Virus record (IMG/VR): IMGVR_UViG_3300033075_001021
DNA length: 64,000 nt
Direction: 5' to 3' (one strand)
Origin: a virus
Lineage: Duplodnaviria; Caudoviricetes
Shown here: piece by piece, positions 1-64,000 of the stretch
Numbering within the stretch: the stretch's first letter is position 1
Layout of the letters: each line of letters starts with the position of its first letter
Translations under genes and position numbers: made by a program
The notes under the pieces: model-generated
Databases searched by the model: none
What the model saw: only the letters and a program-made list of their open reading frames with translations
What the model was told of the DNA's origin: nothing

Positions 1-555
1 CATTTTATTGTAATGACGGTCAAACCATCTACCAACAAAATAATTCAAGATACCATCCTCATCATATGAAGGAATAATAATCCTATTAAAATATTGACCC
101 CTTGTTGTATAGCCAATATCAAATTTTTTAATTATGTCATCAGTGATACCACGTTTATGCAAATACTGCATAGCCGCATTGTATTTAAAATCTTTTGAAC
201 TGCAATCCTTTAATTTTCTAAAACCCTCTGGTAGCTTGACTTCTATGTGTATTTTATCTTCGTTAGATAACTTTGAGTCTGGTTTGAATAACTTATAGTC
301 CCTAAGAGATTTAGCGTTTCCGTACTTCTTAATTAACTTAATGATGGACCCGCTCATACCATGGGTATCTTTACATACCCAACACTTGAAAACATCTTTA
401 TGATAATTCAATTCAAGGTTGCCTTTTCCGTCACCATCAGGCATACCTTTATCATTCGAACATGCTGGACAGTCAAAACTTATCTGACCAGTGCTTTCGT
501 TATGTTTTCGGATGTCACCAAGGAAGCTTTCTAATATACTCGCAATATACGCCAC
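1..555 (-). CDS. DNA primase, N-terminal part (runs off the window edge)
   Basis: Not in the ORF track. Manual translation from GTG at 555 gives VAYIASILESFLG...FDCPACS...GKGNLELNYHKDVFKCWVC (Zn-binding domain), then YLHKRGI...IGY...FNRIIIPSY, as in DnaG/gp61-like primases. Confidence 0.8.
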   Translation of the reverse strand, partial: MAYIASILESFLGDIRKHNESTGQISFDCPACSNDKGMPDGDGKGNLELNYHKDVFKCWVCKDTHGMSGSIIKLIKKYGNAKSLRDYKLFKPDSKLSNEDKIHIEVKLPEGFRKLKDCSSKDFKYNAAMQYLHKRGITDDIIKKFDIGYTTRGQYFNRIIIPSYDEDGILNYFVGRWFDRHYNKM

Positions 556-559
556 AAGA

Positions 560-591
560 CAAAGTTACGAAAAAAAATGCTATAAAGCAAA
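560..591 (-). promoter_or_regulatory. Bacteroidota-type sigma70 promoter (-33 TTTG, -7 TAACTTTG)
   Basis: Minus strand reads TTTG (591-588), a 20-nt spacer, then TAACTTTG (567-560), directly upstream of the primase start. Confidence 0.75.
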
Positions 592-612
592 AAATCTGGG
601 AAAACCCAGATT
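589..612 (-). terminator. Intrinsic terminator after the resolvase gene
   Basis: Stem AATCTGGG/CCCAGATT with a 4-nt loop and a U-run on the minus strand. Confidence 0.75.
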
Positions 613-625
613 CTTTTAGTTTAAT

Positions 626-1270
626 TTATTTCCATAACCCATTCATTCTCATATATCCCATAACGGCTGTGTATGCGTCGGTCATATCAAAATTTTCTTT
701 GGTTAGTTTGTTCTTTTTATCGTAAAACCACGTAATTTGTGGCTCAAGGTCGGCTACCATTTCCCAAATAACCATCTTTTTGTCGACATCATTATCATAT
801 GCACCAAACAGAGTTGGTTTAGATTTTTTAATGTCTTTCTCGGTTTTTGGTGTCCCGTCTTTTTTAACGGTTCTAATACCCATTAACTGTGGAAAACCAT
901 ATTTCCTCGCATCGTATGAAGAAATAAATTCAGGTACTATGCCAATCGTTTCATAAACAGACCGTGCTATCATTCCATTAAAACGCAATAAAGTCGCAAC
1001 GGTGTTTACGTTATTTGATTGTAGAAGGGGTTCCTCAATGATTACTCTTGTAATACCTACATCAGCATAATCATTCAAAAATTCCTTTTCAAAGATTCTA
1101 GCTTTCTCAAAAAGCTCTTCCATCTTGTTTTCTGGCTCAGGTTTAACTTTAGGGCTAACGTATTTAAGTAATTTTAAATCACCAGTTCCATTGTTTTCCT
1201 CAAACAATGCAATCCCTATGGTTTTGGTTGAAACGTCAAGGCCAAGAATTAAATTACTAGTTTTATCCAT
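626..1270 (-). CDS. RuvC-like Holliday junction resolvase
   Basis: ILGLDVSTKTIG, VIIEEP and a C-terminal DMTDAY form the acidic catalytic pattern of the RuvC/RNase H fold. Confidence 0.75.
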   Translation of the reverse strand: MDKTSNLILGLDVSTKTIGIALFEENNGTGDLKLLKYVSPKVKPEPENKMEELFEKARIFEKEFLNDYADVGITRVIIEEPLLQSNNVNTVATLLRFNGMIARSVYETIGIVPEFISSYDARKYGFPQLMGIRTVKKDGTPKTEKDIKKSKPTLFGAYDNDVDKKMVIWEMVADLEPQITWFYDKKNKLTKENFDMTDAYTAVMGYMRMNGLWK

Positions 1271-1314
1271 GGTTTTTAGCTAATTATAAGGGTTAAGTTT
1301 AAAAACTAAATAGT

Positions 1315-2511
1315 TTACAAACTAATTTTAATACCCAAGGCTAAAAATTCATTAACATTTAATTCTACTTGTCTATCCATTTTAGCAATGGCGATTAAAT
1401 CCCCCTCCGCATCGTATAAACCAATCTCAGTTATTCTTGGCGTGTCAACAGCTGTAAATGTTGGATTTGTGGATTTTCCAAATTCACCCCTGTTTATAAT
1501 ACATGTGATATTTTGTGTCACTAACGTAGACACACTATTAAATACCGCTGTTGTTGCAGTTGAAGTAAGGTTAAACCAAGACACAAATGTTGGATGTGTG
1601 AGTACAACCAAACCTTTATCTAAATATGCTATACCAACTGGTTCATCAGCATATTGATTCATATTTGTGTCAGTCGTTAAATTATATGGTTGTTTATTAT
1701 TTAAGCTGAATGGTTTTGTAGTATTCCAACCACTAGCCCAACTAAGACTACCGTCACCATTTGGTCTTTTAATGTCATCACAGAATAACAACGCAACGTT
1801 ATCACCCAAGAAGTTTGTTGTTGGCGCTTTGTCGGATATATATCCGTCAAGTACCTTTAATTGTTGACCAGAATTTTGGAATGTTGAATAAATATTGTAT
1901 GTATCAAGATAAGTCTGGATAGTAAGTTTTATCGTTTTACCATCTAAAACTTCACCATATCTTGAATTGTCTATACCGATAACAACAATATCGTTTGTTG
2001 CTAATCCACTTAATGCTGTGTCTAAATAACCACCTTGGCTAAATGTAGTACCAGTGAATTTAAATTTATCATTAGCTGTTATCGGAAGATTAAAACTATA
2101 AAATAAGTTTGTTAATGGGTCAGTATTTGTATTTGCTTGGCTAATTAATTTTTGGGATATATTTGTTGTGGTAGCTGTTGCTATACCAATTTGACTAGTT
2201 GATATAACAATTTCAGATGATTGCGGTTCAACCGACTTTCTTGTTGCACCAGTACCATTAACTAATAATAAGCTTTTAATTGATACATTTTCACCAACAC
2301 TATTTGTTGTGGTGTTTGATGGGCCAATAGTACCACCATTTGCTGGAACTTGACCGCTTGTTAATGGTAATGGACAATAGTAATTCGCATCTGAGTCACC
2401 AAGACTAAATGATGTCACCAAATTATTATTGGTTTGTATTAACTTCTTTCTACCAAGTGGTGTTAACTTAGCTGTAAGTGTTGTAGTATTTGCTGTGTTT
2501 ATATATCCCAT
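1315..2511 (-). CDS. Baseplate/tail-fibre attachment protein (tail-collar or P2 gpH N-terminus-like)
   Basis: N-terminal AKLTPLGRKKL...FSLGDS and C-terminal ITEIGLYDAEGDLIAIAK motifs; paralogue of the next gene. Confidence 0.55.
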   Translation of the reverse strand: MGYINTANTTTLTAKLTPLGRKKLIQTNNNLVTSFSLGDSDANYYCPLPLTSGQVPANGGTIGPSNTTTNSVGENVSIKSLLLVNGTGATRKSVEPQSSEIVISTSQIGIATATTTNISQKLISQANTNTDPLTNLFYSFNLPITANDKFKFTGTTFSQGGYLDTALSGLATNDIVVIGIDNSRYGEVLDGKTIKLTIQTYLDTYNIYSTFQNSGQQLKVLDGYISDKAPTTNFLGDNVALLFCDDIKRPNGDGSLSWASGWNTTKPFSLNNKQPYNLTTDTNMNQYADEPVGIAYLDKGLVVLTHPTFVSWFNLTSTATTAVFNSVSTLVTQNITCIINRGEFGKSTNPTFTAVDTPRITEIGLYDAEGDLIAIAKMDRQVELNVNEFLALGIKISL

Positions 2512-2522
2512 TTTAGTTTAAA

Positions 2523-4682
2523 TTAAAAGTCCATTGACAACTCTAACATTATTGTATTACCAGTTGTTAAAACCACTGGCTGACTTAGTTTACCAATTAC
2601 CACCATATCCCCATTTGTATCGTAAATGGCAACTTCAGTTACCCTTATATCTGGTGGGTTGGTTGATGGTTGTAAGCTTCTTGTTGGGTTAGTTGTTCTG
2701 TTAAAATCAGATGAATTTACCCTTACATCAAATATTGTTTTGAATATTGTTGCACCAATATAGGTTTCCAAATTACCATAGAAAAATCTTTCATCACCAA
2801 ACTGAAGAATATCTGAATTAGTATTTGGTGCCATTGATAATGGAAGTGTTATATCGTATGTTGTTGCAGCAGAATTAATCACCGTACTTAAAATAAAGCC
2901 CACTTGACCATCACAAAGGCTTGATGAATATGGGTTTTGATTTTCCAGTGCTAGTGGGTCAATGGTTTCACCAACGTTGGTTGTTAAACCAGTTGATGTA
3001 AAATCATATGCTTTCCAAGAACCTGGGTCTGGCCTATCATTAATATTATCAACAATTTGATAAAGAACCTTAAAATTAGTTGCGTAGAATCCCAAACCAT
3101 CATACAAAATACTCTCTTTCTTTCTCATGTATGGTAATTGGTCAATATCACTTATCTTAAATCCAACATCTTTCGTGGATGATGTTGTGTTTGTTATTTT
3201 GATATATGACTGACATGGCAATGTTTCTGTTAAACCAGTACCGCTTGTATTATCTAAAGCGTAAGTTATGTACATTGTTTTGTTTATATCCAATAAACCA
3301 GCAGATGTGCCACCAGTTGCGCTTATTAATTGAGCCGATAATTGTGGTAATGTCCAGTTTCTGTTTGATTTGTATGACATTGCAGCAACAATTTCATCGT
3401 CATGGATAACAACCATTTTAAGTTGTGGTAATACCTTACCAACTACTTTAGGTGTTGTAACATACGCCACATCTTCATATAAATCGTAATATTCAATATT
3501 GCTATTACCAATAACTTTAGATGTTCCACTAGCTGTAAACTTCATACCCATTTGTGTACCTTGTCCAGTAGCATAATTGCGTCTATGATACATGATATCT
3601 GGAATAGTAATACTTAATGTCTTACCATTTATTGTATCAATATAAAAGAATTCTCCATATAAATTTGATATTGTATTGTTGGTATAATGCAATAACGATA
3701 GAGATTTACTTACTGTATCGTCATAACTAAATCCAATCCCATTACATTCAGCCGCAGGCTCTGCAATATCAGTAGCACATAAGTACTCTAAATAAGGATT
3801 TTTAGTCCCCAAATAATCATATGAACCAAATTTGGTATAATTCTCATAAAGATTTGTTGTGGAAAGGCCAGTTACACCAGCTAAGTTTTCACACCAAACA
3901 TTATTCATATTCCAAACTTTAACATCATCACAAGTTATGTTTGTTGCAGAATCAAAGGAAAGTGTTCCCGAATCCCAATAAGCAGTTGATGTGTCATATC
4001 CAAATGAATCGGCTACTTCACCACCTCGATAAACGTAAACAAACGAAGTACTACCAGTTTGGTCTGAAAGGTTTGGTAGTTCCCTGTCAACAGTAATGGC
4101 GGTTCCACCAGTTGTTGTTGCTGTCGCTTGTATTTTATACCAAAGATTTGGTACAGCCCAAGTATTTTCTAATATTGTCGCACCAGTAGTTGTATAGTCG
4201 TTGATAGCTTTAAGTCTTATAAAATTACCAACATTTGCTGTAATTGCAGATGAGATATAGATAATCGTACCACCAGTTATTTTTGTGTCAAGAACAGAAC
4301 CTAAACCATTCATATAGGTGTCGCCTGTCATGGTAATGTTGGTTCCGCTAAAAAATCCTCTTTCTGTTGCCAAGTTATTAACAACAGCCTTAACAACACT
4401 AATGTTAGCTGGTGTAAGGGTGTTTAAATTGTTGGCGCTTTGGGTTGTAATAAAGGATTTGATATTTGGTTGTCTATCAAATGGTCTAAAAACCTTACTT
4501 GAGCCAGATAAAACTGGGTCAGATTGGTTGGCATCGACCACGGCCTCTCTGTCATAGTTTATTTCAGAGTCACCAATTGCCCAATAACCAAAATTTAATT
4601 GGCCTTTGGCAAGATTTTCACGACCTTTTTCAGTTAGTTTGATACTAACAAACGGACTGGTACTTTTAATAATATAGCTCAT
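2523..4682 (-). CDS. Baseplate/tail-fibre attachment protein, paralogue of 1315..2511
   Basis: IKLTEKGRENL...WAIGDS and VTEVAIYDTNGDMVVIGKL motifs; S/T/G-rich. Confidence 0.55.
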   Translation of the reverse strand: MSYIIKSTSPFVSIKLTEKGRENLAKGQLNFGYWAIGDSEINYDREAVVDANQSDPVLSGSSKVFRPFDRQPNIKSFITTQSANNLNTLTPANISVVKAVVNNLATERGFFSGTNITMTGDTYMNGLGSVLDTKITGGTIIYISSAITANVGNFIRLKAINDYTTTGATILENTWAVPNLWYKIQATATTTGGTAITVDRELPNLSDQTGSTSFVYVYRGGEVADSFGYDTSTAYWDSGTLSFDSATNITCDDVKVWNMNNVWCENLAGVTGLSTTNLYENYTKFGSYDYLGTKNPYLEYLCATDIAEPAAECNGIGFSYDDTVSKSLSLLHYTNNTISNLYGEFFYIDTINGKTLSITIPDIMYHRRNYATGQGTQMGMKFTASGTSKVIGNSNIEYYDLYEDVAYVTTPKVVGKVLPQLKMVVIHDDEIVAAMSYKSNRNWTLPQLSAQLISATGGTSAGLLDINKTMYITYALDNTSGTGLTETLPCQSYIKITNTTSSTKDVGFKISDIDQLPYMRKKESILYDGLGFYATNFKVLYQIVDNINDRPDPGSWKAYDFTSTGLTTNVGETIDPLALENQNPYSSSLCDGQVGFILSTVINSAATTYDITLPLSMAPNTNSDILQFGDERFFYGNLETYIGATIFKTIFDVRVNSSDFNRTTNPTRSLQPSTNPPDIRVTEVAIYDTNGDMVVIGKLSQPVVLTTGNTIMLELSMDF

Positions 4683-4686
4683 AACC

Positions 4687-4728
4687 TATAAATATGTTTG
4701 TTTTTCTTTTTATTTTACTTATAAATAG
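4687..4728 (-). promoter_or_regulatory. Tandem candidate late-promoter boxes (ATATTTATA, CTATTTATA)
   Basis: Boxes at 4687-4695 and 4720-4728, upstream of the ATG at 4682; the same motif precedes many other genes. Confidence 0.55.
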
Positions 4729-4742
4729 CCAATTGTAAACAA

Positions 4743-7409
4743 TTAATATGAATTTATGGCATTTGATTGAATCACTACAGGAACCGTTTCGCTATACGCA
4801 ATACTTTGAATTGGGTCCCCACAAATAGACTCGTAATTTTTAGTGTTTTTTACCCTATAATACAATTTTGTTCCCACATCTCCAGTTATCGTCAAAATAC
4901 CACCATAACTTGTTACATTTATTTCATATGGTACAACACTTGATACTGTAAAACTTGAGAAGTTAACATCAGAACTTAACTGAAGGCTAAATTCACCATT
5001 TTTTAAGGCTGGCCCATTCTCAATATACCATCCAATGTAATTGTTTGATTGAGTAATTCCATTAATTACGATGGTTTTTGGGTAAAAAATAATATTTATG
5101 ATGTCACCAACCATTAATGAACCAGTCAAAATAATTCTATTTGGGTTAGATGTTGATTGATAGTAGTCGATACCATCAGCCAATGTTACACCATTTAAAA
5201 TAACCATGATTTTGGTCAATCTTAATGGTTCATTGGTGGTATAAACCTCGTATTTTCCCGTCGTTGTGTTATAAAAATATTTACTACTTCCTTGTGTATC
5301 GGTGGCACCACTTGGTATAGCGGTATCAATCAATATCGTGTTAGATATTAACTTTGTTGATGTTGTTCTTGTATAATATATTGTTATTATGTCCTCATTA
5401 GCCACCGTTCCAATGAATGTAAGAACCCGTCCACTCAATGTATAGTCAATATCTTTTGCAAGTGTTAGACCATTAAGTGTAACTAATACATCACCCACAT
5501 ATTCATTTGTCAAAACAAATGTACTACCTGTTCTTTCATATAATTCTGGAGTTTCTGATTCAGCTGGTATATTACCTTCTTGTGAAAAATCTACAAGAAT
5601 CACTTGTTGATATATACTAACAGGGGAATATGTTGCTTCATCACTACCACTACCAGTAAATTCTGGTTTTTCGGCTTCTCTAATTGCAACAAAATAGTAG
5701 TCCAACTCTGGAACATAAGTGCCATAAATTTCACCTGTTTTATATACACTAGTATCAAACTTCTTACCCAATCTCCTCATGAAATCTGTACACGCTTCGG
5801 TTTCAAAATAGCCCTTCACAATGTAATCACCATCAAGACCTAAACTATCTGTTGGAATTGCAACATTAATTTCATTTGTTGCACTAAAACTTGAATATGG
5901 GAACAGTTCACTTTTATATACCGCTGGAAGTTTAAATACACGGCTTTTTGGGAGGTATCTATAAACTTCATACTTAAATGATGTGTTTTCATCAAATGTA
6001 TTGGTGTTACCAGTAAAATTAAATGTAAACGGAATTGATGACTGGCTTTGGCTTAAAGTATAAACTCCTGTGCTAGTATTATCAATGTATGGGAATGTAT
6101 TATCACATACAACAACACAGTTATCTAAACAATCACTACATCCACTTGTAATACCTGTTGTTATTATTTCTAAGCATCTATATGGTACTGAACACGTATC
6201 TAATGCATATCCTGATGGACATAAGTATCCAAATGTTTCACCCAATTGCCAATCTAATCCAACAAATTCTTTTGTTGAAAAAATCAAACCAGTTTGACCA
6301 GTTGTTGTAGCGGCTGTTAATGCAGCATAGCTTGATGGGAAATAAACTTCCGCACCAAATGCTGATGCTGAACCAGTATTTATTCCTTCCATCTCAATGA
6401 TGTTAAAACCAGAATTAAATTGTACTGGAAATACGCTCCACTTTCTAAAATTGTCTGGTGAACTACCAGTAAAATTAATTATTAGGTCACCATTTATTTT
6501 AACCCTAGCATTGTTATCAGCTGCAACACCAACATAATATGTTCCAGCTGAGATAATATCAATACACTTAGAAAATCCAAGCCATTGAGCCGTATCAGCG
6601 CTAAGTCCGACATTGTTTAGTCGCCCAGCGGTTGTTGTTCCGCTAGGGTTACCCCAAAATGTGTTTCCAGTTGAAACAATGTTTAATGGTGATATTACAG
6701 TACCTAATTGGTCAACTAAATCTTGAAAATCGCCTACATAATATACTGGTAAATTTGAATTACTTTGTATATTTGGGTAAAAATACGTTCCATATGCAGA
6801 ATATGCTGTATTGGTATTTCCTGAAATTATTGGTAAACCAGTGCCAGAAAATGTTGCACCAGTAACATTTATTTCTTGACAAGCATCGTTTGCTGGTGTT
6901 GCACTAAATCCAATAGGGCAACCATATGGTTTTGAATAAATTGAAACACAAATGTCAAGCTCTAGTTCTTTTACACCATAAGGTTTAAATATTGTAAATG
7001 TTGACCCGCTTCTTGAGTATGTGTAACCTAAATCACGTAAGTTTAATGTTATTGAATTCAATAAGTCTGCTTGTGTTGGGTTATCATTTAAAGTTGTTGT
7101 TGTGTAAAAATTATTGGTTGATACCAATTCGGTGTCAGCATAGAATTTTGTTTCCCATGTTGTTGCACTATAACAATTTGTAAATGCTGTGGTGTAACAA
7201 GTTGCGGTTACAGCTGAGAAAATAGCATCTAATGAGATATCGCTAGGGTCACATTCAACGCTATCACATTGTACCTTTGTAGCACCACTTAAATCAAATG
7301 TTGGTGACTTAAAAATACAAATATCTGAACTCATGTTTACATTCAGGATATCTTTATTTCTAACCCCACGATTATCATTTTGTATGTATATTCTTTCTTG
7401 GTATCTCAT
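4743..7409 (-). CDS. Virion fibre/baseplate protein with a Cys-bracketed PA14-like module
   Basis: 888 aa. Contains GTYYVGVAADNNARVKING (PA14-like) and two VxLNGxTLAxxIDY repeats; lies among baseplate genes. Confidence 0.55.
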   Translation of the reverse strand: MRYQERIYIQNDNRGVRNKDILNVNMSSDICIFKSPTFDLSGATKVQCDSVECDPSDISLDAIFSAVTATCYTTAFTNCYSATTWETKFYADTELVSTNNFYTTTTLNDNPTQADLLNSITLNLRDLGYTYSRSGSTFTIFKPYGVKELELDICVSIYSKPYGCPIGFSATPANDACQEINVTGATFSGTGLPIISGNTNTAYSAYGTYFYPNIQSNSNLPVYYVGDFQDLVDQLGTVISPLNIVSTGNTFWGNPSGTTTAGRLNNVGLSADTAQWLGFSKCIDIISAGTYYVGVAADNNARVKINGDLIINFTGSSPDNFRKWSVFPVQFNSGFNIIEMEGINTGSASAFGAEVYFPSSYAALTAATTTGQTGLIFSTKEFVGLDWQLGETFGYLCPSGYALDTCSVPYRCLEIITTGITSGCSDCLDNCVVVCDNTFPYIDNTSTGVYTLSQSQSSIPFTFNFTGNTNTFDENTSFKYEVYRYLPKSRVFKLPAVYKSELFPYSSFSATNEINVAIPTDSLGLDGDYIVKGYFETEACTDFMRRLGKKFDTSVYKTGEIYGTYVPELDYYFVAIREAEKPEFTGSGSDEATYSPVSIYQQVILVDFSQEGNIPAESETPELYERTGSTFVLTNEYVGDVLVTLNGLTLAKDIDYTLSGRVLTFIGTVANEDIITIYYTRTTSTKLISNTILIDTAIPSGATDTQGSSKYFYNTTTGKYEVYTTNEPLRLTKIMVILNGVTLADGIDYYQSTSNPNRIILTGSLMVGDIINIIFYPKTIVINGITQSNNYIGWYIENGPALKNGEFSLQLSSDVNFSSFTVSSVVPYEINVTSYGGILTITGDVGTKLYYRVKNTKNYESICGDPIQSIAYSETVPVVIQSNAINSY

Positions 7410-7651
7410 TAGTATGATATTTCTAGTGTTATTGTTGGTAAGTTATACTGATTTTTAAGACCAAACGCTAGCGGTTTTTGTAATATTTGTACATAATCAA
7501 CTTGTGTGAAATTTTGCAAATACGCAGTAAACCCATCCATGTTGATGTAGTCTTCGAACTGTATTTGACCAGACACCGTACCCAAAAGGGTAACACTCCC
7601 CGTAAAATTGTCTAAGATACTACCTGTAATATTTTTAACTAGTTTTGGCAT
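7409..7651 (-). CDS. Small hypothetical virion protein
   Basis: 80-aa ORF whose stop overlaps the next start codon (TAATG), implying translational coupling. Confidence 0.6.
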   Translation of the reverse strand: MPKLVKNITGSILDNFTGSVTLLGTVSGQIQFEDYINMDGFTAYLQNFTQVDYVQILQKPLAFGLKNQYNLPTITLEISY

Positions 7652-7675
7652 ATACTATATAATTATTTTGTTTCT

Positions 7676-10600
7676 TTAAAACGATTTAATTGAAATACTC
7701 GCTGTCGCTGTACAACAACCATCAGTTACAGTAACGGTATAAAGACCATTTACTGTAGCCGTAACTGATGATGAACTTGATTCTTCAGTTGGTGTTACCC
7801 ATACATACGTTACATTTCCAGTATAATTTGACGCCACGGCCAATAATGTTCCATCAATAGGTATATTATCTTGTATTTCAACAGTCAACTCACATGCTGA
7901 AATATCATCATCAGAACATGGTGAACTGTTTTTACCAATAACTTTTACCGTACCAATAAACTCAGAACCACTATTCATTTGTGTCAAATATGTCATGCTA
8001 TATGTTTGTTGGTTAAACTGTGGAAGAGTATTTGTATCGCCGCTAATTACACTTGTTACAATCTCAACATCACATGTTGCTCCAGTTGCTGGGCTTAACA
8101 CTTGTAAAAATACTGGTGTACCAAAGAAACTTGTGTAAGCTTTATACTTATGTTTTTGCTCATCAAACATTGTGTTTGTATAGATTCTTGTGGACCCCCA
8201 AATTGTAGTTGCTGGAATCACTTGTTCAATCAAGTCAACCCAATAATTACCAATCAAGTTTCCAAATTTTTCCATACTGTAATAATCAAAAGCCGCACTC
8301 TTTGTATTACAAAACGCCAAACTGTTCATATACCTATCATATAATAATCTAAGTGTTGCATATGTTGAAATTGTCTTTCTATTTTTAGCATCAATTAATT
8401 GTGATGTTGTATAATATTGAAAGTCTTCTATTGTTGTCACAGCACTTAGCGGTTGTGTAAATAATCTTTCTATATCAATATTAGCATCACCACAATATTC
8501 ACTACAACAGTAAGTTTTAGGTGAGCATGTATTTGGTGCGGTGATACCTGTAACCGTTCCGCTTATTGTTATTGCACTAAGAATTGGGCACGTAGTTGCT
8601 GATGTAATCGTAAATGCACTAACCGTATCTGGTATCTCAATTACATTAACATTAATTGGTTGTTTTTGAATTCTGACACAACTTGGTGTTCCACAATTAC
8701 TAAATACAAAACCAGCTGGGCATGAGTATCCAATTCCGTCACCTGTGTCAAATCTAGTTCCAACTCTTTGTGTTGTTGAAAACAATACATTTGCTTCAGT
8801 TAAACCCGTTGATGTCGCCCCTGTTAATGTTGCAAAATCTATTGGGTAATAAACTTCTGCCGCAAAAGCAGAATCAACGCCAGCATCAAGACCCTGCATT
8901 TCGATAATGTTTACCCCAGAATTAAATTGTACTGGGAATACACTCCATTTTCTAAAATTTTCTACTAAATTTTGATTAAAATTGGCTACTAAAACACCAT
9001 TTACAAAAAATCTTGCTTGGTTGTCAGCTGCAATACCTAGATAATATGTACCACCAGAAACTATATCAATACATTGCGTAAATCCAGCCCACGTATCTCT
9101 TATTGCAAGAATACCAATATTATTTAACCTACCATTTGATGATGACCCCAGAGACGCCCAAAATGAATTTGAGTTATTTACTGCTATTGGTACCACAACA
9201 TTGCCTTGCCCATCGATTAATTGTCCATCACTTCTATATGTATATGGTAACACTGGGTTACCAGAACTTATATTTGTTACTTCAGGGTAGAAGTAAGCAC
9301 CTAACACAGAGTAATTTGCCCCGTTTTTATCACCATTGCTAATAATAGGACCAAGATTTGTTGGTGATGTCGCAGCTTGTGTAATTATTGACTGGCATTG
9401 GTCGTTAGCTGGTGTTGCACTAAATCCAATTGGACATGTATATGCTGTTACCGCTGGATATGAAGTGGTTATTGATGAAAAAACATCTACCGTACAAGCG
9501 GTATAAACAACTACTTGCTGTGTTTCTGATGTAATTGTTATCGAAACACCTGACGTTGTTTGGTATGCATCCTTAACACATGTTGTTGTACCAATTGTGG
9601 TACCTGTCAAAATACATGGATTATCTGAAATGTAGCACCAAATATCTGTTTCAACAGCAGATGCAATATCTATATCCAAATCAATTTCCTTTGTATTTAA
9701 AACCTGTCTTTCAGATTCAAGATAATAATCTGTATATCTAATTGGTTGTGTCCCGTCAGCTTTAGTTATTGAAAATTCCCTGTGGGTTGTTTCCGTAACC
9801 GTTACCCAAGATTTTTTATTGTCAATAATTCTATCAAGCTCAAATCCTGGTGATTTTGTAACAAATATATCATCCTTTAACTTTTTAGAGCATTTCTTAT
9901 TAAGTTTTATATTATCAACAAGAACACACATATCAATACAAAACCCACTAATTTTAATAGACAATTTAATCTTTTCGTCTGTAATACCAGATAAAATTGA
10001 TTCATCGGTTATTTCTGTTGTATATGTTAACCAATCTGATGCAAAGGCATTGAGTGGGATTGTTGGATGGGTCAATAAAATTTGTTCGGCAAATGTCGCA
10101 CAATTAGACCTAGGTACAAAAACATCATCACCCAAATCTAGTTCATTACAACCCTGAATTGAATCATTTACTTGGCAAATATAAAAACCTGTATTTCCGC
10201 TATTATCTTGTAGATATGATAGTAAGTTTCCGTTACCTATCGGTGGGAAGAATTCATCGCTAAAGACTGGTGTTGTTGTTACGCCATATGGTGTTACAAC
10301 AATTTTATCAATTGACATGCTAGCACCCAAACGTTCAAATACTGAATCTAATGTTGTACATGTTGAATCATATGTACCATTTATAAAACTAGATAATACA
10401 TCACAATCAAATTTGAATAAATAATCAAACTTAACTTCTAATGAACAAGATTCATCCACAACTTCTGAAAAAATTGCACCATCATTACCTTTTGGGTTTA
10501 ACACCAAATTAAATGGTAATGAGTAATCACACCCATCAATTACTTTACCATAAAAACATTTTTGTGAATTAACATCAAACGTACCGCCAATGTTTTCACA

Positions 10601-10723
10601 GCATGGTTTTGTTAAATGGTATGGAATTTCCACCCCAGTTAGTATTGAATACGCACTGATTGTACCATCTGGGTTATGGTAAATATGTAATTGGTCAGTA
10701 TTTAAACAAGTTGTGCCAGTCAT
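7676..10723 (-). CDS. Cys-rich virion/baseplate protein with a PA14-like module and a C-terminal Ig-like repeat
   Basis: 1015 aa. Shares a ~250-aa module with 4743..7409; contains WVDLIEQVIPATTIW and ends in TYVW...GLYTVTVTDGCC. Confidence 0.55.
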   Translation of the reverse strand: MTGTTCLNTDQLHIYHNPDGTISAYSILTGVEIPYHLTKPCCENIGGTFDVNSQKCFYGKVIDGCDYSLPFNLVLNPKGNDGAIFSEVVDESCSLEVKFDYLFKFDCDVLSSFINGTYDSTCTTLDSVFERLGASMSIDKIVVTPYGVTTTPVFSDEFFPPIGNGNLLSYLQDNSGNTGFYICQVNDSIQGCNELDLGDDVFVPRSNCATFAEQILLTHPTIPLNAFASDWLTYTTEITDESILSGITDEKIKLSIKISGFCIDMCVLVDNIKLNKKCSKKLKDDIFVTKSPGFELDRIIDNKKSWVTVTETTHREFSITKADGTQPIRYTDYYLESERQVLNTKEIDLDIDIASAVETDIWCYISDNPCILTGTTIGTTTCVKDAYQTTSGVSITITSETQQVVVYTACTVDVFSSITTSYPAVTAYTCPIGFSATPANDQCQSIITQAATSPTNLGPIISNGDKNGANYSVLGAYFYPEVTNISSGNPVLPYTYRSDGQLIDGQGNVVVPIAVNNSNSFWASLGSSSNGRLNNIGILAIRDTWAGFTQCIDIVSGGTYYLGIAADNQARFFVNGVLVANFNQNLVENFRKWSVFPVQFNSGVNIIEMQGLDAGVDSAFAAEVYYPIDFATLTGATSTGLTEANVLFSTTQRVGTRFDTGDGIGYSCPAGFVFSNCGTPSCVRIQKQPINVNVIEIPDTVSAFTITSATTCPILSAITISGTVTGITAPNTCSPKTYCCSEYCGDANIDIERLFTQPLSAVTTIEDFQYYTTSQLIDAKNRKTISTYATLRLLYDRYMNSLAFCNTKSAAFDYYSMEKFGNLIGNYWVDLIEQVIPATTIWGSTRIYTNTMFDEQKHKYKAYTSFFGTPVFLQVLSPATGATCDVEIVTSVISGDTNTLPQFNQQTYSMTYLTQMNSGSEFIGTVKVIGKNSSPCSDDDISACELTVEIQDNIPIDGTLLAVASNYTGNVTYVWVTPTEESSSSSVTATVNGLYTVTVTDGCCTATASISIKSF

Positions 10724-10724
10724 T

Positions 10725-13700
10725 TTATCCTGTATAGTTAATTATTATGCTTCCATTGATACCTGTCCATGAAAGTATGCTATCACCTCCTGTAATCTGA
10801 ATGGTTGCAGCTATACCGTTACATGTTGCAGATGTTATTATTGCGCCTTGAACCAATAACGTTACATTCGCATTTACCGCTGGTAAATCGGGGTTAACAT
10901 TTGCAATATATGGTTGATATTGTCCATCATAAGGAACTGTAGCGTTTTGATTATTATTCCTAAACGTGAATCTTAATCCAGTTGATGCTAAATTCGGATT
11001 CGTACTTATCAGTGTATATGACGAACCAAGTGGTGGGTCAGATGTGTCTTCTGAAATATCTACCACTAAGTATAAATTCGTAGGTGCCCCAATTGGTGCA
11101 TATGTAAATTGACCAGTGAAATATGGTTGACCATATAGCGTCTGTTGTATAACTGTAAGCTGATTTAGCTGGCCAAAAACATTTTGCATAAATGTGTTGT
11201 TATCATACTCAACGTTACTTACCATGTAGTACATTCTATGTCCTAATGCTGGGTCAAAAGCTTTAGTTGCTTGTGATGACACCATTAAATTCTTAGGTGT
11301 TTCAATTCTAAGTATATCCCCAGTCATTGGTGACGGAACAGATACATAGCCATAATAAAACCCATCTGACAATATACTATTAGGTGTCGCCGATAATGGG
11401 AAGTTTACATTTACAAAATCACCACCAATATTAGAATTGTTTAGGTCACTGAAAGAAAAACTATTTAATCTTTCACCTACTTGTGAACCATTATTGATTA
11501 CAACACCAAATATTTTAGCTTGTACTGGTGGAACATAAACCGCACTACAACCAATCTGACCTTGTGACCTTTTAAGGTATGTTTGATATATTACGGAAGA
11601 TTGTAAATCAACATCAGTTTGACCAGATGTGGTTAGTTGACAAGCATATCCAACATCAGTTGTTGATGCTGAAATGTACACTGGTGTTGTATAGTTTGGT
11701 ATACAATGACAACCATCTTGTGATGTCAAAACCTTAGTTCCATTTTCTTTTTCAAATTGAAGGTAGTTAAACCCACTAAATGTCACCCACCTTGGTGTTG
11801 CAAGCTTCCATTTACATGTAACATAACAACCACACGTATTTAATTTAGAATTACAACAAATATATCCACTATTTTGTAAAATGAATGGGCTGGTATTTGT
11901 TCCATTTCCACTATATTGGTCATAATAGTATGGTATCATACCACTTTTGTTACAACATTCAATATCTACGAATTGTGACGTATAGTATACTGGGTTACCA
12001 CTAATAGTAAATATAGTTCCATTGTAATTGTATTGATAATACTGATACACCGAATACTGATATTCATCATTAAAGGTTGAACTCGCAATATCGGCACTAC
12101 AATCACTTGGTGAAGGTTCTTTTTTATCAACACAAATACTCATTGACCTAAGATTTTCTGGTATATCACAACCACAATCCGTTTCATCTTGTCTGTGTTT
12201 AGGGTCCTCAATTGTTGTTGCACTAACAACAAAACAATCGGAAAAATCAATTCCATCTTCAGTTGTAATATCAACATACGTATTACCACTATATTGGTTA
12301 AAAGTACCCAATTTATAGTTTGTAAATATATTTGTTAGTGTATTTGTTGATGTCGTTGACGTTACTGTTACAGCTGAAAAATCTGGTATAAGCTCCCTGA
12401 ACTGATTAATATACTTATAACCACCATCATATGGGCCAACGTGTGGATTGTTGCCAGTTGTTATGTCTATTGTTGACTCATCGCCACCAGTTTGTCTATA
12501 CCATAAACCATTATTTTGAAAATACATTGTTGGTGTATTAGGTAATGGTAGTGGATATCCATCGTTACCGATTGGGTATGTTGATATGTCTTGTGATAAA
12601 CCATTTAATGCTAAAACAGATTGGAATAAATCAATATCAATCTTGTTTTCGGCTAAATAGATGTACTCATTGAATTTGATTAACCCAAGTGGGGTTCCAA
12701 TAAATTTGAATAAGAATTCAATACTTTTTCTTGTTCCTTTAGACTTCCAAATCCATGGGGTATTTAAAATTATTCTTCTCCAAAGCTCAATATCCGCTTC
12801 AACAGCGGTGTAACCAACACTATGTCCTTCATAAGTTGATTTATTTGGTTGTATATAACTCTTTAATAAATTATTTTCAAGAACCGATGATATTAAATCC
12901 CAACCTAAAACTCTAGCCAAATTTTTAATATAAATGTCTGGCATATTATTGAGTTTATCGTAGCTAACAACATTGGCAAATTGAATACCCAGAATGTATT
13001 TGTTTAATTCGTCATATTCGGCACCATAAATCATCAGCGTTTTGTTCATCTTTTGGTCTGACGTGTCTTGGTCTTGTGGACTAAGGTGTACGGCAGTTGT
13101 GTCAAAATCGGTGATTGATTCGGTCACTAAAAACCTAACCATTAAATTACTAGTGGTTAAGTCATAGTTGGTTGTCAACTCTAAAAGTCTACTAGCAAAT
13201 GCATCGTATTCGTCTGTATCAAAATCAATATTATAACCATCTGTCGCTGGCCATGTTAATGTCTCAGTTATATAGATGATTCCACCGCTATCAGCTTGCT
13301 CTGTAAATTTAAAGGTTGATGTATATTTTGGTGTTGAGAATCGGTTTAATAGGTAATACTCAAACTCTGGTAATGAATTAAAGAATAAATTCTCCTTATC
13401 AGCATTTGGTTTTACATAATATGTCAAATAAGCATTTGTTGTACTAGAAAATGCATCCCCCTTAACCTTAAAGTACATATAATCATTAAGCGTTGTTGTT
13501 GAGCCAGTAAAGCCTAAAACACCATATTCTGACCCATTAACAAGAATGGCATAAGATTGATAATTAAGGTTTAAATTTCTTAATGTGTTGTCTTGGGCAT
13601 CAACACTAATGTTTAATGTATTAATACCAAATCTATTAGTCACAACATTAGTATTTACTCTAAATGTTGCTTCATCGGTTAATGAATTGTAAGTATAATT

Positions 13701-14156
13701 TTCAAATGTGTATCCACTTTGTGTAATATACACTGGTGGTAACGCATAGATAGGGTTTACGTATAGCGCCGCTGGCCAATTTGTAATTATATCCTCAAGT
13801 GATACCCTTGTGAATTCCTTTAATGAACCAAACAATGAATAATACATCAAGTTTGATTTATCAAGATTTAAGAATACACCGTCATTGTTTCTTAAAAGGC
13901 TAAACGCACTTTCAAGAGTAAGGTCTAAATCTGTAAGTGTAACAAAATTTGAAAAACGATGGGTTACAAACCTTTTGTCCTTTTTAGGGTCAAAATTTGT
14001 TGTAACAGCAAAGTTACCCATTGTAAACAACGGGGTACCGCCATCACTAGCTAGTTGTACTCCAACTAAGTCTGGTGAAAAGTTTCTATACTCAATTTGG
14101 TCATTGTAGAATGTTTTTTGAGCATAACCAGCAACCTTTATCCTATTATTACTCAT
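10725..14156 (-). CDS. Baseplate wedge protein (P2 gpI / T4 gp7-like) with a Cys-rich C-terminus
   Basis: IKNLARVLGW...LWRRIILNTPWIWKSKGTRKSIEFLF resembles the gpI/gp7 wedge motif. Confidence 0.6.
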   Translation of the reverse strand: MSNNRIKVAGYAQKTFYNDQIEYRNFSPDLVGVQLASDGGTPLFTMGNFAVTTNFDPKKDKRFVTHRFSNFVTLTDLDLTLESAFSLLRNNDGVFLNLDKSNLMYYSLFGSLKEFTRVSLEDIITNWPAALYVNPIYALPPVYITQSGYTFENYTYNSLTDEATFRVNTNVVTNRFGINTLNISVDAQDNTLRNLNLNYQSYAILVNGSEYGVLGFTGSTTTLNDYMYFKVKGDAFSSTTNAYLTYYVKPNADKENLFFNSLPEFEYYLLNRFSTPKYTSTFKFTEQADSGGIIYITETLTWPATDGYNIDFDTDEYDAFASRLLELTTNYDLTTSNLMVRFLVTESITDFDTTAVHLSPQDQDTSDQKMNKTLMIYGAEYDELNKYILGIQFANVVSYDKLNNMPDIYIKNLARVLGWDLISSVLENNLLKSYIQPNKSTYEGHSVGYTAVEADIELWRRIILNTPWIWKSKGTRKSIEFLFKFIGTPLGLIKFNEYIYLAENKIDIDLFQSVLALNGLSQDISTYPIGNDGYPLPLPNTPTMYFQNNGLWYRQTGGDESTIDITTGNNPHVGPYDGGYKYINQFRELIPDFSAVTVTSTTSTNTLTNIFTNYKLGTFNQYSGNTYVDITTEDGIDFSDCFVVSATTIEDPKHRQDETDCGCDIPENLRSMSICVDKKEPSPSDCSADIASSTFNDEYQYSVYQYYQYNYNGTIFTISGNPVYYTSQFVDIECCNKSGMIPYYYDQYSGNGTNTSPFILQNSGYICCNSKLNTCGCYVTCKWKLATPRWVTFSGFNYLQFEKENGTKVLTSQDGCHCIPNYTTPVYISASTTDVGYACQLTTSGQTDVDLQSSVIYQTYLKRSQGQIGCSAVYVPPVQAKIFGVVINNGSQVGERLNSFSFSDLNNSNIGGDFVNVNFPLSATPNSILSDGFYYGYVSVPSPMTGDILRIETPKNLMVSSQATKAFDPALGHRMYYMVSNVEYDNNTFMQNVFGQLNQLTVIQQTLYGQPYFTGQFTYAPIGAPTNLYLVVDISEDTSDPPLGSSYTLISTNPNLASTGLRFTFRNNNQNATVPYDGQYQPYIANVNPDLPAVNANVTLLVQGAIITSATCNGIAATIQITGGDSILSWTGINGSIIINYTG

Positions 14157-14158
14157 TT

Positions 14159-15076
14159 TTAAACTGTTGTTACCGTATTAAAATTCTTTGAAAAATCAAT
14201 ATTATTTCTCTGTTCTCTAACTTCAAATAATGGTTTACCACTAAACCTATCTTTAATCTCATACAAATCATATTGCTTGTAAATTTGATTATTAAAGTTG
14301 TAGATAGTGTAAATACCATCATCAAGAGACTTACTTTGGTTGCCAAACAATGCGTAAGCTAATGTCTCAGTATTATGCTCAACCATTTCAACTTCAACCA
14401 TAATTGGATTAAAGAATGTGTTTGTTATTATAACATCTTGGTTTGGGTTTCCAATAAATGGAAACGTATTTGGTTGAACGTTTGAAGCCGAATTAGGTGA
14501 AACGGTACAAAAAACAAGTGTTGAGTTGTCATTAAATCGATATCTTATAGCCTTTTGATTCGAATTCGTAAGATTCTGGTTTACTGGTTCAGCCCTATTG
14601 TTTGATGTAACAACCCTAAAAATATTAGGTATTTTAGCATTTGGTAATGTTGGGTCTAAGAATTCTATTCTGTACCCAATCAAGCTGTTGTTTTCAAAAC
14701 GGTTTAAAAAATCAGATGGAATTGTGGCCAAATCAAATAAAACACCCTTAATATCTGGATAGGCTGAAAGCACACCAACGTCAACAATTTTAGTTCTTAT
14801 CTCAGCTGGCTTAATAATTATTGTATAAATTCCTTTAGCTGAAAATATGCTAACAGGTAATTTAAGGGTATACATTCCACCAAATAACTCAAAACCACTA
14901 ATATTGGATTGTGTTCTATTTGGATTATTCAATTTGATTAAAAGGTCTGATGGATTCGATAATTTTATCAAATCTGTGCTTAATTTATCCCTAGATGGGG
15001 TGTAGGTATAAAATATTTCTACATCATCTGGTGATACATCAGCTGGTCTTACTATACCGTATGTTCCTGTTGCCAT
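14159..15076 (-). CDS. Hypothetical virion structural protein
   Basis: 305-aa ORF tightly packed in the baseplate cluster. Confidence 0.55.
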   Translation of the reverse strand: MATGTYGIVRPADVSPDDVEIFYTYTPSRDKLSTDLIKLSNPSDLLIKLNNPNRTQSNISGFELFGGMYTLKLPVSIFSAKGIYTIIIKPAEIRTKIVDVGVLSAYPDIKGVLFDLATIPSDFLNRFENNSLIGYRIEFLDPTLPNAKIPNIFRVVTSNNRAEPVNQNLTNSNQKAIRYRFNDNSTLVFCTVSPNSASNVQPNTFPFIGNPNQDVIITNTFFNPIMVEVEMVEHNTETLAYALFGNQSKSLDDGIYTIYNFNNQIYKQYDLYEIKDRFSGKPLFEVREQRNNIDFSKNFNTVTTV

Positions 15077-15159
15077 ATTCCTTGTTTTTTTATTAAAAAT
15101 AGCCCTTTTACTGACTCTTCGTATTTTAATACCAAATATGAAGAAAGTAAAAAGGTTTG

Positions 15160-15987
15160 TTAGTATTTTGTCACATTAAAATAATTCTTTCCATATCTCT
15201 GCAATTCCTCCAAGCTCCTAACCTCAGAAAGCTTTAAATGACGTTCAAATACGGGTGTTATCCCCCTATCTATAAATACATCACTTTTAACTTCTGGTTT
15301 TGAAATTATTCCAAATAAATATTCTTCTTTTGTTATCGCCGATAAACTAATATTTGTCTGGTTCCAACCTTGACTTCTATATGTCAAGGTTGTAATACCA
15401 GTTCCGCTAAAATCTTTAAACAATAACCCGTCTGTTTGGCCAGATTGGCCTATATTTTGGTCATTTTTATCTGATGAAAAAACATAAACCATTGGGTCCC
15501 CAATCATGGTTACCCTACTTACACCATCAACCGTAGCACCACTAAAATTGACATATATCTCAGATTCAACGTCGAAATTTTGGATATACTTCTCGTTATC
15601 CTTGTAGGTTTTAACGTCTTCAATTCTAGAATCTGTTTGTCCTGTAATGATACCCCCAATTGAGTAAAAATCTGAAATCGTAGCACCAACATATCTAGTA
15701 TCCTTATCAATTGGTGTTATTGGTGGTGGTAAAATGCCAACCATAAATGGAAATGTAATACCACTAGCTTGTAATTTATTAATTAAGACCGTATAATTTA
15801 CTGGTGTTGACTGACCACTAAAATCTGGAAGATAAATTATATCCGTAAACATACCCATATCATCAACATTTTGTGTTAACATAACGTTGACGTAAAAAGA
15901 CGTTGCTGTTATTTGTCCATATGTTTGACTATAATCAGCCCTGTCTATGCTATCCTCTAATAATATCGTCCTTTTAATTAATTCCAT
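15160..15987 (-). CDS. Hypothetical virion structural protein
   Basis: 275-aa ORF with TAATG coupling to the upstream gene; rich in S/T-G-x-T motifs. Confidence 0.55.
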   Translation of the reverse strand: MELIKRTILLEDSIDRADYSQTYGQITATSFYVNVMLTQNVDDMGMFTDIIYLPDFSGQSTPVNYTVLINKLQASGITFPFMVGILPPPITPIDKDTRYVGATISDFYSIGGIITGQTDSRIEDVKTYKDNEKYIQNFDVESEIYVNFSGATVDGVSRVTMIGDPMVYVFSSDKNDQNIGQSGQTDGLLFKDFSGTGITTLTYRSQGWNQTNISLSAITKEEYLFGIISKPEVKSDVFIDRGITPVFERHLKLSEVRSLEELQRYGKNYFNVTKY

Positions 15988-16847
15988 TAGATTGCTTGAA
16001 TTTGATATAAATTAACCGTCAAATCTTTTAAATTTGGGTTTGATGAATTTGAATAAGAAACATTTGTTGAGTATGTTGTATCCAGATTATAGTAAAACCC
16101 TGTTGTTGTCCTAAATAAATTGTATTTTGTATATTGTTTATAAATTAATTCATTAATTGGATATTGAGCGTTTTCTGTCATTAAGTTTGTTGATTTACCA
16201 TTTTTGGCGTTGTTAAATGTTGCCTTCATGTACAAACTTTTTGGTGGTGTATTAATTGCAAACTCATCTTTATAATCATAAAGATGATAACCCTCAAAAT
16301 AACCGCTTGTATTTGTTAACGGGTTTAATAATACAAGTGTAAGTGGTATTGTATTGGCTGGTTTTGGTTGACCAGCAACGTGTGTTGCTGTTGTTGTCGT
16401 ATAATAATCGGATTTTGATAAATGTGCATAAATATCAATTTCTGTTACCAAGTTTTGTGTCATTGGGTTATCACTATCATAAAATGACAATGTTAAATAA
16501 GATTCTTTAAAGTAATTTTTTTGATATTTTATATCCGCATCATCAAAGCCAATCCCTGAATAATATGTTGGCTGCATCATTATACTATTACTATCTAAAA
16601 AATTAAGATTGTATGTTATACTACCAACACCAATGTTTATATCATATATTGGTATAAATCTTACCTTATCATAGTCTAAAATTGGATTTATTGCCCTTTG
16701 CTCTTCAATTTGGACGAATAATCTCTCAATTAACTCCCCGTTATCAACAATTTGGTATTGTATATTGACAGGAATGTTAATGGTTGTCGCTGATGTACCA
16801 CTTAATTCGCTTGTTGATATTTCATATTTAGCATACATTCTCTGCAA
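15987..16847 (-). CDS. Hypothetical virion structural protein
   Basis: 286-aa ORF in the operon; the true start may be the second Met (MYAKY). Confidence 0.55.
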   Translation of the reverse strand: MQRMYAKYEISTSELSGTSATTINIPVNIQYQIVDNGELIERLFVQIEEQRAINPILDYDKVRFIPIYDINIGVGSITYNLNFLDSNSIMMQPTYYSGIGFDDADIKYQKNYFKESYLTLSFYDSDNPMTQNLVTEIDIYAHLSKSDYYTTTTATHVAGQPKPANTIPLTLVLLNPLTNTSGYFEGYHLYDYKDEFAINTPPKSLYMKATFNNAKNGKSTNLMTENAQYPINELIYKQYTKYNLFRTTTGFYYNLDTTYSTNVSYSNSSNPNLKDLTVNLYQIQAI

Positions 16848-18522
16848 AGTTTACTTTAACATTATTTGGCATCGCATTACCGATTGGGTCCATTGGGAAT
16901 GTACCATAAAAGAGATTCCATTTATCAAACGGGTCTTGTCTTTTAACATCAAAAGAATAGTTTTGATATAGATAATGAGCACCATTTATAAATGGATAAT
17001 CAACTGTTTCTGTGCTGACATTGGTTGTGCCAATATCAACCATATTTCTCCAAACATATCTACCATCCCCTAAATCTAACGCATATTTTGGTTTGTCTAC
17101 GGTATTTTTATCACCTTGTTCAATATAAATAGAAAAATCTCTAATTCTCATTTGTTGATGTGCGGTATAAAAATACCCTTCTGGTCTTGGTCCCTGTGCT
17201 GTGGCATTACCAATTGTTTCTCTATTTAATGTATTAAATCGATGCGTTACAGGTGCTAATACAGTCTCGTTTAATGTCGCTTTATTGAATTCTACAACAT
17301 CGCCGTAGAAAACATTGTTTATGATATTAACATCGGTTTCTAAGGGGATATATGACACTGGTACAGAAGTTGACCCAGTGACTGTATGAATTAACTGAAT
17401 TACGGGTATATTCCTAAAATACGGATTTGTTATTGAATCCCTTATTTCTGAAATATCTGGGGCCTCAATACCTGAAGTTACCTTTGTAAAAATATTATTA
17501 CTATCAGTTTTTATTATTGTCAAATATAACTCACTCAACGGTCTGTTTAAGTTATCGACCAAATTACTTACATCAATATCTTCATTAAACACAAATTGAC
17601 TTATAGGGTCAACATATATGTTTTCAGAAAAAGCCAATTTGTAAATTTCATAATCATCCTCTTCAATAATATTAGAGGATTTGGTTTTTATCTTCTTAAA
17701 CTTCCTAAAATAGTATTCGCATTCAAATCCCTTATATACTTTCTTCATCCTACTATCGCTATCTAACACAACCGCTGATGGTTCAATATCAATACAAAAA
17801 TAATAATCTTTGTATTCACCATTATCAAGACCTAGTCTTTTTACGTCATAATCACCATCAAAAGTTGTTCCTGTGATTCTAACTGTGCTACCAGCAAGTA
17901 CATTATGTTTTATTGGTACCCCTATCGCAGTCATTTCTTTACCCCCAACAAAAACTGATTTTTTACTTACCATTATTATACCACCATTAATCATATAGTT
18001 GGTTTTATCAGAATCGTATGGGTATGTAATTGTGAGGTCCCAGTTTTTAACTAATTTATTTGGTATATTGGTTGTGTCTGGTAAAAAAGAAAATCTTTCT
18101 CTTTTTGGTTCCATATCATAAAAATTACACAAACCGCTACCAGTCAAGACTGGGTCAAAATACCCGTACCAACCATCAATTTCCTTAAGGTGTTTTTTTA
18201 TTGACTCAGCATATGTTAAATCTTTATCATTATCTAAAGTATCTGATAAAAATATTGGTGTCTTGAATGTTTCCCATGTGTCTGTACCAGTAATATTAAA
18301 AAGTACATTACTAATAAGCGGATTTATTTTTCCAACAATTCGATAAAAGGAGCATGATTGTCTTTCAGTATTAAATTGTACTGCAAGGTCAACAACTCTA
18401 TTTAACTCACTTGGTGGTAACAATCTTTGGCTACTAACAAACTCTAAATTAAGGTACGTGTCAGTATTCACTGATTCTTTTGAATTAGTTGCTGTTAATC
18501 TATGTTTAACTCTTATATTCAT
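16828..18522 (-). CDS. Hypothetical virion structural protein
   Basis: 564-aa ORF coupled to both neighbours. Confidence 0.55.
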   Translation of the reverse strand: MNIRVKHRLTATNSKESVNTDTYLNLEFVSSQRLLPPSELNRVVDLAVQFNTERQSCSFYRIVGKINPLISNVLFNITGTDTWETFKTPIFLSDTLDNDKDLTYAESIKKHLKEIDGWYGYFDPVLTGSGLCNFYDMEPKRERFSFLPDTTNIPNKLVKNWDLTITYPYDSDKTNYMINGGIIMVSKKSVFVGGKEMTAIGVPIKHNVLAGSTVRITGTTFDGDYDVKRLGLDNGEYKDYYFCIDIEPSAVVLDSDSRMKKVYKGFECEYYFRKFKKIKTKSSNIIEEDDYEIYKLAFSENIYVDPISQFVFNEDIDVSNLVDNLNRPLSELYLTIIKTDSNNIFTKVTSGIEAPDISEIRDSITNPYFRNIPVIQLIHTVTGSTSVPVSYIPLETDVNIINNVFYGDVVEFNKATLNETVLAPVTHRFNTLNRETIGNATAQGPRPEGYFYTAHQQMRIRDFSIYIEQGDKNTVDKPKYALDLGDGRYVWRNMVDIGTTNVSTETVDYPFINGAHYLYQNYSFDVKRQDPFDKWNLFYGTFPMDPIGNAMPNNVKVNFAENVC

Positions 18523-21500
18523 TATCCTATTTCTATTTGACAGCCAATGTTATCATACACGTCAATTGTTACTGGTGTACTTACATTAAAATTTACATAA
18601 TTCCAAACAACCAAATATGGGTCTGCGTTAGGTGTTTGACTTACTGGAAGCACCTCAACACCGTTAATTTGTGCCGTTATTGGTGCTTCTCCACCAACAA
18701 CACTAAATGCCGTTGTTGACCCAGTAACTACATTGTATACTCGCATACCTTGTCTTATGTATATTATTGTTTCTGTTGTTTGTGGTGTTGGTTCACCTGA
18801 ATCTGTAACTACTACCTTATAGTAACCACTACATAAATCATTTTGTATTGTATCACCACTTGTGCTTATTGTTACTATTGTATATGGTCCCGCTTGTGTT
18901 GTTGCTGAATATGTTGTAACAGAATATGGTGGTGTACCACCAATAACGTCAAATCCATATGAACCACTACAATCATTTGCACAAGCATTATATGATTCAA
19001 TATTAGTTATTTGTAATGGCTGTGGTCCTCTTATTTCTATGGTTTTTGTACATTGATGGCCAGCATTATCGCTTGCTATAAATGTATAAACATCATCTTT
19101 GAATCCAACAGGAATTGTGTATCCAATTGGGTCAGTTGTGAATGTTAATGGTGGTGTATATAATGAGTTACTCGAATCATAAATTGATAATGTATATGGT
19201 AAGGTTCCATTCGTTATTGCTATAATTTCAATTACACCATCCGCAGAGGTCTGAGTTGACGGTGCGCCGCTAATTGAATATGAACAACTAAATCCTAATG
19301 GTTGGCCAACAGTTACTTCTTTAACAACTACTGTCCCAAGTGCGTCAATGGCTGTAATTTGATATGTCCCAGCTTCTAAACCAGTTATTATACCACCAGC
19401 TGGAAGAGTTGTGGTTGTAATTGGGCCAAGTGAATAGCTTACATCAACTCCAACCCAAGTATATGTAAATGGATATGTGCCACCTATAAAGGTAAACGAA
19501 ATTGAGCCGTTTGACGCACCACTAACTGAAACATTTGTTGGTGTTGTATCAATGATAAAATCACCAGCTCTTTCTCTTGTACAATCTGTAAAGTATTTTG
19601 TTTTTAGTTTATCCAATGCTGTTTTACCTGGTATAATACCAAAATACATATAATATGAATTTTTTGTTTGGAAACTCATATCTTCACCATTTTCATATGG
19701 TGGTATCCAACCTCTAAATTCGTTATATGCATCACCATTTCTAATTGATAAGTCAACGCCTATCGATGTGCCTTGGTTAGGGTCTAATAAGTTATATGGT
19801 ACTGTTGGTATCGCTTGTATGCTCGTACCACTTATGTTTAAAAGATAAAATGAGTCTCTCAGGTACCTATTTAAACTTGTAAGTGTATCGATTGGGTCAG
19901 ATGAATCATAAATCTCATCAATATTAATTAAATCTATCTGTGTCAAACCAGTGTACTCAAGTAAATCGATACTAAGTTCACATTGTCTTCTAATGTTTCT
20001 AGCTTTGATTGCATCGTAATCAACACCTTTTGAACATCCGACGTTAAAGAAAACACCTTTGTAATTTATACCATTAGGTGGTGTAAAATCAAACATACCA
20101 GCCACAACTGATTGGTCATCTTGTGGAATGTCAGTATCATCTTCCTCTGAAAAAGTTTCAGCCAACAATGGTGGTAGCTTATAAGATGTATTTGTAAGGT
20201 AATTTACAATCTTTGGTAATCCTTGCCAATCACAATCAAAAACAGCACCTAGATTTACAATATCGGTTGCAAAAAGTTTTAATTGTGACCCATTTAATAA
20301 CATTGGTGGGTAATAAAGGGTATTATCATGTTTAACCAATAAGCCATTTCTAAAGTTTACTCTAGTATCACTACTTCTTGTATTGTAAGTAGTGTCAACA
20401 ATCTTACTATTTTTACATGAGTTATAACCAGTACCACCACTGTAATCATTACAATTTGTTTCGCAGAATTTTTCTCTACCTCTTCTTTTCTTCTTATACT
20501 TTAATAGATAATAGTACAATGTACCATTAATCCAATCATTAAAGAAATCTAATTCATACAAATCTAATTGCTCAGCTAACACCGCTGATACACAGTCTAG
20601 ATAAGCATCTAATTTATCGGTATCGGTACATCCAATTGCATATTGACTCTCGTCCTCGTTAGGACATTTAAGTTTAATTAAAAACTTTCTTAAAAAACCA
20701 AATGGTCGTATACGTAAAATTTTAATTTTAATTAAAGCACATAAAAACCCATTAAAAAGTTGTACAATAAATCCAATGATTGAAAACAAAAAGCAAATAA
20801 TTGTAAACAATATGTTTCCGCTTACATGTGCTCTATTATAAGGCATTGGTGACTTGTCGCCAACACAGCCATCGACGTTTTTAATACCAGTATGTGTTCT
20901 ACGTTTATATGCTTTTGTTAATGAAAGCATATTTTTTTCAGTTCTAGGTATAAAGTTTCTTACACTATATATTTTGTTCCAATAAAAATCTCTAAACGTA
21001 TTTTCAGTATCTTTTGTTGTTTTATCAAAACTAAAGTCAATATCTGATTTTGTTTTTGGGTTATGTGGTACAATGTATTTTCCTCTTGTCCTAAGTCTAC
21101 CAACACCACCACCTTCATCCATACTAATTCTAAATCTAACTCTACTTCTAGTTGGGATACCTCTACTAGGGTCATCGGATGGGACTAAATTACCTTCTTC
21201 ATCAGTAACGACATAATCTAAGTTCATGGGTATTTGATATGCCCATGCACCATTATCATCAATAAGCCTACCACCGTCAATATCATATTTTTCAATTTCC
21301 CCTTCAAGTGTTTTTCTAAGCATTTCAATGGTTCCAGCTCTTGGTACTTGTTCGCACATGAGTCCCATTCTCTTTCTTGGCCTACATCTTTTATTAATGC
21401 TATTTTTTCTACTATCACCAAAAATACTACCCATAAAGATAGCACATGGTCTGATATTGTAATTTAAGTCAATATCCAATCTATTTATCCCAATTACACA

Positions 21501-22199
21501 GTTATTAACGTCACCCCAAAATGGTTGTACGTTTACCCCGACATTGGTTGTTTTGATTTGAATTAGGGAATTTAGATTCTTGTCTGCTTTAAATTTTGTT
21601 GGGCTATAAAATAATCGTGATGGGGTTCCTTGTTCAATTAAATCATATGGTCTTTGTGACGCAATACCAATATCTGAAATATCAACATCAACATGTACTG
21701 TGTGAGAACCTAATGGAACACCAAATATCATAAAATCACCAGCATGATTTGTTGTTGTTGTAAATTTGTAGTACTTTTGATAAACCTCAAGCATTTCATC
21801 GTTATCTAACTGCTCACGCTTTGCTGGGAATGTTCCTACAATTGTATAACAATCATTATTTGAATCATTTTCTTTTGGTAAAAGGTTGTATCTCACCCCA
21901 TTACTATCAACATCGGCCACATTTTCATAAGGATATATTGACCTGATTACAGGATTTTCTTTATCTTCAGCTGAAATAGGAATAAAAACTGAAACCTTTG
22001 CATTAGGTACACCAAAACCGTTGTTTATTATAACACGACCAGCAATGACACCATAATCAGCACAAAGATTTTCATATGCTTTATCTTGACTAATTTTTAA
22101 TGAAAGGATTTCAATAAAATCAAAATCTTGGTCAAGTTTTACATTCAAATATTTGTCTGTTCCGTCAGGTGTTGTGCGTATCCTAATATTATTTGACAT
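18522..22199 (-). CDS. Large structural protein with an internal hydrophobic segment and C-terminal SprB-like repeats
   Basis: N-terminal GVIAGRVIINNGFGVPNAKVSVF (prealbumin/carboxypeptidase-regulatory-like), a TM-like stretch ILFTIICFLFSIIGFIVQLF, and repeats such as GSISFTFIGGTYPFTYTW...GLEAGTYQITAIDALG. Confidence 0.6.
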   Translation of the reverse strand: MSNNIRIRTTPDGTDKYLNVKLDQDFDFIEILSLKISQDKAYENLCADYGVIAGRVIINNGFGVPNAKVSVFIPISAEDKENPVIRSIYPYENVADVDSNGVRYNLLPKENDSNNDCYTIVGTFPAKREQLDNDEMLEVYQKYYKFTTTTNHAGDFMIFGVPLGSHTVHVDVDISDIGIASQRPYDLIEQGTPSRLFYSPTKFKADKNLNSLIQIKTTNVGVNVQPFWGDVNNCVIGINRLDIDLNYNIRPCAIFMGSIFGDSRKNSINKRCRPRKRMGLMCEQVPRAGTIEMLRKTLEGEIEKYDIDGGRLIDDNGAWAYQIPMNLDYVVTDEEGNLVPSDDPSRGIPTRSRVRFRISMDEGGGVGRLRTRGKYIVPHNPKTKSDIDFSFDKTTKDTENTFRDFYWNKIYSVRNFIPRTEKNMLSLTKAYKRRTHTGIKNVDGCVGDKSPMPYNRAHVSGNILFTIICFLFSIIGFIVQLFNGFLCALIKIKILRIRPFGFLRKFLIKLKCPNEDESQYAIGCTDTDKLDAYLDCVSAVLAEQLDLYELDFFNDWINGTLYYYLLKYKKKRRGREKFCETNCNDYSGGTGYNSCKNSKIVDTTYNTRSSDTRVNFRNGLLVKHDNTLYYPPMLLNGSQLKLFATDIVNLGAVFDCDWQGLPKIVNYLTNTSYKLPPLLAETFSEEDDTDIPQDDQSVVAGMFDFTPPNGINYKGVFFNVGCSKGVDYDAIKARNIRRQCELSIDLLEYTGLTQIDLINIDEIYDSSDPIDTLTSLNRYLRDSFYLLNISGTSIQAIPTVPYNLLDPNQGTSIGVDLSIRNGDAYNEFRGWIPPYENGEDMSFQTKNSYYMYFGIIPGKTALDKLKTKYFTDCTRERAGDFIIDTTPTNVSVSGASNGSISFTFIGGTYPFTYTWVGVDVSYSLGPITTTTLPAGGIITGLEAGTYQITAIDALGTVVVKEVTVGQPLGFSCSYSISGAPSTQTSADGVIEIIAITNGTLPYTLSIYDSSNSLYTPPLTFTTDPIGYTIPVGFKDDVYTFIASDNAGHQCTKTIEIRGPQPLQITNIESYNACANDCSGSYGFDVIGGTPPYSVTTYSATTQAGPYTIVTISTSGDTIQNDLCSGYYKVVVTDSGEPTPQTTETIIYIRQGMRVYNVVTGSTTAFSVVGGEAPITAQINGVEVLPVSQTPNADPYLVVWNYVNFNVSTPVTIDVYDNIGCQIEIG

Positions 22200-22204
22200 T
22201 ATAT

Positions 22205-22588
22205 TTATTTTATTAGTGTTATATCATCAGAGTCTTCAAGTTCATACTCATCTTCAGTTAAAAGTTCATCATAATCACTATCTTCTAAGTCATCATCACC
22301 ATCATCATCGTCTTCGTCATTGTCATCCTCTTTCTTAAAAAGTTTTTTACCAATGTACAATCCAAGCGGAACAATATTAATCCCTTTCTCCATAAACACT
22401 GTTACAAATAAGGCATAAAATGTTGCTGGTATTACCAACGGAATAAAAATTGCGGATAAAAAAAGAAATGCAAAGATTTTGATTGTATAATCACGAATTT
22501 TCACTAAAATATTTATTCGTGATTCCGTGTTTTCTGGTTTAACCGTCTTTTCGTTTGTTCTAGTTTTTTTACAAGTGTTACAAGCCAT
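22205..22588 (-). CDS. Small membrane protein with an N-terminal CxxC and an acidic tail
   Basis: Starts MACNTCKK, has a long hydrophobic segment and a D/E-rich C-terminus. Confidence 0.6.
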   Translation of the reverse strand: MACNTCKKTRTNEKTVKPENTESRINILVKIRDYTIKIFAFLFLSAIFIPLVIPATFYALFVTVFMEKGINIVPLGLYIGKKLFKKEDDNDEDDDDGDDDLEDSDYDELLTEDEYELEDSDDITLIK

Positions 22589-22631
22589 AGTTTTTTATTG
22601 AAAGGTAGCGAAAAACATCAAAAAATAAAGG

Positions 22632-24446
22632 TTATTTAACCCTTACAATGATATCAACCGCTGGATATTTTATTTCAAACATGGTTGTTGGTTCACCGAA
22701 AAGTGTATATTCTTCAGAAGTATCAATTTCTCTTGTTGAGGCGTCAAAATAAGGCTGAGATATTTCATTAAGCGAATATCTACCACCGACCATATTATAC
22801 ACTCTCATATCAATAACGTTTAATACGCCAGCGACATTATTTATATTTTCAAGTAAATTTGAAAGATAAACGTTTTCACCCATGTCGAATTTATTAATGT
22901 TCATGTAATCACTAACACTCGTTATCACATTGCTAATGATTTGTGATTGTGGATACTTTTTGTCGATATAAACATCTATCTGGAATGATAAATTTACAAT
23001 TTTAGCATCTGCAATCTCAACATAATCATTTAACATTCTATAGTCAGATAAATATGTTGCAATGTTCTCCTTAATAGCTGTTGTTGATGTATTGTTTAGT
23101 TTACCCTCAGAATCTAGACCCATGATGTAAACCTTAATTTTATTTTGTTCTTCAAAAACACCTGTTCTAAACGGAACCCCAAATCTACTTGGCATTAGTG
23201 CTATCCTAGACTGGTAATCTTTGATGGTTACAGCCCTATTTTGTGCTGCAAAGTTATATCTGACCAAATTTCTGATTTCTTCTACACTTGGGACATCTCT
23301 ACCTCCCAGCGCTGGAATGGGGTTATTTACGCTTAATGACGCTTTTACTGCATTGTTTATTGTGGTATCCACACCATTTACAATTATGGTTGCAATACCA
23401 ACACTATTTATTATACCTTGACCAAGATTTGTATCAGCACCACCACCAACTCTATACTTAACAAATAATGTTGTATTTGGTGATAATGTGGTTCCTAGTG
23501 AAAGGTTATTGATAAAATCACCAATTTGATTTACGATTGACGGATTAACATCAAAATCACAAAGTGAGCTAATATCTTGATTTCCACCGCCAAATATCAT
23601 TCTCATAAACCCTAAATCAGTATATTCTGTAATAAATTTACGATTAACCTTAATATATTTACCTGGTCTAATTGATGGATTATCAGTGATTTTGTTAAAA
23701 TCTTCAACAAAAACTTTATCTTCAGCCAAAGCATCAACTTCATACCACCTGTTGCTTTCCTCTAAAAACTGTGCATTTGTTGGGTCTGTTACAAAATTGG
23801 TTCCGTTAAGTGTAATAACAGATGTAACAGAAAGAACGTTATCGTCTGGTAATACAACCTCAAGAAACGGAACAACATCAGCTGGGGTAATAACCTTCTG
23901 GTAAATTTTTGTAAAGCCGTTTACAACCATTTCTCTTTTGGTGATGGTGTAATTTATCAAAACACCGTTTGTATTAAAGTTTGGAATTACTATTCTATTT
24001 GGAACCCCACCAACACTAAATGGTGATGAAAAATCTATATCGTAAATTGTTTCAAAAACCTTTCCAGCACCTGTAACTTGGGCCCCAGCTTGAATGATTG
24101 GTGCATACGACACGTCGAACGAGTCGCCTAAAACTGGAACGGTAACAGTAAAATCAACAATTGTAACAGATGGACGGCGACCTGGTATTTTTAAACCAAA
24201 TGTTCTTGCCATTGATAAAATTGATGACCTTTCTTGTGCGTAGTCAATTTGGGTTTCTTGGAACATTCTATCGGTGTTAAACGATAACATATCGCCAACA
24301 GCGGCATTTAGTTCAAGAAGCATCATACCAACAGATGCGTCGTTAAAATCATTAAAGATATCTGGATAGTATTGTCTTACCATGTTGACCAAATCGGTCC
24401 TTATATCGGCAAAATTTCTACTAGTGTAATTAACTCTTTGTGCCAT
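22632..24446 (-). CDS. Baseplate wedge protein (T4 gp6 / baseplate J-like)
   Basis: YTSRNFADIRTDL, AQERSSILSMARTFG, YRVGGGADTN and AQNRAVTIKDY motifs. Confidence 0.85.
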   Translation of the reverse strand: MAQRVNYTSRNFADIRTDLVNMVRQYYPDIFNDFNDASVGMMLLELNAAVGDMLSFNTDRMFQETQIDYAQERSSILSMARTFGLKIPGRRPSVTIVDFTVTVPVLGDSFDVSYAPIIQAGAQVTGAGKVFETIYDIDFSSPFSVGGVPNRIVIPNFNTNGVLINYTITKREMVVNGFTKIYQKVITPADVVPFLEVVLPDDNVLSVTSVITLNGTNFVTDPTNAQFLEESNRWYEVDALAEDKVFVEDFNKITDNPSIRPGKYIKVNRKFITEYTDLGFMRMIFGGGNQDISSLCDFDVNPSIVNQIGDFINNLSLGTTLSPNTTLFVKYRVGGGADTNLGQGIINSVGIATIIVNGVDTTINNAVKASLSVNNPIPALGGRDVPSVEEIRNLVRYNFAAQNRAVTIKDYQSRIALMPSRFGVPFRTGVFEEQNKIKVYIMGLDSEGKLNNTSTTAIKENIATYLSDYRMLNDYVEIADAKIVNLSFQIDVYIDKKYPQSQIISNVITSVSDYMNINKFDMGENVYLSNLLENINNVAGVLNVIDMRVYNMVGGRYSLNEISQPYFDASTREIDTSEEYTLFGEPTTMFEIKYPAVDIIVRVK

Positions 24447-24448
24447 AA

Positions 24449-24832
24449 TTATACATTTATTATTACAAAATCATTTATTTCAAAAACATCATCAGTTATC
24501 GCATAATCCATTCTAATTGTCGCTGCGTACTCGCTATCATCGCTTTGAGTTACTGTTAAATTTTTTACAATTAGGTTTGGTAGATACTTTTTAACTGACG
24601 TAGTAACCTCATCTTTAATAGCCTCTAAGGTCAAATCATGATTTGGTTCGAATATGTACCTTAATAAATCGGTACCAAAATTTGGATTATATAGTCTTTG
24701 ACCCTTCCTGGTCAATAACAAATGCATCAAATCTGCTTTAATAGCTCTTTGGTCGTTATCGTTTAGGTTTAAAAAGAAACCCTTAGGGCTATCTTTAAAG
24801 GGGAAGTCAATATTTATGTATTTTCCAGCCAT
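24449..24832 (-). CDS. Baseplate wedge / sheath initiator (T4 gp25-like)
   Basis: IKADLMHLLLTRKGQRLYNPNFGTDLLRYIFEP is the gp25/GPW motif. Confidence 0.85.
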   Translation of the reverse strand: MAGKYINIDFPFKDSPKGFFLNLNDNDQRAIKADLMHLLLTRKGQRLYNPNFGTDLLRYIFEPNHDLTLEAIKDEVTTSVKKYLPNLIVKNLTVTQSDDSEYAATIRMDYAITDDVFEINDFVIINV

Positions 24833-24846
24833 ATTTTCGGTTTATT

Positions 24847-24855
24847 GATAAATAT
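24847..24855 (-). promoter_or_regulatory. Candidate late promoter ATATTTATC
   Basis: 14 nt upstream of the gp25-like start and just downstream of a terminator. Confidence 0.55.
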
Positions 24856-24886
24856 GGTAAGAAAACATTTTCACAAGTAAATGTAT

Positions 24887-24907
24887 AAAAAAAGGGGTAT
24901 CCCCTTT
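24887..24907 (-). terminator. Intrinsic terminator after the HNH gene
   Basis: AAAGGGG/CCCCTTT stem with a U-run on the minus strand. Confidence 0.7.
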
Positions 24908-24909
24908 CC

Positions 24910-25473
24910 TTATTGATGCTTTGCAATTAATTTACACATTTCTATAAAATATTCAATATTTAAAACATTTTTCATTAAATTTATATCCTTATGAACAAAC
25001 TGAACATTGCCTTTAATATATCCTTTGTTTGAATCAATTCTATCAACTGATGCTGTTGACTTACTTAATTCAAAGGTTGTACCATTTTTTGGGAATGTTA
25101 ATTCTAAACCACTTAAAGCACAACGTTTATTTTGTTTTAAAAATAATTCCCACATATATTCAATATCAACATCAACCTCCTTTATTTTTCGATTACCTTT
25201 AGAACCATTTGCAGCTCTAATTATTTTATTATGAAACCAACCAGCACTTATTTCGCCAACACCTTGCCAATGTGGGGAATTTGAGCCAGATGGTGGTTTA
25301 TAACAACCACAACTAGAAAATTTACTCCTAATAATTGAAGTTCCAGTTCTAACCGCAATATTACCACAATCGCATTTACATTTAAACTTTAAATGACCAG
25401 CTGGCGTTACATCGGCTTCTTCTATTACCATTAGATATCCAAATTTTTTACCTACTAAATCTAACTTTTTCAT
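24910..25473 (-). CDS. Free-standing HNH-type homing endonuclease
   Basis: N-terminal DLVGKKFGYL...CKCDCGN...SCGC domain; CALSG...SVDRIDSNKGYIKGNVQFV...NLMK nuclease motif. Confidence 0.8.
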   Translation of the reverse strand: MKKLDLVGKKFGYLMVIEEADVTPAGHLKFKCKCDCGNIAVRTGTSIIRSKFSSCGCYKPPSGSNSPHWQGVGEISAGWFHNKIIRAANGSKGNRKIKEVDVDIEYMWELFLKQNKRCALSGLELTFPKNGTTFELSKSTASVDRIDSNKGYIKGNVQFVHKDINLMKNVLNIEYFIEMCKLIAKHQ

Positions 25474-25531
25474 AACTTCGCATCTTATATTAACTTATAA
25501 CTATAAATATTGTGAAATAACTAAAAAATAA

Positions 25532-25556
25532 AAAAGTGGAGAAATTCTCCACTTTT
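25532..25556 (-). terminator. Intrinsic terminator after nrdJ
   Basis: 11-bp stem AAAAGTGGAGA/TCTCCACTTTT with a U-rich tail. Confidence 0.8.
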
Positions 25557-25558
25557 AA

Positions 25559-27559
25559 TTATTTTATTTTTTCTAATTGACCCGTATCAATATCCACTAA
25601 ACACGCACCCCCACTACATGCTAACTCACCAGTTAAATTAGTCATATCAGTCATTTCTATAACTTTCGTTAAGTCAATATCACTAATTGTTTCCATCATT
25701 TCTTCATAAGTTTTTTTCGTACAATCGGTAAAGGGGGCTTGGATATAAGACCCACCGTCATATGGTAATACTGAAATACCATTAAACTTCTCTCTATTAT
25801 CCCACATCCATTTTCCAACCATTGGCCATTCATTTATCTTGTAAATAACGTTACCATCTTCATCTCTTCTTTCTTCCATTACTGGATTATTGTATGAGTC
25901 GAAGACAATTGCACCGTTTTCATCCAATTTAGATATCTTTTCAGCCTCTTTCTTGATGGAAACGGTAACTGAAACGTTGTGTGTATTTTGACCATCTCTG
26001 TGGCCACCTCTAACCCATTCTTTATTAAATTTACCAACTCTTTCCAATAAATTCATTGGAGATTCAAATCTAAAGATTGAACCTTCTGGGGCTTTAACAG
26101 GTAATGAAATAACCGCTTGGTCTTTTGGTCTGAAATATTCGTCCTCGATAAGTTCTGGGTGATAAATTGAAAGATATGTATAAATTGACTCATTCTTTCC
26201 GACACGAATACGACGAATATAATAATCGTTATGCCAAGCGTGAATACCAGATGCTGTTCCCAATACCAATGAGCTGGTACCTGAAGGTTTAACCGTTGTG
26301 CATCTAGCCGCTTTATTAATACCAATAAGTTTTGCAACCCTAGCATTTTCATCTTTAACAACCTTGGCCGCTGATTCAAGATTATATTTAAGAATTTCAC
26401 CTGAACCAATACCTGTCATACCAACACCAATAAGTGCATCTTTTTCAGTTGTACGCTTCCAAACATCACGAAGATAATGGAAGTTGGTATAACCAGCTTG
26501 TAATGTTCCTATTAATGTAGCCGCTTTTGTTCTAGCTTCAAGGTCTTCTTGTGATTCAATATCGCTAACATTTACCTCACAAAGATTACAGAATTGGTAA
26601 GGTCTTAATCCAATCTCACAACATGGATTGGTACCCCAATCTTTGTCGTTTGAAAAATAAACACCTGGTTCACCAGCATTACTATCTTCAATTTTTTTCC
26701 AAAGCTGGAAAAATTTATCTTCAGTAATTTTATGTCTAAGAATTACAGCAGAGTTATTTGCTCTACCTCTTTGTGGGTTTAACTCCCACCAAGCACCTGT
26801 TTTGGCACTGAGCATTTCTTCATCATCCAATGAAAAAAGAGAAATCAAAGCTGCCCTACGAATACCACCAGTTAATACCGCATCAGCAATAAAACAAATA
26901 ATATCATGGCACTCAATTGGTTCCAATTTTGAACCATCTTCTTTTGTGTCTAGTATTTTTTTAATATTATGAATACAGTCTTTAAGTGGTTGTGGGCCTG
27001 GGGCCTTACCACCACTAGTTACCAACAATGCACCTTTTGGTCTAATATCTGAATAGTCAAATTCTGGTGTTGACATACCCTCAAAATATGACCTCATTAA
27101 GGTTTTAATTGCGTCAGCCCACCCCTCAATTGAGTCACCAATTAAATAACGTCTGCTTCTTGTTGGGTTTGGTTTTCGAATTTCTGGTAACTCTTCAACA
27201 TGATGTTTTTGTACTGAAAACCCTACACCAGTTCCACCCAAAAGGAGAAACATAACCTCACTAAATGCTCTCCAATCATCAATTGGTAAGTAAGCACAGT
27301 TGTAGATTCTATTAGGTGATATTTCGATAGGTTTTCCACCAAATTGTAATGACCTCATTGAGGGCAATACTTTTTTATCGTATACATATTTATAAGCCTC
27401 TTCTATTTCATCAGCAATATGCGGGTATTTCTTCTGGTGCATTACTTTATTTCTTGTTACCAGCTCTTCCCATGTTTCTCTTCGTTTTAATTCGGGTATA
27501 TACTTCGCATATTTCATATGCACGGTAATGTCCGATAAAATTTTAGTAGATAAATCCAT
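25559..27559 (-). CDS. nrdJ: Class II (adenosylcobalamin-dependent) ribonucleotide reductase, monomeric RTPR type
   Basis: RRETWEE, LPSMRSL, YNCA, GTGVGF, NPCCEI active-site loop, TTVKPSGT and C-terminal CSGGAC; no beta subunit nearby. Confidence 0.88.
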   Translation of the reverse strand: MDLSTKILSDITVHMKYAKYIPELKRRETWEELVTRNKVMHQKKYPHIADEIEEAYKYVYDKKVLPSMRSLQFGGKPIEISPNRIYNCAYLPIDDWRAFSEVMFLLLGGTGVGFSVQKHHVEELPEIRKPNPTRSRRYLIGDSIEGWADAIKTLMRSYFEGMSTPEFDYSDIRPKGALLVTSGGKAPGPQPLKDCIHNIKKILDTKEDGSKLEPIECHDIICFIADAVLTGGIRRAALISLFSLDDEEMLSAKTGAWWELNPQRGRANNSAVILRHKITEDKFFQLWKKIEDSNAGEPGVYFSNDKDWGTNPCCEIGLRPYQFCNLCEVNVSDIESQEDLEARTKAATLIGTLQAGYTNFHYLRDVWKRTTEKDALIGVGMTGIGSGEILKYNLESAAKVVKDENARVAKLIGINKAARCTTVKPSGTSSLVLGTASGIHAWHNDYYIRRIRVGKNESIYTYLSIYHPELIEDEYFRPKDQAVISLPVKAPEGSIFRFESPMNLLERVGKFNKEWVRGGHRDGQNTHNVSVTVSIKKEAEKISKLDENGAIVFDSYNNPVMEERRDEDGNVIYKINEWPMVGKWMWDNREKFNGISVLPYDGGSYIQAPFTDCTKKTYEEMMETISDIDLTKVIEMTDMTNLTGELACSGGACLVDIDTGQLEKIK

Positions 27560-27587
27560 TTTTATTATTCTTTTTTTGTTTTAGTTA

Positions 27588-29021
27588 TTAATCATTTACA
27601 ACATCTGGTTCATTTTCGTTACCAGTGTCTAACACCCTTTTTCTTTGTTGGATAGATGTTAACACATGGGCTACTCGTTTAACATCATCCCTTTCTTTGT
27701 CTTTCTTGTATTCACTCTGGGTTCTTGCTACTATATTTTCGGACATATCAATTTGAATTCTTGCGTTGTCAAATCTAATATCTTGCAATACGATACCATC
27801 TTTACCAAATCTTGATTTAAGAATCGCCATATTGGCTGTTCCGTTTTCTTTTTGGTCGAGAGATTTCGCAATTGATACAACGAAGTGTCCAATCTGTCCC
27901 TTTTTAATAGACCCACCCATTTGGTCTGATTCTACAACCTCAGCTTTGATTGAACTTCTGTTACCTTGAACAGCAGTCCAGCCAGCGATGTCAAATTCAG
28001 CCAATAGGGTTTCATATTGTCTCATTACATTTCCTTCACCAGCGTAAACGTCATCAAATTTCTTAGATGGTTGTACGCAATCAATGTAATCAAGCAAAAC
28101 GACGTCTGGTCTAAAACCCTGTGCAATCAACTTTCTTATGTACTGCTTAATCATAGGAATAGTTGTACCATCACTAGGAAACTTCTTTAATTTAAGTTGT
28201 CCCTTTCCATTTTTCTTTGTTTCAACAAGTTCCTTTAATTCGTCCTTATGTAAGGATAAGCTATTTAGGTCATAACCAGACCAACAAGCCAAGTGTTTTC
28301 TTTGGATAACTTTTACGTTGTCTTCGAAGAAGATTTGAAGTACGTTATACCCTAGATTTACAGCAGTGTTTGCAATTTTTGTTATCATTGTTGTTTTACC
28401 AACGCCGAATGGTGCCAATATAATGGCCAGTTCACTTTTGGATAACCCGCCATCCATGATTTCATCCAAACCCTTGATTCCTGTTGGAATTGGTTTTCTG
28501 AAATCGTCTGCAAGGACGGCATCAATGTTATCCAATACATTAACACCGTTATCTTTGTATTCGCCATGTTCAAGAGCCTTTTTAAGGATAACTTCACACT
28601 CATCATATCTATCGATATCACCTCTATCAATGATGGTTTGAATTTCTTTAATCGACTTCTTGAGTTCTTGTTGTTTACAAAAACGTAGCGCCTTTTCTTG
28701 TACTGAAAGGCTATCATTAAGGTTTGCTTCCTTAATAAGTTTTAACTGTGCTAACGTATATCGTTTATCAAAGTCATCCTTCACCCCATCTAACATCCTG
28801 AACTCCAAGCTTCCCATATCTGGGATTACATTGTGTTCTTGGTATGCTTCCTTAATAGTTGAGACCATTAGCTTAAGTGCTTGGTCCTCAAAATAGTTAG
28901 GGTCTATTATATCTACAATTGACTCCGCAAAGCGGTTGTCAACAAGTAGTTGTGCTACTAATCTAAGCTGAAAATCCCCGCCTAGATAACCAAAATTATC
29001 TCTGTTGATTTTAGATGACAT
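27588..29021 (-). CDS. Replicative DNA helicase (DnaB / T4 gp41-like)
   Basis: IPTGIKGLD, Walker A APFGVGKT, Walker B VLLDYID, WTAVQGNR and KSRFG. Confidence 0.9.
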   Translation of the reverse strand: MSSKINRDNFGYLGGDFQLRLVAQLLVDNRFAESIVDIIDPNYFEDQALKLMVSTIKEAYQEHNVIPDMGSLEFRMLDGVKDDFDKRYTLAQLKLIKEANLNDSLSVQEKALRFCKQQELKKSIKEIQTIIDRGDIDRYDECEVILKKALEHGEYKDNGVNVLDNIDAVLADDFRKPIPTGIKGLDEIMDGGLSKSELAIILAPFGVGKTTMITKIANTAVNLGYNVLQIFFEDNVKVIQRKHLACWSGYDLNSLSLHKDELKELVETKKNGKGQLKLKKFPSDGTTIPMIKQYIRKLIAQGFRPDVVLLDYIDCVQPSKKFDDVYAGEGNVMRQYETLLAEFDIAGWTAVQGNRSSIKAEVVESDQMGGSIKKGQIGHFVVSIAKSLDQKENGTANMAILKSRFGKDGIVLQDIRFDNARIQIDMSENIVARTQSEYKKDKERDDVKRVAHVLTSIQQRKRVLDTGNENEPDVVND

Positions 29022-29059
29022 TAAATTCTTTTTTTTAACTCTGATTCTAATAAATATCC

Positions 29060-29539
29060 TTAAAGAGCCACATCAACATATTTTGTTGTATATTTTTTTT
29101 GGCTTAATACGTTCTTTATTTCGGATATTATAGAAGGTATTATTTCTTTGATATCTACTTGATATCTGACTTGTGGTGGAAAGAAATTACCTGAAAACGT
29201 ACTTTGTGCTACTGTCATTTTGTCAACTTTAATTTCAAAATCAAACATGTCTTCTTTTTCAAAGTTGTTTTTAACCGTAGCATCATTTTTTGGGTAATAA
29301 GGGTTATAATTCTTCCACAGATAATCTACTGCTTTAGCCTTAAGGTGCGCTGGTATCATACCCATGCTGCCAAATTGGCCATTATTCATCCCAACTAGAT
29401 TATCCATTAACTGTTTTAAGTCCAATGAATTTAAAGATTTTTCGTTGTAGTCTTTGATGCTGAAATATCTTTGACAAATAATGTGTCCGTTAATGTATAG
29501 TACAAATTCAAATCTTTGTTCTTCAATTTTCTTGTTCAT
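29060..29539 (-). CDS. Hypothetical protein in the replication block
   Basis: ORF track gives 29060..29569; the ATG at 29539 (MNKKIEE) reduces the overlap with the upstream gene. Confidence 0.6.
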   Translation of the reverse strand: MNKKIEEQRFEFVLYINGHIICQRYFSIKDYNEKSLNSLDLKQLMDNLVGMNNGQFGSMGMIPAHLKAKAVDYLWKNYNPYYPKNDATVKNNFEKEDMFDFEIKVDKMTVAQSTFSGNFFPPQVRYQVDIKEIIPSIISEIKNVLSQKKYTTKYVDVAL

Positions 29540-30599
29540 ATAGGTTGGTTTTTTCAGTGTTTTGTTCACGTTCTATTAATCTTTTGAACGGAATCAGGTA
29601 CTCTGTGGACCTTTCTTTGCCAATACTTCTCTCAAGGCCGTCAATTTTCATTAATGAGAGAACGTTTTTAATTCCACGATTGGCTGGGTCAAATCGGCCA
29701 TAAATTAGTGTATCTAAATCTTCGATAGCGCTTTCCGTCATCAACGGATTTTTTAAATCAACCAATGCTGTGTTGATTTCATAAAGTTTTTCGCCTTGTA
29801 TACCATCTGTAACACTGTCAATTATGTTTTGCAGAGTTTTTAATGGAGCTTTCTTTTGTTCAATTCTTTGTTTTTGTAGTTCTTTGGCTTTTTCAATAAG
29901 CTCGTTTAGTGTTACCCTCCTTTCTTTTAATTCTGGAAATAAACCAATTAGTGTCGTTTCTTTTACACCCTTAACTCCTTTTATTGAGTCTGAATTATCA
30001 CCAGTGATGATTTTTATTAGTCCAGCGTTGCTATAATGGTGCTGGAAGTAGTTAGTATAATTTTCAGTATCGACGTATGTTTTTAAGTCACAAAAGTATA
30101 TGCGAATACCTTCAGAGATTAGTTGACACATATCTCTGTCAGTTGTACAAATTGTTATTTGTTCATTTTCCTTCTTATTTAAGCAATAATAAGCAATGAA
30201 ATCATCACTTTCAACAACCTCATGTTGAAGTTGTCGGATGAATAGCTCTTCTAGATAATTCCAAATCATTTTCTTCTGAAGAATCTCAGAAGGTTCTACT
30301 GGTTGCGTACCGTTCTCATAGTCTTTACCACGTCCGCTTTTGTAGTCTTTGTATATTTGATATCGCAGTTTTCCGCTAAACTTACCATCCCAAAAAACAT
30401 AAACCCTATGATAAAGGTTTTCATTTAAAAGTTTTCTTAATACGGTAAGAAATTGATACACACCACCGATATGTTCACCTCGGTGATTATATTCACCCTT
30501 GGCCCCGAAAAACCCTATTTTAAATAAGGCATTCCCGTCGACCAAGAGTGTATTTATAATTTGTTTTCGTTCACCAGTTTTTGGCGGTCTTTTGTTCAA
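29523..30599 (-). CDS. 5'-3' exonuclease / flap endonuclease (T4 RNase H or Pol I N-terminal-like)
   Basis: LLVDGN, VFWDG, YKSGR, ESDDFIA, TTDRDMCQL and GDNSDSIKGVKGV motifs. Confidence 0.9.
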   Translation of the reverse strand: MNKRPPKTGERKQIINTLLVDGNALFKIGFFGAKGEYNHRGEHIGGVYQFLTVLRKLLNENLYHRVYVFWDGKFSGKLRYQIYKDYKSGRGKDYENGTQPVEPSEILQKKMIWNYLEELFIRQLQHEVVESDDFIAYYCLNKKENEQITICTTDRDMCQLISEGIRIYFCDLKTYVDTENYTNYFQHHYSNAGLIKIITGDNSDSIKGVKGVKETTLIGLFPELKERRVTLNELIEKAKELQKQRIEQKKAPLKTLQNIIDSVTDGIQGEKLYEINTALVDLKNPLMTESAIEDLDTLIYGRFDPANRGIKNVLSLMKIDGLERSIGKERSTEYLIPFKRLIEREQNTEKTNLYEQEN

Positions 30600-30632
30600 T
30601 GTTATTCATTTAAAAACGTTAAAAACAATTGT

Positions 30633-31766
30633 TTACGACATGCTGTCCTCTACTGATAATGACGTAACTTCTTCTGTCGTAACATTAATGTCAGCATCAT
30701 TATCAAAATCAATATTTGTGTACGTTTTTGTCAATTGTTCAAGAATATATGGTTTGTATTTTTTCTTATACTCATCAATCTTGTCTGGGTTCCAATAACC
30801 ATGTGAGGTTGACATAATCTTACCCATCTGCTCAATACCAGTAACTTGGTTCTTTTCGCATCTAACATCAGCTGCTACACCAAATTGATACTTGTACTTA
30901 ACACCTTTATCGGTTACTTCGGCGTTCATCTTTTTAGTACCATGTGTTAAAATACCACCAAAGTGTAAGATTATTCTAGCCCCAAAGAAAAAGGCTTCAC
31001 CACCCTTGTGTTTGATTACAACGTTCATGTTGTCAAACCAGATTTTTTGAACAGCAAAGAATGTGTTTGTATATGGGCAATCTTCTCTTTGTGTGTCTGG
31101 TATTCTAAAATTAAGAATTGATTTGAAACTAGACTCTAATGCGCCAGCGTTCCACATATTATTCTTGCTCTTAGACTTAACACTTCTGAAACAATCTAAT
31201 GAACCGATTGAATCCCAGAAGAACGCAACACTACGGTCAAGATTACCAGCTTCTTGGTCATCCATAATTTCATCCATAAAACGTGCTATATCTTCAATTA
31301 CAGGTTGATTTCTAACTGGCTCGGACTTTGATTTTGCTTCATCATAATCCCAATGACTATACATATCTAACAACATTCTGTTGCTAACATAAATAAAGTC
31401 ACCTTCGTAACTAATTTCGCCAGTTTCTTTATCAACAACTTCATTAAATTGCATTCCAATGTTTCTAGCATGTTCCCATTGGAAGTTGTTTTCGGTATCA
31501 AAAATTACTGGTAAGTCTCCAATCTTTTGTGCACCAACAATGGCTTCATATATACCAGTTGATTTACCTGTATTTGAATACCCTCTTGTGAGGGATGTAT
31601 ATCCACGTGGAACACCTGGTATTCCTAACGCTTCTTGGAATGCTTCTGAAAGCGGTATCCAAGATAATTCTTTATTCTTAATTTTTCTTGTAAGGCCCTT
31701 TGATTCTTTATATTTTTGTATATCAAATGTCTTCTTCTCTAAAATTTTTTTTGGTTTTGTAGGCAT
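30633..31766 (-). CDS. RecA/UvsX-like recombinase
   Basis: GVPRG, Walker A GYSNTGKST, FDTEN, FWDSIGSL, KGGEA and EKNQV. Confidence 0.85.
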   Translation of the reverse strand: MPTKPKKILEKKTFDIQKYKESKGLTRKIKNKELSWIPLSEAFQEALGIPGVPRGYTSLTRGYSNTGKSTGIYEAIVGAQKIGDLPVIFDTENNFQWEHARNIGMQFNEVVDKETGEISYEGDFIYVSNRMLLDMYSHWDYDEAKSKSEPVRNQPVIEDIARFMDEIMDDQEAGNLDRSVAFFWDSIGSLDCFRSVKSKSKNNMWNAGALESSFKSILNFRIPDTQREDCPYTNTFFAVQKIWFDNMNVVIKHKGGEAFFFGARIILHFGGILTHGTKKMNAEVTDKGVKYKYQFGVAADVRCEKNQVTGIEQMGKIMSTSHGYWNPDKIDEYKKKYKPYILEQLTKTYTNIDFDNDADINVTTEEVTSLSVEDSMS

Positions 31767-31805
31767 AAAATTCCTTTAACATAGGATGTTATTAGGTATA
31801 ATAGA

Positions 31806-31831
31806 ATATGGGCAGCTTGCACTGCCCATAT
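31806..31831 (-). terminator. Hairpin between the SSB and recombinase genes (weak terminator or processing site)
   Basis: 10-bp stem ATATGGGCAG/CTGCCCATAT with a poor U-tail. Confidence 0.5.
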
Positions 31832-31844
31832 CTATAAGGGCTTA

Positions 31845-32738
31845 TTAGAATGGAAGGTCATCTTCCGCATCATCATCAGCAGCAACTGGTGCTGTCTGAG
31901 GTGCGGCATTAGATGCTGTAACACCCGCCTTTACGTTTTGTACGCCAAGTGTTAACTCTTCGTCTAAGTTATCGCTTTCTTCGTTTTCAGTTAAAGAAGC
32001 TTTATCAATCCACTTCTTTGCTTCTTTGTCCCATGTTGGAACACCACCCTTAACTACAATTTCAAGGTAGTCGTATGGTTTAATACTGTAAACATCTTGC
32101 CATGTTCTTTCATCTGATAACCATTCTTTTGCCAAATCAGCATCTTCGCTCAATGGGCTTGGGTCAACATGTGAAATACTTTGAACAACAGGACGATTGT
32201 TTTGGTCCCTTGCAATCATAACTAAGAGGTCACGACCAGTTTCAGCATCTGTGATGTCTTTATTTACCGCTTGCAATACACCGTAAATTTTATCTAGTGT
32301 ACCTGTCTTACGGTAGTCGTGATTAAAACGCCAGAATTTAGGACCATCGGCCTCGTTATCTCTATCGATAACTTTTACAACGTACATTTTCTTTGCGCTG
32401 TACTTCTTTGCCAATTCTTTGTCAGATTCTTTACCCGTAGCAATAAGTGCCTCACGTGCTTCGCAGAAAGGACAATCTTCACCCTTTTCGTGCTTTAAGC
32501 AAACGAAAGTTTTCCATTCACCTTCAACTTGGTATTTGTGACCGTGAATTTCAACAAATGGGGAAGAGCCGTCTTTAGTTGGGAGAATTCTAATGCGTCT
32601 TGTTGCAGACTTTTCTTTTTCTTTTAAGAACGTAGTGAAATAGTTCTTTAAATCATAGGTTTTTTCAGTTTTAGTATAAGATGTTGTGTTGTTCTCATAC
32701 TGTTTTAGCATTGCTGCTAGGATGTTTGTGTTACTCAT
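31845..32738 (-). CDS. Single-stranded DNA-binding protein (T4 gp32-like)
   Basis: RIRILP, H...C...CPFC Zn site, DITDAETGRDL and an acidic C-terminal DDAEDDLPF. Confidence 0.85.
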   Translation of the reverse strand: MSNTNILAAMLKQYENNTTSYTKTEKTYDLKNYFTTFLKEKEKSATRRIRILPTKDGSSPFVEIHGHKYQVEGEWKTFVCLKHEKGEDCPFCEAREALIATGKESDKELAKKYSAKKMYVVKVIDRDNEADGPKFWRFNHDYRKTGTLDKIYGVLQAVNKDITDAETGRDLLVMIARDQNNRPVVQSISHVDPSPLSEDADLAKEWLSDERTWQDVYSIKPYDYLEIVVKGGVPTWDKEAKKWIDKASLTENEESDNLDEELTLGVQNVKAGVTASNAAPQTAPVAADDDAEDDLPF

Positions 32739-32868
32739 AATTAATAAATGTTTGTTTAAATATGTAGATTGTTATTTTACTCGGATTTTATAAATATACT
32801 AAAAAAACGCAGCTAAGTCAAGTACCAAATGGATATTTTTTTCGGATAGCGGTTCGTTCATAGTTATA

Positions 32869-32900
32869 CAAATATACCAAAAAAAGTAGGTAAATGCAAA
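32869..32900 (-). promoter_or_regulatory. Bacteroidota-type promoter upstream of the SSB gene
   Basis: TTTG (32900-32897), a 20-nt spacer, then TATATTTG (32876-32869). Confidence 0.7.
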
Positions 32901-32924
32901 TGAAAGCAATAAAATTTTTGAAAT

Positions 32925-32951
32925 AAAAAAAGGGACGCTAGCTGCGTCCCT
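32925..32951 (-). terminator. Intrinsic terminator
   Basis: AGGGACGC/GCGTCCCT stem followed by a U-run. Confidence 0.85.
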
Positions 32952-32958
32952 GGTATTT

Positions 32959-33747
32959 TTAGATGTCTTCTTCTTCGTAATCTGGTATATTAAAACTGTC
33001 CTTTACTGACGTATCCGTGTAGGAATCAACATCATCCTTTGTAAGGACATATTCTTTTGGTTTTTGTTCAGTTTCATAACCATCAATATCTTTGAAATAA
33101 TCTGATAATTTTATATTATACGGAAAAGAATCCATAGCCCTCATTTCAAGTTTTTCTACTGGGGTTGGGTTTCTTTTAATTATTTCTTTTTCTAATGATT
33201 CGATTTTATCTGATATCGCACCCATGCTTGAAATTCTCTGCTCTAACTCGCTAAACTTAGCCAAGATTTGGTCAGTTTTTTGATTTGCCATCTGAGCCGA
33301 TTCTTTTGCTTCGTCACTAGCTTGAACCAATTGTGTTACGTCAACTTCTACTTCGTCTTCAGCTGGCATCTCACCACCCATATCATCGGCTGGCATTTCA
33401 GCACCCATGTCATCACCGCCAAATAAATTATCATCTTCTGGTGCTGCATCGGCCCCTTGAGCTGGAGGGGTTTGATTATTAGCAGCTGGCGCTGGTTGTG
33501 CTGGTGGGTTTTGGTTATTAGCTGGCGCTTGTTGTGTTGCAGCATCTGGAGCTGCGCCACCACCAGTATTAGCCGCTGTTTTTGAGTCATCAGCAGGGTC
33601 CTCGTCAACTTCTTCTAAATCTGTACCTAAAATAAGATTGTCCTCTTCTGGTTCAGTATCTTCTCGGTAAAAACTATACTCAGATATCATCTTGAACCTT
33701 TTGATTTCTTCTTTTAAAAGTTCTGGATTAAATTTCTTTTTTGCCAT
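32959..33747 (-). CDS. Acidic low-complexity / coiled-coil protein (possible internal head or scaffold-like protein)
   Basis: N-terminal LKEEIKRFKMISEY, an A/P/Q/D-rich linker and a coiled-coil C-terminal half. Confidence 0.55.
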   Translation of the reverse strand: MAKKKFNPELLKEEIKRFKMISEYSFYREDTEPEEDNLILGTDLEEVDEDPADDSKTAANTGGGAAPDAATQQAPANNQNPPAQPAPAANNQTPPAQGADAAPEDDNLFGGDDMGAEMPADDMGGEMPAEDEVEVDVTQLVQASDEAKESAQMANQKTDQILAKFSELEQRISSMGAISDKIESLEKEIIKRNPTPVEKLEMRAMDSFPYNIKLSDYFKDIDGYETEQKPKEYVLTKDDVDSYTDTSVKDSFNIPDYEEEDI

Positions 33748-33748
33748 A

Positions 33749-33943
33749 TTAAATTAATAATTGTCTACCGTCTTCGACGATTATTTTCTTATTTACTCTT
33801 TCGATAATACTTTTATCGTTTTTTATAACGCATACACCTGAGCTACAATCCATTTCTTCATTTTCTTGCTGTGGTTGTTGTTCTTGACCCAAGAAGCTAT
33901 CTAAAGCTGATTTAAGGTCTTTTTCATTCTTTTCGTTATTCAT
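33749..33943 (-). CDS. Small hypothetical protein with a CxxxxC motif
   Basis: 64 aa; preceded by an ATATTTATA box at 33964-33972. Confidence 0.6.
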   Translation of the reverse strand: MNNEKNEKDLKSALDSFLGQEQQPQQENEEMDCSSGVCVIKNDKSIIERVNKKIIVEDGRQLLI

Positions 33944-33982
33944 AAAAAATATATTTAGATACCTATAAATATCTACATTTGA

Positions 33983-34384
33983 CTAAAAAATCCGTTTTAT
34001 ATCGAAAAGGGTCAATTTCCCATTATCAACCAAAATAAGCTTTTGCTGATATTCTGACCACTCAACTTTAACGCTTTTAATATCAACATTACCAATGTCA
34101 CCACCAAGATTTGTTTTAATTAATTCATTTAAGGCGTTGATTGTATACAACGCTTCACCACGTTTATGTATCATAACGGCATTCTGAAAGTAATCTTTCA
34201 GATTAATTTGTTTTCCGTCTTTAAGAATGAGTTTAAATGTAATGACGACTTTAGAATCGTCGGAAGGAAGTGAATACCCAAAAATTTTGGTCTTTTCAAT
34301 ACTAAATTGAGTACCTAAATACTCTATAAATGCATCTATCTTGTCAGTATGTACAAATGATGCTAATAAAATTGTCTTATCCAT
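33983..34384 (-). CDS. Hypothetical protein
   Basis: 133-aa ORF overlapping the upstream gene by 8 nt. Confidence 0.6.
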   Translation of the reverse strand: MDKTILLASFVHTDKIDAFIEYLGTQFSIEKTKIFGYSLPSDDSKVVITFKLILKDGKQINLKDYFQNAVMIHKRGEALYTINALNELIKTNLGGDIGNVDIKSVKVEWSEYQQKLILVDNGKLTLFDIKRIF

Positions 34385-34973
34385 GGTCTATCGAATACAA
34401 ATATGGTATAAATTTGACTTGATTGTCAAGATTTTCTACTCTTTTTTTATATTCAATAAATATTTGATTATCACCCAAAAGAACCTGGTTAATTTTGGAT
34501 AATTTGGATAAAACCCTTTCTTTTTTAAGTCCAACAAATTCAAGTAAGCTTAAATCTAACCCAAAAATTAATTTTTCACCATAAATGTAGACCATATCAT
34601 CGTTTCGATATATGATTGGGTTGTTAAATAACTTGATTTTTCTGATTATTTTCTTAATTGACCTCTTAGAAAGAGAAAGTGGGTCAATAAAATAATATGC
34701 AATATCTGAAACTAACGAATAATAACATAAATGAGTAAAATTATACATATCTTCCTCAAAAATGTCACGTTTTTCAGTCCTTTTAAAGGTCCAATATACG
34801 TTTTCATCAGCTTTTCTTGATATTACGTCTAAGTTTGGGTAACTTTTAACCGCAATATCGAATCCAATGATTAATGTGGGAAGCCCATGGATAATTTCAT
34901 CCATGGACTTCACTACATTAAAGTCATCTGAAACATTAATTTTGGTTGTTGAAACAATGTTGCCAAGTATCAT
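34377..34973 (-). CDS. Hypothetical protein
   Basis: ORF track gives 34377..34976; the ATG at 34973 lies just downstream of a -7 box. Confidence 0.6.
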   Translation of the reverse strand: MILGNIVSTTKINVSDDFNVVKSMDEIIHGLPTLIIGFDIAVKSYPNLDVISRKADENVYWTFKRTEKRDIFEEDMYNFTHLCYYSLVSDIAYYFIDPLSLSKRSIKKIIRKIKLFNNPIIYRNDDMVYIYGEKLIFGLDLSLLEFVGLKKERVLSKLSKINQVLLGDNQIFIEYKKRVENLDNQVKFIPYLYSIDHG

Positions 34974-34978
34974 CAAGG

Positions 34979-35010
34979 CAAATATACTAATTTATCTTCA
35001 AAAATGCAAT
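34979..35010 (-). promoter_or_regulatory. Bacteroidota-type promoter
   Basis: TATATTTG at 34986-34979, with ATTG 20 nt upstream. Confidence 0.55.
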
Positions 35011-38000
35011 TAATTCCAATATAATTGGTCTTTACTATCATTAAATTTCTTTAAAAATTCAGATGCAGCACTACTTCTTTTATATGGGCGAAAAATCGGG
35101 GCTTTTGGGTCATTTTGAGGGCATCGCCAACCATTTGTGTATGGACCAGCATATATTTCTTTTAATGTTTTATACCCTCTTGTGTTTGCACAACCACAGC
35201 AAACCTCAACAAAATGTGCAAATAAAAACGCAGCATATTGTTCATCAATATTTGGTACCTTTTTGGTTTCTTCAATAAATGTTTTATATGCTTTCATGTT
35301 TACCAAATAATTCATTTGTTCATCAACTGTTTTAAATTTACTTGGGTTAGAATTATACAACCTAAAAACATCTGGATATGAAACTCTATTCCATTGTATT
35401 AATCCAAGTGATGGTGCAGAATTTGTATCTGCTTTATTCAATGCACCTAATTCAAATTCTGATTCAATTTCAATATTACCCATAATACCAGCAGCTATTT
35501 CTTTACTCAAACCTAAATTTTTCAAATAATTTTTAACCGCTATCTTATTATTAGTATTATTATTTGGTAAATAATATTTTAGGTTTGAATTAGGTTTTGC
35601 GCTAGGTAGACTATACCCTTCTAACATTGAAGAGAACAAACTTGAGACGTCGATAAGCGGCGTTTGATTCCTGTTGATTCTTGTACCTGTAAAGTATGTT
35701 GACATGTAGTTAGGCTTAATGTTATGTCTAACTCTTGTAATCAAATAAGCGCCACGGAACATAGGTATATTATCCAATTGGAAATACATCATTGGTTGAA
35801 TCATCGCATCACCCATCATTTCTACTTCAACTTTATAACTTCTAATTGAATAGATATTATAAAGGTTCTGACCAACATATGTTTGGCTAGCTTGTGAAAA
35901 TTGATTAGCTATTGCATCTGTAATATTTAATGATTCGGCTGTTTCGTTAAATTCTGCTTGGTCAAGGGTGACATCTTTAAAAAGATTTTGATTTTGTTGA
36001 CCATATCTAACAATAAACGCAGCGCTTTTATCTTCATATGTTTGGCCACTAGTTGTAAAATCATCTGGAATTGATGTTTCATCCGTGAAATTAAAACCGT
36101 CGTCTGGATACTCAGCATTTGGGCCAAAATCAAGTTTTGTTGATGTCTGTCCAACATACATACATACAAATGACGGACCAGTTGTTGCTTCAGTTAGTTC
36201 ATAATATGGATATGGTTTGAATACGTTTTGATACTCATTAACATTGTTATAATCAACAAAATTGGGTAACGCAATAAATTCAAACTTATTATCGTTAAGT
36301 ATTCTACCAACAACGTCATAAAAAGAGTTGTTGCTACTCTCCAATAAGATTTTTGATACCGTAACTGGATTGATTTGAAAGATATCACCAATATCTTGAT
36401 ATGACCTTGTTAAAAATCTAAAACTATCAATTAGTCCGAGTTCAGTACTTTTTCTCTTTTCACGTAATTTATCATCAGTAGATAATCTTTGCACACCAGT
36501 GTTTTTTATCTTACAACATTGGAATAAAATATCTTTTGAAGCTGTTGCCGATTCGCCCTTACTTGTATCGGCTATCCATTTGTCGTATATCTTTTTTAGT
36601 GTTCGATAAATCTCAAGTTTAACTTGTTCATTATCGTTATTACTAAAGAATACTTTTTCTTTTTCTTCAACAGCAGGGCCTATTACACCTAAAAACTTGT
36701 TTATATACAAATTTACAGTGCTTTCTTTTATCTTTGGTTTTGGTGAGCAGTCAGACTCTATGTCTTCTCTACTCCATATATACCATGAGTTATTTGCTAT
36801 ATACTTATAACTAAACATCAATTCTTTTAACTTGTTTGATGCTGCCGAATCATCCTTAAATTCAGAATAAAAGTTATATGCATATTTATTGTCACTTGGG
36901 TTTTCTAAGTATACAAAGTTAAAGAAGTTGTATCGTTTATCAAACGTATCGCCGTTTGGTAGTGTAAAGTTATTGGCTAACGTTTGTATTGATATTATAT
37001 TGTTAGTAGCATTTACCGCAGCTGTATTTACTGCTAGAAAATTTGTTACCCAATTTGCATCACTTGGACCAGAAGACGGTACAATTTCAAATAGTTTAGC
37101 AATATTCTTATACGAATTAGCATAACTTTCATTATTTACAAAATTTTCAAATTCGTTTTTAAATTGCTTCTTAACAACATCTGGTAATTTCAATATTTCG
37201 TCTTCAATTTTTTGGTAAAGTTTTGCATCGTAAAAACACATACCAAATGCTTTACCTTGTTTAGCCTCTTTGGCATATGTTTTCAAGTATTCGTCTTTCT
37301 TTGGATAATTACCATTAATTGGTAATAAATCATCCGTGAAAACAAGTGGTTCTGTGGATGATTCGTATCTCCATAGTAACCCACCAATAAATGCTGGAAA
37401 TAATTCAGGTACTTGTATAAATCCAGTTCTGTACTTAAACACATTTAGAATTTCTGGTTGTCTAAAAATTCCAATATTATCTTCGCCAGTTACATCTATT
37501 AATCCCCTCCAAGGTAATGAATGTAAAAATAAAAAGGCTCTTCCCTCGTTTGTTTGAGCATTGTAAAACCTACTTGTAAATAAAGAATAGTTTATCATGT
37601 TTACACGGCCATCAACCACACCAAAATTAAAAAATGGATAACACAATTCAGAGCTGTTTTTACTAAGATTTAAAATTGTATTTCCAATATCTTTATGGTA
37701 ACCAAACATTACGTTTTTTGCTTCATTTAATTTCTCTTTTGACTCAGTTACTGGGAATGTAGATTTTAAGTCAAAATTTGTTTTACCAATTCGTTTTTCA
37801 GAAAGACCACCATTAGTCTTATCTGTACTATTGTAAAATAAAGTATAAAAATTCATCTGGTTACTTACGCCATATTGATTTTCATAATTTATCAATTTAT
37901 ATTCTTGTACACCATATCTTCCATTATTTGCTAAGAAGCCAGCGCTTTTAATATTTTCTGGTGTGTAGCTTTTAGCTTTTAAACCACTAAGTACGAAAAC

Positions 38001-40331
38001 ACTTGGCGTGTTTAATGACGGTGAAGTAACAGCTTTATTATCATATGTCGTTGCAGTAACAAATTCTATATATGGTACTCTAGTGTCATTTAATGGTGTT
38101 TGACAAGCGTAGCTAGTTAATAGATATCTTGCAGCATTATCATTACTTAGTGTATAATATGCATTGTTAAATCCCTTATCAACAGGTAGATTATATCTAT
38201 AAACATTTGTTGAACCTATAGGGATGATATCAGATACATAACCATATTCATAAAATCCATTAGATAGTGTCAAAACTTTATTTATTTCACCATTTATTAC
38301 TCCAGTTATGTTTGTGAATTTATCCAAAGAATACTGTTTGATTGCTTGTAATACTGTTGGTTGAGAATTAAACTTTTTTAATACTAAATTTGCTTCAGAT
38401 TCAGCAAACGCTTGGATTTCTTCTTGACTTAAGGTTGAATTAGCAAAACCGATAAAACCAACCATTCTAAGCATCATTAATCTTACAATATCATCTGGTC
38501 TTGCTGATGTATCTAATCTATCATATGGTGTTTTAATCTCCCTATCGTTATAAAAAATTGAATCAATTGGTGCAAAGGAATTCCATGCAATTGGCCCATC
38601 CGCAGTTTGATTTTTTTCTTGTTCAATGTTTGTTATCATTGCTTGATATAGCTCTTCAACAAATCTAATTTCTGGAACGTTAAGCGGATTTTTAAGGGGA
38701 CCCTTTTTGGACCCCAAATATTTTTCCACGCCGTTCTCAATATATTCTGGCCACGGATAAATAGTACCTGATTTAATTACATCAGATTTAACATCAATAT
38801 TGGTACTTTTTGACTGATTTTCAAATATTTTGAATTCGGCAACTCTTGTATCGTCATTGTATTTTGATGAAACTTCAAATAATAAATCCAAAAATACTTC
38901 AACATGTGATGTTAAAAGCATTATTGTATTCCTAATAGTTGGGTCAAAACCAAGTTCTGATTTTAATGTTTTTCTCAAGTCCTCAGCAACAAGTTTTGAA
39001 ACATCGTCATATTTCTTTTCCAATGTTTTCAACATATTATCCAATTCGTCACCAATTTCAGTAAAATCGTAAAATTTAATATACGAATCAGTTATTGGTA
39101 TGTCCTCAGCGGCCCTCTTTAATCTATCGATTATAAGATTTAATGTTGTTGAATTAGTAACATCTACAATATAACCGTATCTTTCTTTAACATAGTCCCT
39201 AAAATCATTTACATCATTAAACATTTTTTGTACATTAACAAGGATATCAATGTTGCTTGATTGGTTTTTTAATTTGAGTTCTTCAATATCTCCAGATTTT
39301 TCATTAAAAGATTTAACAAAATCAAGATATTTTTTATTAAACGTCGGAATAATTTCCCTATAATTTTTTGTATCTAAAAAGTTTACCTTATCACCACCGT
39401 CAGAAGGGTCTTTTATTATTGTGATATATGGATATGTATCACTTGGTGGTGCAATAGATGTCTGCAATTGTGAAAGGGTATCTTTTAACCCAAGTTTCAT
39501 CTGTTCAATCATTGATTTCAATTCTTTAATGATTGCCAAATTATTCGTATTTTTATTATCTTCCTTTAGTTGACCGTTGATTAATCCATCAATATTACCC
39601 ATTATTTCAATAAATCTATTTATTGAAATCATATCGTTACCATCAGCCATCTTTTTGTTAGCTAAAATAGTTTTTCCTTTTTCAAGGGTTACCGCTGCTT
39701 TTAAATAACCAATAAGAATATCTGATAACATTGCATATGTATACCCAACGAATTGTGCTGCAATTTCAAAATTACCAGTTTGTGAATTAAATTTTATATT
39801 ACACTTGACCATGTGTAAGCAATAAGTAACTGGTTTTCCATAAAACCCCTTTACCTTAAGTTCAAATAACGGATATGGAAACTTAAATAAAACATTGTAT
39901 TTTGATTGTCCACCCGATTGAAATAGCGCACCGCCTTTAACATCTATAAAATTAATGTTAATTAATGGTGCATAAGATGAGTTAAAATCAATATCTATAT
40001 TTGTTATACCTAACGATTCATCAAGTTCATTTAATTCCGTACCAAGCTCAGTGTATTGTGTTGTTAAATAATTTTGATAGCCAGTTGTCTTTCCAGTCGC
40101 ACCATCAATAAACCTTACTGTCCGACCCTCAACTTCAATAATTGAGTTTTTATTATCTTTAGTATTTAAAATGGTTCTACTTTTAGAGTTTGTTTTTAAC
40201 TCTACTACAATACATAGGTCCTCATTTGGAACCGACATGTTAAGGTTGGTTACATCAAAAACCCCCTTTTTATATTCACCACTAAAATCATTAGGGTCTA
40301 TTATTCTAACCCTTCCGTTACTATCCCCCAT
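35010..40331 (-). CDS. Baseplate hub protein (gp27/gpD-like) with a C-terminal phage tail lysozyme domain
   Basis: LGITNIDIDF...FIDVKG and SYKVEVEMMGDAMIQPMMYF...GAYLITRVRHNI hub motifs; C-terminal AAGIMGNIEIES...GLIQW (tail lysozyme-like). Confidence 0.75.
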   Translation of the reverse strand: MGDSNGRVRIIDPNDFSGEYKKGVFDVTNLNMSVPNEDLCIVVELKTNSKSRTILNTKDNKNSIIEVEGRTVRFIDGATGKTTGYQNYLTTQYTELGTELNELDESLGITNIDIDFNSSYAPLININFIDVKGGALFQSGGQSKYNVLFKFPYPLFELKVKGFYGKPVTYCLHMVKCNIKFNSQTGNFEIAAQFVGYTYAMLSDILIGYLKAAVTLEKGKTILANKKMADGNDMISINRFIEIMGNIDGLINGQLKEDNKNTNNLAIIKELKSMIEQMKLGLKDTLSQLQTSIAPPSDTYPYITIIKDPSDGGDKVNFLDTKNYREIIPTFNKKYLDFVKSFNEKSGDIEELKLKNQSSNIDILVNVQKMFNDVNDFRDYVKERYGYIVDVTNSTTLNLIIDRLKRAAEDIPITDSYIKFYDFTEIGDELDNMLKTLEKKYDDVSKLVAEDLRKTLKSELGFDPTIRNTIMLLTSHVEVFLDLLFEVSSKYNDDTRVAEFKIFENQSKSTNIDVKSDVIKSGTIYPWPEYIENGVEKYLGSKKGPLKNPLNVPEIRFVEELYQAMITNIEQEKNQTADGPIAWNSFAPIDSIFYNDREIKTPYDRLDTSARPDDIVRLMMLRMVGFIGFANSTLSQEEIQAFAESEANLVLKKFNSQPTVLQAIKQYSLDKFTNITGVINGEINKVLTLSNGFYEYGYVSDIIPIGSTNVYRYNLPVDKGFNNAYYTLSNDNAARYLLTSYACQTPLNDTRVPYIEFVTATTYDNKAVTSPSLNTPSVFVLSGLKAKSYTPENIKSAGFLANNGRYGVQEYKLINYENQYGVSNQMNFYTLFYNSTDKTNGGLSEKRIGKTNFDLKSTFPVTESKEKLNEAKNVMFGYHKDIGNTILNLSKNSSELCYPFFNFGVVDGRVNMINYSLFTSRFYNAQTNEGRAFLFLHSLPWRGLIDVTGEDNIGIFRQPEILNVFKYRTGFIQVPELFPAFIGGLLWRYESSTEPLVFTDDLLPINGNYPKKDEYLKTYAKEAKQGKAFGMCFYDAKLYQKIEDEILKLPDVVKKQFKNEFENFVNNESYANSYKNIAKLFEIVPSSGPSDANWVTNFLAVNTAAVNATNNIISIQTLANNFTLPNGDTFDKRYNFFNFVYLENPSDNKYAYNFYSEFKDDSAASNKLKELMFSYKYIANNSWYIWSREDIESDCSPKPKIKESTVNLYINKFLGVIGPAVEEKEKVFFSNNDNEQVKLEIYRTLKKIYDKWIADTSKGESATASKDILFQCCKIKNTGVQRLSTDDKLREKRKSTELGLIDSFRFLTRSYQDIGDIFQINPVTVSKILLESSNNSFYDVVGRILNDNKFEFIALPNFVDYNNVNEYQNVFKPYPYYELTEATTGPSFVCMYVGQTSTKLDFGPNAEYPDDGFNFTDETSIPDDFTTSGQTYEDKSAAFIVRYGQQNQNLFKDVTLDQAEFNETAESLNITDAIANQFSQASQTYVGQNLYNIYSIRSYKVEVEMMGDAMIQPMMYFQLDNIPMFRGAYLITRVRHNIKPNYMSTYFTGTRINRNQTPLIDVSSLFSSMLEGYSLPSAKPNSNLKYYLPNNNTNNKIAVKNYLKNLGLSKEIAAGIMGNIEIESEFELGALNKADTNSAPSLGLIQWNRVSYPDVFRLYNSNPSKFKTVDEQMNYLVNMKAYKTFIEETKKVPNIDEQYAAFLFAHFVEVCCGCANTRGYKTLKEIYAGPYTNGWRCPQNDPKAPIFRPYKRSSAASEFLKKFNDSKDQLYWN

Positions 40332-40641
40332 ATAATGTGTTGTATCTATTTACTGCTGCTGTGTATCTGTTTATTGCGCTTTCAAAAGGAAATGGTATCC
40401 TTATTGTTGATTGGTCTGGAATCATAAATTCTAACCCACCAAATTGTGGATTGGCTAGCATAATTAGCCACCCATAATATGGTGAATTATAGTATGAATT
40501 ACTTAATTTGTCAAGCCTAGTTTCACCAAGCTTATAAATTACTAACTTATCACTACCTTGTTCAGGTATATTAAGACCTGGAACTGGTTTCATTTTGCTG
40601 TTAAATCTGAAATTACTATATCTATCAAAATATCTAGGCAT
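40321..40641 (-). CDS. Baseplate wedge protein, gp53 / LysM-like
   Basis: GETRLDKLSNSYYNSPYYGWLIMLANP...IRIP motif. Confidence 0.75.
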   Translation of the reverse strand: MPRYFDRYSNFRFNSKMKPVPGLNIPEQGSDKLVIYKLGETRLDKLSNSYYNSPYYGWLIMLANPQFGGLEFMIPDQSTIRIPFPFESAINRYTAAVNRYNTLYGG

Positions 40642-40642
40642 A

Positions 40643-43600
40643 TTATAGCGATTCTTTTATATTATAAACATTAAAGTTTAATATATTCACTTTAAAGTTG
40701 TATTTATTTGCTGATGCTGGTGTAAGCTTACCAAAGTTAAATGTTGTACTATCTTTATCAAAATTAAACGTGAATGTTTGCTCATCACTATTTGCTAACC
40801 ACTCGCCGCTACCAACATTAAACTCTTTATTTGTATTATCAAATACTGTTACCTTGAAATTATACTTCTTCAATCCAGTACCAGTTTGTTTTAGTTTTAA
40901 TGTGACAACCGATTTAAACCCTTCAATAGGTGTTTCATAATGATTACTTGTAACATTAATCGAAACATCATATGTATTTGACGGATTTGCTGGTGTTTCT
41001 TGTTTAGTGATTACCTTATTATTAGCCTCAACTTCATTTTTATTCGTGTTAGATGCCGCAGCTGCTGATTTCTTATCAACTTCATTTCTAGTCAAAGCAC
41101 CAAGAGAATCTGTTACAGGGTTAATACCAGTAACTAATTTATATGTTGGTTCATCATTCTTTTGTTTGCTCTTATCATTACCACTATTATTTGTTTCAAG
41201 CGCTATTGTATCAGCTCTTGGGTCAAAAGTCTGTGTATTTGCAAAATAGTTAAATGATAACGCATTTTGAAGTTTATTGATTGGTCCATATAAACTTGAG
41301 CCACCAATATACTTAAATGATATTGTTACATTGGCAATCATTGGTTGTACACCAACACCCTCTGGATTAAGGTCCCAAACTAAAGGTTCATAATCAATAG
41401 AAACATTATCCATAATAATTTTTGTATTATAAAAATCACCGATTCTAAGTATACATACTGGTGCTGGACCAAATGCTAAATTTTTTGGTCCAGCTTCTGA
41501 TATTGTTGCCCCTTGTCTTGTGCATTGTAACAAAAATGTCAACCTAGAATTAAACCCTTCAGGTGTAGTAGAGTGAAATGCTGGGTGAAAATATCTTATC
41601 CTTTCTTTAAACTTTTCATACACAAATGGGTCTTCTCGTTTTATTTTTTCGAAGAAATCACATTCAGTATAGAATCTATTCTTAACCTGTTGATTTAAAC
41701 TTATTTGCTGTTCGACATCAACAATTTCAGGTACATCATCAATCTCTTTAGCTTTTTCATTGTTTATAAAATAAACTCTTGCATATCTATCCTTTTTTGG
41801 ATTTAATTGGTCGACTGGCGTAGGTTGACCTGTAACACCAGTTGAGTAACCACCGCTGTTTTTTTCACCAGACGCCGCTATGTTAACTATTAATCTTTTT
41901 TCTGGGATACCGTATGATTTCAATAAGTCTTTAACCGCCTTTGCCCTATTAATTGATAGTGTTTGATTTGTTTTATTATAACCTTGAGCACTGGCATGTC
42001 CATCAATCTTAGCAACGCATTCTGGACATGTATCATTCATAAATGTTGCTAAATCCTCTAAATAACCTGGTGATATCCAACCCAAGTAATCGTTATTTAA
42101 TATTTTAATTCTTTGTGAATTTAAACCAAAATCTGTATTATCTGGCCAAACCAAATTTCTATTTCCTCTGGTATATCTTGTGTCCGCTTGATAATCACCA
42201 ATACCAGCTATACGTGCTGATGTTGCTGGGTCAATATGGAAACTTATACCGCTTTCATAGTCAGTATCAATATCTGACCTATCATTTTTAAAATACACTC
42301 TAAATTCATCTGGTACTTTAATTGGTTCAATTGTCTTCTTCTTTAATTTTTTAAATTGTTGTGTTGTTGGTTTTGTTCTTTGCTCTTCAGTTAATTTTCT
42401 CGCCCACTTAGAATCTAAATCAACACAACCAGCAAACCATGAACGAATAAATTCATCACTTGGGCCATCACTACCACCAAATGAATTTACTATTGACGGG
42501 TGGTCAACTATAATACTAAATGAAAGATTTCCAGTTCTTTCAGTATTGTTATATGTATATATTGGTTCACCTCTACCAATGAAATTGGTTGATTCAATAT
42601 TCAAACTACTAGTTTCACTAAACTGAAGATTATATGGTGGGAACCACATGATTTTACCAAATTTATCAGTAAGTAAATCACCAGGTCCTTGTTCGCATGG
42701 TAATAAATTTGCTGCTGGTGTACCAGCCCAAGCTAAATTCTCTATTGAGAACATATACTTTTTAGGGACGGTTGCACTTCTTGTTAAATTATCACCTTTA
42801 TATGGTGCAATCTTAACAAAACCATTATCATCAAGAACTGAACCTTCTAAATTTTGTCTCCAACCACCATTCTTGTCACCCACTGGAAGAATATCATTAC
42901 CTTCAAATTTAGATTTATTTAAACCTCTTTGTCTAATAAGATTTTTAACATAAGCATATCTGTTATATGTTGTCCATGACCTACAAAATGTATTGTCTGC
43001 TGTTTGACCAGTTGTTGACGTTTTAACACTTGTATCTGGGTTGAAGCTTAAACTGGTTAATACTGCTGAACCCCTTGACATACCACCGTTAACAACTGAA
43101 CTTTGAATTTGGGTTGGCCTACCTATTGTCATATCCCCCTTGGTTGACAATATTGTTTTCATACCAACACTATTAAATAATTTTTGTGTTTTAGATAATA
43201 GCGTATGTTTTTCACCAACAAATTGTGTTCCATCTGATGTTGAGTTAATCGGTAGATTTTGACTTGTACTTGAAGGGTCGGCTACCCAACTAAAATCTGG
43301 TCTAAGGGCTTTTGATTCACCACCAGTACTATATGTATTGTTTGTTCCTTTAAAACCGTATTTTTCAATCATCTTATTACGGTTGTAAGAAATTTCAGGA
43401 ATTGGGTCTAATCTTCCAGTATCAAAAAAGTTTAATATACTACCTTCAGCATCCATAAAAACATAACCTTTAGGGTTAATCATTTTTTGTCCCTTGTTGT
43501 TTCTATAGCCTGGCGCATATGCACTTCTAAAAAAACTAAATGGTGCATTTGGGCTATCATAACCTTCTGGTGATGTACCATTTAATGTTGCTGTAAAGTT

Positions 43601-44677
43601 TGCCAATAAAGCTTTTACTTGTCCTTTACCAGTATTTAATATCATACTATTAGCTCTTTCAATATTACCAATAGCACCATTCTCTGATTGAAAAATTGAA
43701 CCAGCTGCTTGAACTCTACTTCTTGGGATTTCAAAACCTAATATTCTTTCAGCCACATTTAATATTCTTCCACCCGTAGTTGAACCAATTGTAATTCTAT
43801 AATTTGGTCTAAACCCAGCTAAATCACCATTCTTAACAAGACTAAGTATATTATCAGTTACATTTAATGAACCTAATATTTCTTGTTCTGTATTGAATGC
43901 TGCATTGTTCGCTAATGCTAACGCTAACTGTTGACCACCAATAATACCAAGTTTGGTGTCTTTCAATAAACCAAGTGCAGTTAATGTACGTCCAGCTAAT
44001 GAAGCCCTAATATCAAAATTGGTAACTAAACCTCCATTACTAATACCAATACCTTGACCATTTAAAATGCTACCCAATATATCTACGCTTTGAGTAAATT
44101 CTCTACTACCTAGATTCAATCCCCCGTATTCATCTAAATAACTACCCATCTGCTGACCAATCATAACTGGTTGAAGAGATATGAAGTCAGCCATATCAAT
44201 TTGTTTAGGTGCATCAAGATATAAATTCTTAATTGTATTTAGTTTTCTATATTGACCAAAATTTGATTTTGCTAATAAACCATATTGAGTAATATCTTGT
44301 TGACTATAATCAGTTGTACCATTTGGTGGTGTTGGGAATATTGGTACCGCAGGTATATTCTCAATATCAAATAAAGAAGGTGCTGAAGGGTCAGTATTCT
44401 TATACCTATTCATGATAATAGCATTATCATATCTAAGTAACCCATCAACCTCAAGACTTACTTGTTGAATAACAACTCCACTACCAACCATGGTATCTAA
44501 GAACGGTTCACCACCTCTTGGTGAACCATTAACTGATGTTGATAGTTGTGGATACCTAATTGGATTTTGAATATTTCTGTGTAATAAGAAATCTCTTATA
44601 CCAAAATCAGTAGCAGTACGTGTTATGGAATTTTTAGTACCTGGTGTAGGGGCACCTGTATCATAAAAAATTGGCAT
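40643..44677 (-). CDS. Baseplate / tube-initiator-like protein with an OmpA-like peptidoglycan-binding domain
   Basis: WFPPYNLQFSETSS...FIGRGEPIYTYNNTERTGNLSF and PVCILRIGDFY (tube-initiator-like); IDGHAS...NQTLSINRAKAV...GE...DRYA (OmpA C-like). Confidence 0.7.
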   Translation of the reverse strand: MPIFYDTGAPTPGTKNSITRTATDFGIRDFLLHRNIQNPIRYPQLSTSVNGSPRGGEPFLDTMVGSGVVIQQVSLEVDGLLRYDNAIIMNRYKNTDPSAPSLFDIENIPAVPIFPTPPNGTTDYSQQDITQYGLLAKSNFGQYRKLNTIKNLYLDAPKQIDMADFISLQPVMIGQQMGSYLDEYGGLNLGSREFTQSVDILGSILNGQGIGISNGGLVTNFDIRASLAGRTLTALGLLKDTKLGIIGGQQLALALANNAAFNTEQEILGSLNVTDNILSLVKNGDLAGFRPNYRITIGSTTGGRILNVAERILGFEIPRSRVQAAGSIFQSENGAIGNIERANSMILNTGKGQVKALLANFTATLNGTSPEGYDSPNAPFSFFRSAYAPGYRNNKGQKMINPKGYVFMDAEGSILNFFDTGRLDPIPEISYNRNKMIEKYGFKGTNNTYSTGGESKALRPDFSWVADPSSTSQNLPINSTSDGTQFVGEKHTLLSKTQKLFNSVGMKTILSTKGDMTIGRPTQIQSSVVNGGMSRGSAVLTSLSFNPDTSVKTSTTGQTADNTFCRSWTTYNRYAYVKNLIRQRGLNKSKFEGNDILPVGDKNGGWRQNLEGSVLDDNGFVKIAPYKGDNLTRSATVPKKYMFSIENLAWAGTPAANLLPCEQGPGDLLTDKFGKIMWFPPYNLQFSETSSLNIESTNFIGRGEPIYTYNNTERTGNLSFSIIVDHPSIVNSFGGSDGPSDEFIRSWFAGCVDLDSKWARKLTEEQRTKPTTQQFKKLKKKTIEPIKVPDEFRVYFKNDRSDIDTDYESGISFHIDPATSARIAGIGDYQADTRYTRGNRNLVWPDNTDFGLNSQRIKILNNDYLGWISPGYLEDLATFMNDTCPECVAKIDGHASAQGYNKTNQTLSINRAKAVKDLLKSYGIPEKRLIVNIAASGEKNSGGYSTGVTGQPTPVDQLNPKKDRYARVYFINNEKAKEIDDVPEIVDVEQQISLNQQVKNRFYTECDFFEKIKREDPFVYEKFKERIRYFHPAFHSTTPEGFNSRLTFLLQCTRQGATISEAGPKNLAFGPAPVCILRIGDFYNTKIIMDNVSIDYEPLVWDLNPEGVGVQPMIANVTISFKYIGGSSLYGPINKLQNALSFNYFANTQTFDPRADTIALETNNSGNDKSKQKNDEPTYKLVTGINPVTDSLGALTRNEVDKKSAAAASNTNKNEVEANNKVITKQETPANPSNTYDVSINVTSNHYETPIEGFKSVVTLKLKQTGTGLKKYNFKVTVFDNTNKEFNVGSGEWLANSDEQTFTFNFDKDSTTFNFGKLTPASANKYNFKVNILNFNVYNIKESL

Positions 44678-44691
44678 GATTGTAATTTAAT

Positions 44692-44759
44692 AATAAATAT
44701 GACATTGTAAAATTATTTTAACGTGAATTTAATAAAAAGTCATTATTTATATATTTATT
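44692..44759. promoter_or_regulatory. Divergent pair of ATATTTATT candidate late promoters
   Basis: A minus-strand box at 44700-44692 precedes the baseplate gene; a plus-strand box at 44751-44759 precedes the HNH gene. Confidence 0.6.
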
Positions 44760-44762
44760 AAT

Positions 44763-45350
44763 ATGGGTAGAAAAAAAATACATACTAAAGAAGAAAAAAA
44801 AGAACTTAAAAGGCTTTATGATATTGAATATAAACGAAAAAATAAAGATAAAATTAAAGAACAAAATAAACAATATCGTTTATTAAAAAAAGAAACCTTT
44901 AAATTAAGTGATGAAGCAAAAGAAAAATTAAGATTATATGCAAAACAGTATAGAAAAAACAATCCCAATAAACATAAGGAATATGTAAAAAATAGGTCTA
45001 AAAATGATGTAAAATTTAGATTAACAACCAATATTAGGAATTTAATAAGAAATAGTATTTATAGACAAAGAATTAATAAAAATACCAAAACTGAGAATAT
45101 ATTAGGTTGTTCCTATGATGAATTTAAAAAACATATTGAATCTCAATTTGAGTCATGGATGTCATGGAATAATTACGGTAACCCTAAAGATGGTATATTT
45201 GAACCAAATAAGACTTGGGATATTGACCACATAGTTCCAATTAGCTCTGGAATGACAGAAGAAGAGATTATTAGGTTAAATCATTATACTAATTTAAAAC
45301 CATTATGCAGTTATTATAATCGTTGGGTTAAACGAAACTTAAATCAATAA
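44763..45350 (+). CDS. Free-standing HNH homing endonuclease (only convincing plus-strand gene)
   Basis: Lys-rich N-terminal repeats, LGCSYDEFKKHIESQFESWMSWNNYG and WDIDHIVPIS...LNHYTNLKPL...N. Confidence 0.85.
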   Translation: MGRKKIHTKEEKKELKRLYDIEYKRKNKDKIKEQNKQYRLLKKETFKLSDEAKEKLRLYAKQYRKNNPNKHKEYVKNRSKNDVKFRLTTNIRNLIRNSIYRQRINKNTKTENILGCSYDEFKKHIESQFESWMSWNNYGNPKDGIFEPNKTWDIDHIVPISSGMTEEEIIRLNHYTNLKPLCSYYNRWVKRNLNQ

Positions 45351-45426
45351 TGGCATACTTTATTTTCTATATAAATACCATTATAGATGAAAATTTGTGA
45401 AAATAAACCTCAATTTAAGCTATTTT

Positions 45427-45455
45427 AAAATGAAAATAGCCCACTATGGGCTATT
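45427..45455 (-). terminator. Intrinsic terminator
   Basis: 9-bp stem AATAGCCCA/TGGGCTATT followed by TTCATTTT on the minus strand. Confidence 0.7.
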
Positions 45456-45526
45456 ACGTAGTAAATTTGGTTTATTGTATGTAGTAATGTAACTATATAT
45501 TTTTTTTATGTTATTATGTAATACAT
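45430..45526 (-). ncRNA. Candidate small RNA or minigene transcript (~100 nt)
   Basis: Lies between a host-type promoter (45530-45561) and a terminator; only a 6-codon ORF (MYYIIT) starts here. Confidence 0.3.
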
Positions 45527-45529
45527 AAA

Positions 45530-45561
45530 CAAAGTTACGAAATTTTCTTGACATTGTCAAG
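45530..45561 (-). promoter_or_regulatory. Bacteroidota-type promoter overlapping the palindrome CTTGACA-T-TGTCAAG
   Basis: TAACTTTG at 45537-45530 with CTTG 20 nt upstream; 14 bp (ACAAAGTTACGAAA) are identical to the primase promoter; palindrome at 45547-45561. Confidence 0.6.
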
Positions 45562-45570
45562 TACTAATTT

Positions 45571-48099
45571 TTACTTTGGATTTTGATTTTGGGTACCAGA
45601 AGTCGCATTTCTTATCGCCATAGTGACTTTATTTGACAATTCTCTAATGAAAATTGGGTCACCTAAAAGCTCTTTTCCAATTAAATTAGCTGAATTTCCT
45701 TGTAATCTCAATTCAATTGAACCAGTTACATTCAAATCACTTAATTTAATTGAACCTGGTATTGCAGATGGTTGTGATGAAGGAACCATAGTGGTCATCA
45801 ATGCTTTAGCTAATGACTTGTTTCCATTTTCATTTGTTCCAGCTATCATTGTACCATCATTAACCTTCATGAATTTATCTTTAGGGTTAAAAACAACACC
45901 ATCATTTACAGGTCTTGCTTCTGAACCTTTTTTATTATCAAACATTCCACCTATCATTGTACCATCATTAACCTTCATGAATTTATCATTAGGGTTAAAA
46001 ATAACACCATCATTTATATTTGTTCTCTCTGAACCTTTTTTGTTATCAAATTGCCCACCAATCCAACCACCAGCCATTGAACCTAATTGTGCACCAAGCA
46101 TCGTACCAATTGGACCGAAGAACGAACCCAAAGCACCACCAAGAGCACCGCCAGCTATATTACCAATACCTTCACCAACATTACCACTAGAGAATGAGCT
46201 AATACTATTAAGTCCACCAACAACACCACCACCAAGGGCACCACCACCAAACGTACCTAATTTACTAAATACTCTTCCAGCACCACCAACAGCACCACCA
46301 GCAGCACCTGCGCCACCTGTACCCATCCCAATTTGAAAACCTTTAGCTAAGTTTATGCCATTTAATACCCAGCTAGCATTATCCCAAAGGAAACCAAAAA
46401 GTTTAGCAGCGCCAACTACACCAAGTGTAAGTAATGGATGTTTTGTAACAAAACCTAAAAATGTACCAATAACACTACCAATCACCTTAGCGGCCTCTCG
46501 TACCTTTTCACCAATTTTTTCTTTTTGCATCCAAACTCTAAAATCTTTAAGACTATTACCAAAATTTGTTGCTAATTCTGTTGCAATTGGTAAAAGAAAT
46601 TGTTTAAATTGGTCAGTTAATGATTTAATTTGGTCGTCAAATGTCATTGCAGCTTTAGCTCTTTCCTTTAGCGTCTTTTGCTCTTGCATTTTAGCATCAA
46701 CCAAAGCTTTAGCACTACCATGAATTTCATCTAAGAATTTTGTATCAGCACCTATTTTAATAAAAGCTCTACCATTTTCAAATTCTGAAACGTTGGCTAA
46801 AAATTCCTGTTCCTCAGGACTCAAGCCAGTCATAGATATTTTTTCTTTTATTTTAGCAGCCTTTCCAGCCCTTTTAGCGGCCTCTGCTAATTGTTCGTAG
46901 GATATGCCAGTCGCTTCAGCAACTTGCCTTAAACGGGCCATTTCTACGCTTGCTAGCTTAATATTACCGTCCTCATCTAAGGACGCAGATTGCGCCGCAG
47001 CTTCACCAATCGATTTTACCAACCCCTCCATATCATTACGAGCTTGATACATCAATTTGAATGGGTCAGCCAATTGTGACCATTTACCACCCAAAACTTG
47101 AAGCTGAGCAGACATTTCAACAGCACCTTCAATGTTAAATAATTTATCAGCCATTGGTGCAACAGTTTCCATATCAATACCTAATTTGGTTACTGTTTCA
47201 GCCATTTTAGCCAACCCCTTAACACCACCCTTAAAGTTATACCTATTAAGAAGCTTAATGTTGTTTTGTATGTTTTTGATTACTTTTGACGCATTTAGAC
47301 CCATTGAACTAGCATCATTCATTGTCTGTTCAATTAAGTCAGCTGTTTTTTGTGTTGATAAACCTTGTGCATTAAATTCAGCAGTCATCTTAGCCGCTGC
47401 TTCAGCACCTAATCCAGTACCTTTAGCGATATCGCTAATATTGTTTAATCCTTTTTCACTTAAAAGAACTGCCCTACCTAATTCATCTGAATACGTTGCT
47501 TGTATTTCAGCCAAATCTTGAATTGTTGTACCTAATGCAATAGCAGCATCTTGAGCATTTGTAATATTGTCACGGAATTCACCACTTCTAGAACCCAAAA
47601 GGCCCATACTAAGTGCTGAAGTCCTAATGGCTTTGTCCATGTCAAAGATACCAGTACCTTTTAGTTGACCAAAACCAGCTTTCATTAATTTAGGGAACGA
47701 TGCAATAACCTTCCCCATTTCTTTAAAAACAACACCAGTTTTATTAACAGCCTTATATTGTTCGGAATAGAATTTTAAAAGTATAGATAGCTGCCTAATC
47801 TCTTCTTCAATAATTTCTTTGTTCTCACCCTCAGCTTTAAGAGCAGCTTTTTTTAAGGCTGTAATTTCATTCTGAATATCCTTAATCTTCTTTAATCCCT
47901 TAATCAAACCATCCATTCCTTTTTTCATTTCTGATTGGACTTGGTATGATTTTTTAACAGCTTCTAAGTGTTTTTGTGCTTCCTTGCTAAATTGGGAATA
48001 GGTATCCCTGATGTCATCAAGTTGGACACCGACCCTATTTAAAAACTCTAAAAACTGTCGTCTTTCTTCAGGACTTAAATTTGAAAGGTCTATTGGCAT
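45571..48099 (-). CDS. Tail tape measure protein
   Basis: 842 aa, helical and Ala/Lys-rich, with Gly-rich hydrophobic segments; lies downstream of the tube and chaperone genes. Confidence 0.8.
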   Translation of the reverse strand: MPIDLSNLSPEERRQFLEFLNRVGVQLDDIRDTYSQFSKEAQKHLEAVKKSYQVQSEMKKGMDGLIKGLKKIKDIQNEITALKKAALKAEGENKEIIEEEIRQLSILLKFYSEQYKAVNKTGVVFKEMGKVIASFPKLMKAGFGQLKGTGIFDMDKAIRTSALSMGLLGSRSGEFRDNITNAQDAAIALGTTIQDLAEIQATYSDELGRAVLLSEKGLNNISDIAKGTGLGAEAAAKMTAEFNAQGLSTQKTADLIEQTMNDASSMGLNASKVIKNIQNNIKLLNRYNFKGGVKGLAKMAETVTKLGIDMETVAPMADKLFNIEGAVEMSAQLQVLGGKWSQLADPFKLMYQARNDMEGLVKSIGEAAAQSASLDEDGNIKLASVEMARLRQVAEATGISYEQLAEAAKRAGKAAKIKEKISMTGLSPEEQEFLANVSEFENGRAFIKIGADTKFLDEIHGSAKALVDAKMQEQKTLKERAKAAMTFDDQIKSLTDQFKQFLLPIATELATNFGNSLKDFRVWMQKEKIGEKVREAAKVIGSVIGTFLGFVTKHPLLTLGVVGAAKLFGFLWDNASWVLNGINLAKGFQIGMGTGGAGAAGGAVGGAGRVFSKLGTFGGGALGGGVVGGLNSISSFSSGNVGEGIGNIAGGALGGALGSFFGPIGTMLGAQLGSMAGGWIGGQFDNKKGSERTNINDGVIFNPNDKFMKVNDGTMIGGMFDNKKGSEARPVNDGVVFNPKDKFMKVNDGTMIAGTNENGNKSLAKALMTTMVPSSQPSAIPGSIKLSDLNVTGSIELRLQGNSANLIGKELLGDPIFIRELSNKVTMAIRNATSGTQNQNPK
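45843..46050. repeat. Tandem duplication with a 108-bp period in the TMP C-terminus
   Basis: 45843-45942 is near-identical to 45951-46050 (FDNKKGSE...NDGVxFNPxDKFMKVNDGTMI twice). Confidence 0.9.
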
Positions 48100-48133
48100 T
48101 TCTTTTCTTTATTTTTATAAATATACGAAAATG

Positions 48134-48157
48134 AAAAAAGCCCATTTTCAGGGCTTT
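48134..48157 (-). terminator. Intrinsic terminator after the chaperone extension ORF
   Basis: AAAGCCC/GGGCTTT stem plus a U-run; followed by an ATATTTATA box (48124-48116) for the TMP gene. Confidence 0.7.
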
Positions 48158-48431
48158 ATATTAGTGGTACATTTCCACTTTTTATTTGTGATTTTAAGGC
48201 TTCTCCACTGATTACCTTTTTTCTGTTACCATTCGAGCCGCCAGATGTTTTCTGGATTTGTTGCATTCTTTCATGTTCTTCTGATTTATTTTTGACCAAT
48301 AAACCAATATGAAATCTTCTTTCATTTGTTGGCATATTCATAACGTCACCATAACCCATTTTTAAATGAACCATGCAAACATGAATTTCTTCCCATAAAT
48401 TAGCCTTATATTGTAATGTCAGGCCAAAAAA
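48156..48431 (-). CDS. Frameshift extension of the tail assembly chaperone (GT-like; T4-like gp51 small ORF)
   Basis: +1 frame ORF entered at the T7 run; FFGLTLQYKANLWEEI...DVMNMPTNERRFHI has the MP..ER motif typical of such extensions. Confidence 0.6.
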   Translation of the reverse strand, partial: FFGLTLQYKANLWEEIHVCMVHLKMGYGDVMNMPTNERRFHIGLLVKNKSEEHERMQQIQKTSGGSNGNRKKVISGEALKSQIKSGNVPLI

Positions 48432-49602
48432 ACTTGAGGCTAAGCGGAAGAAAGGTTTTAATGGACCCACCTCTTGGAGTCCTAATTTCAACTTCTAAAT
48501 CAACACCCGACTCAATTTTATCAACATATTCCCTAAATTCTTTTGCATCACGTATTCTCATATTGTCAATAAATTGACTTATTGACGCTGGGTTTCTGTC
48601 ACCATTCACTTCAACAATCTGTCTCTGTAATTTATAGGTATTTGCACTATTAACGGGTAACTCTTGTTTTTCATCATTTTCAATCATCAACTCAATATCC
48701 TCAACATCGCCAACTGTTAATAACTTAAACTTTAATTCAGCTTTTGAAACTGGAAGAGTAAATGTAAATAATCCTTCAGCATCTGGGTCAACACCTAAGT
48801 TTTTAACTTTTAATGTTGATAAATCAATTTCTGTGTCGAATGGATTTCCATCTTCATCAAATACAGTAACTGGATACATTTCACCAAATGCTGTTGCTCT
48901 GAGCCACAACATAATAGCGTTTCTATCACCAACATGTAAATCTCTATACCTAATATTAGTTTCTAAAAGTTTTCTATTGATTAAGATTTCTAAAAACTGA
49001 CCACTTTGTAATAGATTTGGTGAAGTAAGAATATTCTCATCAGCTGTTGTCATATACGCAACTCTTACGTTAGGTTTTTTAGATGGATACAATTTACCTT
49101 CAGAAGGTAACGGTAATAAATCAAAAGCCGCATTAAATTGTGGCTGACTTAATTGTTGAATGTAATTGTTTGTGTCGCTCATATTAATTTCGTTAATACT
49201 TTTAACAATAGGTTTTGGCTCAGCTGCCAATACCCTTGTTTCAGGTTCATATTTGTATGATTGTTGTGGTCTTTGTTTTGCTTGCTCATATTGTTTTTCG
49301 TATTCCTGTGTTTTTTGTTGCATTTCAGCAATACGTGCATCCCTCATTTTTAATTGTTCCTCAGTTCTTTTCATCATTGCTTGTACAGCATCTGCCATTG
49401 GTGAACTAGGTGTTTGACTCAATATTGCTTCAGCGGTTCCATTATAAACCTCACTAGCTGCTTGCATTTTTCTTGCCTCATATTCATTATCAACAGATAC
49501 ATTATGTACTGGTGTATCAGCTAATTTATCTGTTCTTATTTGTCCATTTTTTTCAGGCTCTGGCTGACTACTAGGAAAAACATTAGGTCTTTTTTCAGGC
49601 AT
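48406..49602 (-). CDS. Tail assembly chaperone / baseplate hub assembly protein (T4 gp26-like)
   Basis: LPLPSEGKLY...MTTADENIL...GDRNAIMLWLRATAFG...LPVSK...FFWP; sits between the tube and TMP genes. Confidence 0.8.
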   Translation of the reverse strand: MPEKRPNVFPSSQPEPEKNGQIRTDKLADTPVHNVSVDNEYEARKMQAASEVYNGTAEAILSQTPSSPMADAVQAMMKRTEEQLKMRDARIAEMQQKTQEYEKQYEQAKQRPQQSYKYEPETRVLAAEPKPIVKSINEINMSDTNNYIQQLSQPQFNAAFDLLPLPSEGKLYPSKKPNVRVAYMTTADENILTSPNLLQSGQFLEILINRKLLETNIRYRDLHVGDRNAIMLWLRATAFGEMYPVTVFDEDGNPFDTEIDLSTLKVKNLGVDPDAEGLFTFTLPVSKAELKFKLLTVGDVEDIELMIENDEKQELPVNSANTYKLQRQIVEVNGDRNPASISQFIDNMRIRDAKEFREYVDKIESGVDLEVEIRTPRGGSIKTFLPLSLKFFWPDITI

Positions 49603-49603
49603 A

Positions 49604-50134
49604 TTATTTCTTTTTGAATTTTACTTCATTATATGATATTTGAACATAAATCGTAGACACATCTTTACTCTCGTAATCTAATGGGCTCCAATCAACATTT
49701 GTAATAACACAACCCTTTAATACCCATTTTTCAATAACTTCACCTAATGGGTCCAACACTTCAATTTTTAACTTAAAGGGTTTTTGTGTTTCAATCAATT
49801 TCATTAAGTTTTCTGTTGTAGATGGTTCAACACCATCACGTAATATTACGGTTATTTTACCACCAACATTAAATGGATAAGTTGGTCTAGTTAATCCTTT
49901 TACGTACCATTCTGAAATATTAAATTCTTTAGGGAATATTAAATACCAACGATTTGCCATTTTTGGCTCATACATAAACGGAGTTTTAGAATTCTTAACA
50001 ATATTCTCTTTTCCGTAAACATCTTTGATTTTTTTAGGGAGTTTTTTACCCATTGATTTAGCTTGCCTCGCAGTTCTTTTATACATTTCTTTGGCTTCAT
50101 CCATTGTTGTTGTTGTATAACCTGTTACCATCAT
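49604..50134 (-). CDS. Tail tube paralogue with an N-terminal extension
   Basis: YEPKMANRWYLIFP...LDPLGEVIEKWVLKG aligns by eye with the adjacent tube protein. Confidence 0.7.
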   Translation of the reverse strand: MMVTGYTTTTMDEAKEMYKRTARQAKSMGKKLPKKIKDVYGKENIVKNSKTPFMYEPKMANRWYLIFPKEFNISEWYVKGLTRPTYPFNVGGKITVILRDGVEPSTTENLMKLIETQKPFKLKIEVLDPLGEVIEKWVLKGCVITNVDWSPLDYESKDVSTIYVQISYNEVKFKKK

Positions 50135-50184
50135 ATTAAAACATTTGTATCAATAAATATATGAAATTAATTTTTTTTGTAAAT

Positions 50185-50214
50185 AAAAAGCCCTGCAAAT
50201 AATTGCAAGGCTTT
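50185..50214 (-). terminator. Intrinsic terminator after the tail tube gene
   Basis: 12-bp stem (one G-U pair on the minus strand) plus a U-run. Confidence 0.8.
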
Positions 50215-50235
50215 AAGGTATAAGTAAAGAAAAAT

Positions 50236-50724
50236 TTAGAATAATAAGATTGCTCTATCAAATCTAAGAGTAGCGGTAATCTGAGCGATACCATCGTCAT
50301 CCATGGCTAAGTCACCAAAACCGACGTTGGTTAACATGGTACCATCAAGTAACCATTTTTCAACAACAACACCAGTCGGGTCAAGCATTTCAAGCTCAAC
50401 AGGTCTTTTATAACCCACAGCATAACCTTGACGACCAGTGATAGATTCTGAGTGAAGACGTACCCATTCCATAATAGCTTGTGTAGCTGAAGGACCAATA
50501 GGGTCACGGAATGTTACATCAATACTTTCCCACGTAAATCGACCAATTACCCAAGTAGATGTATTTAAGAACTGAATTTCAGTTTCATTTTGTGTAATTG
50601 AAGGTCTTGATGCACTTTCTAACCACCATTGCTGAATACCCAAATCAGCTGGGAACGTAATAAGCCAACGATTTTTCCTTTTAGGTTCGTAAGGCAACGG
50701 CATTTTCATTAGTAAATCTGACAT
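50236..50724 (-). CDS. Major tail tube protein (T4 gp19-like)
   Basis: YEPKRKNRW, GRFTWESIDVTFRDPI, IMEW and LDPTGVVVEKWLL. Confidence 0.85.
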   Translation of the reverse strand: MSDLLMKMPLPYEPKRKNRWLITFPADLGIQQWWLESASRPSITQNETEIQFLNTSTWVIGRFTWESIDVTFRDPIGPSATQAIMEWVRLHSESITGRQGYAVGYKRPVELEMLDPTGVVVEKWLLDGTMLTNVGFGDLAMDDDGIAQITATLRFDRAILLF

Positions 50725-50787
50725 ATCTTTGTGTTTTTAAGTTAGTCTTTTATTTTATTATAAATATGTGGTTTTTAAGTTTTATTC

Positions 50788-53667
50788 TTAACCAAACATA
50801 ATTTTTTTGATTCTTTCCACACTCTCATCTATTTGTCCTTCAACATTTTCAATTGATTCAAATCTAGTTGTACCACCATTATTCATATAAGTATCCAAAT
50901 AATCATATCTACCTTTATATTTTTTTGGTTGGTCACCTTGTGATGTAGGCCCTTGTGGTTGCCCACCTTGTGGTGTAGACCCTTGTGGTTGTCCACCTTG
51001 AGAACCAGTTGCATTAGAAAGTTTTCCCTCTTTCTTTAATTTAGTTAAATATTGAAAAAGGTTCATTGCATTAGATAAGAATTTTAAAAGATTGGCTTTA
51101 AATCTACCCCTATCTTGGGCATCCCTTAAAAATGCTTTATTTGGATTTAGCATGTCATAAGCATCACCTTCTTCAACTTTATTAATATTTCCACCACCAA
51201 GGCCTGCCATCTTATCAATCATACTAGCAAATTTGTATTTTCCAGAGTATAATGTAATGAAAATATCATCAATAAAGGCTTTTAATGAATTTGCGGCTTT
51301 TGGATTATCAGCAGGTAAATTAAACATCTTTTTAAAATCTGTCGCCATAATTGGATTAGAATTAAAACTTTTTAAATGACCCGCCATTACCTTATCAGAA
51401 GACTTCATGTTCTTAATCCTATTCCTTAAGGACTCAATACGACGCATTATTTCTTCAAATGATTTTAATTTATCATATGATAAGTTTTTATTCAAAAATT
51501 GAACCATTCTTTTATCCTTAATATATTGACCTTCAAATAATTGTGATTCATTCATCTTTTTTAATGAGTCAGTTGGAACGGTAAATACATTTTTAGCAAT
51601 ATTTTGGGCCCTAACTTGGGTTCTACCATCACCTAATTTTGGATTAATAATTGTGACTGGTTGTCCGTTATAGTTATATGTATCACCAGCTTTCATTCCT
51701 TGATTATCCATTGCAGCACCAGTACCTACATTATCTGCGGAACGAGTTCCTAACATGTTTCTATTATTTACAATGAATTGGAATAGATTTCTAAGTGAGT
51801 TGTATAAGTCATCGCCTGATACTGAACCACTTGTGCCCGTTTTTCCACGTGGAACATCCCCATTTACAGCTGATGATGGACTAACTATTTCGCCCTGCGG
51901 TTCAATAATACCCGCACCACCATCAAGGTTTCTAATTGATTGATATAGGTCATTTAAGGTTTTGGCCCTAGATTGTTTTTGGCCCTTCATCCTCATAAGT
52001 TTAACCAAGGCACCAGCGGCTAATAGACCAATACCAATTGGACCTAACACAGCACCCAATCCTTTTGCGGCGGCATATCCAGCGCCAGTTTTTACGCCTG
52101 TCTTTACAACGGTCTTGGCAATTGCTTGTGGAATAATTTTTGTTAAAATAGATATTAAACTTCTACCAGCAATTGTTCCATAAAGAGTTGTATTTGTTGG
52201 AACAAGTTTACCTGTTCCAGATGATTGAGTTCCATCTTGGAACATAAAGTTAATATTTTGATGTGATGTTGGATTGTTAATCAACTCATGTAAACCTTTA
52301 GCTGCTTCCTGTGGACGCATCATAACCCCACCGTCTTGACATAATAGGTCAACACCTTTGTGGGCGTCACCACCACCAATTTGCTTAAGTGCATCGATAA
52401 ATTCACTAGTAGATGAATTAGCATTCAATTGATGATTTGTAACACGGCCCAATAATTTATAGACACCCTCACCTGGTTTAATATCATTAAACACTTGAGT
52501 GTGTTGTTGAATCATTTGGGTTGTATTTTCAGTATCGGTATAATTAAATGGTGTATCAAACAAATGCTTAAACCAATCAGTATTTACCAACCAATTAAAA
52601 GCACCAAGAGAAGCACCTATACCCATTAGTGTTAATGGAAGTTTATTAGACTTAAGAGTTTTCATTCTTTCACTATCAAAATCATCTCCTTGTCCTCTTT
52701 TGTTTTGTAAGTGCGTTCTAGCTAAACCAGCAAGTTTGGATTGTGGAACGTTGGTATGTTGTGGCGTTTCACCCGCCTGTGTTTGAAAATCATACCCAGC
52801 CTCATTAACGGTACCCCCTTTTCTTCTTATATCATTGATATTATAATACAAATCTTCCCACCATTCATCATCCTTTGTATAACTATTTGCAACTTCTTGG
52901 TTTATACCAGAGTCGCTAATATAAAGCGTTACAGCCATCTCAACATCGTTCTCAGTATATTCTTCTGGTAATCCATCTATAATGTGATTAGCCACGTTCA
53001 AACTTGACATCATCTTTTGGTCAATTGAAGAACCAATTCCTGAATTTGAATTATCTCTACCATACATTCCCCATGTCATATCTTGACCACCACTATCTTC
53101 ACCATATTCATCGATAGCCCAAGATTCATTAAGCTCATTAATCTCTTCTTCATTCAATGTAATTGTATTTCCCTCAATTTCATCAACAACAGAGTATACC
53201 GCTGTTAAATCAACATCCAAAAACTTCTTTACGTATTCCCTAAGGTCGTTAATAACACCATTAGCTGCATCAATCGGTAAATAACCTTCTTCATCGGGGT
53301 TCTTTTGAGTTGATACCACAATTGAATCGTAAACAGCTGAAATACTTAAAATGGTATTCAAAAACTCAACTTCCTTTTCGTTGTTCGGAAACTTAGGGTT
53401 TGTTTCTTTTATTTGAGCATCTAGATTAGCAATAACTTCATTACCTTTTTTGTTGATAATGTCTTGGATTCTTTGAGCCGCTTCTTGGTCAATCTTACCC
53501 TTCCCAAATATCTTACCGCCAGCCTTATAGCGTCCTAATTTAGAAAGACCATACTTTATCTTTTCCCAAGCACCTTCATCAAGTACTTCTGTTTCTTGTA
53601 TCATTTCGCTTAAAATGAGATTAACAACTTTAGCGTGTTGTTCTTCCGTTAAAATAATTTTAGGCAT
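50788..53667 (-). CDS. Large hypothetical protein, candidate internal head / ejected membrane protein
   Basis: 959 aa with two hydrophobic Gly-rich helices, many [ILV]xE sites and a C-terminal IDESVERIKKIM. Confidence 0.5.
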   Translation of the reverse strand: MPKIILTEEQHAKVVNLILSEMIQETEVLDEGAWEKIKYGLSKLGRYKAGGKIFGKGKIDQEAAQRIQDIINKKGNEVIANLDAQIKETNPKFPNNEKEVEFLNTILSISAVYDSIVVSTQKNPDEEGYLPIDAANGVINDLREYVKKFLDVDLTAVYSVVDEIEGNTITLNEEEINELNESWAIDEYGEDSGGQDMTWGMYGRDNSNSGIGSSIDQKMMSSLNVANHIIDGLPEEYTENDVEMAVTLYISDSGINQEVANSYTKDDEWWEDLYYNINDIRRKGGTVNEAGYDFQTQAGETPQHTNVPQSKLAGLARTHLQNKRGQGDDFDSERMKTLKSNKLPLTLMGIGASLGAFNWLVNTDWFKHLFDTPFNYTDTENTTQMIQQHTQVFNDIKPGEGVYKLLGRVTNHQLNANSSTSEFIDALKQIGGGDAHKGVDLLCQDGGVMMRPQEAAKGLHELINNPTSHQNINFMFQDGTQSSGTGKLVPTNTTLYGTIAGRSLISILTKIIPQAIAKTVVKTGVKTGAGYAAAKGLGAVLGPIGIGLLAAGALVKLMRMKGQKQSRAKTLNDLYQSIRNLDGGAGIIEPQGEIVSPSSAVNGDVPRGKTGTSGSVSGDDLYNSLRNLFQFIVNNRNMLGTRSADNVGTGAAMDNQGMKAGDTYNYNGQPVTIINPKLGDGRTQVRAQNIAKNVFTVPTDSLKKMNESQLFEGQYIKDKRMVQFLNKNLSYDKLKSFEEIMRRIESLRNRIKNMKSSDKVMAGHLKSFNSNPIMATDFKKMFNLPADNPKAANSLKAFIDDIFITLYSGKYKFASMIDKMAGLGGGNINKVEEGDAYDMLNPNKAFLRDAQDRGRFKANLLKFLSNAMNLFQYLTKLKKEGKLSNATGSQGGQPQGSTPQGGQPQGPTSQGDQPKKYKGRYDYLDTYMNNGGTTRFESIENVEGQIDESVERIKKIMFG
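50926..51000. repeat. 30-bp tandem repeat encoding QGGQPQGxTx
   Basis: About 2.5 copies of TGGTTG.CCACCTTGTG.TGTAG.CCCTTG. Confidence 0.8.
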
Positions 53668-53696
53668 ATTGTAATTTTCTTATAAATATCTTCTTA

Positions 53697-53726
53697 AAAA
53701 GAAAAACCCCTGAAATTCAGGGGTTT
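53697..53726 (-). terminator. Intrinsic terminator after the sheath gene
   Basis: AAACCCCTGA/TCAGGGGTTT stem with a U-rich tail. Confidence 0.85.
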
Positions 53727-53743
53727 CTTATTTTTTTATTTGA

Positions 53744-56581
53744 TTAGATATTGTCAAATGAAGCACCAGTGTTCATGATATTAAATTCAATTTCAATGAA
53801 TTCAAGACTTCTGGTTGGCTTAAGGAATATCTTACCAGTTAATTGGTTTCTATCGATATCCTCAGGGTCATTGCTCAATACCACTCTAAAGTCTGTAAGA
53901 CCTCTTTCCGTTCTGATGTTATCCAAGATTGGATTAACAAGAGCTAAGAATTGGTTTCTTACAATTGTATCGTTTTGTTCGAACAACAATCTGATAGCAA
54001 CAGCAGAGATAAGCTTTCTAGCTTGAAGAAGTAATCTTCTAACATTGATTCTGTTAAGTGCAGAGTCTTTAACTTGAAGAGTCTTATTACCCCAAATCTT
54101 AATACCGTCAGATGTGAAGGTTGCGATTGGGTTAATTCTGTTCTCATAAAGAACGTCTCTCTCAGCCAATGTAAGCTTTTTACGTGCTTTTATAGCGTCA
54201 ACATCACCTCTTTGGATACCAGCAACAGCAAACCATGGGAATGCAATGTTATCGGTTAATGCAATGTTTCTTACCACATCTCTTGTAGGTGGAACATAAA
54301 TATAAACGTTGTTCTCAGCATCAAGGATTTGAATCCATGGCCAGTAAGTTGCGGTGTAGTTTGAATCATACATATCGTATAAGTTATCAGTAACATCACC
54401 AACATTTAACACACCACCAGAAGAGTCTGTATCAGGAGTTGTAACGATATACAATGAGTCAGCCCTATCCTCTTCAATCATTTCAATAGTTTGTTCAACT
54501 AAATTCGTGTTATCAAAGGTATCAATACCTGGTGTTGCAAACACGTTGATGTTAACAGCCTCAGGGTTTTTAAACGTCCAAATAGCTTCAAGGTATGCGT
54601 AGTAATCAGATGTAATACCCATGTCACCATTAGAAAGTGTTTTAGAGGTAAACACACCGCTAGATAAACCAGCTTGTCCTTTGGTACCATTGATAATAAA
54701 ACTATCTAAATTACTTCTTCTAGTTCTATATGCGTCCCATCCATCAAAACCACCGTAAAATGCACTTGTAAACTTACGAGCATATACTTTTTCATATGGA
54801 CCGTTAGCTAAACCACTTTCAGTTGTAAATGTCCAGTTACCTGTTTCAAATTCAAAAATAGGGTTGTAAGTTGCACCAGAGTTACCATTGATATAATATG
54901 TTACACCGTCAATAGTTGCCGTTGCAGCATTAATATCCATGTGGAAACCTTTTGTTAATCCAGTCCAATGGTCATAAGTTTGTCCAATTGGAACACCCTT
55001 ATAGTCAAAGAAGTCAGCATCAATACCTATGGTATTTGAAAGACCTAGATAATACTTACGTTTATTTTCAAATGTACCATATGTTTGTTTGTACATTATA
55101 TTTGGTGTCTGTACAGTTGTATTACTGTTGATTTGGTAATCCCTAACAGGGAAACCAACGAAACCAGCAGGGAAAGCGTCGCTTGTGTCAACAGTATCAT
55201 CCAATTCAACTAAAATGTAAGCTGATTTAGATGCGTATGTTCCATCAAGAGTACCAATTCTTCTAGCGATAAAGTTGTTAGAAGTTGGGTCCATTGTACA
55301 ACGAGTGAATGCTTCAAGTATGCTTGGTTGTGAATCAGTATCGTAGAATCCTCTAATATATACGTCAAATTCTTTAGTATCTGGCTTAATATTAGCAATA
55401 GAAACTTTAAACTGTTCGTTTGCAGCATTACCATCAGAAATAGTCCAGAATCTGAACAATCTTAACACCTTATTACCTCTTAATTCAGATACGAAGTAAG
55501 GGGTAACAGCTGGTTGATACTCTTGAAGGTAATCTTCAAAGCTATCTTGATATACAACTGGAGTTAGGTTAATACCTCTTATCTTTTCAGTTTGGTAATC
55601 ACTGTTAAACATGTTGTCGAATAATTCCTCAACATATATCGCAGTTTTACCGTCTTGAGGTGTTCTACCTAAAACTCTTGGTAAATAATTCTTTTGTGTT
55701 TTATCAAATGAACAAGAATAATTGAAATCACCCAAGGTAGTTGAATTACCACTTAATGAGAATGTACCTAACGGATTTGTTTCAGCCGCCGTAACACTTG
55801 GGTCAAAGATAACACTACCAGTAACTTGGAATGTCGGTACTTGAGTTGTAGCGTCAATAGAACCTCTTGAGCGTAAAAGCGCCACCAATTTATTTTCGAT
55901 ATCTGAATATCCAGTACCAACATCCTGAATTGTATAACCAGATGTTATACCAGTATAGGTACTACCAGTACTAGAAAGAATTGTTGATAATGTAAGACCG
56001 ACAGTTGCGGCTGTAAATGCATCACCTACCTTGACATATTCGCTTGAAACAACTGAGGTTTCACCACTAGTCATTGTCGCTAAGAAGTCAAATGTAATAG
56101 CACTTGTTGTGTATAGATAATTAAATAATGCGTCAGTAGAACTAACAGCAACCAATGTACCACCAGTTGTAGCGGTAAATGTTACAAGTGGGTCAACATA
56201 TGTTGTAGTTGCACTAATTGTGGTTGGGTCTAATGCTGCGTCTAAACTGATACCCCAGCTTGGACCTGCGTAATATCCAGAGAAACCTAAAATTCTTGTA
56301 ACGAACAATTGGTTTGACTGTGAGAGATATGATTTAGCAATGTATGGTAATTCATATAATGGCGCACCATTACCATCAGAGCCATTTACTAAGGTGTTGT
56401 CTAATCCACCAAAAAATGACTGGAACTCACCATAGTTGCTAATAAAAATTGGTTGGAATGCTGGCCCTTTGGTTGTCTCACCCACCAAACCCAACGTAGT
56501 AACACCTACTTGACGTGTTACGAAGGTTAAGTCTTTTTCTGAAGTGTAAACACCTGGACTAACGAATACTTTGTCTGCCAT
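53744..56581 (-). CDS. Tail sheath protein (T4 gp18-like)
   Basis: VSPGVYTSEKD, LVGETTKGPAF, YWPW, PWFAVAG, LYENRINPI, IWGNKTL, RINVRRLL and PTRSLEFI. Confidence 0.95.
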   Translation of the reverse strand: MADKVFVSPGVYTSEKDLTFVTRQVGVTTLGLVGETTKGPAFQPIFISNYGEFQSFFGGLDNTLVNGSDGNGAPLYELPYIAKSYLSQSNQLFVTRILGFSGYYAGPSWGISLDAALDPTTISATTTYVDPLVTFTATTGGTLVAVSSTDALFNYLYTTSAITFDFLATMTSGETSVVSSEYVKVGDAFTAATVGLTLSTILSSTGSTYTGITSGYTIQDVGTGYSDIENKLVALLRSRGSIDATTQVPTFQVTGSVIFDPSVTAAETNPLGTFSLSGNSTTLGDFNYSCSFDKTQKNYLPRVLGRTPQDGKTAIYVEELFDNMFNSDYQTEKIRGINLTPVVYQDSFEDYLQEYQPAVTPYFVSELRGNKVLRLFRFWTISDGNAANEQFKVSIANIKPDTKEFDVYIRGFYDTDSQPSILEAFTRCTMDPTSNNFIARRIGTLDGTYASKSAYILVELDDTVDTSDAFPAGFVGFPVRDYQINSNTTVQTPNIMYKQTYGTFENKRKYYLGLSNTIGIDADFFDYKGVPIGQTYDHWTGLTKGFHMDINAATATIDGVTYYINGNSGATYNPIFEFETGNWTFTTESGLANGPYEKVYARKFTSAFYGGFDGWDAYRTRRSNLDSFIINGTKGQAGLSSGVFTSKTLSNGDMGITSDYYAYLEAIWTFKNPEAVNINVFATPGIDTFDNTNLVEQTIEMIEEDRADSLYIVTTPDTDSSGGVLNVGDVTDNLYDMYDSNYTATYWPWIQILDAENNVYIYVPPTRDVVRNIALTDNIAFPWFAVAGIQRGDVDAIKARKKLTLAERDVLYENRINPIATFTSDGIKIWGNKTLQVKDSALNRINVRRLLLQARKLISAVAIRLLFEQNDTIVRNQFLALVNPILDNIRTERGLTDFRVVLSNDPEDIDRNQLTGKIFLKPTRSLEFIEIEFNIMNTGASFDNI

Positions 56582-56619
56582 ATTTTTTCTTTTGTTTTTT
56601 TAGGATTATTCTTGTTTAT

Positions 56620-56666
56620 AATAAATATTCAAGAAAAACCGAAAAAAATGTTTGATTTATAAATAT
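56620..56666 (-). promoter_or_regulatory. Tandem candidate late-promoter boxes upstream of the sheath gene
   Basis: ATATTTATT (56628-56620) and ATATTTATA (56666-56658). Confidence 0.55.
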
Positions 56667-56673
56667 TTGAAAT

Positions 56674-57057
56674 TTACCCCAAAAGACTCTTATGGCTCAT
56701 AATCAAAGAAGAAGCGAGCAAAATTGACTTAATTACACCAGACCAAAACTCAGTATTTTTCTTAAAAACCTTCCTAAATAAGATATCGGTTTTAGCTGTT
56801 ATACCAACATAAAAAAATGGCTTTTTTAGGGCAACAACATGAACAACACCACCAAAAACAACCCAAAATAACATTAAAGAAGATATTGCTGCCCAGAAAC
56901 CAAAATAAATAAAAACCAAAATTGAAACATAAACAAATATTACAGCACCCGTTGTGTGCCAATACTTATTATACTTTGGATTATTGACCCTCTTATCTAA
57001 AATAAGAAAAGAGTTGTATAACCCAAGTAAAATTGTAAAAATTAAGACCATCCACAT
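56674..57057 (-). CDS. Multi-pass membrane protein
   Basis: 3-4 hydrophobic helices; the ATG at 57057 avoids overlap with the upstream gene (ORF track start is 57087). Confidence 0.65.
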   Translation of the reverse strand: MWMVLIFTILLGLYNSFLILDKRVNNPKYNKYWHTTGAVIFVYVSILVFIYFGFWAAISSLMLFWVVFGGVVHVVALKKPFFYVGITAKTDILFRKVFKKNTEFWSGVIKSILLASSLIMSHKSLLG

Positions 57058-57059
57058 AA

Positions 57060-57473
57060 CTATATTATTTTTTTCCACCATAACCACCCAAACATTCTAA
57101 CAAATAAATACCTTAAGTAATTGTCAGTCTTATTTCTTTTATTGGTTAAATTAGACCAAAATAAAAGCTCCCTGTCAACTTGATATCTTGTCATATTGTG
57201 TGTTTCTTGGTGAATATAAAGATAATCATGTATTAATGTCCCAAATAATGCATCATTAAATGGTCTGACAATTGACCATAACCATTTTGGTACGGTTGCC
57301 ATATCATAACAAAAACCTTCTGGAATTGTTATGATAGATTTATTTGATAACATAACATGAATTGGTTTGGTTATCTTCCAATATTTCTTAGATTTGTAAC
57401 TATATATGTATGATTGCTGAATGACATCATCTTTCAACAACTTATTAATTACATTTTTTTCTGTAATAACCAT
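57060..57473 (-). CDS. DUF1353-family protein
   Basis: ITIPEGFCYDMATVPKWLW...LIHDYLY...RYQVD...VRMFGW. Confidence 0.8.
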   Translation of the reverse strand: MVITEKNVINKLLKDDVIQQSYIYSYKSKKYWKITKPIHVMLSNKSIITIPEGFCYDMATVPKWLWSIVRPFNDALFGTLIHDYLYIHQETHNMTRYQVDRELLFWSNLTNKRNKTDNYLRYLFVRMFGWLWWKKII

Positions 57474-57485
57474 ACTAAAAATTTA

Positions 57486-57920
57486 TTAAATCTGATTCAT
57501 TAATTCATAACCCTGTTGAATCGCTGAATTTCTTAAAATAACGTTTTGGGTTATGTTGTAGGTTATATCAGCTGCTAATCTTTGCCAATAGGCGGTTTCA
57601 GGTAAATTCCCTTCACCGTCAGCTACCAATCCATTTGTCATCTCAGCGATTACACCCGCTTGAACTTGTGGCATTAACATATCCATCATCTCAGCATTAA
57701 TTGTTGCGGCTTGTCCTTCAGGTAAATATGTTAAAACTTTAAATATTTGTGTTACAAAGTAATGTGGAACACTAACAGTATACAAAGCTTCAAAATCTGT
57801 ATTACCAGATAATTGAGTCTTGATTGTTTGTATAAGACTAAAATATTGTCTTATTGTTGCATCTTTTAAATTATAAATGATGTAGTAATAATGTTTTGCT
57901 TTTAATTGAATCTGTATCAT
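57486..57920 (-). CDS. Hypothetical protein (possible fibre-associated chaperone)
   Basis: 144-aa ORF immediately downstream of the tail fibre gene. Confidence 0.55.
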   Translation of the reverse strand: MIQIQLKAKHYYYIIYNLKDATIRQYFSLIQTIKTQLSGNTDFEALYTVSVPHYFVTQIFKVLTYLPEGQAATINAEMMDMLMPQVQAGVIAEMTNGLVADGEGNLPETAYWQRLAADITYNITQNVILRNSAIQQGYELMNQI

Positions 57921-57938
57921 ATTTATTTTTTTTTTTTA

Positions 57939-60900
57939 TTATGCTATGTTTATTATCATTTGACCTTCAATACGTCTAGCCGTTGCATTTGTCCATGCTG
58001 AAAAGTTAGTATCATTCGCACCATTCGCCACTTCAACAACGTTAGTACCAGCTACTATACGCCATAACATTGTGGCTTGTGTTGTACTATTTACACCATG
58101 AATTATACCACGTTGTTCACCAGCCCAAGAACTAGCATTAAACGGTAGCGTAAATGATGTTGTTGTACCAGAACTATTTGGTGACGCACATCTGAAATCA
58201 AATTGTACAAACATGGTTTTACCCATAACCATATATTGGATTTGTTTAGTTGTTAAACTAGTTAAACCTGTTATACCAACAATAGCACTGTAATCAGTCC
58301 AACCCGTAAAATCAGACCTTGTAATTGTAGTAGTACCACCAGTATTGTTATTAAGGACAACCTGTGAAGTTGAATACGTACCACCAGTTGTTACCACATC
58401 TGTTATACCCGTAACAGTAAAGGTACCACCAGTATTATTTGTTAATGATAACGTTCTTGTGCTTTGATTAAATGTACCACCAGTTGTTACCACATCTGTT
58501 ATACCCGTAACAGTAAAGGTACCACCAGTATTATTCGTTAAAGTAAGTATACCAGATGATTTAGTATACGTACCACCAGTTGTAAATATATCCGTTGGTA
58601 AATTTTGATATGTAGTAGCACTTATTGTTGTACCGTTAATAAATTTATTTCCATTAACCCATAAACCAGTATTATCAATTTTCATTACTTCAGTTCTATT
58701 TGTAGAACCAGATGTTGTTGAATTAAATGATAAATAAGTACCCTGATTAGTCGATGACCAGTTTTCAGAAGCTATTAATGATATATTGGCTTTACTTGTT
58801 GAGGTAAATCCTGTTCCAAAGTAACCTCTACCACCAAATACACCGATTGTGTCTCCACTTTGTATAGCTGAAGGTGTTGTTGATGTACCTCTTGATTTAT
58901 AAGAAATAAATCCAGCGGAATTAGTATCGTTAGCATAACGATATAATGATATTTCATGTCCACTTGTGATACCTGTTATTGTGTATGAATTTGCTGTTAT
59001 GCTTGTTGCACTAAGACTAATAAATTTACCAAACCCATTACCGTCAATACTTGAAGTCGTTACATTCGAACCATTTTGACCTTCAAATATATTATCAGTA
59101 TCGGCAGTTGACCCCCTTTGAATTGTTAATGCCCCTCTAGCACTATCTGTTATAATTTCTGGTGTGTTAGAATTATCATAAGTCTGTTGTAATGTCAACG
59201 TACTAACCCCAATAGAACCAGCTAACGATTCACCAAATTTAGAAACAGGTAAAAATATTGCGTTTGTACTATTTGAAAGGTCCGTACAACCCTTTGTTAC
59301 TGATAATATACCAATGAGAATAGCCGCAGCAGATACATTTGAATATTGTGTGAATGTTTCAGTTGTGTGTGCCGCAATAGCATTGGACAATGATGTGTAA
59401 ATAGTTTGACCATATTGTACAATAACATTACCATTTGGAAATAAATAAATACGTTGATTTGTCGCTGCATTACTTGAGCCAGGAATTGTAGTAATCACAC
59501 CACCAACATCATATTTTGTTGGGTCGATATCAGTAATAGTTGTACCAGTACCACCTGTTTGTGTTCTATATTTAAAGGATACTGGCGTTGCAGATGGTGT
59601 ATTTACCTTATTAGGGTTACTGAAATCATTTCTAGCATTGACACCTAAACCAAATAAATAACCATTAGCCTTGTTAAATTTAAGATTAGCTCCATTTGGT
59701 GATAACCCATTACCAGTATTAATAAGATGAAGTTCGGAAATAACATCAAGAACCTTGGCGTTCGCACCCTCATACGTAGTAGTAAACGAATTAACATTAC
59801 CAATACTTGTTAAATTGGTGTGCCCAAGTTGTCCAAGTAAAATAATTTGTCTTCGTTGACTATTTGTTGGTTCAGTTGAATATTGTACTAACGTACCAGT
59901 TTTATCAATACCAATATAAGATAATGTTGACGATGAAAGATATGTTAGAGTAACCCCTGTTTGTGCAGAAATACTTACAGGATAAAGCGTTGGTTGTCCT
60001 GGGGTTGTCCACCAATCAACAATATATCCAACACCACTTGTTATATTAAATGTTGCAGTATTAGCACTATTAATTGTTATAACAGCACCAGAAATAAGAC
60101 CGCTAGCAAAATCTCTAGTCAAAACCGATATTAAACTATTACCACTAATTGTATTTGCAATTGTGTTACCTGTAGCTGCTGAAAGAGCTATAAATGTTCC
60201 ACTTGAATTTATTCCAGCTAAAGCCGATGAGGTACCAGAAAGTGCATTTACGGTAACATTTGTTGTTGCTGTAATACCTGTAAACGTCTCAATTCTGGTC
60301 GATACTGTTCCACCAGTACTATTTGTTAAGGTTAATGAATTATTTGTAAACGTACCACCAGTAATCAAGACATTTGAACCGCTTGTTGTACCAGTTGTAA
60401 AACCAGTTACTGTAACTGTACCGCCAGTACTATTTGTTAAAGTCAATGTACCGTTTGAATATGTACCACCAGTAATTAAAATACTTGTACCACTTGTTGA
60501 GCCGCTTGTTGTACCAGTTGTAAAACCAGCTATACTAACAGTACCACCAGTACTATTAACCAACGATAATGTACCATTCGAATATGTACCGCCAGTAATA
60601 AATTGACCAGTTACGGCTGAAACAGCCATCGTATGCACAATACCACTAACATCAACATTTAATAGCGTGTTATTAACCTCATTAATAAGACCCTGTACCC
60701 TTAATGGGTCGGTTGCAGCTGATATATGCAACTTATTAGTTGGTGAACCTGTAATACCAATACCTGTGTTATCCCCAGCACTATTAAGTAAGTTATTACC
60801 TGTAGTATTTTCAAATGCAATGTTGGTTCCTTTTAATGTTTGACTAAATGTTGGGTTATAGTAAAATCCACGTATAGTTGATGTGTTTGCTGATGCTTGG

Positions 60901-62795
60901 TCAAAGTTTGGATTGATGTTAAATATATTAACAACACCACTACCTGATGAATGTAAGCTTCTAAAGCTGACACCAAAACCTGATTTAGTACCTGATGTAT
61001 TTGATACATCACCCAAATACAACATTGCTTCTGTTGTACCTGTTGTGTTGTTTCCACCAGCTGTACCAAATGCAACCCTTGTTGTACCAGCACCACCCAA
61101 AAACAACATATTGTTGGCATATAATCTATATTCAGATAATCCCTGTGGATTATAAGAGAATACAGATTGACCACCAAAGAACCTTGTACTATGTGTAGTA
61201 TTCTGTCCTAGTTGAACACTACCACCCACATCTAATTTATATGATGGATTTAACCCAATACCAACGTTAGTACCATCATCAATAATTTGACTATCTGTTA
61301 ATCCAGTTGAACCAGACCACTTAGGTACATAATTGGTTGTACCACTACCAGCAATTATACCATTCTGAAAACCACTGATAGTAACCGTACCACCTGTGTT
61401 ATTCACAATTGATAATGTACCAGCACTATATGTACCACCAGTAATAAAGCTATCTGTTATACCAGTTACCGTAACCGTACCACCAGTATTATTAACTAAA
61501 GACAATACCCTAGTGTTCTGGTTAAATGTACCACCAGTTATTGTTGTATCAGTAAATGTTTGACCAGTTAAGAAACCACCAACACTAAATGTACCACCTG
61601 TGTTATTTACAAATGTAGCTGTTCCGTTACTGTATGTACCACCCGTAACAAAGGTATCTGTAACACCTGTTAAGAATCCACTTATGTTGATACTATTACC
61701 ACTTGAATTAATCAATGATAATATACCAGTAGTTTGGTTATACGTACCACCCGTAATAATACTTGGATTGAACGTATATGTTGTACCAAGATTATCCTCA
61801 AGTGTAATCTGATACAGAGTTGTAAACACATCTTGAATATATGTATTAGGTACACCTGCGTTAAAACCACTTACATTAAATGTACCACCTGTTGTATTTG
61901 TAAAAGTTGCAATACCATTGGTTGGATTATATGTACCACCAGTAACAAATACATCTGTTATACCAGTTATGGTAATAGTACCACCAGTATTATTTGTTAA
62001 TGATAATATTCCAGATGATTTGGTATACGTACCACCAGTGATTGATTCAGGTGTAAATATTTCTGTACCACCAGTACTATTAAATAATAATAAAGAATTA
62101 CCGTTTTGACTTGACCCTGTTAATCGATATGTGTTAATACCTGTTAATTGACTACCATCACCATAAAATGTTGTTGCGGAAATAGTAGTTGCACTAATTG
62201 AATCTGCAATTAAATTCCCAATTGTTAAACCTGTAAAATAATTGATGTACGTATTAAGATTAACACCATCATTTCTAGTAATAATTATTTGATTATTTGA
62301 AAATGTAAGACCTGTTGTATATATATCCTCTGTTGAAAATGATGATAAATCTAGTGTATATGCGGATAAAGCATCGGTTCGATTAAAGTATACTGTTTTC
62401 CCAACAAGAGTAGTTCCTGTTGTATAATAATCCGTAAAACCTGTTACAATAATAGTACTACCATTACTGTTATATAAAGTTAACGTATCGACGTTATTAT
62501 CGAATGTGCCACCAGTTAAATATATATCTCTTGATGAGAATATATCTAATAGATTTGTACCACCACTATAATATGTTGAGGCATAAATCGTGTCAGCCGT
62601 AATTGCGTTGTTTGTATATAAATTACCATCAAAGGTTATAACACCAGTACCCATAAAAATCTTGGTGTCACCTGAACAACCAATAATACTATTTGTGTAA
62701 ACAGCTGTACATGCGCTAATTACTTCTCGATTAACGACTGTTGGTTCAATGATAAAAGTCTCATTAATATTTGTTTGATTATCTAAACAGCTCAT
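57939..62795 (-). CDS. Long tail fibre with TGGT repeats and a C-terminal receptor-binding-like domain
   Basis: 1618 aa. Many TGGT(Y/F)...L.L.N.TGGT.T(V/I).G repeats, the fibre motif NYVPKWSG...DSQIIDDGTNVGIG, and C-terminal WTDY...YMVMGKTMFV...FTLPF. Confidence 0.75.
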   Translation of the reverse strand: MSCLDNQTNINETFIIEPTVVNREVISACTAVYTNSIIGCSGDTKIFMGTGVITFDGNLYTNNAITADTIYASTYYSGGTNLLDIFSSRDIYLTGGTFDNNVDTLTLYNSNGSTIIVTGFTDYYTTGTTLVGKTVYFNRTDALSAYTLDLSSFSTEDIYTTGLTFSNNQIIITRNDGVNLNTYINYFTGLTIGNLIADSISATTISATTFYGDGSQLTGINTYRLTGSSQNGNSLLLFNSTGGTEIFTPESITGGTYTKSSGILSLTNNTGGTITITGITDVFVTGGTYNPTNGIATFTNTTGGTFNVSGFNAGVPNTYIQDVFTTLYQITLEDNLGTTYTFNPSIITGGTYNQTTGILSLINSSGNSINISGFLTGVTDTFVTGGTYSNGTATFVNNTGGTFSVGGFLTGQTFTDTTITGGTFNQNTRVLSLVNNTGGTVTVTGITDSFITGGTYSAGTLSIVNNTGGTVTISGFQNGIIAGSGTTNYVPKWSGSTGLTDSQIIDDGTNVGIGLNPSYKLDVGGSVQLGQNTTHSTRFFGGQSVFSYNPQGLSEYRLYANNMLFLGGAGTTRVAFGTAGGNNTTGTTEAMLYLGDVSNTSGTKSGFGVSFRSLHSSGSGVVNIFNINPNFDQASANTSTIRGFYYNPTFSQTLKGTNIAFENTTGNNLLNSAGDNTGIGITGSPTNKLHISAATDPLRVQGLINEVNNTLLNVDVSGIVHTMAVSAVTGQFITGGTYSNGTLSLVNSTGGTVSIAGFTTGTTSGSTSGTSILITGGTYSNGTLTLTNSTGGTVTVTGFTTGTTSGSNVLITGGTFTNNSLTLTNSTGGTVSTRIETFTGITATTNVTVNALSGTSSALAGINSSGTFIALSAATGNTIANTISGNSLISVLTRDFASGLISGAVITINSANTATFNITSGVGYIVDWWTTPGQPTLYPVSISAQTGVTLTYLSSSTLSYIGIDKTGTLVQYSTEPTNSQRRQIILLGQLGHTNLTSIGNVNSFTTTYEGANAKVLDVISELHLINTGNGLSPNGANLKFNKANGYLFGLGVNARNDFSNPNKVNTPSATPVSFKYRTQTGGTGTTITDIDPTKYDVGGVITTIPGSSNAATNQRIYLFPNGNVIVQYGQTIYTSLSNAIAAHTTETFTQYSNVSAAAILIGILSVTKGCTDLSNSTNAIFLPVSKFGESLAGSIGVSTLTLQQTYDNSNTPEIITDSARGALTIQRGSTADTDNIFEGQNGSNVTTSSIDGNGFGKFISLSATSITANSYTITGITSGHEISLYRYANDTNSAGFISYKSRGTSTTPSAIQSGDTIGVFGGRGYFGTGFTSTSKANISLIASENWSSTNQGTYLSFNSTTSGSTNRTEVMKIDNTGLWVNGNKFINGTTISATTYQNLPTDIFTTGGTYTKSSGILTLTNNTGGTFTVTGITDVVTTGGTFNQSTRTLSLTNNTGGTFTVTGITDVVTTGGTYSTSQVVLNNNTGGTTTITRSDFTGWTDYSAIVGITGLTSLTTKQIQYMVMGKTMFVQFDFRCASPNSSGTTTSFTLPFNASSWAGEQRGIIHGVNSTTQATMLWRIVAGTNVVEVANGANDTNFSAWTNATARRIEGQMIINIA
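58378..58535. repeat. 62-bp exact direct repeat (96-bp period) within the fibre gene
   Basis: 58378-58439 is identical to 58474-58535. Confidence 0.9.
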
Positions 62796-63844
62796 ATTGT
62801 TATACCAATTAGTTTAAATTTACTTGTTACCGTGTTTGACTTATATATTTTTATTGTCACTTGGTCGTTAGGGTTCATTATTATTGGGGTGTTTAAGACG
62901 GTGCCATCAAATACCCCCACTCCATTGATTGAAATTACAATCCTATTTGTGTTTTCGATATCCGTTAATCGTGTAAAACTAACACCATATTTTGCTGTAA
63001 ACGTAAATTCTGGCTCAGAATATGGTTTAAATATAAACGTATAAATTGCACTATTTCCATCAACATTAGAATCAAAAATTATGTTATTAAAAACTTTACT
63101 ATCATCCAATTCAATAAAAGCATATGTTCTATTGATTGTTGGAACAACCTCATAATCAGCCTCATCTAAGATATAACCCATCAATCTCATTTCATATAGT
63201 TGAATATAGAATCTTCTACTATCTAAATCCTCAATATTACTTTCATCGCTAATTGTTTCTAACATAATTGGCATCGGATGTCCCTTTACGTTGATATAGG
63301 CTTGCATTGCATTAAAAGTCTTGTGAATTAAAGTATTTAACTTATTCAAATCCCTCATTTTTTTTGTAAAAATTCTAACTTCGTAGTTAATGTCAACCGA
63401 TGTTGGTTGTGGGATTTTATACAAATCAATACCAGACCTTATTCCATCAAATGTTGGAACTTTCATGTAGGTGTATGTTTTATTACCAGGTATATTGTAA
63501 TTTCCCGCTTGGTTTTGACCAACTTGAATATCTGGTTTTCTAACAATAGTAATTACTGGTAATTGAACATTTTTGTATTTATCACTATGCTGCCAAGTTT
63601 TTGAGAACTCTGACCATCTTTGAAGTGTCATGAATAAAACAGGAACTTTTTGCCCATCTACGGTAATTGATAAATCTTTATTCACAAATTCAACAAATGC
63701 CTCATCCATATCTTCTTCAGAAACACCTCTAGGTAAAAAGGTTCCCTTATTGGTTATACCATCAAGAATCTCTTGTCTTCTTTCAGGCCCAATTTTACTA
63801 GGGTTTATATTAATGTTGTTTCTAAAGCCTTTAGGTACTGCCAT
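62792..63844 (-). CDS. Tail terminator / sheath stabiliser (T4 gp15-like)
   Basis: VPVLF...QRW, LPVITIVR and PTSVDINYEVRIFTKKMRDLN; position next to the neck gene. Confidence 0.65.
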   Translation of the reverse strand: MAVPKGFRNNININPSKIGPERRQEILDGITNKGTFLPRGVSEEDMDEAFVEFVNKDLSITVDGQKVPVLFMTLQRWSEFSKTWQHSDKYKNVQLPVITIVRKPDIQVGQNQAGNYNIPGNKTYTYMKVPTFDGIRSGIDLYKIPQPTSVDINYEVRIFTKKMRDLNKLNTLIHKTFNAMQAYINVKGHPMPIMLETISDESNIEDLDSRRFYIQLYEMRLMGYILDEADYEVVPTINRTYAFIELDDSKVFNNIIFDSNVDGNSAIYTFIFKPYSEPEFTFTAKYGVSFTRLTDIENTNRIVISINGVGVFDGTVLNTPIIMNPNDQVTIKIYKSNTVTSKFKLIGITI

Positions 63845-63854
63845 GATTTAAAAT

Positions 63855-64000
63855 TTAGACACCACGAAATTCTGATGAATCAGTTGGGGCACATTGAATT
63901 GTTCTAAATGCACCCTTATATCCCATGATTGTATGTTTGTTATCAAAATTCATTATTCCATCGTTTGTTACAACGTAATATCTTATTTCGGTTTCTGTGA
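63855..64000 (-). CDS. C-terminal end of a probable neck / head-closure protein (partial)
   Basis: Manual translation ...TETEIRYYVVTNDGIMNFDNKHTIMGYKGAFRTIQCAPTDSSEFRGV*; product call rests on position only. Confidence 0.5.
   Translation of the reverse strand, partial: TETEIRYYVVTNDGIMNFDNKHTIMGYKGAFRTIQCAPTDSSEFRGV

Follow-up and report, generated by a model that had tools for sequence, protein, structure and literature searches.

A four-residue motif in the tail proteins of a freshwater jumbo-phage clade: a candidate acceptor tag for virion O-glycosylation

The peripheral tail proteins of an uncultured, lake-type jumbo phage with a 304-kb genome are studded with a short motif, [ST][GA]xT, which occurs in tail, baseplate, and fiber proteins at about four to five times the frequency expected by chance (3.7 to 4.8, depending on the protein set). 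Judging from sequence, we put the chances at about even that this motif is an acceptor tag for O-glycosylation of the virion in the cytoplasm. Selection would then have placed, in presumably exposed regions of numerous unrelated tail proteins, a recognition tag that usually follows Ile or Leu and never an acidic residue.

Enrichment of the motif

The analysis covered the window, meaning the whole 64,000-nucleotide stretch of DNA, and used 1,000 composition-preserving shuffles for each of its 41 open reading frames (ORFs). There are 166 [ST][GA]xT motifs where 45.0 are expected, which upholds the excess noticed in the original prediction, every quoted example of which is found at its coordinates. 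The excess is confined to nine tail proteins, and the other 32 ORFs have 13 motifs, with 12.4 expected (ratio, 1.05). With the fiber set aside, the eight remaining enriched proteins show a 4.5-fold excess over global shuffles, and a 3.8-fold excess when residues are shuffled only within 20-residue windows; in the same proteins T.[GA][ST], the motif reversed, is not enriched (ratio, 1.0 to 1.2), nor are permuted motifs of equal composition. In a non-circular test, with tail-module ORFs picked by position only, the fiber excluded, and all 8,000 a-b-x-d patterns scanned, TGxT ranks first (37 versus 8.3; p = 2e-13), SAxT second, and SGxT fourth, and all three pass Bonferroni correction. The per-position enrichments agree with the scan in describing a sharply defined linear motif, as had been proposed: Ser is enriched 6.1-fold and Thr 3.9-fold at position 1 (every other residue, ≤1.3-fold), Gly 5.5-fold and Ala 3.9-fold at position 2 (others, ≤1.1-fold), and Thr 4.8-fold but Ser just 1.4-fold at position 4, and all four S/T by G/A variants are enriched. 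A preceding hydrophobic residue, also part of the motif as first described, is borne out by the enrichment of Ile and Leu at position -1, where Asp (1 versus 13), Glu (0 versus 7), and Lys (0 versus 8) are depleted, although this feature is weaker than the motif core.

Across 15 carrier proteins there are 242 sites, 43 of them inside BLAST-detectable paralogous segments and 24 aligning motif to motif there, and 82% lie outside detectable paralogy. The signal is at the level of the protein and mostly not from paralogy, and the motif is common to virion proteins that are for the most part non-homologous. It is short and degenerate, and it is enriched and conserved in its carriers independently of fold, in the manner of a sequon.

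Composition, codon context, or a signal at the DNA level in Thr-, Ser-, and Gly-rich genes is very improbable as the origin of the excess. The carriers, all of which are beta proteins, are indeed rich in Thr (10 to 19%) as well as in Ser and Gly, the position-1 Thr codon is ACT in 57% of cases versus 24% overall, and in one carrier beyond the window a collagen-like tract with G-V-S-G-A-T triplets creates sites. However, the ACT bias is a general context effect of NNT before G, seen also where [ST][GA] is outside the motif and in genes other than those of the tail, and ACTGGT occurs in frame only. Together with the persistence of the excess in local shuffles, the flat permuted motifs, the enrichment of each of the four variants, the position preferences, and the pattern scan, these observations refute this explanation for practical purposes.

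Carrier proteins and motif-free controls

The carriers and controls in the window are all encoded on the minus strand. The richest carrier is the 1,618-aa tail fiber (57939..62795; phrog_16641 tail fiber, E = 4e-34), with 73 sites versus 15.4 expected (z = 15.6); it contains repeats of 32 residues in which TGGT occurs twice and TGIT once, and has DNA tandem repeats of 96 to 123 nt. Most other carriers are not repetitive. Since the motif is embedded in a regular repeat, a structural role is possible in the fiber, where it may simply shape turns, and this counts against its being an acceptor.

Peripheral baseplate or fiber proteins of 719 aa (2523..4682; 13 sites versus 2.4), 888 aa (4743..7409; 17 versus 2.8), 1,015 aa (7676..10723; 16 versus 3.2), and 1,143 aa (10725..14156; 7 versus 2.4, z = 3.0) are also enriched, the last having no Pfam or PHROG match. 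The excess recurs in orthologues of the first two, with 11 sites versus 2.3 in a 59%-identical protein of the complete genome G004 and again 17 sites (versus 2.7) in a 77%-identical protein of L001. A 263-residue segment of the 1,015-aa protein is paralogous to the 888-aa protein (52% identical) and accounts for merely 3 aligned sites. A baseplate-region protein of 275 aa (15160..15987), with no family match and no match in a fold search, has six sites (6 versus 0.46) and 558 homologues; among 54 homologues that were aligned, half or more keep the sites at residues 75, 115, and 216, with that at 149 less strictly kept, and in the AlphaFold2 (AF2) beta core the sites at 149 and 196 are predicted to lie where a loop leads into the start of a strand. 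Two further proteins are weakly enriched: a 398-aa protein at the end of the module (1315..2511; 5 versus 1.7, p = 0.03) and a 1,225-aa baseplate protein (18522..22199; 5 versus 2.0), whose orthologous region in the clade member G001 has 9 sites versus 2.0.

The internal negative controls are the gp6-like and gp25-like proteins of the inner baseplate wedge (22632..24832; phrog_219 and phrog_261), with 0 sites versus 0.8, and the tape measure, baseplate hub, and two tube proteins (45571..50724; phrog_167, phrog_150, and phrog_4542), with no motif excess (2 sites versus 1.6 expected across five ORFs). The rarity that had been judged by eye holds on counting, with 0 to 1 site each in the RNR, helicase, recombinase-region ORFs, tube, tape measure, gp6-like, and gp25-like proteins. 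The motif is restricted to peripheral tail parts, without excess in the tube, tape measure, hub, gp6/gp25-like proteins, sheath core, or enzymes. The capsid protein of G001 has 4 sites versus 1.3. We note that the counts for the 32 other ORFs give no sign that cytoplasmic non-virion proteins avoid the motif, which counts against an acceptor tag.

Conservation and distribution of the motif

The 945-aa tail sheath (53744..56581; phrog_23, E = 2e-58) has 11 sites versus 2.8, and these cluster, as had been noticed, in its variable insertion rather than in the conserved core: all 11 are within inserted residues 101 to 600 (54782..56281; 2.2 expected) and none is in the core (0.74 expected). Sites at residues 123 to 214 correspond to positions ∼55933 to 56215 and those at 540 and 568 to ∼54880 to 54964. 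The sites at 210, 214, 540, and 568 are conserved, and two others, at 254 and 553, have been lost from the genome of the window but occur in 90 to 95% of orthologues. Occupancy of the conserved sites in 79 orthologues is 0.90 to 1.00, with toggling between Ser and Thr and between Gly and Ala: position 1 is 61% Thr and 36% Ser, position 2 is 75% Gly and 20% Ala, and position 4 is 91% Thr and 1.4% Ser, as compared with 5.7% Ser in ordinary Thr columns and 1.9% Ala in ordinary Gly columns. Because Gly and Ala are swapped at ten times the rate of ordinary Gly columns and the position-4 Thr is not exchanged with Val, Ile, or Ser, a chemical readout fits this pattern better than a backbone requirement.

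T4 tail proteins have no motif excess (21 versus 18.3), and no ORF is enriched at p < 1e-3 in Flavobacterium phage immuto, Microcystis phage Mel-JY01, LR756508, or S-SM1. The clade members G001 and G004 have 6 to 8 enriched ORFs each at this threshold, all of them tail or fiber genes with the one exception of a PhoH-like ORF in G004. Across the genomes compared, the motif excess is clade-specific.

A structural signature peculiar to the clade, that is, a favored beta-turn or strand start with no modification, spread by shuffled modules (beta-rich fiber, peripheral baseplate, and sheath decoration domains) that have diverged past BLAST detection, is in our view an unlikely though still serious explanation. 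It is consistent with the three motifs in each fiber repeat, peaks in inter-site spacing at 7 to 8 and 15 to 17 residues, the Thr-rich beta character of all carriers, and the many sites that are as fixed in position among orthologues as structural residues are; in several AF2 sites, moreover, [ST][GA]x is predicted to lie in a hairpin loop and the strand that follows to begin at the Thr. However, predicted contexts in the two AF2 models are heterogeneous, with hairpin loops, strand starts, mid-strand positions, and helix caps, and the tails of T4, cyanophage, immuto, Mel-JY01, and LR756508 are as beta-rich and as Thr-rich, with ratios of only 1.15 to 1.5. Homologous folds do without the motif, as in PDB 8oml, where two of three sites are missing, and in the distant sheath homologue of LR756508, which has unrelated residues at sites 540, 553, and 568. 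The substitution regime and the large share of sites outside detectable paralogy also argue against it. The two best-conserved sheath sites, 210 and 214, are predicted to lie inside a beta-strand (AF2; pLDDT of 80 to 90 for residues 110 to 350), which counts against their being acceptors. Overall, the sharp yet degenerate definition of the motif, its independent recurrence, its unusual substitution regime, and its varied predicted context suggest an acceptor tag, as do its peripheral-only and clade-specific occurrence and the homologous folds that lack it.

A glycosyltransferase cluster on the same contig

The enzyme reading the motif had been predicted to be phage specific and encoded outside the window, and a search beyond it for glycosyltransferase and sugar-nucleotide genes yields candidates. 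A cluster with about ten genes for soluble glycosyltransferases (L101:1720-10924, 16576-17694, and 18473-19282) starts ∼24 kb past the right end of the window on the same contig, with all but one of these genes within ∼13 kb, and it also includes deoxy-sugar, 2-epimerase, and FkbM methyltransferase genes. There is no convincing membrane-spanning segment in the 23 cluster proteins of this genome at a hydropathy cutoff of 1.6, and no lipid-carrier, flippase, or polymerase gene in the cluster. A 549-aa GT-A/GT-B fusion and a 319-aa dehydratase just touch this cutoff, and both are soluble-enzyme ORFs. The cluster's four flanking genes, which code for a 269-aa GT2, a 372-aa GT4-like protein, the 549-aa fusion, and a 317-aa protein with no family match, are kept in G001 and the complete G004, and the cassette between them is replaced; at least 165 viral contigs encode the GT2, at 63 to 84% identity. 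Homologues of the core transferases are absent from all five motif-negative phages, a co-occurrence that rests on one clade versus five outgroups, and we note that immuto and Mel-JY01 have GT2 genes yet no motif excess, which counts against a glycosyltransferase link.

Counting further against O-glycosylation, none of the transferases here is from a family known to glycosylate proteins; searches of three clade relatives turned up no GT9/BAHT, GT41, or Maf, and PF01075 (GT9) is absent from G001, G002, and G003, with control genomes positive. The transferase cluster could also serve another target. No route to glycosylated DNA is recognizable, as the only thymidylate synthase homologue of G001 has the dUMP-type GLPFN motif (Asn), and PF00145 (C5 DNA methylase) is absent from G001 and G004; a search with PF12851 (TET/JBP dioxygenase) gave zero matches, with its control equally silent. 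The glycosylation reading is favored by the soluble transferases on the phage's own contig, their conserved flanks, the spread of the GT2, the absence of core homologues in motif-negative phages, and the lack of a recognizable DNA route.

It is rather improbable that the tag is read by something other than a glycosyltransferase, such as a kinase, an acyl- or methyltransferase, a cross-linker, an assembly chaperone, or a docking decoration protein, with the cluster serving a different target. The tag-like statistics are equally compatible with such a partner, the missing protein-glycosylating families are in its favor, and the clade is rich in uncharacterized proteins, the conserved 317-aa cluster protein among them. 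Nevertheless, the interchangeability of Ser and Thr at position 1 indicates a hydroxyl acceptor, no kinase or other modifying enzyme is seen beside the tail genes, and a wholly soluble transferase set, with neither lipid-carrier, flippase, or polymerase genes nor a recognizable DNA hydroxymethylation route, has no other obvious acceptor.

Returning to glycosylation, we infer that the motif bears a modification, that this is a sugar, and that one of the four conserved flanking proteins is the likeliest reader. As the tail is assembled in the cytoplasm, this enzyme would O-glycosylate either the Ser/Thr or the fixed Thr, and the swappable cassette of transferases, sugar-nucleotide enzymes, and methyltransferases would extend the glycan. 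Since the cassette is swapped between relatives, the attachment sites would stay the same from one clade member to the next while the sugar coat differed. The broader picture, to which we assign slightly less than an even chance, is of a widespread freshwater jumbo-phage clade in which sequon-directed cytoplasmic O-glycosylation of the tail depends on conserved priming transferases that would read the motif on tail proteins already folded or still folding, and an exchangeable cassette sets the glycan and thereby tail "serotypes." Shielding or adhesion as the purpose of the motif, as first suggested, is purely conjectural.

Discussion

To our knowledge, virion glycosylation is known for only one phage group, the mycobacteriophages, and with no acceptor rule. 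Their virions are reportedly glycosylated by phage-encoded glycosyltransferases, which give the particle a glycan coat; attachment is said to be at the C termini of the subunits of capsid and tail tube, without any short sequon described. The two cases are alike in having phage-encoded soluble transferases, thought to be cytoplasmic, with the phage's own structural proteins as targets, although here this is deduced from genes. In contrast, tube proteins have 0 to 1 site here, and the candidate sites are internal, in the fiber, peripheral baseplate, and sheath insert, with more than 240 of them over 15 proteins under a four-residue rule. The gene set here is also far larger, with its transferase genes numbering about ten and a cassette that is swapped; the chemistry is demonstrated for mycobacteriophages, whereas here it is a prediction from sequence.

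Bacteroidota, the presumed host phylum, have a general O-glycosylation system with the sequon D-(S/T)-(A/I/L/V/M/T), in which transfer occurs outside the cytoplasm from a lipid-linked glycan. Here too a short sequon would mark Ser/Thr in many unrelated proteins, but the phage cluster is without membrane proteins, and the motif is distinct from that of the host, as originally proposed: Asp is avoided at -1, and D[ST][AILVMT] is not enriched in the 15 carriers (44 versus 51 expected; ratio, 0.86). Chlorovirus PBCV-1 encodes cytoplasmic enzymes that glycosylate its major capsid protein with N-linked glycans at a non-canonical acceptor motif. It shares with this phage its own transferases, 6-deoxyhexose-type sugar-nucleotide enzymes, sugar methyltransferases, and a non-canonical motif (a candidate one here), but PBCV-1 is a virus of eukaryotes and its capsid glycans are N-linked, whereas this is a bacteriophage with candidate Ser/Thr acceptors on tail parts.

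The autotransporter heptosyltransferases TibC and Aah are soluble and cytoplasmic and decorate many Ser/Thr residues on TibA and AIDA-I, which are repetitive beta-helical adhesins (PMC4358343). The fiber TGGT motifs at regular turns would, if modified, be a comparable acceptor array, but the three clade relatives have no GT9/BAHT gene, and the candidate acceptors are also in non-repetitive proteins. "Moraphages" are aquatic phages of 200 to 307 kb with predicted Bacteroidota hosts and four core glycosyltransferase orthogroups, the function of which was left open (DNA, host serotype, or virion), with an acceptor motif unmentioned (PMC12619734). The clade resembles them, in a match by features alone, in size, T4-like tail core (gp6, gp13, gp25, and sheath), freshwater-type metagenomes, conserved transferases, and a sigma factor beside these. 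We found no paper describing the [ST][GA]xT tail motif.

If the sequon-directed reading is true, virion glycosylation in bacteriophages would have its first defined acceptor sequon. Should the chemistry be confirmed, virion glycosylation would become predictable from sequence, there would be a reason for large aquatic phages to keep many transferase genes, and the motif together with the 269-aa transferase could become a compact tagging system for glyco-engineering. It would also offer a handle on how tails are masked or tuned, be it to recognize hosts, to withstand proteases or grazers, or to adhere to particles, and the combination of conserved sites with a swappable glycan would parallel the diversification of bacterial O-antigens, on a virus.

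Tail genes of the window and its clade

The window belongs to a metagenomic contig of 303,928 bp (ENA ERZ4208449 NODE_5), has a G+C content of 34%, and carries nearly all of its genes on the minus strand. PHROG and Pfam matches reveal a T4-like contractile tail, including the tail sheath (53744-56581, minus strand), the tail fibre (57939-62795, minus strand), two tube proteins, a baseplate hub, a tape measure, and gp6-like and gp25-like wedge proteins, with a nucleotide-metabolism gene block situated between the tail genes. The large proteins encoded at 1315-22199 have no family match in Pfam or PHROG, but as they come after the wedge genes we infer from position that they are peripheral baseplate or fibre proteins. 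We note that there are also two endonuclease VII/HNH-like genes, at 24910-25473 (minus strand) and 44763-45350 (plus strand), the latter being the sole plus-strand gene in the window and lying amid the tail genes, like a homing-endonuclease insertion.

Sheath orthologues are present in at least 129 viral contigs, some as long as 306 to 368 kb, and the best 80 share 66 to 88% identity. The size, gene content, and predicted hosts of this clade fit those of the 'moraphages' (PMC12619734), which are candidate kin.

A short motif concentrated in tail proteins

The original prediction described a recurring motif, [ST][GA]xT, in unrelated structural proteins of the window, and every example quoted was located in the protein named. 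Across 41 open reading frames (ORFs) there are 166 occurrences compared with 45.0 expected from composition-preserving shuffles, and per-protein shuffles show that the excess is limited to nine proteins; the remaining 32 ORFs have 13 (12.4 expected). The eight carriers other than the fibre have an observed-to-expected ratio of 4.5, or 3.8 when residues are shuffled only inside 20-residue windows, and the reversed motif and other permutations of the same residues have ratios near 1; the local shuffles and permuted motifs rule out a composition artefact. In the carriers, 38% of [ST][GA] pairs are followed two positions later by Thr; for the fibre the figure is 61%. A non-circular scan of all 8000 a-b-x-d patterns, using tail-module ORFs picked by position only and excluding the fibre, put TGxT at the top (p 2e-13), with SAxT in second place and SGxT in fourth. 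Only Ser or Thr is enriched at position 1, only Gly or Ala at position 2, and only Thr at position 4 (Ser 1.4x), and the preceding residue is favoured to be Ile or Leu, with Asp, Glu, and Lys nearly excluded. The near absence of Asp bears out the proposal that the motif differs from the Bacteroidota D-(S/T)-(A/I/L/V/M/T) sequon, and neither host-type D[ST][AILVMT] nor N-x-S/T is enriched (ratios of 0.86 and 0.98, respectively).

Several other sources of the excess were ruled out. A DNA-level or codon signal is rejected, as the hexamers are in frame only and the preference for ACT at position 1 is a general context effect, recurring in genes outside the tail and at [ST][GA] dipeptides that are not part of the motif. 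Paralogy is not the main source and accounts for at most 18% of sites: BLAST-detectable paralogous segments contain 43 of the 242 sites in 15 carriers (nine in the window and six just outside), of which 24 align motif to motif. One local duplication is evident in the proteins encoded at 4743-7409 and 7676-10723 (minus strand), which have a 263-residue segment in common (52% identity) and are otherwise unrelated. Nor is the motif a general habit of tail proteins, with 21 sites in T4 tail, baseplate, and fibre proteins (18.3 expected), and none of the ORFs in the whole genomes of Flavobacterium phage immuto, Microcystis phage Mel-JY01, LR756508 (484 kb), and cyanophage S-SM1 reaching p<1e-3 (overall ratios 1.2 to 1.5).

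Location of the motif within proteins

All 11 sheath sites lie in the insertion at residues 101-600 and none in the conserved core, in keeping with the predicted preference for variable insertions. The motif was also said to be rare in the helicase, RNR, recombinase, tube, and tape measure, and we find the tube, tape measure, and enzymes to be essentially motif free, as are the baseplate hub and the gp6-like and gp25-like proteins. Immediately downstream of the sheath gene is a gene for a 959-aa Gly-rich protein (50788-53667, minus strand) that matches nothing in Pfam or PHROG and lacks motif sites. Two proteins of 1773 and 1344 aa, encoded in the interval from the tape measure to the replication block (35010-40331 and 40643-44677, minus strand), match PHROG entries only weakly and over short stretches and show no excess of the motif; they are possible internal or ejected proteins of the virion.

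Six more large proteins just past the window have 89 sites (16.8 expected); among them are a protein with a Peptidase_S74 fibre chaperone domain and one with a PKD domain. A 747-aa protein of this set (L099:14529-16772, on the same contig beyond the window) has a collagen-like G-x-y tract of ~140 residues, with PDB collagen matches down to E 3e-66, in which G-V-S-G-A-T triplets yield some motif sites trivially. In 12 pooled non-fibre carriers the patterns NFxG (42 versus 3.8 expected), GYxA, and SNxI occur in marked excess; by eye they resemble one dense short repeat of the YadA-head type, perhaps, at a guess, in the 1102-aa protein at L099:10001-13309.

In the fibre, each unit of a 32-residue repeat holds the motif three times, and it is above all for this repetitive protein that a clade-specific structural role comes into consideration; for the motif as a whole we view such a role as rather unlikely. 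AlphaFold models are usable in part, for the beta core of a 275-aa baseplate-region protein (15160-15987) and for sheath residues 110-350 (pLDDT 47 elsewhere). The predicted contexts are hairpin loops with Thr opening the next strand, but also mid-strand positions, strand ends, and positions following helices. Fold searches matched the sheath model to sheaths only, and gave no match for the 275-aa protein.

Conservation and turnover of sites

An alignment of 79 sheath orthologues has eight sites that half or more of the sequences occupy, six of them with 90 to 100% occupancy. At these sites position 1 is Thr (61%) or Ser (36%), position 2 is Gly (75%) or Ala (20%), position 3 is unconstrained, and Thr fills position 4 in 91% of cases, with only 1.4% Ser; in ordinary columns of the same alignment, Thr-majority positions have 5.7% Ser and Gly-majority positions 1.9% Ala. 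The 275-aa protein has a like substitution pattern in 54 homologues. Other sheath columns have 10 to 50% occupancy, and the window genome has lost two sites that 90 to 95% of its relatives retain, so there is site turnover too. The sheath of LR756508, which aligns over residues 277-942 with 31% identity, has unrelated residues at the three clade-invariant sites, and two of three sites are absent from PDB 8oml, which is homologous to part of a fibre. Enrichment extends to the clade relatives G001 (306 kb; eight ORFs at p<1e-3) and G004 (complete, 368.5 kb; six ORFs), and all of these encode fibre, baseplate, or sheath proteins except for a 291-aa PhoH-like protein in G004 (4 sites versus 0.4).

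A glycan gene cluster and candidate readers

A phage-specific enzyme was predicted outside the window, and walking along the contig, which covered all but about 200 kb of the genome, located a cluster of candidate enzymes (L101:1720-19282) ~24 to 42 kb past the right end. Its transferases include a 549-aa GT-A/GT-B fusion and GT2, GT32-like, and GT4 members; the sugar-nucleotide enzymes are a UDP-GlcNAc 2-epimerase and a dehydratase, isomerase, and reductase for dTDP-sugars. An FkbM methyltransferase and a 317-aa protein without known family are also encoded, and beyond PhoH come a 372-aa protein resembling GT4 and a GT2 of 269 aa. Of the 23 proteins, none contains a convincing membrane segment, two ORFs for soluble enzymes narrowly reaching the hydropathy cut-off, so the cluster lacks a lipid-carrier pathway.

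The 549-aa, 317-aa, 372-aa, and 269-aa genes are kept in G001 and G004 (66.8-83.8 kb and 102-111.7 kb, respectively) at 40 to 70% identity, and the cassette between these flanks is wholly exchanged among the three genomes: dTDP-deoxyhexose and ManNAc-type genes in the window genome; GDP-fucose genes, two GT11 genes, a GT17-like gene, and methyltransferases in G001; and scarcely more than one 444-aa GT2 in G004. This resembles O-antigen locus diversification, with conserved flanks and a swapped middle. At least 165 viral contigs carry the 269-aa GT2, with 63 to 84% identity, conservation equal to that of the sheath. Enzymes and motif co-occur in one clade set against five outgroups, G001 and G004 having both the motif and the four genes, and the five motif-negative phages having no homologues of these genes.

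DNA is an unlikely target of these transferases, judging from gene content. A single thymidylate-synthase homologue was found (in G001), presumably of the dUMP type from its Asn/Asp discriminator, and a C5 DNA methylase is absent from G001 and the complete G004; a TET/JBP search gave no match, although its control was equally silent.

Searches of Pfam, NCBIfam, PDB sequences, and a protein atlas did not assign a specific function to the conserved transferases or the 317-aa protein, and GT9, GT41, and Maf homologues were not found in three relatives (for GT9, G001, G002, and G003). No account of the [ST][GA]xT motif was found in the literature, and the text of the TibC paper (PMC4358343) gives no acceptor consensus. 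The enrichment itself is solid, and the behaviour of the motif resembles that of a tag with a chemical read-out. A reader other than a glycosyltransferase is improbable in our estimation. Glycosylation by the soluble transferases conserved in this clade is the most economical reading, and we consider the chances that they modify the motif-bearing tail proteins to be about even.
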